From: a virus
Lineage: Duplodnaviria; Heunggongvirae; Uroviricota; Caudoviricetes
Length of the DNA stretch: 20,477 nt
Direction: 5' to 3' (one strand)
Virus record (IMG/VR): IMGVR_UViG_2703718852_000002
Span: 1-20,477 of that record
The translations under genes and the position numbers were made by a program. The notes under the pieces are model-generated. The model saw nothing but the letters and a program-made list of their open reading frames with translations. It did no database searches and had not been told where the DNA came from. Of this stretch, positions 1-20,477 are shown in pieces (positions within the stretch are counted from its first letter, which is position 1; the number at the start of each line of letters is the position of its first letter).

Positions 1-1053
1 TTACGGGGTAATGCCAACCGCTGCCGCCACTTTGTCGCCACTTGGCAGCGTTGCCAGAGGATTGAAACGGAGCGCCGTTTCCAGATGATCCGGTGCCAGA
101 TGTGCGTAACGCATAGTCATTTTTATATCGTGGTGTCCGAGAATTTTTTGTAAGGCCAGAATGTTTCCACCCGACATCATGAAGTGCGCCGCAAACGTAT
201 GGCGCAGAACGTGTGTGAGTTGACCGCGAGGGAGCACGATAGACGTTTTTTCCATCACGGATAAAAATTGAAAATAGCAGTCTGTGAAGAAATTGAACCC
301 ATCAAGCGCCATGATCTCTTCGTAAAGCTCTTTACTGATAGGGATGCTTCTGTTTTTCTTCCCCTTCGTTCTTACAAAGGTAATTCGGTATTTGGTCACC
401 TGTGAACGAGTAAGATTTACGGCTTCTCGCCAGCGTGCGCCTGTGCTTAAGCATATCTTAACTACCAGTGCCAGAATTGGGTCCTGACGTTTGCAATCAG
501 CCAGTAATTCAACAATCTGCTCATGGGTAAGCCATGCCATCTCTTTTTCTGCGATGGTGAATTTTCGCATGTTCTCCAGTGGGTTCGGATACGACCATTC
601 GCCCAGGCGGGATAGTTCGCTAAAAACACTACTTAGATAGCTTTGCTCCAGGTTAATGGTGACCGGGCTTGCTCCTTTCTTCCATTTCTCGCTGAAGTAG
701 ATCTCACCTGTCAGGCGTTTATCTCGATAGTGGGCAAACATTTTAGAGGTTAGATCAGTTGCAAGGGGATTGCCCAGAGCGTCAACCATCAGCAGCAATT
801 TGTCATAGACATGCTGCCCAGCAGTCAGTGATTTACCATGTAGTTTGAACCATAGCTCAACCACGTCTTTCAGTGTTCGACGATCCACTGATTCACCTAG
901 CCAGGGCTTTGCTTCGGTTTCTTCCATCGTGTGACGCTCAAAAGCCAGTGCTTCGCCTTTGGTGGCGAATTGTTTACGCACACGACGCCCACTACGTCCG
1001 GCGGGGTAACATTCGCAAAGCCATTTTCCTGTGGTGAGTTTTCGTACAGCCAT
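1..1053 (-). CDS. int: Tyrosine integrase, P2/186 family (350 aa)
   Basis: Starts MAVRKLTTGKWLCECYP at ATG 1053, with GGAGG 8 nt upstream on the minus strand. Carries tyrosine-recombinase motifs STGARWREA, HVLRHTFAAHF and GHHDIKMTMRYAHL. The track ORF extension to 1131 lacks an RBS. The stop codon is at 1-3. Confidence 0.9.
   Translation of the reverse strand: MAVRKLTTGKWLCECYPAGRSGRRVRKQFATKGEALAFERHTMEETEAKPWLGESVDRRTLKDVVELWFKLHGKSLTAGQHVYDKLLLMVDALGNPLATDLTSKMFAHYRDKRLTGEIYFSEKWKKGASPVTINLEQSYLSSVFSELSRLGEWSYPNPLENMRKFTIAEKEMAWLTHEQIVELLADCKRQDPILALVVKICLSTGARWREAVNLTRSQVTKYRITFVRTKGKKNRSIPISKELYEEIMALDGFNFFTDCYFQFLSVMEKTSIVLPRGQLTHVLRHTFAAHFMMSGGNILALQKILGHHDIKMTMRYAHLAPDHLETALRFNPLATLPSGDKVAAAVGITP
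19..41. repeat. Left copy of candidate att core (CGCTGCCGCCACTTTGTCGCCAC), inside the 3' end of int
   Basis: Matches 17623-17645 at 21 of 23 positions (C/T differences at repeat positions 12 and 23). Flanks on both sides are unrelated, as expected for attL/attR. Confidence 0.55.
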
Positions 1054-1241
1054 AAAAAATGCCCTCCAATAGAGAGCATTTTTACTGTATGTATAACCAG
1101 TGTCAATGTATGAAATCCTGCGACCATACATCTCACTGAAGCCATAATGAAGTAGGCTATTCTTTTTGCTATGTGATCATGTAACTTTTGCGGTTAACCT
1201 GTGGCTCATTTTTATTTTAGGCGCAGATATAAAAGCAAAAG

Positions 1242-1433
1242 TTATCGTGAGTTTTTAGTACAGATTTTTTTGGATTTACTAATAGTTCCATCATTGCAAA
1301 CGAATTTGCCATCAGAGGTACAGTGAGAAACACCTCCCTTTTTCCCTGAGCAGGGATAATTTCTAGCATAGGTAGCTAGTGGGTTTAATAACAAAGAACA
1401 TGACAAAACCACAAAAAATACCTTACCAAGCAT
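1242..1433 (-). CDS. Small secreted Cys-rich protein (63 aa), moron between cI and int
   Basis: Strong RBS (GGGAGGAAATT-ATG on the minus strand). Signal-peptide-like N-terminus [23 protein letters not shown], then a ~40-aa Lys/Gly-rich segment with 4 Cys. AT-rich. It starts 15 nt after the cI stop, on the same strand as cI and int. Confidence 0.6.
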
Positions 1434-1448
1434 AATTTCCTCCCGGTA

Positions 1449-2018
1449 CTATTTAACATACTTGACTGTTAAACTTATAATTTTACCAATTATTTCAATG
1501 TCTTCTATCTTACATTCAAAGGCTCTGTTTCCACCCTCGACGAAGATTCTTCCACCGGGTAAACGAGTAATGTCACGGATCGTTATTTCGCCATCAATAC
1601 TTATTACCCATTTACCATCACGTATATCATCAAATTCCTTATCACAAATAAATTCAGAATTATTATCTGTGATTACAAAAAGATTCTTGAATGCCGACGG
1701 TAGAAATTCTCTATCGAAAATATAAAAACCGTCTTCACACAAGGCCCCATCAGATAATACATATTTAGCAACTTCCATAGTATTTGTATTACCTGAAGTT
1801 TGCTTTGAACCATGCCCGGTTGTGAGCCAATTAAGCGAGGTGCCTGTTTCAAGGGCGCACTGGATTACCCATTCTGCTGGGAATGAGTCACGCATGTAGC
1901 GTGTGGCGAGTGTACTTTTAGAGATTCCTAAATGATCGCACAACGCCTGTCGAGTCTTGAATCCATAAGCTTCTACCATGCGCTCTATGGCGCCTCGTCC
2001 GCCTTTCTCCAAATTCAT
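1449..2018 (-). CDS. cI: CI-type immunity repressor, phage 186-like (189 aa)
   Basis: N-terminal HTH (RQALCDHLGISKSTLATRYMR) and a C-terminal oligomerisation-type domain. ATG 2018 is preceded by GGAG (the GTG at 2024 is less likely). Divergent/convergent arrangement with apl-cII as in 186. Confidence 0.85.
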   Translation of the reverse strand: MNLEKGGRGAIERMVEAYGFKTRQALCDHLGISKSTLATRYMRDSFPAEWVIQCALETGTSLNWLTTGHGSKQTSGNTNTMEVAKYVLSDGALCEDGFYIFDREFLPSAFKNLFVITDNNSEFICDKEFDDIRDGKWVISIDGEITIRDITRLPGGRIFVEGGNRAFECKIEDIEIIGKIISLTVKYVK

Positions 2019-2042
2019 GGTCACTCCAAGTGAACTTTTATC

Positions 2043-2071
2043 TTGACGATTTCACCGTGCGATCGTATGTT
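2043..2071 (+). promoter_or_regulatory. Lytic early promoter candidate (pR/Pe-like): TTGACG-17 nt-TATGTT
   Basis: -35 at 2043-2048, -10 at 2066-2071, 17-nt spacer, about 70 nt upstream of apl. GATCGTAT / GATCCGTAT motifs at 2061 and 2095 and GTGAAC/GTTCAC at 2031/2078 flank it and could be operators. Confidence 0.5.
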
Positions 2072-2143
2072 TATGGTGTTCACAAAATACAAACGATCCG
2101 TATTCGTCCTGATTAATCATCATTAAACGAGGAATGTTGCATC

Positions 2144-2365
2144 ATGAGACCTAACATTTCAATCACTCTTACCACGCCTCATGTGACTATTGAACGCTAT
2201 AGCGAGCTGACAGGGCTATCCATCGATACCATCAATGACATGTTGGCTGATGGACGCCTTATCCGTCACCGTCTGCGCAAAGATAAAAAACGCGAAAAAG
2301 TGATGATCAACATAGCAGCAATGACCGTTGATGCGCTTTCAGAATGCAATCTAAACCTTAATTAG
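2144..2365 (+). CDS. apl: Apl/Cox-type small HTH excisionase / switch regulator (73 aa)
   Basis: First gene of the rightward early operon, facing cI. The HTH-like segment [21 protein letters not shown] resembles the P2 Cox architecture. Confidence 0.7.
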
Positions 2366-2397
2366 TTCGATTCTGAAATACATCAGAGGCATTGACC

Positions 2398-2907
2398 ATG
2401 TTTGATTACCAAGTTTCCAAACATCCACATTTTGATGAAGCCTGTCGTGCATTTGCACTGCGCCACAATCTGGTGCAACTGGCAGAACGTGCAGGCATGA
2501 ATGTGCAGATTCTGCGGAACAAGCTGAACCCAGCTCAGCCTCATTTATTAACCGCACCAGAAATCTGGCTGCTTACCGATCTGACTGAAGATTCAACGCT
2601 GGTAGATGGTTTTCTGGCACAGATTCATTGTCTGCCATGTGTACCGATTAATGAGGTGGCAAAAGAGAAACTGCCACATTACGTCATGAGTGCAACCGCA
2701 GAGATCGGGCGTGTTGCTGCAGGTGCGGTGTCTGGCGATGTAAAAACCTGTGCCGGTCGTCGTGATGCTATCAGCAGCATTAACTCTGTAACACGACTGA
2801 TGGCGCTGGCGGCTGTTTCATTGCAGGCCCGTTTACAGGCTAATCCTGCGATGGCGAGTGCAGTTGATACCGTGACTGGCCTCGGTGCTTCATTTGGTTT
2901 GCTGTGA
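2398..2907 (+). CDS. cII: CII-like lysogeny-establishment activator, phage 186 type (169 aa)
   Basis: [24 protein letters not shown]...NKLNPAQPH...[25 protein letters not shown] closely matches my recollection of 186 CII, including the 169-aa length. AGAGG RBS before ATG 2398. Confidence 0.85.
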
Positions 2908-2914
2908 GGTGCTT

Positions 2915-3115
2915 ATGCTGACGAAAGAACCATCATTTGCATCGCTGCTGGTTAAACAAAGCCCGGCAATGCATTACGGTCACGGCTGGATCATGGGGGA
3001 GGATGGTAAACGCTGGCATCCGTGCCGTTCACAAGATGAATTGCTGGCAGAACTATCTACGAAAAAACGGGGGAACAAATGGCTATTGAAGGCACTGCGG
3101 CGACTGTTCCATTAA
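2915..3115 (+). CDS. Small early-operon protein of unknown function (66 aa)
   Basis: ATG 2915 is preceded by GAGGTG, immediately after the cII stop. This is the position of the small fil/dhr-type genes of 186, but the sequence is not recognised with confidence. Confidence 0.5.
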   Translation: MLTKEPSFASLLVKQSPAMHYGHGWIMGEDGKRWHPCRSQDELLAELSTKKRGNKWLLKALRRLFH

Positions 3116-3420
3116 GCCCCGGTGAACGCCTGAATGGACTTAATCACATTGCGGAGTTAAGGGCGAAAGTTTTTGGCCTGAATATTGAGTCAGAGCTTGA
3201 GCGGTTTATTAAAGATATGCGTGATTCACGGGATATTAATAGCGAACAAAATAAACGGGCACTGGCTGCCATATTCTTTATGGCAAAAATTCCAGCTGAA
3301 CGTCATAGCATCAGCATTAATGAGCTGACCACTGACGAAAAGCGGGAGTTGATTAAAGCAATGAATCATTTTCGTGCAGTGGTGAGCTTATTTCCCAGAC
3401 GGCTAACCATGCCGAATTAA
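3079..3420 (+). CDS. Early-operon hypothetical protein (113 aa)
   Basis: ATG 3079 is preceded by GGGGGAA. It overlaps the previous ORF by 37 nt in another frame. No recognisable motif. Confidence 0.5.
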   Translation: MAIEGTAATVPLSPGERLNGLNHIAELRAKVFGLNIESELERFIKDMRDSRDINSEQNKRALAAIFFMAKIPAERHSISINELTTDEKRELIKAMNHFRAVVSLFPRRLTMPN

Positions 3421-3487
3421 CCAACTAATGAAATTAATGGCGTAAACCCGCCGGGCATCCCTTTATCTAAATTCAGGAGAATTGATT

Positions 3488-3721
3488 ATGCGTAATATTG
3501 AAACCCTCTCGACCAAAACCGGACCGGATGACGCAGGGCTTAATATTTTACTGACAGAGGCTCGTCTGGAAGAACGCCGGGCAAGGGCTGAAGCAATGGC
3601 AGCTCGCCTTGATAGCCTGGCGTGTCATATCACATCCCGCCAGCTAACCCACGTCGAAGCGGCAGAACTGCTTCGTGTGACTGCTGAAGCAATCCAGAAC
3701 GAAGCGCAGGAGATCCACTAA
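3488..3721 (+). CDS. Small helical early protein, DUF2732-like (77 aa)
   Basis: AGGAG lies 8 nt before ATG 3488. Sequence MRNIETL...LLTEARLEERRARAEAMAARLDSLA resembles the DUF2732 family common in P2-like early operons (from memory). Its stop overlaps the next start (TAATG). Confidence 0.55.
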   Translation: MRNIETLSTKTGPDDAGLNILLTEARLEERRARAEAMAARLDSLACHITSRQLTHVEAAELLRVTAEAIQNEAQEIH

Positions 3722-3948
3722 TGGCTGATGCAATGGATCTCGTACAGCAGCGCGTTGAAGAAGAACGCCAACGCCATATCCGTGCTGCCCGTGCCAAAAC
3801 GCCGGGCGTGTCCCGCGTGCTTTGCATTGAGTGTGAAGCGCCAATTCCGCCAGCACGCCGCCGTGCCATTCCGGGTGTGCAGCTTTGCATTACCTGTCAG
3901 GAAATCGCAGAGCTGAAAGGCAAACATTACAACGGAGGTGCTGTATGA
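3721..3948 (+). CDS. TraR/DksA-family C4 zinc-finger protein (75 aa)
   Basis: CIECEAPIPPARRRAIPGVQLCITCQ gives CxxC...CxxC. Typical P2-like early gene. Translationally coupled on both sides. Confidence 0.8.
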   Translation: MADAMDLVQQRVEEERQRHIRAARAKTPGVSRVLCIECEAPIPPARRRAIPGVQLCITCQEIAELKGKHYNGGAV

Positions 3949-4802
3949 GCACCATCCTGAAATGGGCGGGAAATAAAACTGCCATAATGTCCGAACTGAA
4001 AAAACATCTTCCTGCTGGCCCGCGACTGGTTGAACCTTTCGCGGGTTCCTGTGCTGTGATGATGGAGACGGATTATCCCAGCTATCTGGTTGCGGATATT
4101 AATCCTGATTTAATCAACCTCTATAAAAAGGTTGCCGCTGATTGTGAATCGTTTATATCTCGCGCCAGAGTTTTATTTGAGATCGCAAACAGGGAAGTGG
4201 CTTATTACAACATAAGGCAGGAGTTTAATTACTCAACTGAAATTACTGATTTCATGAAAGCGGTATATTTCCTGTATCTCAATCGTCACGGTTACCGTGG
4301 TTTATGTCGCTATAACAAGAGCGGGCATTTCAACATTCCCTACGGTAATTATAAAAATCCGTATTTCCCTGAAAAAGAAATTCGCGCATTTGCAGAAAAG
4401 GCCCAGCGAGCAACGTTTATCTGCGCCAGCTTTGATGAAACGCTGGCGATGTTGAAGGCGGGGGATGTGGTGTATTGCGATCCGCCGTATGACGGTACGT
4501 TTTCCGGCTATCACACTGACGGCTTCACTGAAGATGACCAGTATCACCTGGCATCTGTTCTTGAACATCGGTCATCAGAAGGACATCCGGTCATTGTTTC
4601 TAACAGTGACACATCCCTGATCCGTTCGCTGTATCGCAATTTTACTCACCACTACATCAAGGCAAAACGCAGCATCGGTGTGGCAGCTGGCGAGGGTAAA
4701 TCAGCAACAGAAATCATTGCTGTTTCCGGGCCGCGCTGCTGGGTGGGATTTGATTATTCGCGTGGCGTGGATAGTTCTGCCGTGTACGGAGTACGTGCAT
4801 GA
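3945..4802 (+). CDS. dam: DNA adenine methyltransferase, Dam/D12 class (285 aa)
   Basis: [20 protein letters not shown] (SAM-binding FxGxG) and YCDPPY catalytic motif. GGAGG before ATG 3945; ATGA overlaps with both neighbours. The track start at 3885 is an upstream extension. Confidence 0.9.
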
Positions 4803-7213
4803 GTCATGCCGATATGAACAACTGCTGCGGCTTTAACGAAGCTGCCGCATCGTTCTCATGGAACAGCTCGAAAAAGGCCATTAACCCTTATCTGGACCCG
4901 GTGGAAGTTGCGCCGGTTTCTACGCTTTCAAACCTGATCACTCTGTACGCTGCCGATAACGAGCAGGAACAGCTGCGCCGTGAGGCGCTGAGTGATCAGG
5001 TCTGGGAGCGTTATTTCTTTAATGAATCCCGTGATCCTGTCCAGCGCGAAATGGAACAGGATAAGCTCATTAGTCGGGCAAAGCTGGCGCATGAGCAGCA
5101 GCGTTTTAATCCGGATATGGTCATTCTGGCGGACGTCAACGCCCAGCCTTCCCATATCAGCAAGCCGCTGATGCAACGTATTGAATACTTCAGCAGCCTG
5201 GGCAGGCCAAAGGCTTATTCCCGCTATTTACGTGAGACGATTAAGCCATGTCTGGAACGACTGGAGCATGTACGCGACAGTCAGCTATCTGCATCTTTTC
5301 GCTTTATGGCAAGCCATGAAGGGCTGGACGGCCTGCTGATCCTGCCTGAAATGAGTCAGTTTCAGGTGAAACGCCTGTCCACCCTGGTAGCTGCGCATAT
5401 GAGTATGTGCCTTGATGCCGCTTGTGGCGATTTGTATGCCACCGATGACGTTAAGCCAGAAGAAATCCGCAATACATGGGAAAGGGTGGCAGCGGAAACC
5501 CTGCGTCTGGATGTCATCCCGCCTGCGTTTGAGCAACTCCGTCGGAAAAGAAACCGCCGTAAACCCGTGCCCTATGAACTCATTCCGGGTTCGCTGGCGC
5601 GTATGTTGTGCGCCGACTGGTGGTATCGGAAATTATGGAAGATGCGTTGCGAATGGCGGGAAGAGCAGTTGCGTGCTGTCTGCCTTGTCAGCAAAAAAGC
5701 ATCTCCCTATGTCAGCTATGAAGCCGTGTTGCATAAACGTGAGCAGCGCCGTAAGTCGCTGGAGTTTTTCCGTTCTCATGAACTGGTGAACGAAGACGGC
5801 GACACGCTGGACATGGAGGATGTGGTAAACGCCAGCAGCAGCAACCCTGCGCATCGCCGCAATGAGATGATGGCCTGTGTTAAAGGTCTGGAGCTTATCG
5901 CGGAAATGCGCGGTGACTGCGCCGTTTTCTACACCATCACCTGTCCGTCACGTTTCCATTCCACGCTAAATAACGGCAGGCCCAACCCGACCTGGACAAA
6001 TGCGACGGTAAGACAAAGCAGCGATTATCTGGTCGGTATGTTTGCTGCATTTCGTAAGGCGATGCACAAAGCCGGGTTGCGCTGGTATGGCGTGCGGGTG
6101 GCTGAGCCGCATCACGACGGCACAGTTCACTGGCACCTGTTGTGTTTCATGCGCAAAAAAGACCGCCGCGCCATTACAGCATTGTTGCGTAAGTTTGCTA
6201 TCCGTGAAGACCGCGAGGAGCTGGGCAATAACACGGGGCCGCGCTTTAAGTCTGAGCTGATTAACCCGCGCAAAGGAACGCCGACAAGCTACATAGCGAA
6301 ATACATCAGTAAGAACATTGACGGGCGTGGTCTGGCTGGCGAGATCAGCAAGGAAACGGGTAAATCTCTGCGTGATAACGCTGAATACGTGAATGCCTGG
6401 GCGTCTTTGCATCGTGTTCAGCAATTCCGCTTCTTTGGCATTCCGGGGCGTCAGGCTTACCGTGAACTGCGATTGCTGGCTGGTCAGGCGGCAAGGCAAA
6501 AGGGGGACAAAAAAGCAGGTGCGCCGGTACTGGATAACCCGCGCCTTGATGCCATCCTGGCTGCTGCTGATGCTGGTTGTTTTGCCACCTACATCATGAA
6601 GCAGGGCGGCGTACTGGTTCCCCGTAAATATCACCTCATCAGAACCGCTTATGAAATCAACGAAGAGCCGACCGCCTATGGCGATCACGGCATTCGTATT
6701 TATGGCATCTGGTCACCCATTGCAGAGGGCAAGATCTGCACTCATGCAGTGAAGTGGAAAATGGTTCGTAAAGCCGTTGACGTTCAGGAGGCGGCAGCCG
6801 ACCAGGGCGCTTGCGCCCCTTGGACTCGTGGCAATAACTGTCCCCTTGCTGAAAATTTGAACCAACAGGAGAAAGATAAATCAGCTGATGGGGACCCCAG
6901 AACGGACATTACCAGCATGGATGACAAGGAGTTGCACGATTACCTGCACAGTATGAGCAAAAAAGAGCGCCGGGAACTGGCAGCAAGGTTACGCCTGGTG
7001 AAACCGAAACGGCGTAAAGACTACAAACAGCGAATTACAGACCATCAGCGACTGCAGCTCGTGTATGAGCTGAAGTCCAGAGGATTTGATGGCAGCGAGA
7101 AAGAGGTCGATTTACTCCTTCGCGGAGGCAGTATTCCGTCAGGAGCAGGCCTGCGTATCTTCTATCGGAACCAGCGTTTGCAGGAAGATGATCAGTGGCG
7201 GAACCTGTATTAA
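4799..7213 (+). CDS. A: Replication initiation endonuclease gpA (rolling-circle Rep, 804 aa)
   Basis: HUH-type motif [10 protein letters not shown] and the two-tyrosine motif [10 protein letters not shown] typical of P2/186 A and phiX174-type initiators. Size and position match P2-family gene A. Confidence 0.9.
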
Positions 7214-7305
7214 TTACGCGGGTTAACAATTCGTGCTCTTAATAATACCAGGCATATCAGGCTGATGAACGTAAAAAAACGTTTTACATCAGTAAGATTA
7301 TTATA

Positions 7306-7340
7306 TACTGTAAATATAAACAGTGGTTATACATACAGTA
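7306..7340. promoter_or_regulatory. Tandem LexA (SOS) boxes overlapping a promoter-like TTTACA-15-TATACT
   Basis: 7306-7325 TACTGTAAATATAAACAGTG has CTG-N10-CAG and matches the consensus TACTGTATATATATACAGTA at 17 of 20. A second overlapping box at 7321-7340 (reverse strand TACTGTATGTATAACCACTG) matches 15 of 20, with CAC replacing CAG. Confidence 0.65.
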
Positions 7341-7366
7341 TTGCGTGTGGTGTCATAGGAGGAAAG

Positions 7367-7555
7367 ATGCAGGACTATTTTTTGGAGTCTTTGAAGCTCC
7401 AGCGCATTGATTTTTTTCTTAAGCTTGTAGCGGCTAGTGAGTGTAGTGATGAAGAGAAGGGGCTGGCTCTGCAGTGGGTTTCTGAATTGACTGATGAACT
7501 CATGGCAAAAATCAGAACCCACGAATACAACCGCTCAATGGATGTCATCAGCTGA
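7367..7555 (+). CDS. Small SOS-controlled protein, candidate Tum-like antirepressor (62 aa)
   Basis: AGGAGGAAAG-ATG at 7367, directly downstream of the LexA boxes. Same map position as the LexA-controlled tum of 186. Function is inferred from context only. Confidence 0.45.
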   Translation: MQDYFLESLKLQRIDFFLKLVAASECSDEEKGLALQWVSELTDELMAKIRTHEYNRSMDVIS

Positions 7556-7565
7556 GGTGACTTTT

Positions 7566-7799
7566 ATGCGCATTGAAATAATGATCGATAAAGAGCAGAA
7601 GATTAGCCAGTCTACCCTGGACGCCCTTGAATCCGAGCTTTACCGCAATCTGCGCCCCCTGTATCCCAAAACGGTAATTCGCATTCGCAAAGGTAGCTCT
7701 AACGGTGTGGAACTAACCGGACTGCAACTGGACGAAGAAAGAAAACAAGTGATGAAAATTATGCAGAAGGTGTGGGAAGACGACAGCTGGCTGCATTAA
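7566..7799 (+). CDS. DinI-like protein (77 aa)
   Basis: MRIEIMIDKEQ...LDALESELYRNL...QKVWEDDSWLH parallels E. coli DinI (MRIEVTI...IDALAGELSRR...QETWESADDW). GAGGTG RBS. Confidence 0.8.
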   Translation: MRIEIMIDKEQKISQSTLDALESELYRNLRPLYPKTVIRIRKGSSNGVELTGLQLDEERKQVMKIMQKVWEDDSWLH

Positions 7800-7934
7800 G
7801 AAACGTTGCTGGCGTCTGAACTTGCTTCTGGCGTCAGCAAGGTTGAACAACGAGCCCTTGCGAGGCGTTAGCTCTGTAGTGCATGTCTATGCCGCATGAG
7901 ATCGCATGATCGTTTGAGGATCGTTTTTGCTAAG

Positions 7935-7958
7935 GCCCGCCAGAACTGGCGGGCTTTT
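7935..7958 (+). terminator. Rho-independent terminator ending the early/SOS transcription unit
   Basis: GCCCGCCAG-AA-CTGGCGGGC hairpin followed by TTTT. Confidence 0.6.
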
Positions 7959-8003
7959 GCGTAGATCATGCAGGTGCATGAAAACCACTACATAAAGCGG
8001 GCA

Positions 8004-8022
8004 GGCGTGGCGGGGATACGAG
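8004..8022. other. cos: cos-like cohesive-end sequence GGCGTGGCGGGGATACGAG
   Basis: The first 13 nt are identical to the 186 cohesive end as I recall it (GGCGTGGCGGGGAAAGCAT; P2 is GGCGAGGCGGGGAAAGCAC). It lies between the replication module and the portal gene, as in P2/186. Confidence 0.5.
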
Positions 8023-8196
8023 CGCGCGCTGATAGGGTAATCGTCAAAACAGGCATCAGCTAGGTTGAGTTGTAGCGGTGCTTAAGTTTGCTCGTTGTTT
8101 GATAGAGCTTAATGTATGTAATTGCCTACAGCTGTGGTTATCTATTAACATGTAAGGATAAGGTCACTTGCTCGCTGCCATTAGAAGAGGAACTGG

Positions 8197-8667
8197 ATGT
8201 CTATCGAGGAAAAATTTTTTAGTGATATCGATTTAAAAGATCCGTTTTTTAACAGCCTAAGAGCTGATTATGAAGGATTTGATGTTTGGTTTCTCTCAAA
8301 AGGTAAAAATAAGGCGTTTGTATCACGTAATGAATTAGGTGAAATCGATGGTTTTCTCTATTTGAAAATAGAAGATGAAGAGTTGAGTGATATGACTCCA
8401 ACGTTTCCAAAGATGAAGCGAGTAAAGCTTGGCACATTTAAAATCGATGCTCATGGAACCAAACTTGGAGAGCGTTTTATTAGAATTATGTTTCAATTTG
8501 CTATGAGAAACAAACTAAAAGAAGTATATGTTACTATATTTGATAAGCATTCAGGATTAATTCGCTTATTAACTAAATATGGTTTTGTTTTAAAGGCGAG
8601 GAAAAATCTTTCTACGATTAATGGGCAAGAAGGTGTATACTTTAAAAACTTGGTATGGAAGGAGTAA
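8197..8667 (+). CDS. Cargo gene 1: GNAT-fold acetyltransferase-like protein (156 aa)
   Basis: AGAGGA RBS. The C-terminal half, FKIDAHGTKLGERFIRIMFQFAMRNKLKEVYVTIFDKHSGLIRLLTKYGFVLKA, fits the GNAT beta4-alpha3 / ...YxKxGF pattern. The existence of the ORF is more certain than its function. AT-rich. Confidence 0.6.
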   Translation: MSIEEKFFSDIDLKDPFFNSLRADYEGFDVWFLSKGKNKAFVSRNELGEIDGFLYLKIEDEELSDMTPTFPKMKRVKLGTFKIDAHGTKLGERFIRIMFQFAMRNKLKEVYVTIFDKHSGLIRLLTKYGFVLKARKNLSTINGQEGVYFKNLVWKE

Positions 8668-8670
8668 AAA

Positions 8671-9252
8671 ATGAGCTATGCTAATTATCCCTTAGTCAAA
8701 TTGCAGGGGAGAAATTATTTATTAAGTATTTATCCTGCATGGCATACACGTCTTTTCCCTGAGTCAAAACTCCACAATGAGAGTGCTGGTATCATCGCTG
8801 ATATATCACATACCAACAGTATTGAAAAAGTATACTTAACAAAAATGCATGGGGTAGCCAGCCTAAAGCCTGGAGATAATTTGCTTATTTATCGTACTTC
8901 AGATGGACAAGGTCCAGCTCGGTTTAGATCTGTTGCAACTTCAGTGTGTGTGGTTCAGGAAATTAAAGATATTCACGATTTCTTAACTTATGAGGAATTT
9001 AAGAATTACTGTGAACCTTATAGCGTTTTTGATGAAGATGAGTTACAGCTTCTATATATGAAAAAAAATTATCCGATAATTATACGGTTTACTTATAATT
9101 TCCCTTTGGAAAAAAGAGTTATTCGTGATGAAATCATGAATATTACAGGTTATACCAATAGTGATTATTGGGGTTTTTTACCACTAACTGATTCAGCATT
9201 TAAGCAGATTGTCTTACAGGGAGGTGTTGATGAAAGTTTTATTATCGATTAA
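8671..9252 (+). CDS. Cargo gene 2: unknown 193-aa protein, possibly a divergent PUA-like/ASCH-type beta-barrel
   Basis: AAGGAG RBS, start 4 nt after the gene 1 stop. The core LKPGDNLLIYRTSDGQGPARFRSVATSVCVVQEIKD resembles the strand-turn-strand core of ASCH/EVE-type folds. No catalytic motif was recognised with confidence. Confidence 0.45.
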   Translation: MSYANYPLVKLQGRNYLLSIYPAWHTRLFPESKLHNESAGIIADISHTNSIEKVYLTKMHGVASLKPGDNLLIYRTSDGQGPARFRSVATSVCVVQEIKDIHDFLTYEEFKNYCEPYSVFDEDELQLLYMKKNYPIIIRFTYNFPLEKRVIRDEIMNITGYTNSDYWGFLPLTDSAFKQIVLQGGVDESFIID

Positions 9253-9601
9253 GCCAGAGTATGCAGAGAGTATACTTTCTGGTAAAAAAAAATATGAGTT
9301 TCGGAAAAATATTTTTAGAAATAAAAATGTTGATACGATAGTTATTTACGCAACGATGCCGGTTGGCAAAGTAATAGGTGAATTTAAAGTAGGAGATATT
9401 CTTGCTCTATCCCCTTCAGAATTGTGGGATAAAACGAAAGCTCATGCAGGAATTACACATTCTTTTTTTAAAGATTATTTCCACCAAAGAGAAAAGGCTT
9501 TTGCTATTTCCATCAAAAGCCCTAAAAGATATAAATTCCCTGTCGACTTAAATGAGTTGATTCCCGGCGGCGTCGCCCCACAGTCTTATCGTTATTTATA
9601 A
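9230..9601 (+). CDS. Cargo gene 3: ASCH-domain protein (123 aa)
   Basis: GGAGGTG RBS; ATG 9230 overlaps the end of gene 2 by 23 nt. MKVLLSIKPEYAESILSGKKKYEFRKNIFRNKNVDTIVIYATMPVGKVIGEFKVGDIL...AFAISIKSPKRYKFPVDL is the classic stand-alone ASCH (COG4933-type) pattern. Confidence 0.75.
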   Translation: MKVLLSIKPEYAESILSGKKKYEFRKNIFRNKNVDTIVIYATMPVGKVIGEFKVGDILALSPSELWDKTKAHAGITHSFFKDYFHQREKAFAISIKSPKRYKFPVDLNELIPGGVAPQSYRYL

Positions 9602-10141
9602 TGTTGTCTGGGCATGTTTCTTAACCATGCCCAGTTTTTCTAGGGCAATAGATAAATCGTTTGTTGTTGGGGATTCTAAGATAATTAATGGTACATTGAT
9701 TTTATTTGTAACATATTTTGCGTTTTCTCTTTCAGCTTCCATCAGCTTATTTAAATCATAAGTAATATCACTCCCATCTCGTTTCATTATTCGTTCTCTA
9801 ATTGTATCGGGAGACTCCTCAACTAAAATTACTCCATCTAGCCCCATTTCCTCAAATACTTCTTGCTTGAGAACTTCAATATCTCCATTTTTATTTATTA
9901 AGGTAAAATGACCATCCAATAAAATATTGGATACCTTTAACTTTAATGCATTAAGTGCCGTAAGTAATATTGATTGGTTTTTATCAGGTGTGGCCGTTAA
10001 CTTACTGTTATCAAATTTAATATTAGAATTATTTTTTATAAGTTCGCTTGCGCTTACATGAGTTACCCCGAAATCATCTTTTGCAAATGAACACAAGTAA
10101 CCTTTGCCTACACCATGAACACCTGCTATGAAAATTAACAT
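9596..10141 (-). CDS. Cargo gene 4: P-loop NMP/adenylate-kinase-like protein (181 aa)
   Basis: GGAGGT RBS. Walker A IAGVHGVGKGY (a GKG-type loop as in adenylate kinases) and LLDGHF (compare ILDGFP of Adk). Convergent with gene 3; the 3' ends overlap by 6 nt. Confidence 0.65.
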   Translation of the reverse strand: MLIFIAGVHGVGKGYLCSFAKDDFGVTHVSASELIKNNSNIKFDNSKLTATPDKNQSILLTALNALKLKVSNILLDGHFTLINKNGDIEVLKQEVFEEMGLDGVILVEESPDTIRERIMKRDGSDITYDLNKLMEAERENAKYVTNKINVPLIILESPTTNDLSIALEKLGMVKKHAQTTL

Positions 10142-10166
10142 AGTATTACCTCCGTTTATTTATTTA

Positions 10167-10175
10167 TGTTAGAAT
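10167..10175 (+). promoter_or_regulatory. Extended -10 promoter candidate (TGTTAGAAT) for the ASCH-2/AbiC-like operon
   Basis: TGn-TAGAAT at 10167-10175, with a weak -35 (TTACCT, 18-nt spacer). Predicted TSS ~10182, 25 nt before ATG 10207. Confidence 0.4.
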
Positions 10176-10189
10176 GTTATAGCCTTAGC

Positions 10190-10218
10190 ATAGTAGAGGA
10201 TAGAGCATGAAGTTTCAA
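10190..10218 (-). promoter_or_regulatory. Promoter candidate for the kinase-like gene: TTGAAA-17 nt-TACTAT (minus strand)
   Basis: -35 at 10218-10213 and -10 at 10195-10190 on the minus strand, exact 17-nt spacer. Predicted TSS ~10183, about 42 nt before ATG 10141. Confidence 0.45.
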
Positions 10219-10584
10219 GCTATATCGATTTTGACTCCAGCGGTAGAAAATATTATAAATGGTTCTAAATCTATCGAAATACGGTCGTGGTATCCTGAAA
10301 CGATACCATTAAAAAACGTCATTCTTGTTCAGAATGATAAATATCTTAAAAATCAAAGCGATATAGATCATGGGGTGGCTATGGCTATTGTCGATTTTGT
10401 TTCAGTTAGAAATTGGTCATATGAGGATTACTTAAAACAAAACCAAGAAACAACTCTTAATAAGCCTTGGTCTCCAGGTTATTATGTGTGGGAAATTAAA
10501 AATGTTAGAATTTTAAAAAAATCTATTCCTTGTGTGGCGAGGAAAGGTATTTATACAATAGATTTAAATATGGATTATATATAA
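10207..10584 (+). CDS. Cargo gene 5: ASCH-domain protein (125 aa)
   Basis: GAGGA RBS. MKFQAISILTPAVENIINGSKSIEIRSWYPETIPLKNVILVQ fits the common ASCH opening (AxSIxQPWAxxIxxGxKxIEIRSW...). Confidence 0.7.
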   Translation: MKFQAISILTPAVENIINGSKSIEIRSWYPETIPLKNVILVQNDKYLKNQSDIDHGVAMAIVDFVSVRNWSYEDYLKQNQETTLNKPWSPGYYVWEIKNVRILKKSIPCVARKGIYTIDLNMDYI

Positions 10585-10595
10585 GGTATTGTGAG

Positions 10596-11387
10596 ATGTG
10601 TGGTGCCATTCTTCGAAATATTAAGCGTTATGCCATTATTTATTCACTGTTGTTTTTGGCTTTTATTTTAATGCTGATAGTGTTTGTTAGCTATGTTTGT
10701 AAATTTGGAGTGTATTCATGGAGTGATTCCGTAGAGAAATGGGGACAGTTTGGCGATTATATTGGTGGTGTACTGAATCCTGCTCTGGCCTTTATCTCTA
10801 TCATGCTTGTTTGTTTCACACTATATTCTACATCTAGGCAGTCATCTATTCAGTCATTCGAGTCTGTGTTATTTGAGTTACTAAGATTTCATAAAGATAA
10901 CTTATCAGAAATTAAAACAACGTATTCAGATGGAAAAGTGTATGTAGGACGGGAGGCTCTTTCATTATACATTACCGAAGTGAAGTTTAACCTACTTAAT
11001 ATTGTGGATGATTCACTTCCTTTGGATGAAAGGTTAGAGCTTTCAGTTAATATGGTTTATCTGGAAGGTGACAATTTTGCGAATGTGGGACATTATTTCA
11101 GGAATATTTACCATATTTTTAAACATATCAATGACTCTAACTATTTGACTGAGAAAGAAAAAACCAAGTATGCGAAATTAGTTAGAGCACAAATATCTTC
11201 TATAGAATCTGGCGCGATGCTATTAAATGGTTTTTCATCGGTAGGAAAGCCTGCCAAGAAATTTATTGAAAAATATTCTCTCCTTCAGGGGTTTAGTTTA
11301 AGTAAGGAATTCAAGCAGCAATTACATGATTTAGGTGCCTTAAAATTATACGATGACGTTGCTTATGAGGATAAAAAAGGGCATTAA
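10596..11387 (+). CDS. Cargo gene 6: two-TM membrane protein, AbiC-like putative abortive-infection effector (263 aa)
   Basis: Starts 11 nt after gene 5. Two N-terminal hydrophobic helices (AIIYSLLFLAFILMLIVFVSYV and VLNPALAFISIMLVCFTLY) flank WGQFGDYIGGVLNP, the signature I associate with the Pfam 'putative phage abortive infection protein' (putAbiC) family. The C-terminal region is soluble and helical. Confidence 0.6.
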   Translation: MCGAILRNIKRYAIIYSLLFLAFILMLIVFVSYVCKFGVYSWSDSVEKWGQFGDYIGGVLNPALAFISIMLVCFTLYSTSRQSSIQSFESVLFELLRFHKDNLSEIKTTYSDGKVYVGREALSLYITEVKFNLLNIVDDSLPLDERLELSVNMVYLEGDNFANVGHYFRNIYHIFKHINDSNYLTEKEKTKYAKLVRAQISSIESGAMLLNGFSSVGKPAKKFIEKYSLLQGFSLSKEFKQQLHDLGALKLYDDVAYEDKKGH

Positions 11388-11394
11388 ATGCCCT
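11378..11394. terminator. Bidirectional hairpin AGGGCAT-TAA-ATGCCCT at the cargo/portal boundary
   Basis: Perfect 7-bp stem. On the minus strand it is followed by TTTTTTA, so it serves as a Q terminator. The stop codons of gene 6 (11385-11387) and Q (11384-11386, minus strand) both sit in or beside the loop. Confidence 0.55.
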
Positions 11395-12220
11395 TATCTT
11401 GGTCAAGGATGTAGTCATTAAATGACACAATATTTTGATTTATCCAGGTGTTTAGCTCAACTAGTCTTTTCTGCAAAGGAACCAACTCATTTCTGACAAA
11501 AACCTTCGCGGCTTTTTCCACATCCCCAAACCCTCCAACATTATTAGGCATAATCCCCATCATTTGCGGCGGCACGCGGTGCGCAGCCATCATGTCATCA
11601 CGGCTCACGTTCTTGATATTCAGAAACTCATCCTTCGCCGCAACTTCTGACAATGGGATAATCTGAAGCCCGTCCTTTTTGCCGTTAGGCGAGTACATAA
11701 ACAGGTTGCGGAAGTTGCCCGGACCTTTGGCGCTTTTCATCGCATTGCGGAGGTTGTTCACATCTTCCTGGTTCTGCGCGGCATCGGTCATGTACATGAT
11801 GAAGCCTGCATGACTGCCGTTAATGTAATACTTCCGGCGGAACAGCGTGGCGGACTCGTTGAGCAGGGCTGACGGAATGGCAGAAAGATAACCTGGCAGG
11901 CCGTAGATCTCCTGGTTGATGTCCGGTTCCATCAGATGAAAAATGCTGCCTTTCGTGAACTGATACGGCTGGGTTGTCATACCGTATTGCACAAACCAGT
12001 AGGTATCCAGGTCTAACCCGCGTCGGGTATATTTTGCCAGAGCAGGCTCAAGGGCGATAACTTCACCGAAGCGGTTCGTGCGTTTCTCCAGGTAGGCGTT
12101 ACCAAATACCAGATAGTCCTGCACAAAACGTGAAAAAGCCTGCTGGCTGAGCAGCGGGTGAGGGATGTAGGTACTGGTCAGAATGTTGCATTTTACTGCA
12201 ATCGGTGACCGGAAGCAGAG
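11384..12220 (-). pseudogene. Q: Portal protein gpQ, 5'-truncated (C-terminal ~275 codons retained)
   Basis: SPIAVKCNILTSTYIPHPLLSQQAFSRF...LNESATLFRRKYYINGSHAGFIMY...VFVRNELVPLQ matches P2 gpQ from about residue 70 onward. Upstream of ~12210 the minus-strand frame reads antisense to the J remnant (track ORF to 12337). Confidence 0.85.
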
Positions 12221-12439
12221 CCGGTAATGGCAGCGGCAAAAGCCAGTCTGCAGAAGTACATTGCCAGCCAGACGAGGCTTGGTCGGGATATTCGCCGTAG
12301 CGCCATCTTTGCTGCTCTGCATGTTGAGGGTGTTCAACGTGTGGAACTGGCTTCTCCGCTGGCGGATGTGGTCCTGAACAAAACACAGGCGGCATCATGT
12401 ACGCAGTGGAGCGTAACCAACGGAGGAACGGATGAATAG
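12209..12439 (+). pseudogene. J: Baseplate protein gpJ, 3' remnant (~75 codons)
   Basis: ...RLGRDIRRSAIFAALHVEGVQRVELASPLADVVL...GGTDE is a P2 gpJ C-terminus. An in-frame stop at 12206-12208 lies just upstream. The remnant is immediately followed by, and overlaps, gene I as in P2. Confidence 0.75.
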
Positions 12440-13037
12440 TCTGCTGCCACCGGGTTCAACTTCACTGGAGCGCCGACTGGCGCAAACCTGTAGCGGGATT
12501 TCTGATTTGCAGGTGCCGCTGCGTGACTTGTGGAATCCGGCTACCTGTCCGGTCAGCTTCCTGCCTTATCTCGCCTGGGCGTTCTCTGTGGATCGCTGGG
12601 ACGAGGGCTGGACAGAAAGCGTCAAACGCCAGGTAGTGAAGGATGCTTTTTATATTCATCAGCATAAAGGAACCACCAGTGCCGTGCGGCGGGTGGTGGA
12701 ACCGTTCGGATTCCTGATCCGCATTATTGAGTGGTGGCAGACCGGAGAAACACCGGGCACGTTTCGCCTGGATATCGGCGTGCAGGACCAGGGCATCACT
12801 GAAGATACCTATCTGGAACTTGAGCGACTGATAAGCGATGCCAAACCATGTAGCCGCCACATGATCGGCATGTCCATCAATCTGCAGACCAGCGGCCCGC
12901 ATTGGGTGGGAGCCGCCAGCTATCTTGGCGAAGAAATCACGATCTATCCGTATATCAACGAAACGATTATTTCCGGTGGCACCGCGCATGAAGGCGGGGC
13001 GGTCCATGTTATTGACACAATGAGAGTGAATCCATGA
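12432..13037 (+). CDS. I: Baseplate/tail protein gpI (201 aa)
   Basis: GGAGGA RBS. MNSLLPPGSTSLERRLAQ...FLPYLAWAFSVDRWDEGW is typical of P2 gpI. Coupled to H (ATGA). Confidence 0.85.
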   Translation: MNSLLPPGSTSLERRLAQTCSGISDLQVPLRDLWNPATCPVSFLPYLAWAFSVDRWDEGWTESVKRQVVKDAFYIHQHKGTTSAVRRVVEPFGFLIRIIEWWQTGETPGTFRLDIGVQDQGITEDTYLELERLISDAKPCSRHMIGMSINLQTSGPHWVGAASYLGEEITIYPYINETIISGGTAHEGGAVHVIDTMRVNP

Positions 13038-14977
13038 GCACAAAATTTTATACCCTGCTGACGGATATTGGCGCGGCGAAACTTGCCAGCGCCGCCGCGC
13101 TCGGTGTGCCGCTAAAAATTACCCATATGGCGGTGGGCGATGGCGGTGGAGTATTGCCAACGCCGGACGCAAAGCAGACGGCACTGGTAAATGAGAAACG
13201 CCGGGCTGCGCTGAATATGCTTTATATCGACCCGCAGAACAGCAGCCAGATTATTGCCGAACAGGTGATCCCTGAAAACGAGGGCGGTTGGTGGATACGT
13301 GAAGTGGGCTTGTTTGATGAGTCCGGGGCATTGATTGCCGTGGGCAACTGCCCGGAAAGCTATAAGCCGCAACTGGCTGAAGGTAGCGGGCGCACTCAGA
13401 CCGTGCGCATGGTGCTGATTACCAGCAGCACGGACAATATCACCCTGAAAATCGACCCTGCTGTAGTGCTGGCAACCCGCAAGTATGTGGATGACAAGGC
13501 ACTGGAGCTGAAGGTGTACGCGGATGATCAGATGGCAAAACATCTTGCCGCACCGGACCCGCATTCACAGTACGCGCCAAAAGCCAGCCCGACATTTACC
13601 GGAACCCCCAAAGCGCCAACGCCAGCGGCGGGGAATAATACCACGCAGGTTGCGACCACTGCGTTTGTACAGGCGGCACTGACGGCCCTTATTAATGGTG
13701 CGCCAGCCACGCTGGACACGCTGAAAGAAATAGCCGCAGCCATTAACAATGATCCGAATTTCAGTACCACCATTAACAATGCGCTGGCACTAAAAGCACC
13801 GTTGTCGAGTCCGGCACTCACCGGAACGCCAACAGCCCCCACGGCGGCGCAGTCGGTCAACAATACACAGATTGCCACTACGGCTTTTGTGAAATCGGCG
13901 ATTGCAGGAATGGTGGGTTCTGCACCTGCTGCACTGGATACACTGAACGAACTGGCGGCGGCACTGGGGAATGATCCGAACTTTGCCACGACAATGCTTA
14001 ATGCGCTGGCAGGTAAACAACCGCTGGACAATACGCTTACCAATTTGAGTGGAAAGGATGTGGCTGGTCTTCTCGCATACCTTCAATTGGGAGAAGCGGC
14101 AAAACGGGATGTCGGAACCGGTAATAATCAACTCCCGGACATGTCCGCATTTGGTATGTCGCGAAACGGACAAACTGCCTGGGATATTCTCCCAAATGGT
14201 ATGATTCGACAGGCTGGCACTGTGACACTGACACCAGTTGGTAACTTCAACGAAATTGTTCTTGGTGGAGTGACGTACTACACCCATTACTACAGGGTTA
14301 ATTTCCCCAGACAATTCCCAAATGCACAAATAGCAACGCTGGCAACACTAGCGAGCTCAGAGTTTTCGAAACAGACAACAATGGCCGGAAAATCACTGGC
14401 AACGCATCGCGATACTGATTCTGGCACTGACGTATCAAGAACGCGATTCACTGTGGCGTACGGCAGCAGTAACTCGAACCAGCAGCGCGTTGTCCTGGCT
14501 GGCTGGCGCACCACTGGCACTGCTGCGACGCGGGCTTGCTTCATCGGGCAACGCCGCAGGTTTACTTACTGCGCCGTTGTCGTCTTTGCGCCGCACGGCA
14601 TCACTGACGGGAAATGTCCTGAAAACTGTAGCAGGTGCGCCGGTTGCACTTTTGCGGTCTGGATTATCCGGTTTACGTGCTGTTGCTGTGATGTTTATGA
14701 ATCCTCTGGCGGTACTGCGCGGTGGACTGGCCGCCGCAGGCACGGTGCTGCGAGTACTGGCATCTGGTCCACTGGCGATGCTGCGCGTTGCCCTGTATGC
14801 CATATCTGGTCTGTTAGGTGCTCTGCTCAGTCCGATAGGTCTTGTGGTTACTGCACTGGCGGGCGTGGCGCTGGTTGTCTGGAAATACTGGCAACCCATC
14901 ACCGCATTTCTCGGTGGCGTGGTGGAAGGATTCAAAGCGGCGGCAGGTCCCATCAGTGCAGCGTTCGAACCGCTTAA
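13034..14977 (+). pseudogene. H: Tail fibre gpH, 3'-truncated and fused out of frame into the tape-measure gene
   Basis: P2 H-like N-terminus MSTKFYTLLTDIGAAKLASAAALGVPLKITHMAVGDGGG. Fibre-like sequence runs to ~14488 (...TVAYGSSNSNQQ). After that the frame gives a Cys/Arg/Gly-rich nonsense tail across T DNA until the stop at 14977. Confidence 0.8.
13631..14025 (+). repeat. Tandem ~75-aa repeat inside the tail fibre
   Basis: NNTTQVATTAFVQAALTALINGAPATLDTLKEIAAAINNDPNFSTTINNALALKAP is repeated as VNNTQIATTAFVKSAIAGMVGSAPAALDTLNELAAALGNDPNFATTMLNALAGKQP. This is a common phage fibre repeat. Confidence 0.8.
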
Positions 14978-15734
14978 GCCCGTGTTCCAGTGGATTGGCG
15001 ACAAAGTGCAGGCGCTGTGGGGCTGGTTTACTGATCTGCTGACGCCCGTTAAGTCGACCTCTGCCGAACTGCAGAGCGCAGCGGCAATGGGGCGGCGATT
15101 CGGGGAGGCACTGGCGGAAGGGCTGAATATGGTCATGCATCCGCTGGACTCCCTGAAATCCGGCGTTTCCTGGTTGCTGGAGAAGCTCGGCATTGTCAGT
15201 AAAGAGGCCGCAAAGGCAAAACTGCCGGAAAGCGTGACGCGTCAGCAACCTGCGACGGTGAATGCAGACGGTAAAGTGATGATGCCATCGGGTGGTTTTC
15301 CATCATGGGGATATGGCTTTGCGGGGATGTATGACAGCGGCGGGTATATCCCGCGCGGGCAGTTTGGCATCGTCGGTGAAAACGGGCCGGAAATTGTTAA
15401 CGGCCCGGCAAATGTGACCAGCCGGAGAAATACAGCTGCACTGGCTGCCGTTGTTGCCGGAATGATGGGCGTTGCTGCCGCGCCAGCAGAGCTTCCACCG
15501 TTGCACCCTTTGGCACTTCCCGCGAAAGGTGGAGAAGCAATTGTGAGTCGCGCAGCCACTGTGCCGCTCGTTCAACGGATTGAGGCACCGACGCAGATCA
15601 TCATTCAGACGCAGCCAGGACAAAGTGCGCAGGATATTGCGCGGGAGGTGGCACGCCAGCTTGATGAACGTGAACGCAGGCTGAAGGCAAAAGCCAGGAG
15701 TAACTACAGCGATCAGGGGGGATACGACGCATGA
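14490..15734 (+). pseudogene. T: Tape-measure protein gpT, 5'-truncated (C-terminal ~414 codons)
   Basis: Ala/Gly/Leu-rich periodic PLALLRRGL / PVALLRSGL / PLAVLRGGL units, then ...GGYIPRGQFGIVGENGPEIV..., typical of P2 gpT. There is no credible start (TTG only). Followed by U with an ATGA overlap. Confidence 0.8.
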
Positions 15735-16216
15735 TGATGGTGCTGGGATTGTACGTGTTTATGCTGCGCACCGTTCCGTATCAGGAACTGCAGTATCAAC
15801 GCAGCTGGCGACATGCGGCAAACAGTCGGGTAAACCGACGTCCGTCCACGCAGTTTCTGGGACCGGAAAACGACATGCTGACGCTTTCCGGTGTTCTTAT
15901 GCCGGAAATAACAGGCGGCAGGCTGTCGTTGCTGGCACTGGAGCAGATGGCAGAACAGGGGAAAGCATGGCCCCTGATTGAAGGCAGCGGCACGATTTAC
16001 GGCATGTATGTGATTGAGGGACTGAATCAGACTAAAACGGAGTTTTTCCGCGACGGTATGCCGCGCCGGATTGAGTTCACCCTGTCGCTCAAACGAGTGG
16101 ATGAATCCCTGTCCGATATGTTCGGTGATCTCAGTGCGCAACTGAATAATCTGCAGGACACGGCAACGTCTGCCTTAAGCGATATCAGTAAAACGGTGGG
16201 AGGGCTGCTGTCGTGA
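15731..16216 (+). CDS. U: Tail protein gpU (161 aa)
   Basis: MMMVLGLYVFMLRTVPYQELQYQRSWRHAANSRV...GKAWPLIEGSGTIYGMYVIE closely parallels P2 gpU. Confidence 0.9.
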   Translation: MMMVLGLYVFMLRTVPYQELQYQRSWRHAANSRVNRRPSTQFLGPENDMLTLSGVLMPEITGGRLSLLALEQMAEQGKAWPLIEGSGTIYGMYVIEGLNQTKTEFFRDGMPRRIEFTLSLKRVDESLSDMFGDLSAQLNNLQDTATSALSDISKTVGGLLS

Positions 16217-17313
16217 ATTTCAGCTCTGAACTGCTTAACAAAGGCAACAAAACTCCCGCATTCAGCATCAGTATTGAGGGCAGGGATATCACCACTGTGC
16301 TGGATAACCGCCTGATGAGTTTGACGCTGACGGATAACCGGGGCTTTGAAGCGGACCAGCTTGATCTGGAGCTGGATGACGCTGACGGAAAAATCGTGCT
16401 GCCGCGCCGTGGTGCGGTTATTACGCTGGCGCTGGGCTGGAAGGGGCAGCCGCTTTTCCCGAAAGGGGCATTCACAGTGGACGAGATTGAACACACTGGC
16501 GCACCGGACCGCCTGACTATCCGGGCGCGAAGTGCTGATTTTCGGGAAACGCTGAATACCCGCCGTGAAAAATCGTGGCATAAGACCACCGTCGGGGAAG
16601 TGGTGAAGGAAATAGCCGCGCGGCACAAGCTGAAGATGGCACTGGGTAAAGACCTGTCGGATAAGCCCGTGGAGCATATAGACCAGACTAATGAGAGTGA
16701 CGGCAGTTTTCTGATGCGGCTGGCGCGACAGTACGGTGCCATCGCGTCGGTGAAAAATGGCAATCTGTTATTCATCCGGCAGGGGCAGGGCAAAAGCGCC
16801 ACTGGTAAACCTCTGCCAGTGATCACTATCACACGCAAGGACGGCGACAGTCACCGATTTACCCTGGCAGATCGCGGAGCCTACACGGGCGTAATTGCCA
16901 GCTGGTTGCATACCCGCGAACCTGCGAAGAAAGAAAGCACCACGGTGAAGCGTAAGCGCAGAACTAAGAAGCAGAAGAAAGAGCCAGAAGCGAAGCAGGG
17001 CGATTACCTGGTGGGTACGGATGAAAACGTGCTGGTACTTAATCGCACTTATGCCAACCGGAGCAACGCCGAACGAGCGGCGAAAATGCAGTGGGAACGC
17101 CTGCAACGCGGCGTTGCGTCATTTTCGCTACAACTGGCAGAAGGGCGGGCAGATCTCTACACGGAAATGCCTGTGAAGGTCAGTGGTTTTAAACAGCCGA
17201 TAGATGATGCGGAATGGACCATTACGACTCTGACACATACTGTCAGCCCGGATAATGGTTTTACGACCAGTCTGGAGCTTGAAGTGAGGATTGATGATTT
17301 CGAAATGGAATGA
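16213..17313 (+). CDS. D: Tail/late-control protein gpD (366 aa)
   Basis: ...LTLTDNRGFEADQLDLELDDADG...RARSADFRETLNTRREKSWH...VKVSGFKQPIDDAEWTITTLTH parallels P2 gpD. GTG start overlaps the U stop. Confidence 0.9.
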   Translation: MNFSSELLNKGNKTPAFSISIEGRDITTVLDNRLMSLTLTDNRGFEADQLDLELDDADGKIVLPRRGAVITLALGWKGQPLFPKGAFTVDEIEHTGAPDRLTIRARSADFRETLNTRREKSWHKTTVGEVVKEIAARHKLKMALGKDLSDKPVEHIDQTNESDGSFLMRLARQYGAIASVKNGNLLFIRQGQGKSATGKPLPVITITRKDGDSHRFTLADRGAYTGVIASWLHTREPAKKESTTVKRKRRTKKQKKEPEAKQGDYLVGTDENVLVLNRTYANRSNAERAAKMQWERLQRGVASFSLQLAEGRADLYTEMPVKVSGFKQPIDDAEWTITTLTHTVSPDNGFTTSLELEVRIDDFEME

Positions 17314-17338
17314 TTCTTCGCAATGGAGAACTTTTAAG

Positions 17339-17366
17339 TTTGCAAAATGGAATAATGCGGTATCAT
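17339..17366 (+). promoter_or_regulatory. ogr promoter candidate TTTGCA-16 nt-TATCAT
   Basis: Hexamers at 17339-17344 and 17361-17366, about 40 nt upstream of the ogr ATG. Confidence 0.4.
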
Positions 17367-17403
17367 TATTGTGAATTTAGCAAAAATGGGGAGAGCTCGA
17401 AAA

Positions 17404-17622
17404 ATGATGATTTGCCCACTGTGTGGAAGTGCCGCCCATACTCGCAGCAGTTTTCAGGTATCTTCATTGACCAAAGAGCGTTACAACCAGTGCCAGAACA
17501 TTAACTGCAGCCATACTTTTGTTACCCATGAAACTTTTGTTCGTTCGATTGCAACGCCAAAAGAGTCAAATCCGGTTCAGCCGCATCCAATGAAATCAGG
17601 ACAGGTGGCGCTCTCTCTTTGA
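17404..17622 (+). CDS. ogr: Ogr/B-type zinc-finger late-gene activator (72 aa)
   Basis: MMICPLCGSAAHTRSS...KERYNQCQNINCSHTF matches the Ogr/Delta/186-B CxxC...CxxxxC pattern and the 72-aa length. The track ORF start at 17371 is an extension. Confidence 0.9.
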   Translation: MMICPLCGSAAHTRSSFQVSSLTKERYNQCQNINCSHTFVTHETFVRSIATPKESNPVQPHPMKSGQVALSL

Positions 17623-17645
17623 CGCTGCCGCCATTTTGTCGCCAT
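17623..17645. repeat. Right copy of candidate att core (CGCTGCCGCCATTTTGTCGCCAT), immediately after the ogr stop
   Basis: 21 of 23 identical to 19-41. In P2-like phages attP lies between ogr and int, so this position is expected. Confidence 0.55.
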
Positions 17646-17701
17646 CGTTAAAAAACAGTGTTTCTAACATCATGATTTTAAACAGCTTAAATTTCAGGCA
17701 A

Positions 17702-17746
17702 CAAAAAACCCATCAACCTTGAACCGAAATGGCGGGGTTGATGGGC
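17702..17746 (-). terminator. Rho-independent terminator downstream of ybjL
   Basis: CCCATCAACC...GGTTGATGGG stem (10 bp, 17-nt loop), followed on the minus strand by TTTTTTGT. About 110 nt after the ybjL stop. Confidence 0.5.
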
Positions 17747-17857
17747 TCCACAAAATGGGGACATCAAAGAAAAGCAGTGGCACTAATTAAGACTGATGCC
17801 CTGCGGAAAAGTTCTGCGGTTGTGCAAAAAAATTTCATTTTCAGGGCAACTTCAGTT

Positions 17858-19543
17858 TTATCCTAATCCTGGCCATACCATGACGATGATTGTCCCTGCC
17901 AGCGTCAGCAGGACGTTGGCGATTGCATAGGTGCCCGCATAGCCCAGCGCCGGGATGTTACTGCGAGCTGTATCACTGATGATCTCCATTGCCGGCGCGC
18001 AGGTACGTGCGCCCATCATTGCGCCGAACAACAGCGCGCGGTTCATTCGCAATACATAAGCACCGAACAAGAAACAGATAACCACGGGCACCAGACTGAC
18101 AATCAATCCGGCAATCAACATCTGACCGCCAATCGCGCCCAGGCCGTTATTAATACCGCTACCGGCGCTCAGACCAACGCCTGCCATAAACACCATCAAG
18201 CCGAACTCTTTCACCATGCTTAATGCACCCTGCGGAATGTAACCGAAGGTCGGGTGGTTAGCACGCATAAAGCCCAGCATAATTCCGGCGAATAACAACC
18301 CGGCAGCGTTCCCCATGCCGAAACTGAATGTGCTGAACTGGAAGGTGATCATCCCGATCATCAGCCCAATAACAAAGAAGGCGCAGAATGCCAGCAGGTC
18401 AGTGACCTGGCTGTGAATCGAGATAAAGCCGATGCGATCGGCGATGGTTTTTACGCGGCGGGCATCGCCGCTGACTTGTAAAACGTCACCTTTGTTAAGC
18501 ACGACGTTGTCATCTATCGGCATCTCAATCTGGCTACGAATGACGCGGTTAAGGAAGCAACCGTGATCGGTCAACTTCAGTTGTGCGAGACGTTTACCTA
18601 CAGCGTTATGGTTTTTAACGACCACTTCTTCAGTGACGATACGCATGTCGAGAAGGTCACGATCGAAAACTTCTTTACCGTTACGGAAGCTGGGATCGAG
18701 TCGGGCATGGGCGTCGGGATAGCCTACCAACGCTATTTCATCGCCCATTTGTAGCACGGCATCACCGTCTGGATTTGCCAGAATCCCGTTACGTCGAATA
18801 CGTTCAATGTAGCAGCCGGTTTGTCGATAAATACCCAGTTCACGCAGATTTTTGCCGTCGGTCCAGGCCACCAGTTCCGGGCCGACGCGATAGGCGCGGA
18901 TCACCGGTAAATAAACCTTACGGTTGGCATCAGTGTCCAGGCCACGTTCGCGGGCGATTTGCTGGGCGCTGGTCTGTAAGTCCTGATGCTGCAATTTCGG
19001 CAAGTAACGCGCACCAACAATCAAACTCACCAGACCGATTAAATAGGTTAAGGCATACCCGAGGCTCAGATTATCCAGTGCCAGTGAGAGCTGCCTGCTT
19101 TCCATGCCGGAATGACGCAGTGTATCGCCAGCACCGACCAGAACCGGTGTCGACGTCATAGAGCCTGCTAACATACCGGCCGTCAGGCCAATATCCCAGC
19201 CAAACAGCTTACCTAACCCTAAGGCGATCACCAGCGCACTGCCAACCATCACCAGTGCTAACATTAGGTAATTTTTCCCATCGCGAAAAAAAATGGAAAA
19301 AAAGTTCGGTCCGGCTTCGACCCCGACGCAGAAAATAAACAGCATAAAGCCAAGATTAAGCGCATCGGTGTTAATGCTGAAATGTTGTTGGCCTAATAAC
19401 AGCGATACGACTAAAACGCCAATGGAATTACCCAGTTGGATCGAACCAAGTCGTAACTTTCCGAGACATAGCCCAAGCGCGAGGACCACAAATAATAACA
19501 GAATGTAATTCCCATTTAACAATTCGGCGACGTTTATATTCAC
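17858..19543 (-). CDS. ybjL: Putative transporter YbjL (AAE / YidE-YbjL family, 561 aa)
   Basis: [42 protein letters not shown]... recognised as E. coli YbjL. Two membrane halves are separated by two RCK_C-like soluble repeats. Confidence 0.9.
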
Positions 19544-19812
19544 GGAGGCTAACTTCTTGTTTACTAGTAAGCTGTTGAAAGAAATGGTAATTTACGATAA
19601 TGTTTTTTACCAGAATTCAGGGCGCAGATTCATTCAGCGCACCTAAACGATAGTAAAGTAACAATATATTTTACTAGTGTAATCACATTAGGTATCAACG
19701 GCTATATGAATTGCGTTGGCCTATATTAGCATGGAATGCGAAGCGGCTTTATCTTACTGAACGCCACACTGGCGAAAAATGTGTTCGATAGACGCAGTGT
19801 CAGGAGGAACGA

Positions 19813-20190
19813 GTGAAACATAAACAACGTTGGGCGGGGGCAATCTGCTGTTTTGTCCTCTTCATTGTGGTGTGCCTTTTTCTGGCGACGCACATGAAAG
19901 GCGCTTTTCGGGCTGCCGGGCATCCTGAAATCGGCTTGCTATTTTTCATTCTTCCTGGAGCAGTCGCCAGCTTCTTTTCACAGCGTAGAGAAGTCCTGAA
20001 ACCTCTGTTTGGCGCAATGCTGGCGGCACCCTGTTCGATGCTCATTATGCGGCTGTTTTTTTCACCGACGCGCTCATTCTGGCAAGAGCTGGCATGGTTA
20101 CTAAGCGCGGTGTTCTGGTGTGCGCTGGGGGCACTGTGTTTCTTATTTATCAGTAGTTTGTTTAAACCACAGCACAGAAAAAATCAGTAA
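19813..20190 (+). CDS. ybjM: Inner membrane protein YbjM (125 aa)
   Basis: GTG start preceded by AGGAGG. Hydrophobic 125-aa protein between ybjL and grxA, as in E. coli K-12. Confidence 0.8.
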   Translation: MKHKQRWAGAICCFVLFIVVCLFLATHMKGAFRAAGHPEIGLLFFILPGAVASFFSQRREVLKPLFGAMLAAPCSMLIMRLFFSPTRSFWQELAWLLSAVFWCALGALCFLFISSLFKPQHRKNQ

Positions 20191-20209
20191 AGCCCTCAAC
20201 GCGAGGGCT
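20191..20209. terminator. Shared hairpin between convergent ybjM and grxA
   Basis: AGCCCTC-AACGC-GAGGGCT. On the minus strand it is followed by TTTACTGATTTTTT. Confidence 0.5.
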
Positions 20210-20219
20210 TGTCAGACGA

Positions 20220-20477
20220 TCAGGCGTCCAGATTTTCTTTCACCCATGCAGCAAAATCGGTATAGCCGCCGATATGTTGCTGATCGACAAAAATCTGCGG
20301 CACGGTTTCTACGGGTTTACCTGCCTTTTGTTGTAGATCTTCTTTAGTGATCCCTTCCGCACGAATATCTACATACTGATACTGAAAATCATCGCGTTCA
20401 TTGCTCAATTTCTCAGCCAGATCTTTTGCACGCACACAGTAAGGGCAACCCGAACGACCAAAAATAACGGTTTGCAT
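20220..20477 (-). CDS. grxA: Glutaredoxin 1 (85 aa)
   Basis: MQTVIFGRSGCPYCVRAKDLAEKL... with the CPYC active site; recognised as E. coli GrxA. The ATG is at the window end. Confidence 0.95.
   Translation of the reverse strand: MQTVIFGRSGCPYCVRAKDLAEKLSNERDDFQYQYVDIRAEGITKEDLQQKAGKPVETVPQIFVDQQHIGGYTDFAAWVKENLDA

What the first reader, a model, noticed from the sequence alone, without database searches (positions are those of the whole stretch)
19..17645. The remnant keeps a complete mobility and replication kit (int, apl, cI/cII, A, cos, ogr) but no capsid, lysis or sheath/tube genes, so its organisation is satellite-like
Every gene needed for repression, SOS response, excision, rolling-circle replication and cos recognition looks intact. 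All virion-building operons, and the regions that hold the four P2-type late promoters, are gone. Such an element cannot form particles alone. In principle, a co-resident or superinfecting P2/186-like helper with compatible terminase could excise, replicate and package it. Its ~17.6 kb length is close to half of a P2-sized (~33 kb) chromosome, so a cos-to-cos dimer would fit a helper capsid. That would make the defence island horizontally mobile. Alternatively this is simple decay, with the cargo retained by selection.
Basis: inference. Interest (0 to 1): 0.55.

Follow-up and report, generated by a model that had tools for sequence, protein, structure and literature searches.

The report
Recently decayed 186/P2-like prophage remnant
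This is a 186/P2-like prophage sitting in the rybB small-RNA gene that lost its head, lysis and most tail genes through two recent internal deletions; it is an ordinary decaying prophage confined to one tight E. coli clone, not an evolved phage satellite.

Summary
The gene inventory is right. int, cI, an Apl/Cox-like gene, cII, gpA, a 186-type cos, a LexA-boxed DinI-like operon and ogr are all present. Their proteins are 98.5-100% identical to those of an intact 34.5-kb prophage at the same site in E. coli MLI104K1. Capsid, terminase, lysis, sheath and tube genes and all late-promoter regions are missing.

The boundaries are wrong. Positions 19 and 17645 are arm-type Int-site repeats. The real att core is the 3' end of rybB: attR is at 17687-17713, and attL lies about 100 bp left of the window.

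One third of the element is still virion-gene debris (portal', J', I, H', T', U, D), left by two 2-bp-microhomology deletions.

Neither junction occurs in 5,426 complete E. coli genomes, IMG/VR, JGI metagenomes or GTDB representatives. The few dozen assemblies that carry the junctions have the element at the same locus. The two compared are 100% identical to the window. Sublineages have lost A, cos and cargo through further deletions.

No satellite hallmark genes are present. The best explanation is recent clonal decay; helper mobilisation is possible in principle but has no support.

In passing: at least three independent deletions in related prophages end at the same nucleotide of gene J.

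The parts
4..1053 (-). Integrase, 350 aa, intact. The window starts at its stop codon.
   Evidence: 100% identical to WP_000290937.1 of the intact prophage. Pfam Int_N + Phage_integrase.
19..40 (.). It is a pair of arm-type Int-site-like motifs (TGCCGCCACTT, TGTCGCCACTT) inside the int 3' end.
   Evidence: Repeat D12, 95% identical to 17623-17644. The 186 record gives the arm-type consensus YAYCGCCAYTY. The empty K-12 site shows the crossover is elsewhere.
1085..1100 (.). LexA-box-like sequence CTGTATGTATAACCAG between orf63 and int.
   Evidence: One mismatch to CTGT-N8-ACAG. 21-nt inverted repeat with 7320-7340. Function not tested.
1245..1433 (-). orf63, small conserved prophage ORF (phrog_6000 / YdcA-like), function unknown.
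1452..2018 (-). CI repressor, 189 aa, intact. 33% identical to 186 CI, which implies a different immunity (inference).
   Evidence: Pfam Phage_CI_repr + Phage_CI_C. 100% identical to the intact relative. 33% to 186 CI.
2144..2365 (+). Apl/Cox-like excisionase-repressor, 73-aa allele.
   Evidence: phrog_575 'Cox-like excisionase and repressor', E 6e-31. The same 73-aa allele occurs in E94.
2398..2907 (+). CII, 169 aa, intact.
   Evidence: Pfam Phage_CP76. 100% identical.
2915..4802 (+). Early-operon accessory genes: fil, DUF5347, DUF2732, TraR/DksA zinc finger and Dam methylase, all intact.
4799..7213 (+). gpA rolling-circle replication endonuclease, 804 aa, intact. The region homologous to the 186 ori lies at about 6803-6840 (GGGCGCTTGCGCCCCTTGGACTCGTGGCAATAAC).
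   Evidence: Pfam Phage_GPA, E 3e-127. 98.5% to the intact relative over the full length. ori placed by protein-guided alignment to the annotated 186 ori.
7308..7799 (+). SOS module: perfect LexA-box core CTGTAAATATAAACAG (7308-7323), orf62 (7367-7555) and a DinI-like gene (7566-7799), in the position of 186 tum.
   Evidence: Pfam DinI. 41% to the C-terminal half of 186 Tum. orf62 has no similarity to the Tum N-terminal half.
7938..8032 (+). cos region. The 19-nt cohesive-end homologue GGCGTGGCGGGGATACGAG lies at 8004-8022.
   Evidence: Aligns to the circularised 186 cos junction; 14/19 identical to the 186 cohesive end. Window 7800-8029 is 100% identical to Escherichia phage vB_EcoM-813R9. 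Conservation across P2-like phages stops at about 8030-8050.
8197..11387 (.). Cargo between cos and portal: PDC-M11A (as two ORFs) and PDC-M11B/ASCH, an AAA-kinase-like gene (-), a second ASCH-like gene and an AbiC-like gene. GC about 33%.
   Evidence: PADLOC and Pfam hits. GC profile. The same cargo sits beside a portal gene in 8 of 5,426 genomes.
11387..12208 (-). Portal (gpQ) remnant, residues 74-347; the N-terminal 73 codons are deleted.
12207..12210 (.). Deletion junction 1 (portal | J), 2-bp 'GA' microhomology. Removes about 10.4 kb: portal 5' end, terminase, scaffold, capsid, small terminase, head completion, X, lysis genes, R, S, V, W and most of J.
12209..12439 (+). J remnant (last 76 codons; called as a 70-aa ORF from 12227).
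12432..13037 (+). Tail protein I, intact but orphaned.
   Evidence: 99.5% identical. Pfam Tail_P2_I.
13034..14977 (+). H' tail-fibre gene lacking about 19 C-terminal codons. It runs out of frame into T, giving a 647-aa fusion ORF. An orphan invertase crossover site (TTCTCGCATACC TT CAATTGGGAGAA) lies at about 14069-14094.
14459..14460 (.). Deletion junction 2 (H | T), 2-bp 'TA' microhomology. Removes the H 3' end, G, the invertible segment and invertase, sheath, tube, E/E' and the first 601 codons of T.
14460..15734 (+). Tape-measure (T) remnant, residues 602-1025.
15731..17313 (+). gpU and gpD, intact but with no late promoter upstream.
17404..17622 (+). Ogr/B late-gene activator, 72 aa, intact.
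   Evidence: Pfam Ogr_Delta. 100% identical.
17623..17644 (.). Right copy of the 22-nt arm-type repeat.
17687..17713 (.). attR. The core AACAAAAAACCCAT is shared with attL and with the empty K-12 site.
17700..17778 (-). rybB sRNA gene, full length. Its 3' end is restored by the phage att sequence.
   Evidence: Rfam RF00110, 105 bits, model positions 1-79 of 79. K-12 annotation.

Best explanation
The window holds a defective prophage of the P2/186 family (Peduoviridae). It is integrated by its tyrosine integrase into the 3' end of the rybB sRNA gene, between rcdA and ybjL. Its parent was a prophage of about 34.5 kb of the type still intact in E. coli MLI104K1, carrying the same defence cargo between cos and the portal gene.

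Two internal illegitimate-recombination deletions, each with 2-bp microhomology, produced the remnant. One (portal|J) removed about 10.4 kb. The other (H|T) removed about 6.4 kb, estimated from the MLI104K1 length. Together they took out the head, packaging, lysis, baseplate, sheath and tube genes and every late promoter. A remnant of about 17.8 kb is left.

The early half (int, cI, apl, cII, A, SOS operon, cos, cargo) and ogr survived because the deletions missed them, not because they form an organised satellite genome. The events are recent and the form is clonal. In sister sublineages further deletions have already removed A, cos and the cargo.

What the remnant most likely does now is inferred, not shown. 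It probably expresses CI, giving immunity to homoimmune phages, and the cargo genes. On SOS induction it may still attempt excision and replication, but it cannot make particles or lyse the cell.
For: 1. Collinearity. Window 1-12208, 12189-14145 and 14459-20477 match three separated blocks of the intact MLI104K1 prophage at 99.4%, 95.5% and 97.8%.
2. All early proteins are full length and 98.5-100% identical.
3. Both junctions fall inside ORFs with 2-bp microhomology and no IS or scar. They leave four truncated genes and three promoterless intact ones.
4. Rarity. 0 of 5,426 complete E. coli genomes have either junction contiguous. Neither junction is in IMG/VR, and junction 2 is not in the GTDB species representatives; the only junction-1 motif hits in JGI metagenomes are chance 19-mers.
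5. The exact H'-fusion protein is on 31 contigs and the portal remnant on 35. All 24 contigs read per look-up are at the same locus.
6. The two window-type loci compared (GCA_002467335.1 and SRR3971772) are 100.000% identical to the window over 18-19 kb, including 2.8 kb of chromosome.
7. Onward decay. L006 keeps both junctions but has a third deletion (cII|portal') that removes A, cos and cargo. L016 keeps both junctions but adds dam|portal' and T'|D deletions.
8. Other remnants of the same family at rybB have quite different gene losses. E94/E92 keep heads and lysis but lose tails. L010, L011 and L013 differ again.
9. Defective P2-like prophages at rybB and defective P2-likes with conserved defence genes are already described (PMC3032704, PMC13586616).
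Against: - The retained set (int, apl, cI, A with ori, cos, ogr) is exactly what helper-dependent transfer would need, and a dimer (35.6 kb) is 103% of the parental length. Incidental mobilisation is therefore not excluded.
- Identical element sequences cannot by themselves separate clonal descent from very recent transfer. The chromosomal flank available (2.8-4.7 kb) is too conserved in E. coli to prove clonality; it differs by only 1 SNP from unrelated carriers.
- Only 24 of 45-52 index blocks were read.
Confidence: 0.85

Rival explanations
1. Proto-satellite ('proto-hitcher'). After SOS induction the remnant excises (Int + Apl), replicates (A at ori) and expresses Ogr. Ogr trans-activates the late genes of a co-resident or superinfecting heteroimmune P2/186-like helper. 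The helper's terminase recognises the remnant's cos and packages it, probably as a circular dimer, which spreads the defence cargo.
For: - All cis and trans functions needed look intact.
- The cos-flanking block 7881-8032 is about 94% conserved in many Klebsiella and Salmonella P2-like phages, so terminase compatibility is plausible.
- A dimer is 35,574 bp, 103% of the 34,536-bp parent.
- P4 sid mutants are packaged as 2-3 copies in P2-size heads (PMC6893505, PMC4936722).
- Defective prophages have been proposed as proto-hitchers (PMC11389934).
Against: - There is no sign of spread. The form occurs at one locus only, the two loci compared are identical to the window, and it is absent from 5,426 complete genomes and from the viral and metagenome collections.
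- Sublineages have lost A, cos and cargo.
- One third of the element is useless truncated virion DNA.
- There is no capsid-size, helper-derepression or interference gene.
- Multi-copy packaging in cos phages is inefficient (PMC6893505).
- A homoimmune helper would be repressed by the resident CI, the bottleneck noted in PMC11389934.
- Few J-bearing complete genomes carry a second copy of this J region: 1,059 places in 1,033 records.
- The cargo is already mobile on intact phages.
Confidence: 0.08
2. Domesticated remnant. The deletions were selected because they remove the lethal lysis and virion functions. The rest is kept by selection for CI immunity and the PDC-M11/AbiC-like defence cargo, with no role for mobility.
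For: - Cargo proteins are 99.4-100% identical to those on intact prophages.
- Lysis genes are lost in the window type and in most related remnants.
- Defective P2-like elements with conserved defence genes have been reported (PMC13586616).
Against: - The events are so recent (0 SNPs among carriers) that conservation says nothing about selection.
- The L006 and L016 sublineages lost the cargo.
- E94/E92 keep the lysis genes.
- PDC-M11A is split into two ORFs in both the remnant and the intact relative.
Confidence: 0.25
3. Assembly artefact: the junctions are mis-joins in one draft assembly.
For: Neither junction is present in any complete RefSeq E. coli genome.
Against: The same junctions and fusion ORFs recur in independent NCBI, ENA and Logan assemblies, including a 4.89-Mb contig.
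Confidence: 0.01

Closest known systems
Defective P2-like prophages at the rybB locus of E. coli W, B and Crooks (Rybb*W, Rybb*B, Rybb*Cr; PMC3032704)
   Same: Same integration site (rybB ncRNA), same phage family, and a defective state with variable cargo (retron Ec86 in B).
   Different: Different deletion pattern and different cargo. The window's two junctions are absent from those complete genomes.
Coliphage 186 (NC_001317)
   Same: - Same gene order: int-cI / apl-cII-fil ... A, then a LexA-controlled DinI-like operon, cos, portal ... D and B/ogr.
- Homologous cos; 14 of 19 cohesive-end bases are identical.
- Arm-type Int-site motif.
- ori inside A.
   Different: - CI is only 33% identical.
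- A is 804 aa against 694 aa.
- It integrates in rybB, not ileY.
- The tum homologue is split, and its N-terminal part is unrelated.
- Cargo lies between cos and portal.
- About 16.7 kb of late genes are deleted.
Satellite phage P4 and P4-like elements (PMC8628076)
   Same: An integrase, a P2-family cos, and an Ogr/Delta-type zinc-finger activator able in principle to switch on helper late genes. It carries defence cargo next to cos.
   Different: - No psu, sid, alpha primase-helicase, epsilon or alpA.
- It replicates with a phage gpA.
- 17.8 kb against about 11 kb.
- It contains truncated helper-type virion genes.
- It is not dispersed across lineages or sites.
Defective P2-like prophages with conserved defence genes (PMC13586616) and 'proto-hitcher' defective prophages (PMC11389934)
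   Same: An incomplete P2-like element whose defence genes are almost identical to those on intact phages. It is a candidate for mobilisation in trans.
   Different: Here replication gene A is intact, whereas that survey found the P2 primase more often pseudogenised than the other core genes. No evidence of mobilisation.
P4 sid mutants and SaPIbov5-type cos elements packaged as multimers in full-size heads (PMC6893505, PMC4936722)
   Different: Those are real satellites with demonstrated helper exploitation. Multi-copy packaging is reported as inefficient.

Membership tests
Defective (cryptic) P2/186-like prophage | Collinear, near-identical homology to an intact prophage of the family at the same chromosomal site | tested here: met
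   Three blocks at 95.5-99.4% to the 34.5-kb MLI104K1 prophage between rcdA and ybjL.
Defective (cryptic) P2/186-like prophage | Bounded by att core repeats made by integrase-mediated insertion | tested here: inconclusive
   attR (17687-17713) and full-length rybB are present. attL lies outside the window. It is seen in the intact relative and in same-lineage contig L006.
Defective (cryptic) P2/186-like prophage | Loss or truncation of genes essential for particle formation | tested here: met
   Terminase, scaffold, capsid, lysis, V, W, sheath and tube genes are absent. Portal, J, H and T are truncated.
P4-like satellite | Core gene set: int, psu, delta, sid, alpha (primase-helicase), alpA, epsilon | tested here: not met
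   Only int and an Ogr/Delta zinc finger are found. Every other ORF is a P2/186 orthologue or cargo.
P4-like satellite | cos site of the helper's type | tested here: met
   186-type cos at 7938-8032.
P4-like satellite | Dispersal across host lineages and chromosomal sites, indicating horizontal transfer (PMC8628076) | tested here: not met
   One locus only, and the two loci compared are identical to the window. 0 of 5,426 complete genomes; absent from IMG/VR, JGI metagenomes and GTDB representatives.
PICI / cf-PICI | int + alpA + pri-rep module, plus packaging-redirection or own capsid genes | tested here: not met
   No such Pfam or PHROG assignments among the called genes.
Phage satellite in the functional sense | Helper-dependent excision, replication, packaging and transfer | not testable with these tools
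   Needs induction or superinfection and transduction experiments.
186-type SOS-inducible switch | LexA-repressed promoter driving a Tum antirepressor | tested here: inconclusive
   Perfect CTGT-N8-ACAG box at 7308-7323. The DinI-like ORF is 41% identical to the Tum C-terminal half. orf62 shows no similarity to the Tum N-terminal half.

The most novel reading that the evidence does not exclude
Head-less, lysis-less derivatives of this prophage family might not be random decay products. They could be generated repeatedly by a site-specific break at one nucleotide of gene J. The window-type derivative, which keeps int, apl, A/ori, cos and ogr, would then be a nascent helper-dependent element (proto-satellite). 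After SOS induction it would switch on the late genes of a heteroimmune P2-like helper through Ogr and be packaged as a dimer, moving its defence cargo.
Probability: 0.05. Interest if true: 0.6.

Novelty: new member of a known kind. Interest (0 to 1): 0.2.

Why it matters
As it stands this matters little. It is one more defective P2-like prophage at a known integration site, and its defence cargo is already carried by intact phages.

It is useful as a dated snapshot of prophage decay. The intact parent, the two-deletion form in the window and two further-decayed sublineages can all be lined up at nucleotide resolution. Together they show that the 'mobility kit' is not preserved.

If helper mobilisation were demonstrated, it would give a rare example of a satellite caught at birth from its own helper family. 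It would also test the immunity bottleneck proposed for proto-hitchers.

The recurrent breakpoint in gene J is the only unexpected observation, and it deserves its own follow-up.

Tried and rejected
- The P2 cohesive-end sequence recalled from memory gave no hit with up to 3 mismatches. cos was found with a looser pattern and by alignment to the annotated 186 ends.
- The 186 ori sequence is not conserved at DNA level. The homologous region was placed by protein-guided alignment.
- I asked whether the recurrent J breakpoint is a quasi-site of the phage's Cin/Gin-type invertase. The natural crossover sites (L001 24954-24980 and 26934-26960) have a TT centre and an AAACC-type inner half-site. The J site shares only TTCTC and has a GA centre. 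Quasi-site by quasi-site recombination seems unlikely, so this is rejected as weak.
- I asked whether the J site mimics the gpA nick site. The resemblance to the ori region is only about 4 nt, and the paper that maps the P2 nick (PMC332061) is not held. Left untested.
- The metagenome scan for the junction motif returned only chance 19-mers in unrelated DNA.
- The chromosomal flank comparison could not resolve lineage because the region is nearly invariant in E. coli.
- Loci L005 and L006 were not exposed to the Python sandbox. L008, L016 and L017 were used instead.
- No paper held gave the P2 packaging-substrate statement. That P2 terminase prefers closed circular monomers rests on my own knowledge (Pruss and Calendar 1978; Bowden and Modrich 1985), plus a general remark in PMC6893505.

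Full report
**What is in the window.**
- The window matches P2/186-like (Peduoviridae) prophages of E. coli, Klebsiella and Salmonella.
- In E. coli it always lies between rcdA and ybjL.
- The best relative is a complete prophage in strain MLI104K1 (NZ_CP116923; locus L001). It is 34,536 bp between its att repeats and has a full P2-type gene set.
- Window 1-12208 equals L001 501-12707 (99.4%). Window 12189-14145 equals L001 23074-25029 (95.5%). Window 14459-20477 equals L001 31708-37726 (97.8%).
- The window therefore holds that prophage minus two internal segments, followed by ybjL, ybjM and grxA. This flank is identical to K-12 over the region compared.

**Check of the inventory.**
- Proteins of the intact relative were run by tblastn against the window. 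int, orf63, cI, the apl-like gene, cII, fil, DUF5347, DUF2732, TraR/DksA, dam, A, orf62, the DinI-like gene, all six cargo genes, I, U, D and ogr are full length at 98.5-100% identity.
- Family assignments agree: Int_N/Phage_integrase, Phage_CI_repr + CI_C, phrog_575 'Cox-like excisionase and repressor', Phage_CP76, Phage_GPA, DinI and Ogr_Delta.
- A perfect LexA-box core (CTGTAAATATAAACAG, 7308-7323) precedes orf62 and the DinI-like gene. This is the position of the LexA-controlled tum operon of 186.
- The DinI-like protein is 41% identical to the C-terminal half of Tum. orf62 has no detectable similarity to the N-terminal half. SOS control is therefore supported, but antirepressor activity is only inferred.
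- cos is not next to the portal gene. It lies in the 400-bp gap after the DinI-like gene. Window 7938-8029 aligns with the circularised ends of 186, and GGCGTGGCGGGGATACGAG (8004-8022) corresponds to the 186 cohesive end GGCGTGGCGGGGAAAGCAT.
- Window 7800-8029 is 100% identical to a deposited phage genome. Conservation across P2-like phages stops at about 8030-8050, where the low-GC cargo begins. This is the known defence hotspot between gpA and the portal gene, near cos (PMC13586616).
- The region homologous to the 186 ori lies inside A at about 6803-6840.

**What is missing and what is left.**
- Junction 1 (12208/12209) joins portal codon 74 (minus strand) to J codon 227 through a shared GA.
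- Junction 2 (14459/14460) joins H, about 19 codons before its stop, to T codon 602 through a shared TA. H reads on out of frame, giving a 647-aa ORF.
- Neither junction has an IS, a scar or a long repeat.
- The deletions remove terminase, scaffold, capsid, small terminase, head completion, X, holin, lysozyme, spanins, R, S, V, W, G, the invertible segment and its invertase, sheath, tube and E/E'.
- They also remove the three intergenic regions that hold the late promoters in the intact relative.
- 'All virion-building operons are gone' is not right. Positions 11387-17310 (5.9 kb, one third of the element) are portal', J', I, H', T', U and D: four truncated genes and three intact genes without a promoter.

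**Boundaries.**
Each copy holds two motifs of the type TG(C/T)CGCCA(C/T)TT. These fit the arm-type Int-site consensus annotated for 186, YAYCGCCAYTY. The left copy is inside the int coding sequence.
- Comparison with the empty K-12 site shows the crossover is in AACAAAAAACCCAT, the terminator end of the sRNA gene rybB.
- attR is at 17687-17713. rybB is full length at 17700-17778 on the minus strand (Rfam, 105 bits).
- attL lies 74-100 bp to the left of window position 1. It is seen in L001 and in the same-lineage contig L006.
- The element is therefore about 17,787 bp. A dimer would be 35,574 bp, which is 103% of the parental 34,536 bp and 116% of the 186 genome.
- rybB is a published integration site for P2-like prophages, including defective ones in E. 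coli W, B and Crooks (PMC3032704).

- Junction-spanning queries found both halves in more than 1,200 complete E. coli genomes. Neither junction was contiguous in any of 5,426 genomes.
- Exact junction motifs are absent from IMG/VR. In JGI metagenomes only chance 19-mers matched. They are also absent from the GTDB species representatives.
- Exact-protein look-ups show the form exists elsewhere. The H' fusion is on 31 contigs, the portal remnant on 35 and T' on 67.
- All 24 contigs read for the portal remnant share one context.
- Of the 24 contigs read for the fusion protein, 22 share that context and 2 are a further-deleted variant.
- A contig from SRR3971772 and one from GCA_002467335.1 are 100.000% identical to the window over 19,094 and 18,251 bp, chromosomal flank included.
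- The architecture is thus rare, always at rybB and without sequence divergence. A single recent clone would look like this.
- The flank is too conserved to prove clonality on its own. It differs by one SNP from unrelated carriers.

**Decay continues in the same lineage.**
- L006 (SRR21939982) keeps junctions 1 and 2 but has a third deletion from mid-cII into the portal remnant. It removes A, cos and the cargo.
- L016 (GCA_005396145.1) keeps both junctions and differs from the window by 2 SNPs. It has added a dam|portal' deletion and a T'|D deletion.
- Other remnants of the same family at rybB have lost different sets. E94/E92 have the same cargo and early region but a single deletion from V to T, so they keep heads and lysis genes. 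L010, L011 and L013 have yet other combinations.
- There is no convergence on an 'int-A-cos-ogr' architecture.
- The cargo occurs in 8 of 5,426 complete genomes, always beside a portal gene. In MLI104K1, 31B19CPO012 and KD602 the prophage span is full length. Its mobility therefore does not need a satellite route.

**Comparison with satellites.**
- P4-like elements are defined by int, psu, delta, sid, alpha, alpA and epsilon. They show almost no homology to phages and are dispersed over lineages and sites (PMC8628076). The window has only int, an Ogr/Delta finger and a cos. Everything else is P2/186-orthologous or cargo.
- No PICI-type module is present.
- The multimer idea has precedent. P4 sid mutants put two or three genomes into P2-size heads, but inefficiently, and cos packaging constrains size (PMC6893505, PMC4936722).
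- Defective prophages have been discussed as 'proto-hitchers'. The stated bottleneck is that their own immunity and exclusion hinder co-residence with a closely related helper (PMC11389934). That applies here, because cI is intact.
- Few J-bearing complete genomes carry a second copy of this J region: 1,059 places in 1,033 records.
- Defective P2-like elements whose defence genes stay nearly identical to those on intact phages have already been reported (PMC13586616).

**Verdict.** Incidental helper-dependent packaging remains physically possible and can only be settled at the bench.

**Side observation.**
- The 70-aa J' ORF led to remnants with four different left partners: portal in the window lineage, scaffold gene O at two different positions, and the start of A in a prophage at another site.
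- All four join to exactly the same nucleotide of J (...GA|CCGGAAGCAGAGCC; L001 23092/23093).
- The right-hand haplotypes differ by 68-89 substitutions per 1.7 kb between three of the types, and the differences start within 40 nt of the junction. These are therefore at least three independent events.
- The look-up could only detect breakpoints within about 48 nt upstream of the ORF start. Coincidence at a single nucleotide is very unlikely by chance.
- The site is a small palindrome (TCCGG GA CCGGA). The left partners share a loose ATC-GG-GA motif, which suggests a hotspot of short-homology illegitimate recombination.
- An invertase quasi-site looks unlikely, and a gpA pseudo-nick site could not be tested.
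- Such truncations are rare among complete genomes: 8 of 1,033 J-bearing records are truncated somewhere within the 400-nt query around the site.

Noticed in passing
window 12207-12212; L001 23091-23093; L010, L011, L012, L013 and L016 at 9975-9990; L018 10019-10037: Recurrent deletion breakpoint in baseplate gene J. Four different left partners (portal, scaffold O at two positions, start of A) are joined to the identical nucleotide ...GA|CCGGAAGCAGAGCC. The events are in at least three independent phage haplotypes (68-89 differences per 1.7 kb). The site is a small palindrome, TCCGG-GA-CCGGA, and the mechanism is unknown.
   Followed up: partly
L006 8820-9200; L016 9515-9990 and 12233-12600: Sublineages that share both of the window's junctions carry further deletions: cII|portal' in L006, and dam|portal' plus T'|D in L016. 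These remove A, cos and the cargo. Together with the intact parent they form a stepwise decay series.
   Followed up: yes
The true att core is the 3' end of the sRNA gene rybB, which stays full length at attR. attL lies outside the window.
   Followed up: yes
window 8197-11387: The cargo matches the candidate defence system PDC-M11. Its A component is split into two adjacent ORFs (156 + 193 aa against a 357-position profile), in the intact relative too. It also holds two ASCH-type genes, an AAA-kinase-like gene and an AbiC-like gene. The block occurs in only 8 of 5,426 complete E. coli genomes.
   Followed up: partly
window 1083-1103 and 7320-7340: A 21-nt LexA-box-like sequence upstream of int is a 95% inverted copy of a second box beside the perfect LexA box of the orf62/DinI operon. 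This hints at SOS control of int transcription.
   Followed up: no
window 14069-14094: An orphan Cin/Gin-type inversion crossover site (TTCTCGCATACC TT CAATTGGGAGAA) survives in the truncated H gene, although the invertible segment and the invertase gene are deleted.
   Followed up: partly
window 11375-11400: The AbiC-like gene and the convergent portal gene overlap by their stop codons inside a hairpin (AAGGGCATTAAATGCCCTT), probably a bidirectional terminator. cos is therefore not next to the portal gene as in P2 and 186, but 3.4 kb upstream.
   Followed up: no
L026 (E. coli E94, NZ_CP119740) 21190-21750: Strains E94 and E92 carry the same prophage type and cargo with a different single deletion (upstream of V to the last 140 codons of T). 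They keep head and lysis genes but have no baseplate, fibre, sheath or tube genes.
   Followed up: partly
L007, L009, L014, L015: Several apparently complete P2-like prophages in long-read assemblies have most late genes split into fragments. One example is a T5 to T4 change 15 nt upstream of the J hotspot in L015. These are probably homopolymer sequencing errors rather than real pseudogenes.
   Followed up: no

Follow-up and report, generated by a model that had tools for sequence, protein, structure and literature searches.

The window analysed here, the whole 20,477-nucleotide stretch of IMG/VR record IMGVR_UViG_2703718852_000002, carries an island of six ORFs (o1 to o6; positions 8197-11387) that occupies the gap between a cos-like site and the portal gene of a decayed P2/186-like prophage. 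The G+C content is 33.2% over the island and 31-34% in each of the six ORFs, compared with ~53% in the flanks (53.3% in gene A, 4799-7213; 53.8% at 11388-14000), which bears out the description of an AT-rich foreign cargo block in a first-pass annotation made from the sequence alone. The cos-like cohesive-end site GGCGTGGCGGGGATACGAG (8004-8022, no strand assigned) marks the left edge of the hotspot; it shares 15 of 19 nucleotides, among them all of the first 13, with the 19-nt cos annotated in phage 186 (GGCGTGGCGGGGAAAGCAT), and the whole window contains a single occurrence of the pattern where chance would give 0.03. In phage 186 only 176 bp separate cos from the portal stop codon, and the ~3.2 kb found here is therefore inserted cargo. 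On the left, the boundary sequence common to other P2-like prophages is confined to window positions 8000-8038; on the right, the stop codon of o6 overlaps that of the portal gene at 11384-11387. The island does fill the cos-to-portal gap, as had been claimed. A G+C-rich hairpin, AAGGGCATTAAATGCCCTT (11377-11395, no strand assigned), which was identified by pattern match only in a terminator-like scan, spans these converging stop codons. The region had also been named as one in which P2-family phages exchange anti-phage genes, and the cos-proximal gpA-gpQ interval is indeed the P2 defence hotspot, home of old and tin (Rousset et al. 2022).

Three segments of the window (1-12208, 12189-14145 and 14459-20477) correspond to blocks that lie apart in the prophage of E. 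coli MLI104K1, which is intact, and the window lacks ~10.4 kb and ~6.7 kb by comparison. Of 5426 complete E. coli genomes, 8 carry a near-identical island (99.7-99.9%), and there it lies within intact prophages. Ribosome-binding sites of good quality, previously attributed to all six ORFs, precede o1 to o5 (GAGGA, GGAG or GGAGG, 5-9 nt upstream), and a weaker AAGGT precedes o6. Every domain assigned earlier was confirmed (GNAT-like, ASCH, adenylate-kinase-like, ASCH, and AbiC-like with two membrane helices), whereas o2, left as "unknown", is the PUA-like/EVE half of an acetyltransferase. The locus therefore comprises five protein families in six ORFs, and the reading of these ORFs as six separate genes does not hold, since o1 and o2 are halves of one gene in most relatives.

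The two halves belong to a protein labelled GevT or PDC-M11A. The N-terminal half, o1 (8197-8667, plus strand, 156 aa), is a GNAT acetyltransferase domain, and the C-terminal half, o2 (8671-9252, plus strand, 193 aa), is a PUA-like (EVE/ASCH-class) beta-barrel that represents a putative reader domain and has a homologue among the EVE-domain entries of Bell et al. Together they cover the PADLOC profile PDC-M11A end to end (o1, E = 1e-58; o2, E = 6e-69) and share 44% identity over the full length with GevT of phage PhiR47_2. Among ~1500 matches, a fused form of 349-351 aa is the norm. The split form is retained in six enterobacterial genera at 61-79% identity, with differing stop codons and an embedded GGAG, and the o1/o2 junction itself is composed of a ribosome-binding site, a stop codon and an ATG. 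From these comparisons, o1 and o2 are the product of an evolved gene fission, at the domain linker, of a GevT that is usually a single 350-aa protein. Decay was considered as the origin of the split and is ruled out by its persistence in six genera and by the low dN/dS of both halves (o1, 0.066; o2, 0.024).

The next gene, o3 (9230-9601, plus strand, 123 aa), shares its first 23 nt with the end of o2 and starts at the RefSeq ATG, the alternative TTG at 9209 being without a ribosome-binding site. It matches PADLOC PDC-M11B (E = 2e-49) and Pfam ASCH (E = 6e-9), is 54% identical to the annotated GevA antitoxin of PhiR47_2, and is related to ZmASCH (PDB 5GUQ/5GUS; E = 6e-12). In the GxKxxExR octapeptide of its family, K20, E23 and R25 are invariant and G18 is nearly so. 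An ASCH gene lies directly 3' of the GevT-like (A) gene and overlaps its end in 77 of 80 species-level loci, and in one locus (L040) a kinase gene stands between the GevT-like and GevA-like genes. These results identify o3 as GevA, an ASCH protein that is the invariable partner of GevT.

The view that the island matches no known system was overturned on several counts. PADLOC assigned o1+o2 and o3 to PDC-M11, which it lists as a candidate system only, and the locus resembles that system in the adjacency of the A and B genes with the usual ~20-nt overlap. It differs in that the A protein is made from two genes and in that the kinase, the second ASCH protein and the AbiC-like protein lie outside the PADLOC definition. 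Bell, Wolf & Koonin (2020; PMC7641849) had computationally predicted a GNAT-EVE + ASCH (+AAA_17) toxin-antitoxin operon, and their article, which cites earlier work by Iyer et al. 2013, describes (PIN)-GNAT-EVE operons in which an ASCH gene is almost always present and AAA_17 often so. Such operons are reported there to be common in prophages of beta- and gamma-proteobacteria, the PIN-less form being common in gamma-proteobacterial prophages. The island shares with them the N-terminal GNAT and C-terminal PUA-like domains, the ASCH gene and the AAA_17 gene, but here GNAT and EVE are separate polypeptides; the passages of the article consulted contain no mention of an AbiC-like membrane partner, of its fusion to AAA_17 or of a second ASCH protein. 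The labels GevT and GevA come from the database record of Escherichia phage PhiR47_2 (GenBank PV340567.1), in which the genes likewise form an overlapping pair at a prophage moron position. In that lambdoid phage, by contrast, GevT is a fused 357-aa protein, the pair follows cI, and the kinase, the second ASCH gene and the AbiC-like gene are absent. Our literature search found neither a paper behind these labels nor experimental work on the GevTA/PDC-M11 family.

Downstream of the pair lie a second ASCH gene, a kinase-like gene and a membrane-protein gene. The second ASCH protein, o5 (10207-10584, plus strand, 125 aa), is EOLA1-like, with EOLA1 as its nearest structural relative, and in every context examined it was located within the enterobacterial six-gene cassette; the Lys and Glu of the catalytic octapeptide are invariant in the families of both o3 and o5. 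The kinase-like protein o4 (9596-10141, minus strand, 181 aa; Pfam AAA_17, E = 3e-18) is encoded convergently with o3 and divergently from o5. Among sequences with solved structures, adenylate kinase 1 and UMP/CMP kinase come closest to it (E = 4e-6), and its family signature is GxHGxGK, SAS, NQ, LDGHF and R..RD, in which canonical NMP-site residues are lost (DGHF replaces DGFPR). The last gene, o6 (10596-11387, plus strand, 263 aa from the RefSeq start), encodes a membrane protein with a Pfam putAbiC domain (E = 1e-18) and two membrane segments predicted from hydropathy (residues ~12-36 and ~55-78). A putAbiC domain (PF16872) behind two N-terminal membrane helices is also the usual architecture of single-gene AbiC proteins. 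Matches of o6 to the PADLOC models are weak, however (AbiC, 1e-5; AbiP, 3e-4), and here, as in at least five fusion lineages, the protein is tied to an AAA_17 kinase and GevT/GevA instead of standing alone.

A Klebsiella lambdoid prophage carries all six genes with order and orientation unchanged (amino-acid identities for o1 to o6 of 90/95/93/71/80/83%), as do P2-like prophages of Enterobacter, Providencia and Erwinia (about 70/73/73/45/52/57%). All six are under purifying selection, with dN/dS of 0.02-0.27 (0.068 for o6). This is better evidence of selection than the survival of the island through two deletions, which had been advanced for that purpose: the deletions are real, but as evidence they are thin, being a single case in which the whole early region survived too. 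Taken together, the comparisons indicate that the six genes co-travel and co-diverge in fixed order on two unrelated prophage backbones, at moron or defence positions. In SopEPhi the cassette occupies the same hotspot as here, and in PhiR47_2 the pair takes the rexAB slot directly after cI. At some loci the neighbours of the pair are Kiwa, restriction-modification genes of types I and III, or GmrSD together with a C5 methylase, which suits a defence context; frequent flanking of the pair by housekeeping genes counts against one. In our preferred reading, which has moderate confidence, the island is one mobile cassette that is carried by prophages and belongs to the GevTA/PDC-M11 ("GNAT-EVE + ASCH") family in an extended form, through which a lysogen would exclude superinfecting phages. 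The GevT/GevA-type pair was already catalogued as the candidate defence system PDC-M11; what is added here is the evolved fission of GevT, the probable inclusion of the kinase and the AbiC-like protein in the system, and the co-divergence of the six genes under purifying selection.

Whether the additional genes belong to this system is the point on which the leading alternative turns, according to which the island holds two or three independent modules. In that case o1-o3 would be a GevTA toxin-antitoxin pair, o6 an AbiC-type abortive-infection protein acting alone, and o4 with o5 a kinase/ASCH pair having its own role, and they would be co-inherited only because they share one exchangeable slot. 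About 60 of the 80 loci have the GevT/GevA pair but neither a kinase nor an AbiC-like gene, the additional genes therefore being optional, and stacking of defence genes is common in hotspots. The putAbiC family (5873 clusters, most of 240-340 aa) consists mostly of stand-alone proteins, and one close relative of o6 adjoins caspase-like peptidases with no GevTA gene there. Moreover, o4 is encoded on the other strand, sequence evolution is faster in o4 and o5 (dN/dS 0.17-0.27) than in the core (0.02-0.07), and many Salmonella copies have a truncated kinase gene alongside five intact genes. Against this, five separate lineages, namely L071 and the representatives of four distinct clusters at 50% identity, have putAbiC+AAA_17 fusions bearing the o4 signature motifs, and in each the fusion gene immediately follows a GevT-like and a GevA-like gene. 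Because the two proteins are a fused polypeptide elsewhere, always after this pair, we assign o4 and o6, on these gene arrangements, as probable parts of the GevTA system. An o4 homologue also adjoins the pair in 15 of 80 loci from distant species, at varied positions, and lies 1.7 kb downstream in one more; with the insertion between the core genes noted above and the retention of six-gene order from 95% to about 45% identity on two phage backbones, this leaves independent modules a possible but rather doubtful explanation.

If the island is a single cassette, its expression in the lysogen could act in a toxin-antitoxin-like, abortive manner, built on a writer and a reader. With acetyl-CoA as donor, the GNAT half would acetylate a nucleic acid at a target picked by the reader half, most likely the exocyclic N4 amine of cytosine (or of a modified cytosine) in tRNA, RNA or DNA; an alternative target would be the amino group of aminoacyl-tRNA. 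The o3 and o5 ASCH proteins may serve as erasers that strip the mark and keep the cell alive, a role proposed because they retain the catalytic Lys and Glu of N4-acetylcytidine amidohydrolases. Infection would supply the substrate, or remove or outcompete the erasers, and the resulting excess of acetylation would halt translation or replication, with the kinase and the AbiC-like protein forming a putative effector or regulatory arm at the membrane. A comparable logic operates in DarTG, a validated abortive anti-phage toxin-antitoxin module with a nucleic-acid writer toxin and an eraser antitoxin. The likeness to the logic proposed here would be a functional analogy only, a transferase adding a small group to nucleic acid and a neighbouring hydrolase removing it; the group is ADP-ribose there and would be acetyl here, and the folds are unrelated. 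TacT, AtaT, ItaT and KacT are single-domain type II GNAT toxins of ~175 aa that are neutralised by the binding of ribbon-helix-helix antitoxins. They share the GNAT fold and the use of acetyl-CoA, and their acetylation of aminoacyl-tRNA is a candidate activity here, but GevT has a reader domain and an ASCH partner in place of such an antitoxin, and no sequence-level match to type II GNAT toxins was obtained in PADLOC, Pfam or NCBIfam. Bell et al. also raised aminoacyl-tRNA acetylation, and they regarded the ASCH protein as a regulator that probably binds DNA; retention of the catalytic octapeptide in the present protein suggests an enzyme instead. In a 2026 preprint, 19 of 19 ASCH proteins assayed, among them ZmASCH and EOLA1, stripped ac4C from tRNA in vitro, and the octapeptide Lys and Glu were essential. 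However, the decrease in tRNA ac4C caused by ZmASCH in vivo was not significant, and an ssRNA ribonuclease activity has been reported for ZmASCH as well, so GevA could be an effector or regulator rather than an eraser.

The cassette might instead serve the phage, as a prophage-stabilising addiction module or as a counter-defence or takeover device that acetylates host nucleic acids or shields phage DNA, although we regard this as unlikely. Bell et al. speculated that phage GNAT-EVE proteins guard phages from host restriction; carriers of the cassette include the functional temperate phages SopEPhi, PhiR47_2, 4A7 and Lj965, the depositor's labels are toxin and antitoxin, and the genes have outlasted the loss of roughly half of the prophage genome, as would be expected of an addictive toxin-antitoxin module. 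The pair also occurs at non-phage chromosomal sites beside restriction-modification, Kiwa and GmrSD genes, however, and in phages it occupies places typical of exclusion genes, namely moron slots expressed in the lysogen (the old/tin hotspot and the rexAB position). Such a cassette could serve addiction and defence at once. A metabolic moron for modified-nucleotide turnover or salvage, in which ASCH amidohydrolases and an NMP-kinase-like enzyme recycle N4-acetylcytidine with no role in immunity, would suit the structural proximity of o5 to EOLA1, placed in nucleotide salvage by a 2026 preprint (deacetylation of free ac4C), and the nearest solved relatives of o4, adenylate and UMP/CMP kinases, but it is very improbable, as it leaves unexplained the invariable GNAT-reader partner, the membrane AbiC-like protein, the position in a phage hotspot and the loss of NMP-site residues in o4, and YqfB already serves ac4C catabolism in E. 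coli.

The AT-rich block at 8197-11387 has a G+C content of 33.2%, against 53.3% for gene A and 53.8% for 11388-14000, and a sliding-window profile gave 0.30-0.36 across approximately 8100-11400 versus 0.50-0.58 in the flanks. It contains o1 (8197-8667, 156 aa), o2 (8671-9252, 193 aa), o3 (9230-9601, 123 aa), o5 (10207-10584, 125 aa) and o6 (10596-11387, 263 aa) on the plus strand and o4 (9596-10141, 181 aa) on the minus strand, with a strong Shine-Dalgarno sequence at five of the six ORFs and a weaker one at o6. At 8004-8022 (19 nt), 15 of the 19 positions are identical to the annotated cos site of phage 186, including all of the first 13. Because only 176 bp separate cos from the end of the portal gene in phage 186, the 3.2 kb present here represent inserted cargo. 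Gene A (4799-7213), cos (8004-8022) and the portal stop codon (11384) are arranged as in the cos-proximal gpA-gpQ interval, a P2 defence hotspot that is home to P2 old and tin and in which 1,650 gene arrangements have been counted (Rousset et al. 2022). RefSeq annotates identical copies of the block in intact P2/186-like prophages inserted near rcdA, where the gene A-DinI region flanks them on one side and the portal gene on the other. Relative to its intact counterpart in Escherichia coli strain MLI104K1, the window prophage lacks two blocks of ~10.4 kb and ~6.7 kb. The first-pass annotation had described a foreign six-gene island between cos and the portal gene of a twice-deleted prophage, and the G+C profile, the six ORFs, the cos match, the hotspot position and the two deletions all bear this out.

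No direct repeats flanking the block, att-like sites or arrays turned up in a repeat search, and nothing suggests that the cassette has a mobility mechanism of its own. A scan for sigma-70 promoters was uninformative, giving 7 sites versus 15.5 in shuffled sequence, i.e. fewer than by chance, and terminator-like matches were unremarkable except for a hairpin at 11377-11395. Elsewhere in the prophage, the portal ORF (11384-12337) is shortened to 317 aa from a TTG start, compared with 347 aa in intact prophages. At the first deletion junction, the two aligned blocks share 20 nt (12189-12208), which suggests microhomology; the second junction includes 313 nt (14146-14458) without any alignment to the MLI104K1 prophage and is spanned by a 647-aa ORF (13034-14977). 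Comparisons between two strains revealed two further variable slots in this prophage family. [quoted passage not shown] Enterobacter hormaechei P2-like prophages (L083-L086, 1998-3362) carry extra cargo in the same hotspot, namely a 454-aa protein with no significant Pfam match, encoded between the AbiC-like and portal genes.

The first-pass headline that no recognisable system was present did not survive the searches, since the core matches PADLOC candidate system PDC-M11, the GNAT-EVE/ASCH/AAA_17 operon of Bell, Wolf & Koonin 2020 (PMC7641849) and the GevT/GevA labels in GenBank, and was therefore already catalogued. In PADLOC, o1 corresponds to positions 11-160 (E = 1e-58) and o2 to positions 166-357 (E = 6e-69) of the 357-position PDC-M11A model PDLC04419, such that the profile is matched over its full length but spread across two ORFs. 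The third ORF, o3, which begins within the end of o2 and shares 23 nt with it, matches PDC-M11B (PDLC04425, E = 2e-49). The PADLOC check proposed at first pass was thus positive for o1-o3, and for o6 it returned weak matches to AbiC (E = 1e-5, 75 residues only) and AbiP (3e-4); none of the six proteins matched a restriction-modification, retron, CBASS, TIR/SIR2, helicase or nuclease system. For o1 and o2, Pfam and NCBIfam were uninformative (o2 had no Pfam match at all); their identity was taken from PADLOC, PHROGs and structure. PHROGs contains a fused family, phrog_6345, alongside the split families phrog_13728 and phrog_30943. A joined o1+o2 query retrieved ~1500 protein clusters from many phyla, nearly all of 349-351 aa, and 216 GevTA loci were confirmed among GTDB species-representative genomes. 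Directly after cI, Escherichia phage PhiR47_2 encodes a fused "GevT toxin" and a "GevA antitoxin" (GenBank labels), which share 44% identity with o1+o2 and 54% with o3, respectively.

The passages of Bell et al. 2020 (PMC7641849) that concern this operon, which follow a 2013 study, describe a GNAT-EVE fusion accompanied almost always by an ASCH gene and often by an AAA_17 ATPase; they report the PIN-less form as common in beta- and gamma-proteobacterial prophages and none of the parts as experimentally characterised. The window likewise combines an AAA_17 protein (o4) and an ASCH protein (o3) in one operon. An AlphaFold model (pLDDT 87) of a fused homologue with 66% identity contains two domains. 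The N-terminal one is a GNAT acetyltransferase domain, as in the published operon, and both the loop that binds the cofactor and the YGF-motif tyrosine are retained in o1. The other half, o2, is the C-terminal PUA-superfamily (EVE) domain, being clearly homologous to residues 213-347 of Bacillus cereus PFQ07231.1, a member of the EVE set of Bell et al. Its modelled fold is a PUA-like barrel whose nearest solved structure is the Zymomonas protein ZmASCH rather than a canonical EVE. A paralogous relationship between this barrel and GevA at the sequence level was rejected (hhalign probability of 3%; empty profile search against PDB sequences), and the two are alike in fold only.

Unlike the GNAT-EVE/ASCH operon, in which GNAT and EVE share one polypeptide, the window encodes them in separate ORFs, parted by a TAA stop codon at 8665-8667 and an ATG at 8671. 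The split is retained in Kosakonia, Pantoea, Providencia, Erwinia, an unclassified Enterobacteriaceae isolate and the Escherichia of the window. Copies from these six enterobacterial genera are 61-79% identical to that of the window and break at the same interdomain position in all cases, with varying stop codons (TAA or TGA) and spacing and with GGAG before the restart ATG; fused forms of other lineages read uninterrupted across the window's split point. Compared with a Klebsiella copy, o1 of the window shows a dN/dS of 0.066 and o2 one of 0.024. A recent nonsense mutation is ruled out by the conservation across six genera, the differing stops, the internal ribosome-binding site and the very low dN/dS. 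As judged from these sequence comparisons, the split GevT is an evolved fission variant in which neither domain has been lost, and decay is excluded. The two ORFs offer a ready-made dissection of the catalytic and reader domains of GevT.

For o3, Pfam detected an ASCH domain (6e-9). The assignment of o5 as an ASCH protein rests on a structure model; hhalign aligned the o5 and o3 families only in the N-terminal octapeptide region, with a probability of 18%. The octapeptide region (GxKxxExR) reads SGKKKYEFR in o3 and NGSKSIEIR in o5, with K, E and R invariant in both families. By this octapeptide and by the ASCH beta-barrel fold, which is that of the ASCH N4-acetylcytidine (ac4C) amidohydrolases YqfB, TthASCH, EOLA1, TRIP4 and ZmASCH, o3 and o5 are putative members of that enzyme group. 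A 2026 preprint reported that 19 of 19 ASCH proteins assayed strip ac4C from tRNA in vitro and that the octapeptide Lys and Glu are essential; its set covers both ZmASCH, to which o3 is most closely related among solved proteins, and EOLA1, the nearest structural neighbour of o5. In vitro, ZmASCH was active on tRNA but not on the free nucleoside. Earlier work had identified E. coli YqfB as an ac4C amidohydrolase, and a second 2026 preprint assigned EOLA1 to free-ac4C salvage.

The minus-strand protein o4 matches Pfam AAA_17 (E = 3e-18), and its P-loop, GVHGVGKG, fits the GxxGxGKG type. Its nearest solved relatives are AK1 and UMP/CMP kinase (E = 4e-6 to 7e-5 over residues 2-132), and all NCBIfam kinase models scored far below cut-off. 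Canonical nucleoside-monophosphate kinases carry their NMP-site arginines in a DGFPR motif. This motif is absent from o4, whose family carries a SAS.LI motif and an invariant LDGHF in its place. Accordingly described, o4 has a predicted kinase-like fold, to which the P-loop and overall similarity point and from which the NMP-site arginines are missing. Across 80 species-representative loci, an o4 homologue adjoins the GevT/GevA pair in 15 and lies 1.7 kb downstream in one more; its position varies, as it may precede or follow the pair, run on the other strand or, at L040, separate the two core genes. In many near-identical copies of the cassette (the Salmonella-type L090, L092 and L093 and LD91-1 were compared), the kinase gene survives only as fragments of 63-163 aa and the remaining five genes are intact; in LD91-1 and L092 it is instead the o2 reader gene that is frameshifted. 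Such decay of single components in some hosts may reflect a cost of carrying them.

The last protein, o6, has two predicted membrane helices and a putAbiC domain (PF16872, E = 1e-18, 68 bits versus a Pfam cut-off of 22). A search against 1.84 billion cluster representatives showed that its family is large and its members mostly stand-alone. Among the ten longest close relatives, 4 are putAbiC+AAA_17 fusions bearing the o4 signature motifs, and all four (4/4) are encoded immediately after a pair of GevT-like and GevA-like genes. At L071, a Muribaculaceae locus, GevA is likewise followed by a gene for a single 451-aa protein whose N-terminal part is AbiC-like and whose C-terminal part is an o4-type kinase. 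The independent fusions thus number five, every one in the same GevTA operon context, which argues strongly that kinase and AbiC-like protein act together and with GevTA. On this genetic evidence, both appear to be real components, and the link would give the poorly understood putAbiC family its first functional partner. At one fusion locus, on a metagenomic contig (L101/L102, 848-5290), GmrSD and a C5 DNA methylase are encoded directly upstream of GevT, GevA and the AbiC::kinase fusion. GmrSD is a type IV enzyme that restricts modified DNA, and its adjacency, with that of the methylase, fits a link between GevTA and modified-cytosine biology.

The extent to which the six genes form one system was assessed from their distribution. 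In the same 80 loci, 78 of the GevT-like genes come with an ASCH gene, which follows directly with an overlap of ~20 nt in 77; at L040 it comes after the intervening kinase gene. The whole six-gene order recurs in a Klebsiella lambdoid prophage, between O/P-DUF977 and DinI/nin genes, with 90/95/93/71/80/83% identity to the window for o1 to o6, and in P2-like prophages of Enterobacter, Providencia, Erwinia and Kosakonia with about 70/73/73/45/52/57%; one still more distant six-gene copy was found. All six genes are under purifying selection (dN/dS 0.02-0.27). Speaking against obligatory unity are the occurrence of the core pair alone in ~60 of the 80 loci, the truncated kinases of many Salmonella copies and one close o6 relative that adjoins caspase-like peptidases instead. 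We class the island as an extended subtype of a single system whose accessory parts can be lost. In the phage collection, no split six-gene form was detected, and only fused GevTA-type pairs with at most 54% identity were present. Beside GevTA, a second recurrent gene pair was observed (L039, 5915-7656; also L062, L064, L068, L074 and L076) in Pseudomonas, Paraburkholderia, Methylophilus, Raoultella and Brenneria. It encodes a protein of about 390-440 aa with no Pfam match and one of 165-245 aa with a weak GNAT match and an N-terminus like that of GevT, and may represent a related, unnamed system.

In a census of 125 genes flanking the pair, Pfam matches were mostly to housekeeping genes and PADLOC matches to scattered defence genes. 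Defence neighbours at some chromosomal loci include type I and type III restriction-modification, Kiwa, GmrSD and other PADLOC candidates. Guilt by association is not strong, and the neighbourhood supports a small, self-contained, toxin-antitoxin-like mobile module. The cassettes also occupy exclusion-type slots, namely the P2 old/tin hotspot in the window prophage and SopEPhi and the rexAB slot after cI in PhiR47_2, a context that points to lysogen-expressed exclusion.

The mechanism that we propose is a circuit of writer/reader and eraser. The split GevT would acetylate a nucleic-acid amine picked by its PUA-like domain, the ASCH proteins would undo the mark, infection would shift the balance to acetylation, and the kinase and AbiC-like protein would serve as a membrane-associated effector or gate. 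A bolder form, which we consider rather unlikely, makes all six ORFs one immune system based on reversible base acetylation. In it, the split GNAT and PUA-like writer/reader would N-acetylate cytosine or phage-type modified cytosine in tRNA, RNA or DNA, the two ASCH amidohydrolases would erase the mark in healthy cells, and the P-loop kinase with the AbiC-like membrane protein would execute or gate cell shutdown. Against the eraser step stand two reports on ZmASCH, which has been described as an ssRNA ribonuclease and which failed to lower tRNA ac4C significantly in vivo. The target of GevT could instead be aminoacyl-tRNA, as with other GNAT toxins, an option raised via passages of Bell et al. 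2020 (PMC7641849). Those passages also treat a pro-phage, anti-restriction role as possible. The base-acetylation proposal is directly testable, as ASCH proteins are reported ac4C erasers (2026) and are here hard-wired to an acetyltransferase. If true, it would be an acetyl-based counterpart of DarTG and would, for the first time in nature, join an ac4C-type writer and ASCH erasers in one operon. Confirmation would establish base acetylation, a plausibly new chemistry in immunity, and would place ac4C writers and erasers in a bacterial context.

Literature searches found no experimental paper on PDC-M11, GevT/GevA or GNAT+ASCH defence. The sole match for PDC-M11 was a genome survey listing "phage defense candidate systems", and no publication was found behind the GevT/GevA names, for which toxin and antitoxin are the depositor's labels only. 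Term searches of Rousset 2022 and of a 2026 P2/P4 hotspot paper gave no mention of GNAT, acetyltransferase or AbiC, and the 2026 paper gave none of ASCH or PDC. We did not find descriptions of the GevT fission, of the AbiC-like/kinase link including its recurrent fusion downstream of GevTA, of the second, EOLA1-like ASCH protein, or of a six-gene block moving between P2-like and lambdoid prophages. Finally, ZmASCH (PDB 5GUQ/5GUS), crystallised as a Zymomonas "ribonuclease", is a close GevA/o3 homologue (E = 6e-12) as well as the best structural match to the GevT reader domain. It may be a GNAT-EVE partner in Z. mobilis, which, if true, would change the reading of its published activities.

Follow-up and report, generated by a model that had tools for sequence, protein, structure and literature searches.

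The window analysed here, the whole 20,477-nucleotide stretch of IMG/VR virus record IMGVR_UViG_2703718852_000002 (Caudoviricetes), carries three short, closely packed genes on one strand, and the question raised by this locus is whether they constitute a new three-component system, as an earlier note on this DNA had suggested, or a known module in an altered form. The features of this region are as follows.

7929–7960, + strand: hairpin and T-run, a GC-rich inverted repeat (15-nt arms, 87% complementarity) followed by CTTTTGC, 3′ of a DinI-like gene
8197–8667, + strand: g1, 156 aa, TAA stop at 8665–8667
8657–8673, + strand: g1/g2 junction, with Shine-Dalgarno (SD) sequence GGAAGGAG (8657–8664) within the end of g1, the TAA, a 3-nt AAA spacer and the g2 ATG
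8671–9252, + strand: g2, 193 aa, ATG at 8671
9220–9252, + strand: g2/g3 junction, dual-coding, with SD GGAGGTG, ATG at 9230 and a 23-nt out-of-frame overlap ATGAAAGTTTTATTATCGATTAA
9230–9601, + strand: g3, 123 aa, pI 9.7, ATG at 9230 preceded by GGAGGTG at 9220–9226

The three coupled same-strand reading frames were as the earlier note had described them, separated by a 3-nt spacer (g1/g2) and joined by a 23-nt overlap (g2/g3), and the GGAGGTG that it placed inside g2 ahead of g3 was present. A TTG at 9209, listed by the ORF finder as the start of g3, was dropped in favour of the ATG at 9230. Judged by its sequence, the g1/g2 junction is a termination-reinitiation style of coupling. The upstream hairpin is likely the terminator of the preceding gpA-DinI unit, and the cassette would thus have its own promoter somewhere in 7961–8196, although a sigma-70 promoter scan upstream of g1 produced no strong or convincing consensus site. 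An Rfam search identified no RNA family inside the cassette; the sole match was the host RybB at 17700–17778.

The GNAT-like assignment previously given to g1 was borne out. Positions 11–160 of the PADLOC PDC-M11A model match g1 (E 1e-58), and comparison of its predicted structure indicated a GNAT fold, the best structural neighbours being the N-alpha-acetyltransferases Ard1, Naa50, Naa60 and RimI. The beta4-alpha3 pyrophosphate-binding loop (Q/RxxGxG/A) reads H86-G-T-K-L-G91 in g1, and G87, T88 and G91 of this loop are at least 95% conserved in the family. The catalytic general acid of PaiA, Tyr142, aligns with Leu125 of g1, with a conserved Tyr128 three residues later. As g1 lacks a tyrosine at the canonical general-acid position and has the loop HGTKLG, its catalytic competence is assumed. 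g1 is a stand-alone, predicted GNAT-fold acetyltransferase, the counterpart of the N-terminal half of PDC-M11A and of the protein named GevT in GenBank.

The 193-aa product of g2, formerly regarded as an unknown, matched PADLOC PDLC04419 (PDC-M11A) with an E value of 5.9e-69 over model positions 166–357 of 357. Searches of g2 against PDB by sequence gave no match, even with a profile, and a fold search was therefore needed. An AF2 model of g2 (pLDDT 86.7) compared by Foldseek matched ZmASCH (2.4e-6), the EVE proteins 2gbs and 2eve, THYN1 (3eop/5j3e) and the McrB N-domain. g2 is a stand-alone EVE/PUA-like beta-barrel, the counterpart of the C-terminal half of GNAT-EVE proteins and hence a domain of the same ancestral protein as g1; its predicted role is that of a modified-base reader or targeting domain.

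These assignments bear on the proposal that g1 is a TacT/AtaT-type toxin acetylating the amino group of charged tRNA, with the ASCH protein as antidote and g2 as a third, unknown component. The type II GNAT toxins TacT, AtaT, ItaT and KacT do resemble the present locus in pairing a GNAT fold with a small coupled partner gene, the nearest structural neighbours of g1 act on alpha-amino groups as TacT does, and aminoacyl-tRNA has been considered a possible target (PMC7641849). However, the partner of these toxins is an RHH/DUF1778 protein whereas here it is an ASCH protein, and they lack the PUA-like reader domain associated with this locus. Profile searches detected no RHH/DUF1778 match in any cassette protein and no NCBIfam or Pfam match of g1 to toxin families, toxin-type GNATs were absent among its top structural matches, and no specific sequence or structural affinity to the TacT/AtaT/ItaT/KacT clade was found. 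With g2 being the EVE half of one ancestral protein and no extra component, this proposal is highly improbable.

Fused relatives established the identity of the module. PHROG 6345 (352 aa) extends over g1 and g2, and the two genes together are colinear with the single fused protein of phage PhiR47_2, with fused SopEPhi orf12 and with GevT. (Names of the PhiR47 series also occur in an unrelated preprint.) In a survey of 79 species-level loci from a genome scan, GNAT and EVE were fused in 71; here, the TAA at 8665–8667 lies between them. The colinear order, with nothing missing, identifies the locus as a split variant of the GNAT-EVE + ASCH module. Operons of the form (PIN)-GNAT-EVE + ASCH (+AAA_17) were described through comparative genomics by Bell, Wolf and Koonin 2020 (PMC7641849), where they are also cited to Iyer et al. 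2013, and were predicted to be toxin-antitoxin systems; their frequent occurrence in prophages, including those of gamma-proteobacteria, was noted there. In GenBank PV340567.1 a fused homolog is annotated by its depositors as "GevT toxin" and its ASCH partner as "GevA antitoxin". PADLOC lists PDC-M11 as a candidate system only; PDC-M11 is also mentioned in passing in one strain-survey preprint. The present locus resembles PDC-M11/GevTA in its protein families by profile, gene order, 23-nt overlap, AAA_17 accessory gene and prophage habitat. It differs from the usual form, with its fused protein of approximately 350 aa, in that GNAT and EVE are separate polypeptides, in a second ASCH paralog, in an AAA_17 gene on the opposite strand and in having no PIN domain. 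The locus does not represent a new three-component system but a split form, specific to one lineage, of the two-component GNAT-EVE + ASCH module (PDC-M11), with its first gene divided in two; the two-gene module was already known, and the split is what is particular here.

A split of this kind could also represent decay, in which a fused GNAT-EVE gene acquired a nonsense mutation that left g1 and/or g2 as pseudogene fragments. g1 and g2 share one reading frame (…WKE*KMSY…) with a single TAA between them, the surrounding prophage is a deleted and degraded P2-like remnant in which virion production is no longer possible, and broken copies exist elsewhere (survey loci L026 and L079, and a split AAA_17 gene in Proteus). 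Yet in the EVE tree the split loci group as a single clade, comprising Enterobacterales and Aeromonas, and the division is common to all of it. Stand-alone 193-aa and 156-aa genes were found in at least 13 genera at 55–90% identity, with lengths constant in the clade (154–156 aa and 192–193 aa) and each gene having its own SD and ATG, whilst the junctions of other members differ, with spacers of 2, 5 or 21 nt and other frames. Comparison within the split clade gave pN of 0.14–0.31 and pS of 0.66–0.93, with synonymous sites saturated and proteins 55–84% identical (the halves still 55–79% identical), and all family-invariant residues are kept. Each half is maintained by purifying selection as a gene of its own. 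A pseudogene created by nonsense mutation was rejected because the split is conserved throughout the clade, the junctions vary and synonymous divergence is saturated, and decay is scarcely credible as an explanation. Recoding by readthrough or frameshifting that would restore a fused protein was likewise ruled out by the varying frame relations among clade members.

Co-conservation, proposed earlier as a check on the operon, was assessed over the same 79 loci. An ASCH gene was present in 78; in 63 loci its overlap with the EVE stop codon was exactly 23 nt, and in nine it was 29 nt. The 23-nt overlap occurs in split and fused relatives and across phyla. This arrangement of EVE and ASCH genes is far beyond chance. 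In some loci (L052, L065 and L081) the ASCH gene is unlinked from GNAT-EVE and paired with an AAA_17 gene on the other strand. A profile search recovered 1104 representatives of 50%-identity clusters for the module, which is found in prophages from Proteobacteria to Firmicutes. Of 5426 complete E. coli genomes, 8 had an identical cassette, and public contigs with each exact cassette protein number at least 1000; the fused form occurs in approximately 5% of complete E. coli genomes, O157:H7 among them.

The boundaries first given for the unit, 8197–9601, proved too narrow. Three further genes follow g3.

9596–10141, − strand: AAA_17 P-loop NMP-kinase-like protein, 181 aa, convergent with g3 (Pfam AAA_17 E 3e-18; adenylate and UMP-CMP kinase matches)
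10207–10584, + strand: second ASCH paralog, 125 aa, divergent (Pfam ASCH E 0.0017, below the family cut-off)
10596–11387, + strand: putAbiC-like membrane protein (Pfam putAbiC E 1e-18), RefSeq start, 11 nt past the second ASCH gene

The antisense AAA_17 gene and the second ASCH paralog travel with the module, so that the conserved cassette is wider than earlier reported and comprises 8197–10584. The AAA_17 protein is an accessory component: its gene is retained alongside the module in Aeromonas, Klebsiella, Citrobacter and Serratia, and was present in 16 of the 79 survey loci, at variable operon positions, and AAA_17 has been named as a frequent partner of GNAT-EVE/ASCH operons (PMC7641849). 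The second ASCH paralog was found only in the split Enterobacterales/Aeromonas clade, with just 15 homolog clusters, and its position is kept in survey loci L004, L007, L010, L013, L015 and L016. The putAbiC-like gene is neighbouring cargo and possibly a separate abortive-infection gene; Kosakonia and Serratia have it after the cassette, Pantoea has a broken copy, Citrobacter and LSJC7 lack it, and in Aeromonas SLATT_5 takes its place.

The description of the locus as phage cargo held. The cassette has 33% GC against 48–54% in the prophage flanks, and lies in E. coli between DinI and the portal gene Q; in Kosakonia, Citrobacter, Serratia, Pantoea and LSJC7, where the portal side was examined, it lies directly upstream of a P2-type portal gene. 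It is AT-rich cargo in the variable cos-adjacent hotspot of a P2-like prophage, the hotspot next to portal Q defined by Rousset et al. 2022 (PMC9122126), the main text of which does not mention the GNAT-EVE/ASCH module. In lambdoid phages the fused homolog occupies the rexAB slot directly after cI. Other cargo of the P2 hotspot (tin, old and others) likewise forms a small AT-rich block between conserved phage genes. In Proteus, the module resides in a chromosomal island.

The designation of g3 as an ASCH protein stood, with matches to Pfam ASCH (E 5.3e-9), ZmASCH 5gus (E 5.6e-12) and PADLOC PDC-M11B (E 1.7e-49), and it is the counterpart of PDC-M11B and of the "GevA antitoxin". Across the family (83 members), conservation is at least 95% at residues S6, K20, E23, R25, Y40, Q118 and S119, and S6, G18, K20, E23 and R25 are shared with the second ASCH paralog. 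S6/K20/E23/R25 correspond to the pocket S7/K21/E24/R26 of the ASCH ac4C deacetylase EOLA1, within a GxKxxExR motif, and by sequence g3 combines an ASCH fold with the Lys, Thr-or-Glu and Arg pocket and N-terminal Ser of ASCH amidohydrolases. The ac4C deacetylase YqfB (K21/T24/R26) has Thr where g3 has Glu, and a YqfB-type Thr nucleophile is accordingly absent from g3; the idea that g3 is an eraser was retained since EOLA1 demonstrates that activity is possible with Glu at this position. The closest solved sequence relative of g3, however, is ZmASCH, reported as a single-stranded RNA RNase and not an amidohydrolase. The nucleic-acid cleft residues Tyr47 and Gln127/Ser128 of ZmASCH are kept in g3 as Y40 and Q118/S119, whilst its Lys53 aligns with Gly46. 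Unlike YqfB, EOLA1 and ZmASCH, g3 is encoded inside a mobile conflict module.

Taken as a whole, the locus is probably best explained as a split GNAT-EVE + ASCH module carried as prophage cargo and encoding an acetylating effector neutralised by ASCH. The effector would form by non-covalent reassembly of the g1 and g2 products. Its EVE domain would guide the acetyltransferase to an RNA or DNA base, and the resulting acetylation would poison either the cell or an infecting phage, with the ASCH protein keeping the effector harmless in the lysogen. The role of such a module could be superinfection exclusion or abortive infection expressed by the lysogen, and/or prophage stabilisation. This agrees with the toxin and antidote reading of the earlier note, with the predictions of PMC7641849 and with the depositors' names. 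As no experimental study of GevT, GevA, GNAT-EVE or PDC-M11 was found in the searchable literature, and no anti-phage phenotype for the module is on record, the interpretation in terms of toxicity, neutralisation and defence rests on the GenBank product name and on genomic context, namely the AT-rich cargo in a cos-adjacent hotspot, the neighbouring putAbiC gene and the rexAB slot of the fused homolog.

The sub-mechanism that we tentatively prefer, though it is less likely than not, is that ASCH may neutralise at least partly as an eraser, an amidohydrolase removing the acetyl mark, since the Ser/Lys/Glu/Arg pocket of ac4C deacetylases is kept. The logic would be that of DarT/DarG, in which a transferase that modifies nucleic acid is encoded ahead of an overlapping gene, the product of which could bind the toxin as well as erase the modification enzymatically. 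DarTG pairs an ADP-ribosyltransferase with a macrodomain, and the likeness is one of proposed logic only, the folds being unrelated to the GNAT/EVE and ASCH folds here. Ser/Lys/Glu/Arg is also a generic ASCH signature and may reflect base binding instead of hydrolysis. By type II logic, ASCH would neutralise solely by binding the effector, competing for its nucleic-acid site or regulating expression, with no chemistry reversed, and the conserved pocket would be a base- or nucleic-acid-binding site or an RNase site. The conservation across phyla of the 23-nt overlap and embedded SD suits fixed stoichiometry, and translational coupling as tight as this is no less compatible with an antitoxin that binds stoichiometrically than with an enzyme; the basic character of g3 and the retained ZmASCH cleft residues point the same way, and the fusion of HTH to ASCH domains in related operons hints at DNA binding or autoregulation (PMC7641849). 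Set against this are the invariance of residues matching a demonstrated amidohydrolase triad plus Ser, and the loci with ASCH unlinked from GNAT-EVE, which would be odd for an obligate stoichiometric antitoxin. Purely type II neutralisation is, on balance, somewhat unlikely.

The module might alternatively benefit the phage through nucleic-acid modification with no toxin involved, GNAT-EVE acetylating a base of phage or host DNA/RNA as an epigenetic mark or anti-restriction measure, ASCH reading or editing it and AAA_17 supplying or processing nucleotides. The EVE-like fold does match readers of modified DNA (THYN1 bound to 5mC DNA, and the McrB N-domain), and the same prophage carries a Dam-type methylase. 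The module lies, however, in a high-turnover cargo hotspot and the rexAB slot and not among replication or packaging genes, its fused homolog is annotated by depositors as toxin and antitoxin, and its survival in a virion-less prophage remnant and in the Proteus island argues for a benefit at the level of the host or lysogen. This alternative is quite improbable.

A further reading is writer-reader-eraser immunity built on the acetylation of nucleobases, which we consider unlikely. The GNAT would write, the EVE domain select the substrate or read the mark, the two ASCH paralogs erase it on self as amidohydrolases and AAA_17 recycle the released nucleotides; the target of the GNAT would be an exocyclic amine, for example cytosine N4, of phage or host nucleic acid or of the nucleotide pool, and the natural split would mean that writer and reader can work as separate subunits. 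Were this borne out, phage defence would gain its first acetylation-based equivalent of the reversible nucleic-acid modification typified by DarTG. The split clade is in effect a natural domain-separation experiment, in which acetyltransferase and reader can be expressed, mutated and purified apart, and it permits a direct test of ASCH as an eraser. Should base acetylation not be the toxic or defensive act, the locus would be one more uncharacterised prophage toxin-antitoxin candidate; if it is, the module would represent a new reversible chemistry in bacterial immunity, with a defined role for ASCH and EVE domains.

Three same-strand open reading frames lie at 8197-9601, and their coordinates, the close spacing of the first two and the start of the third inside the second, with its embedded GGAGGTG, are borne out as the earlier note gave them. 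Features of the region and of the prophage end are:

7929-7960, hairpin and T-run, probably closing the operon upstream of the cargo
8197-8667, plus strand, g1, GNAT half, 156 aa, TAA stop at 8665-8667
8657-8664, strong SD GGAAGGAG, within the g1 3' end
8671-9252, plus strand, g2, EVE/PUA-like half, 193 aa
9220-9226, GGAGGTG, upstream of the g3 ATG
9230-9601, plus strand, g3, ASCH protein, 123 aa, its ATG (9230) 23 nt inside g2
9596-10141, minus strand, AAA_17 gene, NMP-kinase-like
10207-10584, plus strand, ASCH2, second ASCH paralog
10596-11387, plus strand, putAbiC-like membrane protein gene, starting 11 nt past ASCH2
17700-17778, minus strand, sRNA RybB (Rfam, 105 bits)

The 3-nt spacer between the g1 TAA and the g2 ATG is AAA, and the two genes share a reading frame (…WKE*KMSY…), a point absent from the earlier note. 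Both match a single PADLOC candidate-system model, PDC-M11A (g1, model positions 11-160 of 357, E 1e-58; g2, positions 166-357, E 6e-69), and g3 matches the ASCH partner model PDC-M11B (E 2e-49). In PHROGs, phrog_6345 (352 aa) spans g1 and g2, and each half also has a stand-alone family of its own (phrog_13728 and phrog_30943). The joined g1-stop-g2 translation is colinear with orf12 of the P2-like Salmonella phage SopEPhi, one fused protein encoded at the equivalent position after a DinI-like gene, and with a 357-aa fused protein of the lambdoid phage PhiR47_2, the depositors' 'GevT toxin', whose gene is followed by an overlapping 125-aa gene, their 'GevA antitoxin'. The predicted structure of g2 (pLDDT 86.7) is a PUA-like barrel that most closely resembles ZmASCH, bacterial EVE proteins, THYN1 in complex with 5mC DNA, and the McrB N-domain. 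The 193-aa product earlier listed as unknown is the EVE/PUA-like half of PDC-M11A, and the proposed three-component system stands as three coupled genes, with g1 and g2 encoding two halves of one protein. The assignment of g3 is upheld by Pfam ASCH and by its nearest solved relative, ZmASCH (E 5.6e-12). The locus is a GNAT-EVE/ASCH family member in all tested respects other than fusion of the first two domains. The top conserved motif of g2, D43-x-S-H-T-N48-S49-I50-x-K52-x-Y54 (window 8770-8835, residues ~30-55), is also the sole low-confidence stretch of the AF2 model (pLDDT 52-59), and may be a flexible loop that orders upon binding of the GNAT half or substrate.

A scan of one genome per species gave 289 relatives, from which the best 80 loci were analysed; one was without a usable match, leaving 79. 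GNAT and EVE are fused in 71 of these (about 332-439 aa, apart from a 298-aa copy truncated at a contig end) and unfused in eight, comprising five clean Enterobacterales splits, one independent split and two degraded loci. An ASCH gene accompanies GNAT-EVE in 78 of the 79 best species-level loci, the single exception being cut by a contig end, and co-conservation, on which the earlier note had made its operon depend, thus holds across genomes. The overlap between EVE stop and ASCH start, 9230-9252 in the window, is exactly 23 nt in 63/79 and 29 nt in 9/79, and is kept in Proteobacteria, Bacteroidota, Firmicutes, Acidobacteriota, Myxococcota, Cyanobacteria and others. It is out of frame, encoding …NESFIID* in one frame and MKVLLSIKP… in the other, and is a conserved, unusually stable dual-coding junction. 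When 1.84 billion cluster representatives were searched with a profile, 1104 matched at E<=1e-3, of which 157 reached E<=1e-30; most were about 350 aa long and some 500-630 aa; the split 193-aa form accounted for just one or two clusters.

The g1/g2 split is real, and decay of a fused gene as its origin is ruled out because stand-alone homologs occur in many genera, junctions vary and synonymous sites are saturated. Stand-alone 193-aa g2 homologs (lowest identity 55%) are present in Serratia, Enterobacter, Rahnella, Pantoea, Cronobacter, Klebsiella, Gilliamella, Pectobacterium, Citrobacter, Aeromonas, Kosakonia, Erwinia and Proteus, and stand-alone g1 homologs of 153-157 aa are spread likewise. 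Each split member has its own SD and ATG at the junction, with a spacer of 5 nt in Aeromonas and 2 nt in K. oxytoca, g2 in each lying in a different frame from g1, and of 21 nt in the same frame in Proteus. Compared with eight other split loci, the window shows pS of 0.66-0.93, against non-synonymous differences of 0.14-0.31 in GNAT, EVE and ASCH; the GNAT and EVE halves are each under purifying selection as genes in their own right. An EVE-domain tree built by neighbour joining, without support values, places all Enterobacterales, Aeromonas and Proteus split forms in a single clade; a Granulicella MAG carries an independent split. The fused SopEPhi orf12 (3802-4911 of its locus) is nested within the split clade as sister to the split LSJC7 locus, which suggests re-fusion of a split gene, or easy interconversion, and that the two states would be functionally interchangeable.

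The split clade has a conserved cassette, GNAT > EVE > ASCH < AAA_17 > ASCH2 (window 8197-10584), and the ASCH2 paralog is limited to it. AAA_17 is present in 16/79 best loci, its position being variable: upstream, downstream with a 4-nt overlap, or on the other strand paired with ASCH. In other phyla (L037, L043, L048, L052, L059, L065, L081, L089, L091) it overlaps the ASCH stop by 4 nt, lies just upstream of GNAT-EVE or, in L052, L065 and L081, forms an opposite-strand pair with an ASCH unlinked from GNAT-EVE. In Proteus mirabilis (L007/L008, 6947-7476) the cassette occupies a chromosomal island next to ahpCF with no recognisable prophage; AAA_17 is broken into 98-aa and 89-aa pieces, and GNAT, EVE and both ASCH genes are intact.

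The window holds an entire, heavily deleted P2/186-like prophage, a remnant of roughly 17.5 kb (1-17400) ordered integrase, CI, CII, Dam methylase, gpA, DinI-like, cargo, portal Q remnant, tail I/H, gpU and gpD. It is flanked by host ybjL-like and ybjM genes and RybB, the latter just beyond its right end between gpD and the ybjL-like gene. Positions 1-12208 share 99.4% identity with an intact prophage carried by E. coli MLI104K1; similarity ends inside the portal gene, with the deletion junction near 12208-12432. Terminase, capsid, lysis and most tail genes are lost, and the defence-type cargo is kept. The cargo block (8197-11387; 33% GC vs 48-54% in the flanks) sits in the P2 cos-adjacent variable hotspot described as a reservoir of anti-phage systems (Rousset et al., PMC9122126). 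The putAbiC-like gene also lies 3' of the cassette in P2-like prophages of Kosakonia (L013, 6917-7708) and Serratia (L016, 6957-7748), is broken in Pantoea and is replaced in that slot by a SLATT_5 gene in Aeromonas; it may be an Abi gene in its own right, or else encode a membrane effector connected with ASCH2. In lambdoid phages the fused pair directly follows cI in place of rexAB, as in PhiR47_2 (L001, 1192-3378; same strand). The fused version, near-identical to PhiR47_2 DNA, is found in 275/5426 complete E. coli genomes, O157:H7 strains included, and the split cassette in 8/5426. The exact window proteins each occur in at least 1000 public contigs, from E. coli, Klebsiella and Salmonella.

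What the data establish are the identities of the domains, their co-conservation and coupling, purifying selection and the position in the cargo; the mechanism is inferred. It is most simply read as a module of the toxin-antitoxin or abortive-infection type. GNAT would be its effector subunit, taken by the EVE subunit to a base, perhaps a modified one, in RNA or DNA, with ASCH as antidote; where the protein is split, its halves would have to rejoin non-covalently. A TacT/AtaT-type toxin, as the earlier note had entertained, is very unlikely: those systems have an RHH/DUF1778 partner, whereas this locus has none, and no specific similarity to the toxins was found among sequence families or the top structural matches. 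Across 83 family members, conservation of ASCH S6, K20, E23 and R25 is at least 95%; ASCH2 has these residues too, and they correspond to S7/K21/E24/R26 of EOLA1, an ASCH protein for which N4-acetylcytidine deacetylation was shown in a 2026 preprint (YqfB counterparts, K21/T24/R26). This makes it plausible, if rather doubtful, that the antidote erases the acetyl mark in the manner of DarG, since this Ser/Lys/Glu/Arg set is also the generic ASCH signature, ZmASCH has been reported to act as an RNase on ssRNA and its Tyr47 and Ser128 are likewise conserved (g3 Y40 and S119), and tight translational coupling suits ASCH as a stoichiometric binder. Within the toxin-antitoxin reading GNAT catalysis is assumed, because the canonical Tyr position is absent (PaiA Tyr142 aligns to Leu125, with a conserved Tyr128 nearby) despite a conserved beta4-alpha3 loop, HGTKLG.

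Bell, Wolf and Koonin (PMC7641849), citing Iyer et al. (2013), described the same module: GNAT is fused to EVE, a PIN domain often precedes the two at the N-terminus, an ASCH gene is nearly always present alongside, and an AAA_17 ATPase gene is a frequent companion. They predicted a toxin-antitoxin, noted its PIN-less form as common in beta- and gamma-proteobacterial prophages, and stated that none of the modules had been experimentally characterised as of that paper. In the literature searched, no paper on 'GevT/GevA' and no mechanistic study of the family was found, and PDC-M11 appeared just as a PADLOC call in one strain survey. The system itself is thus already catalogued, predicted and apparently named; what is new here is that the split is conserved, that the cassette extends to five genes and that the 23-nt overlap recurs across phyla. 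The GNAT-EVE/ASCH family is widespread, and its split form is a convenient experimental handle.

Follow-up and report, generated by a model that had tools for sequence, protein, structure and literature searches.

Results

Gene content of the locus

The window analysed in this work is a stretch of 20,477 nucleotides representing a virus record (IMGVR_UViG_2703718852_000002). Five proteins (g1-g5) are encoded at positions 8197-10584, within a span of 2.4 kb, and they are followed by a sixth gene, g6 (Table 1). An earlier note on this DNA had drawn attention to the interval 8671-10584, in which it saw two ASCH proteins and a possible third PUA-like core, together with a GNAT acetyltransferase and a kinase-like P-loop protein. 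This gene set is indeed present and the interval is right for g2-g5, but the acetyltransferase gene g1 lies just outside it.

Table 1. Features of the locus and their positions in the window
Feature	Position	Strand	Remarks
Low-GC variable cargo of the P2-like gpA-gpQ hotspot	8038..11387	.	five-gene cassette and putAbiC gene
g1, GNAT acetyltransferase, 156 aa	8197..8667	+	PADLOC PDC-M11A, N-terminal half
g2, EVE/ASCH-like PUA-fold protein, 193 aa	8671..9252	+	C-terminal half of PDC-M11A
Overlap of g2 end and g3 start, 23 nt	9230..9252	+	indicates translational coupling
g3, ASCH protein of ZmASCH type, 123 aa	9230..9601	+	PDC-M11B
g4, AAA_17 P-loop protein, adenylate/UMP-CMP-kinase-like, 181 aa	9596..10141	-	accessory component
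g4/g5 divergent intergenic region	10142..10206	.	from gene layout; promoter function presumed
g5, second ASCH protein, EOLA1/TRIP4-like, 125 aa	10207..10584	+	ASCH by motif and predicted fold
g6, membrane protein with putAbiC domain, 263 aa	10596..11387	+	neighbouring, separable, outside the core

One consensus-like minus-strand promoter match (10218-10190) lies near the region between g4 and g5. Overall, the promoter/terminator scan yielded 7 promoter-like sites, compared to 15.5 expected by chance, i.e. there was no enrichment over shuffled sequence. Comparison of g1-g3 between the window and the Salmonella copy revealed 23 synonymous and 5 non-synonymous codon changes, a ratio which indicates that purifying selection acts on these genes.

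Location in the P2 gpA-gpQ hotspot

The GC content falls from about 0.46-0.55 to 0.33 across the variable region. On the left, the flank shared with other prophages and phages of E. coli reaches only to about 8030-8037, and on the right the region directly adjoins the portal gene at its 3' end. The surrounding genes have a P2-like layout, with gpA at 4799-7213, DinI at 7494-7799 and the portal gene (gpQ) at 11384-12337, and the same gpA-portal layout was found in an intact prophage (L001). The cassette is cargo of the known P2 gpA-gpQ defence hotspot, a site of variable genes between gpA and gpQ in P2-like prophages (Rousset et al. 2022, PMC9122126). A P2 cos sequence had no match in the window within 3 mismatches.

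The g6 product matched putAbiC in Pfam (9.9e-19) and AbiC in PADLOC (9.4e-6). In one related locus (L003) g6 is present without g4 and g5, and it is absent from two others (L004 and L097). Judged by these sequence comparisons, g6 is a separate, putative abortive-infection gene. The position in the hotspot (PMC9122126) and the adjacent putAbiC gene bear out the defence-locus setting that had been assumed for the cassette.

A rather different possibility, which we consider quite improbable, is that the cassette serves the phage itself, for instance as a countermeasure to host restriction or to defences aimed at tRNA, or through stabilisation of the prophage as an addiction module. It has been proposed that prophage GNAT-EVE proteins may shield phages from host restriction-modification through toxicity (Bell et al., PMC7641849), and about a quarter of the cargoes in the P2 hotspot are not defence genes (PMC9122126). 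Moreover, the cassette is intact although its host prophage is heavily deleted and defective, as would be expected of an addiction module. However, retention in a defective prophage is equally consistent with a defence that benefits the host, systems excluding other phages are strongly overrepresented in the hotspot (PMC9122126), and a putAbiC gene adjoins the cassette.

Conservation of the cassette

The order g1-g2-g3-g4-g5, with g4 on the minus strand, recurs in 12 viral contigs and at 3 genome loci, with amino acid identities down to 55-60%. Because the same order is retained in 15 loci at this level of divergence, the grouping of g1-g5 is beyond chance: GNAT, kinase and three PUA-like proteins are inherited as one cassette in the P2-like prophage. 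In a set of 80 related loci GNAT, EVE and ASCH were all present in 79, the single exception ending at a contig edge. GNAT and EVE were fused in 72 of the 80, and are two coupled genes in this and other enterobacterial copies. The EVE and ASCH genes overlapped by exactly 23 nt in 71 loci, coming from many phyla. A g4 homologue adjoined the core in 16 loci, in five different positions or orientations, and was absent from the remaining 64. The core presence, the fusion, the exact overlap and the linkage of the kinase despite five gene orders all speak for a functional linkage.

The view that the five genes are unrelated cargo assembled in a recombination hotspot could be based on the observations that P2 hotspots often carry more than one system (PMC9122126) and that g6 assorts independently of the remaining genes. 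This view is hardly credible for the cassette as a whole and is effectively refuted for g1-g4, taking into account the order conserved over 15 loci, the conservation of the core across phyla with the exact 23-nt overlap, and the linkage of the kinase in five different arrangements.

Correspondence with the candidate system PDC-M11

In the PADLOC search g1 matched PDC-M11A (PDLC04419) with E 1.1e-58 over profile positions 11-160 of 357, and g2 matched the same profile with E 6e-69 over positions 166-357. The adjacent ASCH protein g3 matched PDC-M11B (PDLC04425; E 1.7e-49), and the accessory AAA_17 gene is represented by g4. The region is very probably a prophage copy of the GNAT-EVE + ASCH + AAA_17 cassette, PADLOC candidate PDC-M11, in a P2-like hotspot. 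The association of these genes is thus not new but had already been catalogued. None of g1-g5 matched a named, validated defence system in PADLOC v2, and no experimental study of the GNAT-EVE/ASCH/AAA_17 system was found in the literature searched.

According to Bell, Wolf & Koonin 2020 (PMC7641849), ASCH is almost always encoded in (PIN)-GNAT-EVE operons, and AAA_17 is a frequent further member. In that survey GNAT-EVE forms were located in beta- and gamma-proteobacterial prophages, and PIN RNase domains were often fused to GNAT-EVE in relatives (PMC7641849). GNAT-EVE/ASCH operons had been predicted computationally already by Iyer et al. 2013, as cited in PMC7641849. Our search identified 220 GNAT-EVE/ASCH genome loci, distributed over Proteobacteria, Bacteroidota, Firmicutes, Acidobacteriota, Verrucomicrobiota, Myxococcota and Cyanobacteria. 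For the exact cassette the assembly collection has over 1,500 indexed blocks, and the copies examined were from Salmonella. In the enterobacterial variant GNAT-EVE is split into the translationally coupled g1 and g2, and an EOLA1-type g5 is added beside g4. The g5 gene is confined to the enterobacterial P2-like clade, where it always occurs together with the other four cassette genes.

The acetyltransferase and its PUA-like half

On its own g1 had no Pfam match; in PHROGs it matched phrog_13728, annotated 'acetyltransferase'. PF00583 was matched by 12 of 17 members of the g1 family, in which the motifs HGTxxGxRF and YGF are invariant. The family profile matched PaiA-like and Naa50-like GNATs, among them PaiA (1TIQ) with E 8.6e-5. 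When compared with the PDB at E<=1, it detected no TmcA chain, and the aminoacyl-tRNA-acetylating GNAT toxins of the TacT, AtaT and ItaT type in the PDB were not matched either.

No Pfam family was matched by g2. Its AlphaFold model (pLDDT 82.2, pTM 0.80) supports the reality of the PUA-like module that had been listed as a possible third one, and in this model g2 has a predicted nucleic-acid or modified-base-binding fold. The best structural matches of g2, as well as those of g5, are RNA-associated ASCH proteins.

The g1 and g2 genes share a reading frame with a single TAA between them, and g2 has its own GGAG ribosome-binding site. The split state is conserved in Enterobacterales and Aeromonas. 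Since GNAT-EVE is a single protein in most relatives (see above), g2 can be regarded as the targeting domain of the acetyltransferase and not as an independent reader, the role it had been given before. We also considered that g1 and g2 are a pseudogene split by a recent nonsense mutation. This was rejected: a separate protein of 193 aa occurs in many genera with 60-84% identity, the two genes are in different frames in two related loci (L004 and L005), and g2 has the ribosome-binding site mentioned above.

Two divergent ASCH proteins with intact octapeptides

The Pfam ASCH model (PF04266; gathering threshold 21.2 bits) was matched by g3 with 37.1 bits (E 5.3e-9) and by g5 with 19.5 bits, just under the cut-off. 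The octapeptide GxKxxExR is intact in both: in g3 it comprises G18, K20, E23 and R25 (local sequence SGKKKYEFR), and in g5 the invariant octapeptide is G19-S-K21-S-I-E24-I-R26. BLASTP found no similarity between g3 and g5, and the hhalign alignment was confined to the region of the octapeptide (E 3.7e-4, probability 36%), in agreement with the earlier description of the two as mutually divergent ASCH proteins. The hhalign comparison of g3 with g2 was not significant. Homology of g2, g3 and g5 at the sequence level was dismissed on the basis of these BLASTP and hhalign comparisons, and the three are linked by their predicted folds only.

The Lys and Glu of the ASCH octapeptide are essential for the deacetylation of tRNA ac4C by TthASCH, EOLA1 and TRIP4, and all of the 19 ASCH proteins tested, including ZmASCH, removed tRNA ac4C in vitro (bioRxiv 10.64898/2026.02.27.708502). 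Because the catalytic Lys/Glu octapeptide is retained, g3 and g5 are more likely to be enzymes than readers: as far as the motif can tell, they are probably deacylases, or erasers, rather than passive readers. Thus, of the initial view of these genes as readers the ASCH identity stands, and the reading role is the less likely one.

Among 10 longer or fusion proteins scanned in the distant relatives of g5, the partner was a GNAT in five cases, a cytidine/dCMP deaminase in one and NTP_transf_6 in one. ASCH-GNAT coupling is therefore recurrent. A "Rosetta stone" fusion of kinase and ASCH, which would have tied g4 to g5, did not occur among the 10 longer proteins obtained from 210 g5-family representatives.

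Relationship of g3 to ZmASCH

The closest solved relative of g3 is ZmASCH (ZMO0922; PDB 5GUQ). In the phmmer search g3 matched this structure with E 6e-12, and ZmASCH matched the g3 family HMM at 3e-29. ZmASCH was first described as a Mg-dependent single-stranded-RNA ribonuclease, with Tyr47 and Ser128 needed for binding and cleavage. More recently it was found to deacetylate tRNA ac4C in vitro, whereas it had no activity towards free ac4C and no lowering effect on ac4C in vivo (bioRxiv 10.64898/2026.02.27.708502). We asked if ZmASCH could itself belong to a system of the present kind, and discarded the idea: its upstream neighbour encodes an unrelated 375-aa protein and not GNAT-EVE. Its biochemistry may therefore not transfer to the role of g3 within the system.

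These properties bear on the alternative that the ASCH proteins are ssRNA ribonucleases acting as effectors, with GNAT-EVE as a sensor or regulator which, for example, acetylates a protein or the ASCH protein after binding phage nucleic acid. Defence would then be achieved by RNA degradation instead of an acetyl mark on nucleic acid. In favour of this scheme, the HMM places ZmASCH, which cleaves single-stranded RNA with Mg2+, in the g3 family, the equivalents of its Tyr47 and Ser128 (Y40 and S119) show little or no variation within that family, and the PIN fusions to GNAT-EVE in relatives suggest an RNA target (PMC7641849). Nevertheless, the authors of the ZmASCH study saw no acidic site for metal binding, the invariant octapeptide with its Lys and Glu is in keeping with the chemistry of an amidohydrolase, and ZmASCH stands outside any GNAT-EVE operon. 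We regard the ribonuclease scheme as improbable.

In one viral contig (L090) g3 is frameshifted and g1 and g2 are intact. The frameshift could be a homopolymer sequencing error; if real, it argues against g3 being an essential antitoxin.

The kinase-like protein

Pfam matches of g4 were AAA_17 (E 3.1e-18) and ADK (4.4e-5), and in the PDB it matched adenylate kinase 1 (4e-6) and UMP/CMP kinase (7e-5). The motifs GxHGxGK and LLDGHF are conserved. In the common Salmonella copy g4 is a pseudogene. The protein has no role in the writer/eraser model described below.

Discussion

Proposed mechanism

In our estimate the explanation that best accounts for the locus as a whole, with a probability of about 0.42, is that the cassette is PDC-M11 and that it works as a writer/eraser pair. 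The mechanism, taken by itself, is plausible, and it is put forward with considerable reserve. The g1 and g2 products would form an acetyl-CoA-dependent acetyltransferase, which the PUA-like subunit g2 would direct to nucleic acid, most likely tRNA or other RNA, possibly a DNA base. The co-translated g3, which retains the Lys/Glu dyad on which the amidohydrolase activity of ASCH proteins depends, would remove or counteract the acetyl mark. In the lysogen writer and eraser might be balanced like toxin and antitoxin, comparable to DarT and DarG. Infection by a second phage would upset this balance or bring a new substrate, translation or replication would then be blocked, and the competing phage would be excluded. 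The g4 and g5 products may be accessory components for tuning or salvage, with g6 a separate abortive-infection-like gene.

The GNAT motifs in g1, the fold of g2, the octapeptide Lys/Glu in g3 and g5, the action of ZmASCH on tRNA ac4C in vitro and the recurrent ASCH-GNAT coupling argue for this mechanism. The lack of a TmcA or aminoacyl-tRNA-acetylating toxin match with the g1 profile, the inactivity of ZmASCH on free ac4C and on ac4C in vivo, its first description as a ribonuclease, and the kinase being left without a role argue against it. The earlier idea of a joint action of these genes on nucleic acid that is modified or acylated is in line with computational predictions in the literature (PMC7641849) and with the 2026 preprint.

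A more specific version, which appears doubtful, is an acetyl writer/eraser immune module acting on nucleic acid as a counterpart of DarTG. According to this version the two-subunit GNAT/EVE enzyme would N-acetylate a base, either of tRNA or of nucleic acid from phage or host, and so leave a mark resembling ac4C. The two mechanistically distinct deacylases, one of ZmASCH type and one of EOLA1 type, would reverse the mark on different substrates, and the NMP-kinase-like g4 would tie the acetyl cycle to the nucleotide pool.

The main idea of the earlier note was DNA modification: EVE and ASCH proteins would recognise hypermodified phage bases, and GNAT would acetylate these or a self base, so that phage replication is blocked or self and non-self are told apart. 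We assign only a small probability to this idea. The locus lacks an effector directed at DNA, such as a nuclease: a search of g1-g6 for nuclease families in Pfam, NCBIfam, PHROGs and PADLOC found none, hence nothing of the type IV restriction kind. The structural similarity of g2 and g5, which is greatest to RNA-associated ASCH proteins, also weighs against DNA, as does the fact that all demonstrated ASCH activities are on RNA or nucleosides. Cytosine or hmC is not singled out by any of the evidence, and a specificity for cytosine, hmC or T4 finds no support.

Significance

GNAT-EVE/ASCH cassettes are widespread, occur in defence hotspots, and were predicted in 2020 and, as cited there, in 2013 (PMC7641849); their function is a prediction. 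ASCH proteins have lately been shown to erase tRNA ac4C (bioRxiv 10.64898/2026.02.27.708502). Where an acetyltransferase carries a nucleic-acid-targeting domain and is coupled in translation to an ASCH protein, the search for a natural writer/eraser pair has an obvious starting point. If the proposal is true, the cassette would be the first example in nature of ASCH "erasers" encoded together with a "writer" dedicated to them, and it would provide a physiological context for bacterial ASCH proteins and for the EOLA1 and TRIP4 homologues. The E. coli/Salmonella version is practical, being small, with its parts already on separate genes, in a genetically tractable host. If the cassette proves to be inactive, a long-standing candidate drops out of the defence catalogues, which would also be useful.

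Comparison with known systems

Type IV restriction enzymes with EVE, SRA, YTH or PUA readers (VcaM4I, the N-terminal domains of McrB, PD-T4-3) have a nuclease or GTPase as partner, whereas the partner in the cassette is an acetyltransferase. The YqfB-type ac4C amidohydrolases and ASCH tRNA erasers (PMC6972931) share the octapeptide, its catalytic Lys and, as predicted for g3 and g5, the beta-barrel ASCH fold with the cassette proteins. YqfB itself, however, which had been offered as the parallel, is a protein of about 103 aa with the Thr-type octapeptide GxKxxTxR, and g3 and g5 are of the Glu type. They are in this respect like TthASCH, EOLA1 and TRIP4, which have GxKxxExR and all deacetylate tRNA.

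With the ac4C writers TmcA and NAT10 the cassette has in common the combination of a GNAT domain, an RNA-binding module and a P-loop NTPase. The parallel with TmcA drawn in the earlier note is a loose one: the TmcA-type ATPase is of the helicase type, in contrast to g4, which is NMP-kinase-like and, being absent from most loci, dispensable. Similarity between TmcA and g1 was not detected with the g1 family profile (see above).

DarTG is a toxin-antitoxin defence that writes and erases DNA ADP-ribosylation, and TacT, AtaT and ItaT are the toxins of GNAT toxin-antitoxin pairs. The cassette may resemble these, by analogy, in that a transferase marking nucleic acid or aminoacyl-tRNA is tightly co-expressed with a remover of the mark or a neutraliser. 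It differs from them in having no sequence relationship to either, and no RHH/HTH antitoxin.

The closest likeness is to PDC-M11 and the (PIN)-GNAT-EVE operons, with which the cassette shares the same proteins in the same order (GNAT, an EVE-like PUA domain, ASCH), the AAA_17 gene nearby and the niche in gamma-proteobacterial prophages. In contrast to those operons, where GNAT and EVE are usually encoded by one gene, they are two genes here, there is no PIN domain, and the second, EOLA1/TRIP4-type ASCH protein (g5) is a fixed extra member.

Prophage setting

A P2-like prophage makes up the window. Its low-GC island, carrying the cassette genes g1 to g5 and their neighbour g6, lies between a DinI-like gene and the portal gene, as does the same island in L001, the intact prophage of E. 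coli MLI104K1 (99.4% identity). This position is the gpA-gpQ hotspot, a reservoir of anti-phage systems according to Rousset et al. and the location of P2 old and tin (PMC9122126). Few E. coli carry the island, 8 among 5,426 complete genomes. Outside this species the cassette is found very often, at 97.6% nucleotide identity, the copies examined being from Salmonella; the g5 protein cluster was found in 1,544 indexed blocks of the assembly collection. At the final conserved bases before the variable island lies the GC-rich GGCGTGGCGGGGATACGAG, a putative cos that may resemble the P2/186 cos ends; the P2 cos sequence used for comparison had no match in the window at up to 3 mismatches.

Features of the window
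Feature	Position	Strand	Remarks
Integrase	1-1131	-	P2-like prophage gene
CI/CII early region			between integrase and Dam methylase
Dam methylase	3885-4802		
Replication protein gpA	4799-7213		
DinI-like gene	7494-7799		
Low-GC island			3.35 kb, between DinI-like and portal genes; GC ~0.33 vs 0.46-0.55 in both flanks
GC-rich sequence	8003-8030		putative cos
g1 (GNAT)	8197-8667	+	156 aa; PADLOC PDC-M11A positions 11-160 of 357, E 1e-58
g2 (EVE-like)	8671-9252	+	193 aa; PDC-M11A positions 166-357, 6e-69
A8 run	9061-9068		in g2
g2/g3 overlap	9230-9252		
g3 (ASCH)	9230-9601	+	123 aa; Pfam ASCH 5e-9; PDC-M11B 2e-49
A9 run	9286-9294		in g3
g4 (kinase-like)	9596-10141	-	181 aa; Pfam AAA_17 3e-18
g5 (ASCH-type)	10207-10584	+	125 aa; Pfam ASCH 19.5 bits, just below the 21.2 threshold
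g6	10596-11387	+	263-aa membrane protein; putAbiC domain 1e-18
Portal gene	11384-12337	-	3' end borders the island
Short ORF	12227-12439		
gpI	12432-13037		
Tail fibre gene H	13034-14977		
414-aa ORF	14490-15734		TTG start; no Pfam match
gpU	15731-16216		

The prophage is defective, as 11384-17504 shows. It is colinear with L001 only as far as 12208, where a truncated portal gene runs into a short ORF, judged by eye to be probably the gpJ C-terminus, which is followed by gpI. Terminase, capsid and lysis genes are absent, and the gap of only ~750 bp between H and gpU indicates that the sheath, tube and tape-measure genes have largely been lost too. In spite of this decay the hotspot cassette is wholly intact. 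A 414-aa ORF overlapping the 3' part of the tail fibre gene and reaching gpU may be a remnant from a second deletion.

The predicted acetyltransferase pair

In a survey with one genome per species, 220 loci encoding a g2 relative were found and the best 80 were examined. GNAT and EVE were present in all 80 of these, and an ASCH gene in 79, the sole exception stopping at a contig edge. Bell, Wolf and Koonin (2020, PMC7641849) described a large protein class in which EVE is fused C-terminal to GNAT, often with an N-terminal PIN; the GNAT-EVE operons encode an ASCH protein in almost all cases and often an AAA_17 ATPase, PIN-less forms are common in beta- and gamma-proteobacterial prophages, and none of the operon modules was characterised. 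PADLOC lists the GNAT-EVE and ASCH pair as candidate system PDC-M11; the cassette in the window belongs to this kind, which is known but only predicted.

GNAT and EVE form a single ORF in 72 of the best 80 of 220 loci, the split being mainly confined to Enterobacterales. A recent lesion as its origin was rejected: the two genes are there sometimes in different frames, and the stand-alone 193-aa g2-type protein is conserved to ~60% identity, from which it follows that the split is old and maintained by selection. By itself g1 had no Pfam match; it matched a PHROG annotated as acetyltransferase, and 12 of the 17 members of its family, which share the invariant motifs HGTxxGxRF and YGF, matched PF00583. 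The profile of these 17 recognised the GNAT protein PaiA (1TIQ, 8.6e-5) and had no special affinity for TmcA or GNAT toxins. The analogy to TmcA drawn in the earlier note gained no specific support, nor did the T4/hmC angle.

The g2 protein belongs to no Pfam family and lacks the ASCH octapeptide GxKxxExR. In the equivalent place (residues 44-55) it has a loop with the invariant motif D44-x-S-H-T-N-S-I-x-K53-x-Y55, modelled by AlphaFold at low confidence (pLDDT below 50), which could serve to bind a ligand in a pocket or act as an active site not recognised so far.

ASCH proteins

Two clear ASCH/PUA-like modules and a possible third had been noticed from the sequence and taken for readers of modified bases. 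The observation was correct, and firmer than could be known at the time: g2, g3 and g5, too divergent for sequence comparison to connect them, are all modelled as PUA-superfamily beta-barrels. As to the reader role, g2 would be the acetyltransferase's targeting half and not a reader in its own right, and g3 and g5 look, from their residues, more like enzymes than readers. Both contain the octapeptide with its catalytic-type residues, G, K, E and R being invariant within each family.

The EVE and ASCH genes are translationally coupled. In 71 of the best 80 of 220 loci, from many phyla, the overlap of EVE stop and ASCH start measures exactly 23 nt, the shared DNA coding for both a conserved C-terminus (GGVDESxIV and stop) and a conserved N-terminus (MKVLLSIK); this constancy speaks strikingly for co-translation being obligatory. 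Poly-A runs occur in both genes. One related locus (L084) has A7 in place of the g2 run and a shortened ORF of 135 aa; in another (L090), with g1 and g2 intact, g3 is frameshifted near the position of the A9 run. Because this run lies within the octapeptide codons (G-K-K-K), the g3 frameshift is perhaps a homopolymer sequencing error; more generally, the runs could be sites of sequencing errors or slippage-prone on/off sites.

The second ASCH-type gene is g5. Its occurrences, in 12 viral contigs and at 3 genome loci, were all in P2-like elements of enterobacteria, always in the order g1-g2-g3-g4(-)-g5 and to 55% identity, which makes it a fixed fifth member of the cassette in this clade. Only 210 relatives were found among 1.84 billion representative proteins, most of them stand-alone. 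Among ten longer relatives scanned, five were fused to GNAT, with the domains in both orders; a cytidine/dCMP deaminase was the partner in one case and an NTP_transf_6 nucleotidyltransferase in another (distant relatives P0159, P0162, P0164, P0170, P0186, P0195 and P0205). The GNAT fusions indicate that coupling between ASCH and acetyltransferase recurs independently.

The kinase-like gene and g6

In the PDB, adenylate kinase 1 and UMP/CMP kinase come nearest to g4 in sequence; its P-loop is of the AK type (GVHGVGKG), and its LLDGHF motif is conserved. A homologue adjoins the core in 16 of the best 80 of 220 loci. Five arrangements occur: the homologue precedes GNAT, stands between EVE and ASCH, lies downstream in the same orientation, lies downstream in the opposite one, or is paired with a relocated ASCH. 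Linkage outlasting changes of gene order argues for a functional tie, and absence from the other 64 argues that g4 is accessory. In the abundant Salmonella version g4 is a pseudogene (copies L082-L085, L089 and L090, from Salmonella and IMG/VR), with a 1-bp frameshift past the P-loop, LLGDHF in place of LLDGHF, and 24 mismatches in 546 nt, where the remaining genes have ~2%; its substitution density is about double that of the genes beside it. In g1-g3, 23 synonymous and 5 non-synonymous codon changes separate the window from the Salmonella copy. The likeness to UMP/CMP kinase, together with the single ASCH-deaminase fusion, weakly hints at cytidine nucleotides.

Directly after g5 lies g6; its 3' end and that of the portal gene share 4 nt. 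Though separable (L003, L004, L097), g6 is usually present, and it is a second candidate abortive-infection gene in the hotspot.

Proposed mechanism

In a 2026 preprint (bioRxiv 10.64898/2026.02.27.708502) ac4C was removed from tRNA in vitro by every one of the 19 ASCH proteins tested, and TthASCH, EOLA1 and TRIP4 needed their octapeptide Lys and Glu for this. One of the 19 was ZmASCH (ZMO0922, PDB 5GUQ), which showed no activity towards free ac4C and none in vivo (bioRxiv 10.64898/2026.02.27.708502). First described as a Mg-dependent single-stranded-RNA RNase, it is a sequence homologue of g3 (E 6e-12), matches the g3 family HMM (3e-29) and is the sole crystallised member of that family. At its Zymomonas mobilis locus (L098:3825-5447) ZmASCH lies 49 nt downstream of a gene for a 375-aa uncharacterised protein with no Pfam or PADLOC match and no similarity to GNAT-EVE, which may be a different partner for the g3-type ASCH subfamily.

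Domain identities, gene linkage, translational coupling, the conservation of catalytic-type residues and the place in the hotspot are established. The mechanism is an inference: g1 and g2 would jointly act as a nucleic-acid-directed acetyltransferase, which g3 would counteract. Points that weaken it are the inactivity of ZmASCH on free ac4C and in vivo, its description as an RNase and its unrelated neighbour, the lack of any special affinity of the g1 profile for TmcA or GNAT toxins, and the frameshifted g3 of L090. DarTG is a writer/eraser toxin-antitoxin defence system. The proposal draws on such writer/eraser logic, on the preprint's ASCH biochemistry, on the place of ZmASCH in the g3 family and on the toxin-antitoxin role predicted by Bell et al. 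(PMC7641849). The earlier idea of a toolkit for modified or acylated nucleic acid, possibly of ac4C type, was reasonable and parallels published predictions and ASCH biochemistry; the association itself is not new.

Comparison with known systems

No description of the five-gene form was found, though Iyer 2013 may mention it. The cassette offers a compact, tractable entry to a widespread predicted system and to what ASCH erasers act against. Its architecture will not surprise a specialist: the window form is a lineage-specific, five-gene PDC-M11, with GNAT and EVE split and an extra ASCH of the EOLA1 type.

Follow-up and report, generated by a model that had tools for sequence, protein, structure and literature searches.

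The analysed window, a stretch of 20,477 nucleotides, carries in a P2-like prophage a cassette of six genes, inserted at a known P2 defence hotspot (PMC9519451) that is bounded by the replication endonuclease/DinI genes on one side and portal gene Q on the other. In order, the cassette encodes a GNAT-like acetyltransferase, an EVE-like protein, an ASCH protein (ASCH1), an AAA_17 kinase on the minus strand, a second ASCH protein (ASCH2, here g5) and a putAbiC-family protein (g6). A preliminary description of this DNA had put forward g5 and g6 as a dedicated two-gene variant of an AbiC-like system. We find that they are the distal two of six genes in a candidate phage-defence cassette and not a stand-alone pair.

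The first two open reading frames divide a single PADLOC profile between them. The GNAT-like gene (8197..8667, plus strand), an ORF of its own here, matches PDC-M11A with an E-value of 1.1e-58 over profile positions 11-160 of 357, the N-terminal half of this 'GevT'-type profile, and phrog_13728 ('acetyltransferase') with 3.9e-52, while the gene for the EVE-like (PUA-superfamily) domain protein (8671..9252, plus strand) matches positions 166-357 of 357, the C-terminal half, with 5.9e-69. The two are separated by an in-frame TAA followed by AAA and ATG. We considered a nonsense mutation as the origin of this split and rejected it: the whole clade shares the split, a Shine-Dalgarno sequence stands ahead of the EVE ORF, and in one lineage (L005) the ORFs are in different frames and overlap. 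The label EVE-like rests on PMC7641849 and on a weak Pfam EVE match (1.8e-3, below the cut-off) in a fused GNAT-EVE homologue (L051); a PDB sequence search with the EVE-like profile gave no real match.

ASCH1 (9230..9601, plus strand), the 'GevA'-type ASCH partner of GNAT-EVE, matches Pfam ASCH (5.3e-9, 37.1 bits) and PADLOC PDC-M11B (1.7e-49), and its homologue in Escherichia phage PhiR47_2 (PV340567) is annotated in GenBank as the GevA antitoxin. GNAT-EVE with an ASCH gene directly downstream is what is found at 8197-9601, with GNAT-EVE present as two ORFs. The P-loop, NMP-kinase-like gene that follows (9596..10141, minus strand, divergent from g5) matches Pfam AAA_17 with 3.1e-18; among solved structures it comes nearest to adenylate kinase 1 and UMP/CMP kinase (E ~4e-6), and some of its homologues are fused to putAbiC, others to ASCH1. 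By these profile matches, the first four genes are identified as the known GNAT-EVE/ASCH/AAA_17 candidate system (PADLOC PDC-M11; 'GevT/GevA' in one GenBank record).

Proteins and signals of the g5-g6 segment

g5 (10207..10584, plus strand) encodes a protein of 125 aa that had been called an ASCH protein, a label upheld by its predicted structure despite a Pfam ASCH (PF04266) score of 19.5 bits (E 1.7e-3), below the gathering cut-off of 21.2. In the AF2 model (pLDDT 84.5) the protein has an ASCH fold, and the top 14 Foldseek matches in the PDB are all ASCH structures (probability 0.97-1.0), among them EOLA1/CXorf40A, TRIP4 ASCH and ZmASCH. Distant relatives retrieved with the g5 profile exceed the Pfam ASCH cut-off (e.g., P0230 with 38.1 bits and P0268 with 35.9 bits), and g5 itself matches phrog_3193 at 1.7e-33; a PDB sequence search with the g5 profile yielded no real match, and NCBIfam yielded no family for either g5 or g6. 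The GxKxxExR motif, here G19-S-K21-S-I-E24-I-R26, is invariant across the g5 family, whose invariant residues in our alignments include K21, E24, R26, W28, Y92, W95, N99 and R101. A recent duplication of ASCH1 as the source of g5 was rejected, there being no detectable sequence similarity between the two.

The stop codon of g5 (TAA, 10582-10584) is followed after 11 nt, on the same strand as previously described, by the ATG of g6 at 10596, which lies in frame with the ORF spanning 10530-11387. g6 (10596..11387, plus strand) encodes a predicted inner-membrane protein of 263 aa, and its earlier assignment to an AbiC-like family was borne out by a search against Pfam putAbiC (PF16872; E 9.9e-19, 68.1 bits against a gathering cut-off of 22). 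It also matches phrog_8999 at 1.7e-84 and, weakly, PADLOC AbiC (E 9.4e-6, 23.4 bits, a partial match to profile positions 157-232 of 306) and PADLOC AbiP (E 2.8e-4). An N-terminal hairpin of two TM segments (10632..10829) is predicted from hydropathy, charge distribution, AF2 helices and motif conservation, with TM1 at residues ~13-37 and TM2 at ~56-78; the AF2 model (pLDDT 79.7) has a TM helix at 13-37 and then a long helix at 46-103. The predicted topology is N-in, C-in, and we place the C-terminal domain in the cytoplasm because homologues fuse putAbiC directly to a P-loop kinase.

Within the hairpin, residues 49-62 of g6 read WGQFGDYIGGVLNP, a conserved interfacial motif (W49-GQFGDYIGGVLN-P62, nt 10740-10781) that opens with [FW]GxFGD[YF]xGG at residues 49-58, outside the Pfam model. 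A G[DN]xxGG sequence occurs within the first 160 residues of 147/179 retrieved putAbiC proteins, a frequency that may be inflated since the retrieval partly used motif-containing words, and G53, D54, G57 and G58 of g6 are 85-96% conserved among 152 diverse members; the motif is thus a putAbiC family signature. The N-terminal TM-motif-TM arrangement by which g6 was first recognised is part of this signature; the Pfam match itself is not to this motif but to the C-terminal residues 163-231 (11082..11288). Conserved throughout the family are G165-H-Y-F-R169-N170, Y172, Y192, R197, Q199, S201, E204 and N211. A HEPN-like Rx4-6H reading of the g6 sequence GHYFRNxYH was rejected, the spacing being wrong (three residues between R169 and H173, seven between R169 and H177). 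Fold searches with the putAbiC domain gave no functional clue, and g6 matched none of the Pfam SLATT models.

The divergent intergenic region between the kinase gene and g5 (10142..10206), analysed by alignment and consensus scan, contains an extended -10-like box, TGTTAGAAT, at 10167-10175, upstream of g5, together with a Shine-Dalgarno sequence for g5 (AGAGGA, 10195-10200); TGnTAnAAT is semi-conserved in this region in an alignment of nine lineages. The consensus scan also returned a minus-strand promoter-like site for the kinase (10218-10190) and, on the minus strand, a terminator-like hairpin with a T-run (11377..11395); promoter and terminator sites were no more numerous here than expected by chance. 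The hairpin falls where g6 and the convergent portal gene overlap at their 3' ends (11384-11387). Judged by these signals, g5 and g6 appear to have a promoter of their own, which is compatible with separate regulation and counts to that extent against a functional tie to the rest of the cassette. An Rfam scan found only RybB, far from the locus.

Synteny, fusions and exchange of the membrane gene

Every g6-clade locus whose flanks are long enough keeps the six-gene order; protein identity is 42-100% for g6 and 44-100% for cassette copies of g5. Besides Escherichia, such loci come from four other genera and from some 20 viral contigs; g5 and g6 are syntenic in genomes of Escherichia, Kosakonia, Providencia, Erwinia and Serratia, with protein matches also coming from Salmonella, Yersinia and other Enterobacterales. 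Protein-level conservation and synteny establish both as real genes, and the exact cassette is rare in E. coli, with just 8 carriers among 5,426 complete genomes. Among the loci examined the g5-g6 pair never occurred alone, GNAT, EVE-like, ASCH1 and kinase genes always being present, and scans of genomes, viral contigs and metagenomes revealed no member of the g6 clade beyond the cassette. The dedicated two-gene variant originally envisaged is not supported by this result.

A survey of gene neighbourhoods, which that description had called for, gave a divided answer: g5 lies directly upstream of a g6-type gene in 20/22 lineages of the g6 clade, whereas for putAbiC genes at large the upstream gene varies and is a Pfam ASCH gene in just 2/69 cases. 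From the side of g5 the association is looser. Following ASCH2 in 30 distinct cassette ASCH2 proteins we found putAbiC 20 times, nothing 9 times and once a SLATT_5 predicted effector with two TM segments. ASCH2 always adjoins the divergent kinase, so that the invariable neighbour of g5 is the kinase rather than putAbiC, which likewise lends no support to a g5 dedicated to g6. As 9 lineages have ASCH2 without any two-TM gene, gating a membrane protein is not the primary role of ASCH2; g5-like ASCH proteins beyond cassettes had no two-TM neighbour either. The SLATT_5 gene (Pfam 3.3e-33) starts 8 nt after ASCH2, and its presence in the putAbiC slot fits a membrane-effector role for that slot, the swap being confined to a single lineage represented by two contigs (L258/L259), which weakens what can be built on it.

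The modularity extends to the whole system. Among 80 GNAT-EVE loci on viral contigs, 40 had the core only, 12 the core and kinase, 8 these with ASCH2 added, 16 the full cassette and 2 the core and putAbiC, and one was cut by the contig end. In two P2-type loci (L193/L194) putAbiC follows ASCH1 directly, with no ASCH2, and g5 is likewise missing from 8/8 examined lineages of the family in which the kinase is either fused to putAbiC or comes directly after it. The gene immediately upstream of every examined GNAT-EVE-linked putAbiC is nonetheless an ASCH gene, of either type.

Fusions of putAbiC with AAA_17 form a family of about 78 protein clusters, each a single protein of 420-450 aa, mostly metagenomic, with one genome copy in a Bacteroidales MAG. 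In 7/7 examined fusion lineages the fusion gene comes after GNAT-EVE (about 350 aa) and ASCH1; in an eighth lineage (L255) the order is the same, and the kinase is a gene of its own that lies 3 nt beyond putAbiC. Given full synteny in g6-clade loci and putAbiC-kinase fusions inside GNAT-EVE operons, g5 and g6 are co-inherited components of the cassette and not chance neighbours. Ranked by BLAST score, the enterobacterial cassette putAbiC has its nearest stand-alone matches in Proteobacteria and other phyla, the fusion-type putAbiC mostly in Bacteroidota; these ranks suggest that putAbiC was recruited into GNAT-EVE operons at least twice.

Candidate roles of the membrane gene

The reading we prefer, to which we give about even odds (a probability near 0.5), is that g6 is an optional, exchangeable membrane arm of the GNAT-EVE system and not part of an autonomous two-gene system. 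g6 would be an inner-membrane, N-in protein with a two-TM hairpin carrying GDxxGG and a cytoplasmic, all-alpha putAbiC domain, and it would act in physical association with the kinase. The ASCH protein encoded just upstream may read a nucleic-acid or nucleotide state that is made or guarded by the GNAT/kinase part, and may in turn control the membrane protein, whose most likely action would be to halt the infected cell at the membrane in the manner of abortive infection. Toxicity of the cassette, defence, membrane action and signalling from ASCH to the membrane are all steps that we infer, and this weighs against the proposal. A more specific version is a long shot: on infection, GNAT-EVE and the NMP-kinase-like protein might generate or unmask a nucleic acid or nucleotide in acetylated form, ASCH might read or erase it, and the bound state might open or activate an exchangeable two-TM effector (putAbiC or SLATT_5).

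Alternatively, g6 could be an autonomous, single-gene AbiC/AbiP-like protein merely stacked in a crowded hotspot, with g5 a gene of the kinase module that is unrelated to it. This is possible, if unlikely, and several observations speak for it: the putAbiC family is overwhelmingly single-gene with varied neighbours (the 2/69 upstream ASCH genes above), the literature describes lactococcal AbiC and AbiP as two distinct Abi systems of one protein each (PMC13064643), gain and loss of g6 do not track those of g5, and g5 is constantly paired with the kinase. Against it stand the putAbiC-AAA_17 fusions inside GNAT-EVE operons, in all seven examined fusion lineages and with the eighth placing putAbiC directly upstream of a separate kinase, the confinement of the g6 clade to the cassette in all our scans, and an association that seems to have arisen at least twice.

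Rather than an effector, putAbiC could be an anchor or sensor in the inner membrane that brings the kinase, and GNAT-EVE with it, to where phage DNA enters, while the GNAT toxin would carry out the arrest of the cell. The fusions join putAbiC specifically to the kinase and not to ASCH, keeping the two-TM hairpin, and fit an anchor or sensor for the kinase as well as they fit an effector; the polar residues conserved in the family point to ligand binding or catalysis more than to a simple pore, and the soluble domain of AbiP binds nucleic acids. We consider this role unlikely, since replacement by SLATT_5, a predicted two-TM effector family, argues for an effector slot, and in the E. coli cassette the kinase has its own gene, which runs on the other strand.

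That g5 and g6 are self-contained, with ASCH sensing phage nucleic acid and gating the putAbiC effector independently of the neighbours, is doubtful. The close same-strand spacing, the plausible promoter, the adjacency kept in 20 lineages and the replacement of the two-TM gene behind ASCH2 by SLATT_5 would all suit such a pair; yet it was never seen without the other four genes, ASCH2 lacks putAbiC in 9 lineages, putAbiC lacks ASCH2 in L193/L194 and all fusion lineages, and no two-TM gene adjoins the g5-like ASCH genes that lie outside cassettes. A toxin-antitoxin pair with g6 as membrane toxin and g5 as antitoxin, which a small upstream gene, tight spacing and mobile-element context might evoke, is very improbable, as the occurrence of g6-type genes without g5, and of g5 without g6 in 9 lineages, is unexpected for an obligatory pair.

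Comparison with known systems

Among the closest known systems is that of the cassette's own core: 8197-10141 match PDC-M11A/B strongly, with the AAA_17 accessory and in a gamma-proteobacterial prophage. GNAT-EVE/ASCH/(AAA_17) systems have been predicted to be toxin-antitoxin-like, reportedly by Iyer et al. 2013 and also by Bell, Wolf and Koonin in 2020. In the 2020 survey by Bell, Wolf and Koonin, GNAT-EVE operons nearly always include ASCH and often AAA_17, are common in beta- and gamma-proteobacterial prophages, and are described as experimentally uncharacterised (PMC7641849). The present locus differs from those described in having GNAT and EVE as separate ORFs, an inverted kinase, and ASCH2 and putAbiC appended; both additions are absent from that survey, where the words abortive, AbiC and transmembrane do not occur. 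Our literature searches, outside whose scope Iyer et al. 2013 lies, found no paper on the extended cassette, and none on GevA/GevT or testing GNAT-EVE/ASCH, the sole pointer to toxin-antitoxin behaviour or anti-phage activity being the GenBank annotation (GevT toxin, GevA antitoxin); Rousset 2022 and Vassallo 2022 make no mention of ASCH, GNAT or AbiC. What is new here, on our best reading, is that ASCH2 and putAbiC are appended to the known GNAT-EVE core with the membrane gene optional and swappable, and the mechanism is what we infer from this arrangement.

AbiC and AbiP were first described in the 1990s-2000s. Both are membrane-anchored Abi proteins, AbiP binds RNA and ssDNA, and the mechanism of the family is still unknown (PMC13064643). 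g6 resembles the lactococcal proteins in being anchored by TM segments at its N-terminus (two of them, like AbiC) and in its all-alpha soluble domain; they differ in being listed as single-protein systems of Gram-positive bacteria, whereas g6 is a distant relative (PADLOC AbiC ~23 bits) within a multigene cassette. SLATT_5 (PF18160), known from CBASS-like conflict systems, occupies the g6 slot in L258/L259 and is likewise short with two hydrophobic helices, but it has no sequence relationship with g6, the present locus has neither a SMODS nor a SLOG partner, and the swap is seen in that one lineage.

Lambda RexA/RexB, a prophage-encoded cytoplasmic sensor and membrane channel, is proposed to abort infection at the membrane. 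It is comparable by analogy only, in that a prophage encodes a small soluble protein together with a polytopic one in the membrane; there is no homology, and Rex is a self-contained two-gene system, which g5-g6 is not. For g5, PMC12707154 cites E. coli YqfB as an ASCH-fold N4-acetylcytidine amidohydrolase, which shows that acetylation of a base can be undone by a protein of this fold, an activity relevant beside a GNAT; g5, however, has no sequence match to any PDB chain, and YqfB is not among its top fold matches.

The recurrent putAbiC-AAA_17 fusion, the constant upstream ASCH gene and the SLATT replacement link the AbiC/AbiP puzzle to that of the GNAT-EVE/ASCH systems, which prophages carry widely. 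Should the acetylation-signal version be true, it would give the AbiC/AbiP family a first mechanism and phage defence a new kind of signal. For annotation, the comparison argues for treating such loci as a single modular cassette whose membrane arm is optional, in place of a 'PDC-M11' system beside an unrelated 'putative abortive infection protein'.

Cargo island of a P2-like prophage

The window carries a P2-like prophage of E. coli, with an integrase gene (1-1131, minus strand), CI and CII-type regulators, a replication endonuclease A gene (4799-7213) and a DinI-like gene (7494-7799), which a cargo island (approximately 8000-11400) separates from the downstream portal gene Q (minus strand). 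A P2 defence hotspot has been documented between the replication endonuclease and portal genes (PMC9519451; PMC9122126). The G+C content of the island is ~33%, versus ~50-55% in most flanking prophage genes, and of 5,426 complete E. coli genomes just 8 carry the island (99.6-99.9% identity), chromosomal in each. Compared with its intact relative NZ_CP116923 (L001), the prophage lacks ~10.4 kb (L001 14710-25075). The missing stretch begins at the 5’ end of Q, takes in the terminase, capsid, lysis and tail-completion genes and stops within baseplate gene J; its junction lies at 12189-12208, with a 20 bp sequence overlap, and 11384-13037 is affected. Having lost these structural and lysis genes, the prophage is defective, with its defence cargo retained. 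The RybB sRNA (17700-17778, minus strand; Rfam RF00110, 105 bits) lies in the host chromosome, just past the prophage end.

The genes at the head of the island form the (PIN)-GNAT-EVE system described by Bell, Wolf and Koonin in 2020 (PMC7641849): PADLOC matched the GNAT (8197-8667) and EVE-like (8671-9252) genes to one half each of PDC-M11A, and the ASCH1 gene (9230-9601) to PDC-M11B. An ASCH protein is encoded in nearly all GNAT-EVE operons and an AAA_17 ATPase in many, and these operons are frequent in beta- and gamma-proteobacterial prophages; none of these modules has been experimentally characterised, and toxin-antitoxin behaviour was predicted by the authors (PMC7641849). The island AAA_17 P-loop protein (9596-10141, minus strand) has adenylate kinase and UMP/CMP kinase as its nearest solved relatives. 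The system was reportedly described by Iyer et al. 2013 as well. A homologous pair in Escherichia phage PhiR47_2 is annotated ‘GevT toxin / GevA antitoxin’, a name for which a literature search found no underlying paper.

At the GNAT/EVE-like boundary (8665-8673), an in-frame TAA is followed by AAA and then ATG, with GGAG just upstream. All P2-type cassettes share this split (at the homologous locus L005, as two ORFs overlapping in different frames); in SopEPhi, PhiR47_2 and lineages where the kinase follows putAbiC or is fused to it, a single protein contains both halves. The P2 hotspot of Salmonella phage SopEPhi (L083, 5208-6756) holds GNAT-EVE and ASCH1 with phosphoribosyltransferase-like and DprA/SLOG-like genes behind them; these take the place of the kinase, ASCH2 and putAbiC and may be a further accessory arm or a separate system. 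In some cassettes the divergent kinase seems disrupted, with ASCH2 and the other genes intact: the Kosakonia kinase (L002/L092, ~4996-5492) falls into two pieces by tblastn, each in another frame, and leaves just a 51-aa ORF, and that of the homologous locus L293 (3395-3912) is broken into two ORFs of 74 and 98 aa.

The ASCH2 and two-TM proteins

The last two island genes encode ASCH2 (g5, 10207-10584, 125 aa) and a two-TM protein (g6, from an ATG at 10596 to 11387, 263 aa), the latter starting 11 nt past the g5 stop, a spacing that we confirmed. As the preliminary description had proposed, g6 belongs to the putative AbiC-like family, matching Pfam putAbiC at 68.1 bits (cut-off 22) over residues 163-231, with weak matches to PADLOC AbiC and AbiP and two hydrophobic helices at its N-terminus. 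With positive charges at its very N-terminus, g6 is more likely to have an N-in topology. The Pfam model does not include the motif WGQFGDYIGGVLNP (residues 49-62, where the second helix begins), yet the motif is a true signature of the family. A fold search with the putAbiC domain gave no informative match.

The ASCH assignment of g5 was likewise upheld despite a Pfam score of 19.5 bits, under the 21.2-bit cut-off, as the top 14 PDB matches of its AF2 model (pLDDT 84.5) were all ASCH structures and the GxKxxExR motif is present. Distant g5-like proteins (35-45% identity) occur outside any cassette, next to a HAD hydrolase with NUDIX and methyltransferase genes, next to GNAT, or, once, as a lone prophage gene; none of these genes is followed by a putAbiC or SLATT homologue. 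Among 210 representatives from a g5 profile search (E up to 1e-3), fusions to GNAT acetyltransferases, cytidine deaminase and nucleotidyltransferase were detected; these and the neighbours hint at substrates at the nucleoside or nucleotide level. By type, the fusions comprise five with GNAT, plus cytidine/dCMP deaminase and NTP_transf_6 nucleotidyltransferase (proteins P0225, P0227, P0233, P0258, P0268, P0249 and P0222), and stand-alone relatives on contigs L257 and L300 adjoin HAD phosphatase and NUDIX genes.

Inheritance and gene content of the cassette

To be a dedicated two-gene variant of the AbiC-like family, as had been suggested, g5 and g6 would have to travel together as a pair. Among the best 80 of 237 confirmed loci from a putAbiC genome scan across bacteria, 69 upstream neighbours scanned with Pfam held 79 different families, with ASCH in only two, so an ASCH partner is not a property of the putAbiC family. 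The expected upstream ASCH gene was present in close g6 relatives: at every locus with enough flank (42-100% identity; Kosakonia, Providencia, Erwinia and Serratia genomes, ~20 IMG/VR contigs and 4 metagenome contigs), all six genes occurred in the same order and orientation, and the cassette was the only setting in which g6-clade genes were seen. The inherited unit is thus the six-gene cassette, not the pair, and we place the probability that g5 and g6 belong to it at about 0.85.

Surveyed from the core side, 80 GNAT-EVE/ASCH1 loci on viral contigs included 40 with the core only, 12 with core and kinase, 8 with core, divergent kinase and ASCH2 directly followed by the portal gene, 16 full six-gene cassettes, 2 (L193, L194) with putAbiC directly behind ASCH1 and neither kinase nor ASCH2, and 1 cut by a contig end. 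Over all collections, the divergent kinase adjoins ASCH2 in 30/30 distinct cassette ASCH2 proteins (one contig being too short upstream to confirm GNAT-EVE), and the gene after ASCH2 is putAbiC in 20/30, absent in 9/30 and SLATT_5 in 1/30. In the SLATT_5 case (L258/L259, a lambdoid prophage context, cassette proteins 38-63% identical to those of the window), the gene (Pfam 3.3e-33) begins 8 nt past ASCH2. GNAT-EVE and ASCH1 are therefore the core, and the kinase, ASCH2 and two-TM gene are accessories with their own presence/absence patterns; the kinase is the fixed partner of ASCH2, and no part is more dispensable than the two-TM gene.

Fusions and candidate roles of the two-TM protein

In a Bacteroidales MAG (L051), a single 432-aa ORF joins putAbiC (residues 162-233) to AAA_17 (267-388), and upstream of it lie a GNAT-EVE fusion gene (355 aa) and ASCH1. 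This fusion family comprises ~78 protein clusters (34-99% identity), and the three-gene operon GNAT-EVE, ASCH1, putAbiC::kinase was present in all 7 fusion lineages whose contigs were read, in otherwise unrelated contexts (polysaccharide loci, phage regions, a locus beside KwaA). Lineage L255, the eighth, keeps this order with separate putAbiC and kinase genes, 3 nt apart. Because the fused kinase requires ATP from the cytosol and is not set apart from putAbiC by a hydrophobic stretch, we infer that the soluble domain of putAbiC almost certainly faces the cytoplasm.

Defence-type neighbours of the fusion cassettes include a C-5 cytosine DNA methylase (L051, 7375-8673) and a homologue of KwaA of Kiwa (contig L253, 898-1491). 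GevA-like ASCH1 domains also lie N-terminal to the kinase in P0160, P0163, P0165 and P0168 (~320-330 aa), a second fusion tying the kinase to the core system. On contig L256 (4001-5248; P0164, 415 aa), the same kinase follows an unrelated ~240-aa N-terminal region without a Pfam match, beside HNH_5 and serine recombinase genes, with GNAT-EVE not nearby.

Every GNAT-EVE-linked putAbiC examined has an ASCH gene immediately upstream. In P2-type cassettes this gene is ASCH2; in L193, L194 and the eight fused- or adjacent-kinase lineages it is ASCH1. This constancy, with a slot able to hold another predicted two-TM effector, favours a real ASCH-to-membrane link; that g6 is an autonomous AbiC-like gene merely stacked here, as the scarcity of ASCH across the family might suggest, is unlikely. 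By BLAST score ranks rather than a tree, enterobacterial cassette putAbiC proteins are nearest stand-alone copies from Proteobacteria and other phyla, and fusion-type ones mostly those from Bacteroidota, which suggests at least two independent recruitments and would argue for functional synergy. Given the kinase fusions, g6 could also anchor the kinase at the membrane or serve as its sensor there, a reading we consider slightly less probable still; polar residues conserved over 152 diverse members (D54, Q86, E89, H166, R169, N170, Q199, S201, E204, N211) imply that the domain is more than a passive anchor.

From the observed anatomy, synteny, fusions and SLATT_5 swap, we tentatively infer that g6 is an ASCH-controlled membrane effector. 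It would sit in the inner membrane in an N-in/C-in topology, its cytoplasmic domain acting together with the NMP-kinase-like protein; an ASCH protein would couple the state of GNAT/kinase chemistry to g6, which would act as an optional membrane-level output, probably abortive.

In the literature, Iyer et al. 2013 and any GevAT paper aside, we found no description of recurrent putAbiC attachment to GNAT-EVE, of a second ASCH type travelling with an inverted kinase, or of SLATT_5 as the alternative in the putAbiC slot. Both gene families and the GNAT-EVE/ASCH/AAA_17 association are already known. The cassette finding, in which every function is predicted from sequence, makes the AbiC/AbiP mechanism and GNAT-EVE systems jointly testable. 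Suggestive precedents for the putative mechanism are AbiP, grouped with AbiC, which is anchored in the membrane and binds RNA more readily than ssDNA (PMC13064643), and the ASCH protein YqfB, which, as cited in PMC12707154, hydrolyses N4-acetylcytidine.
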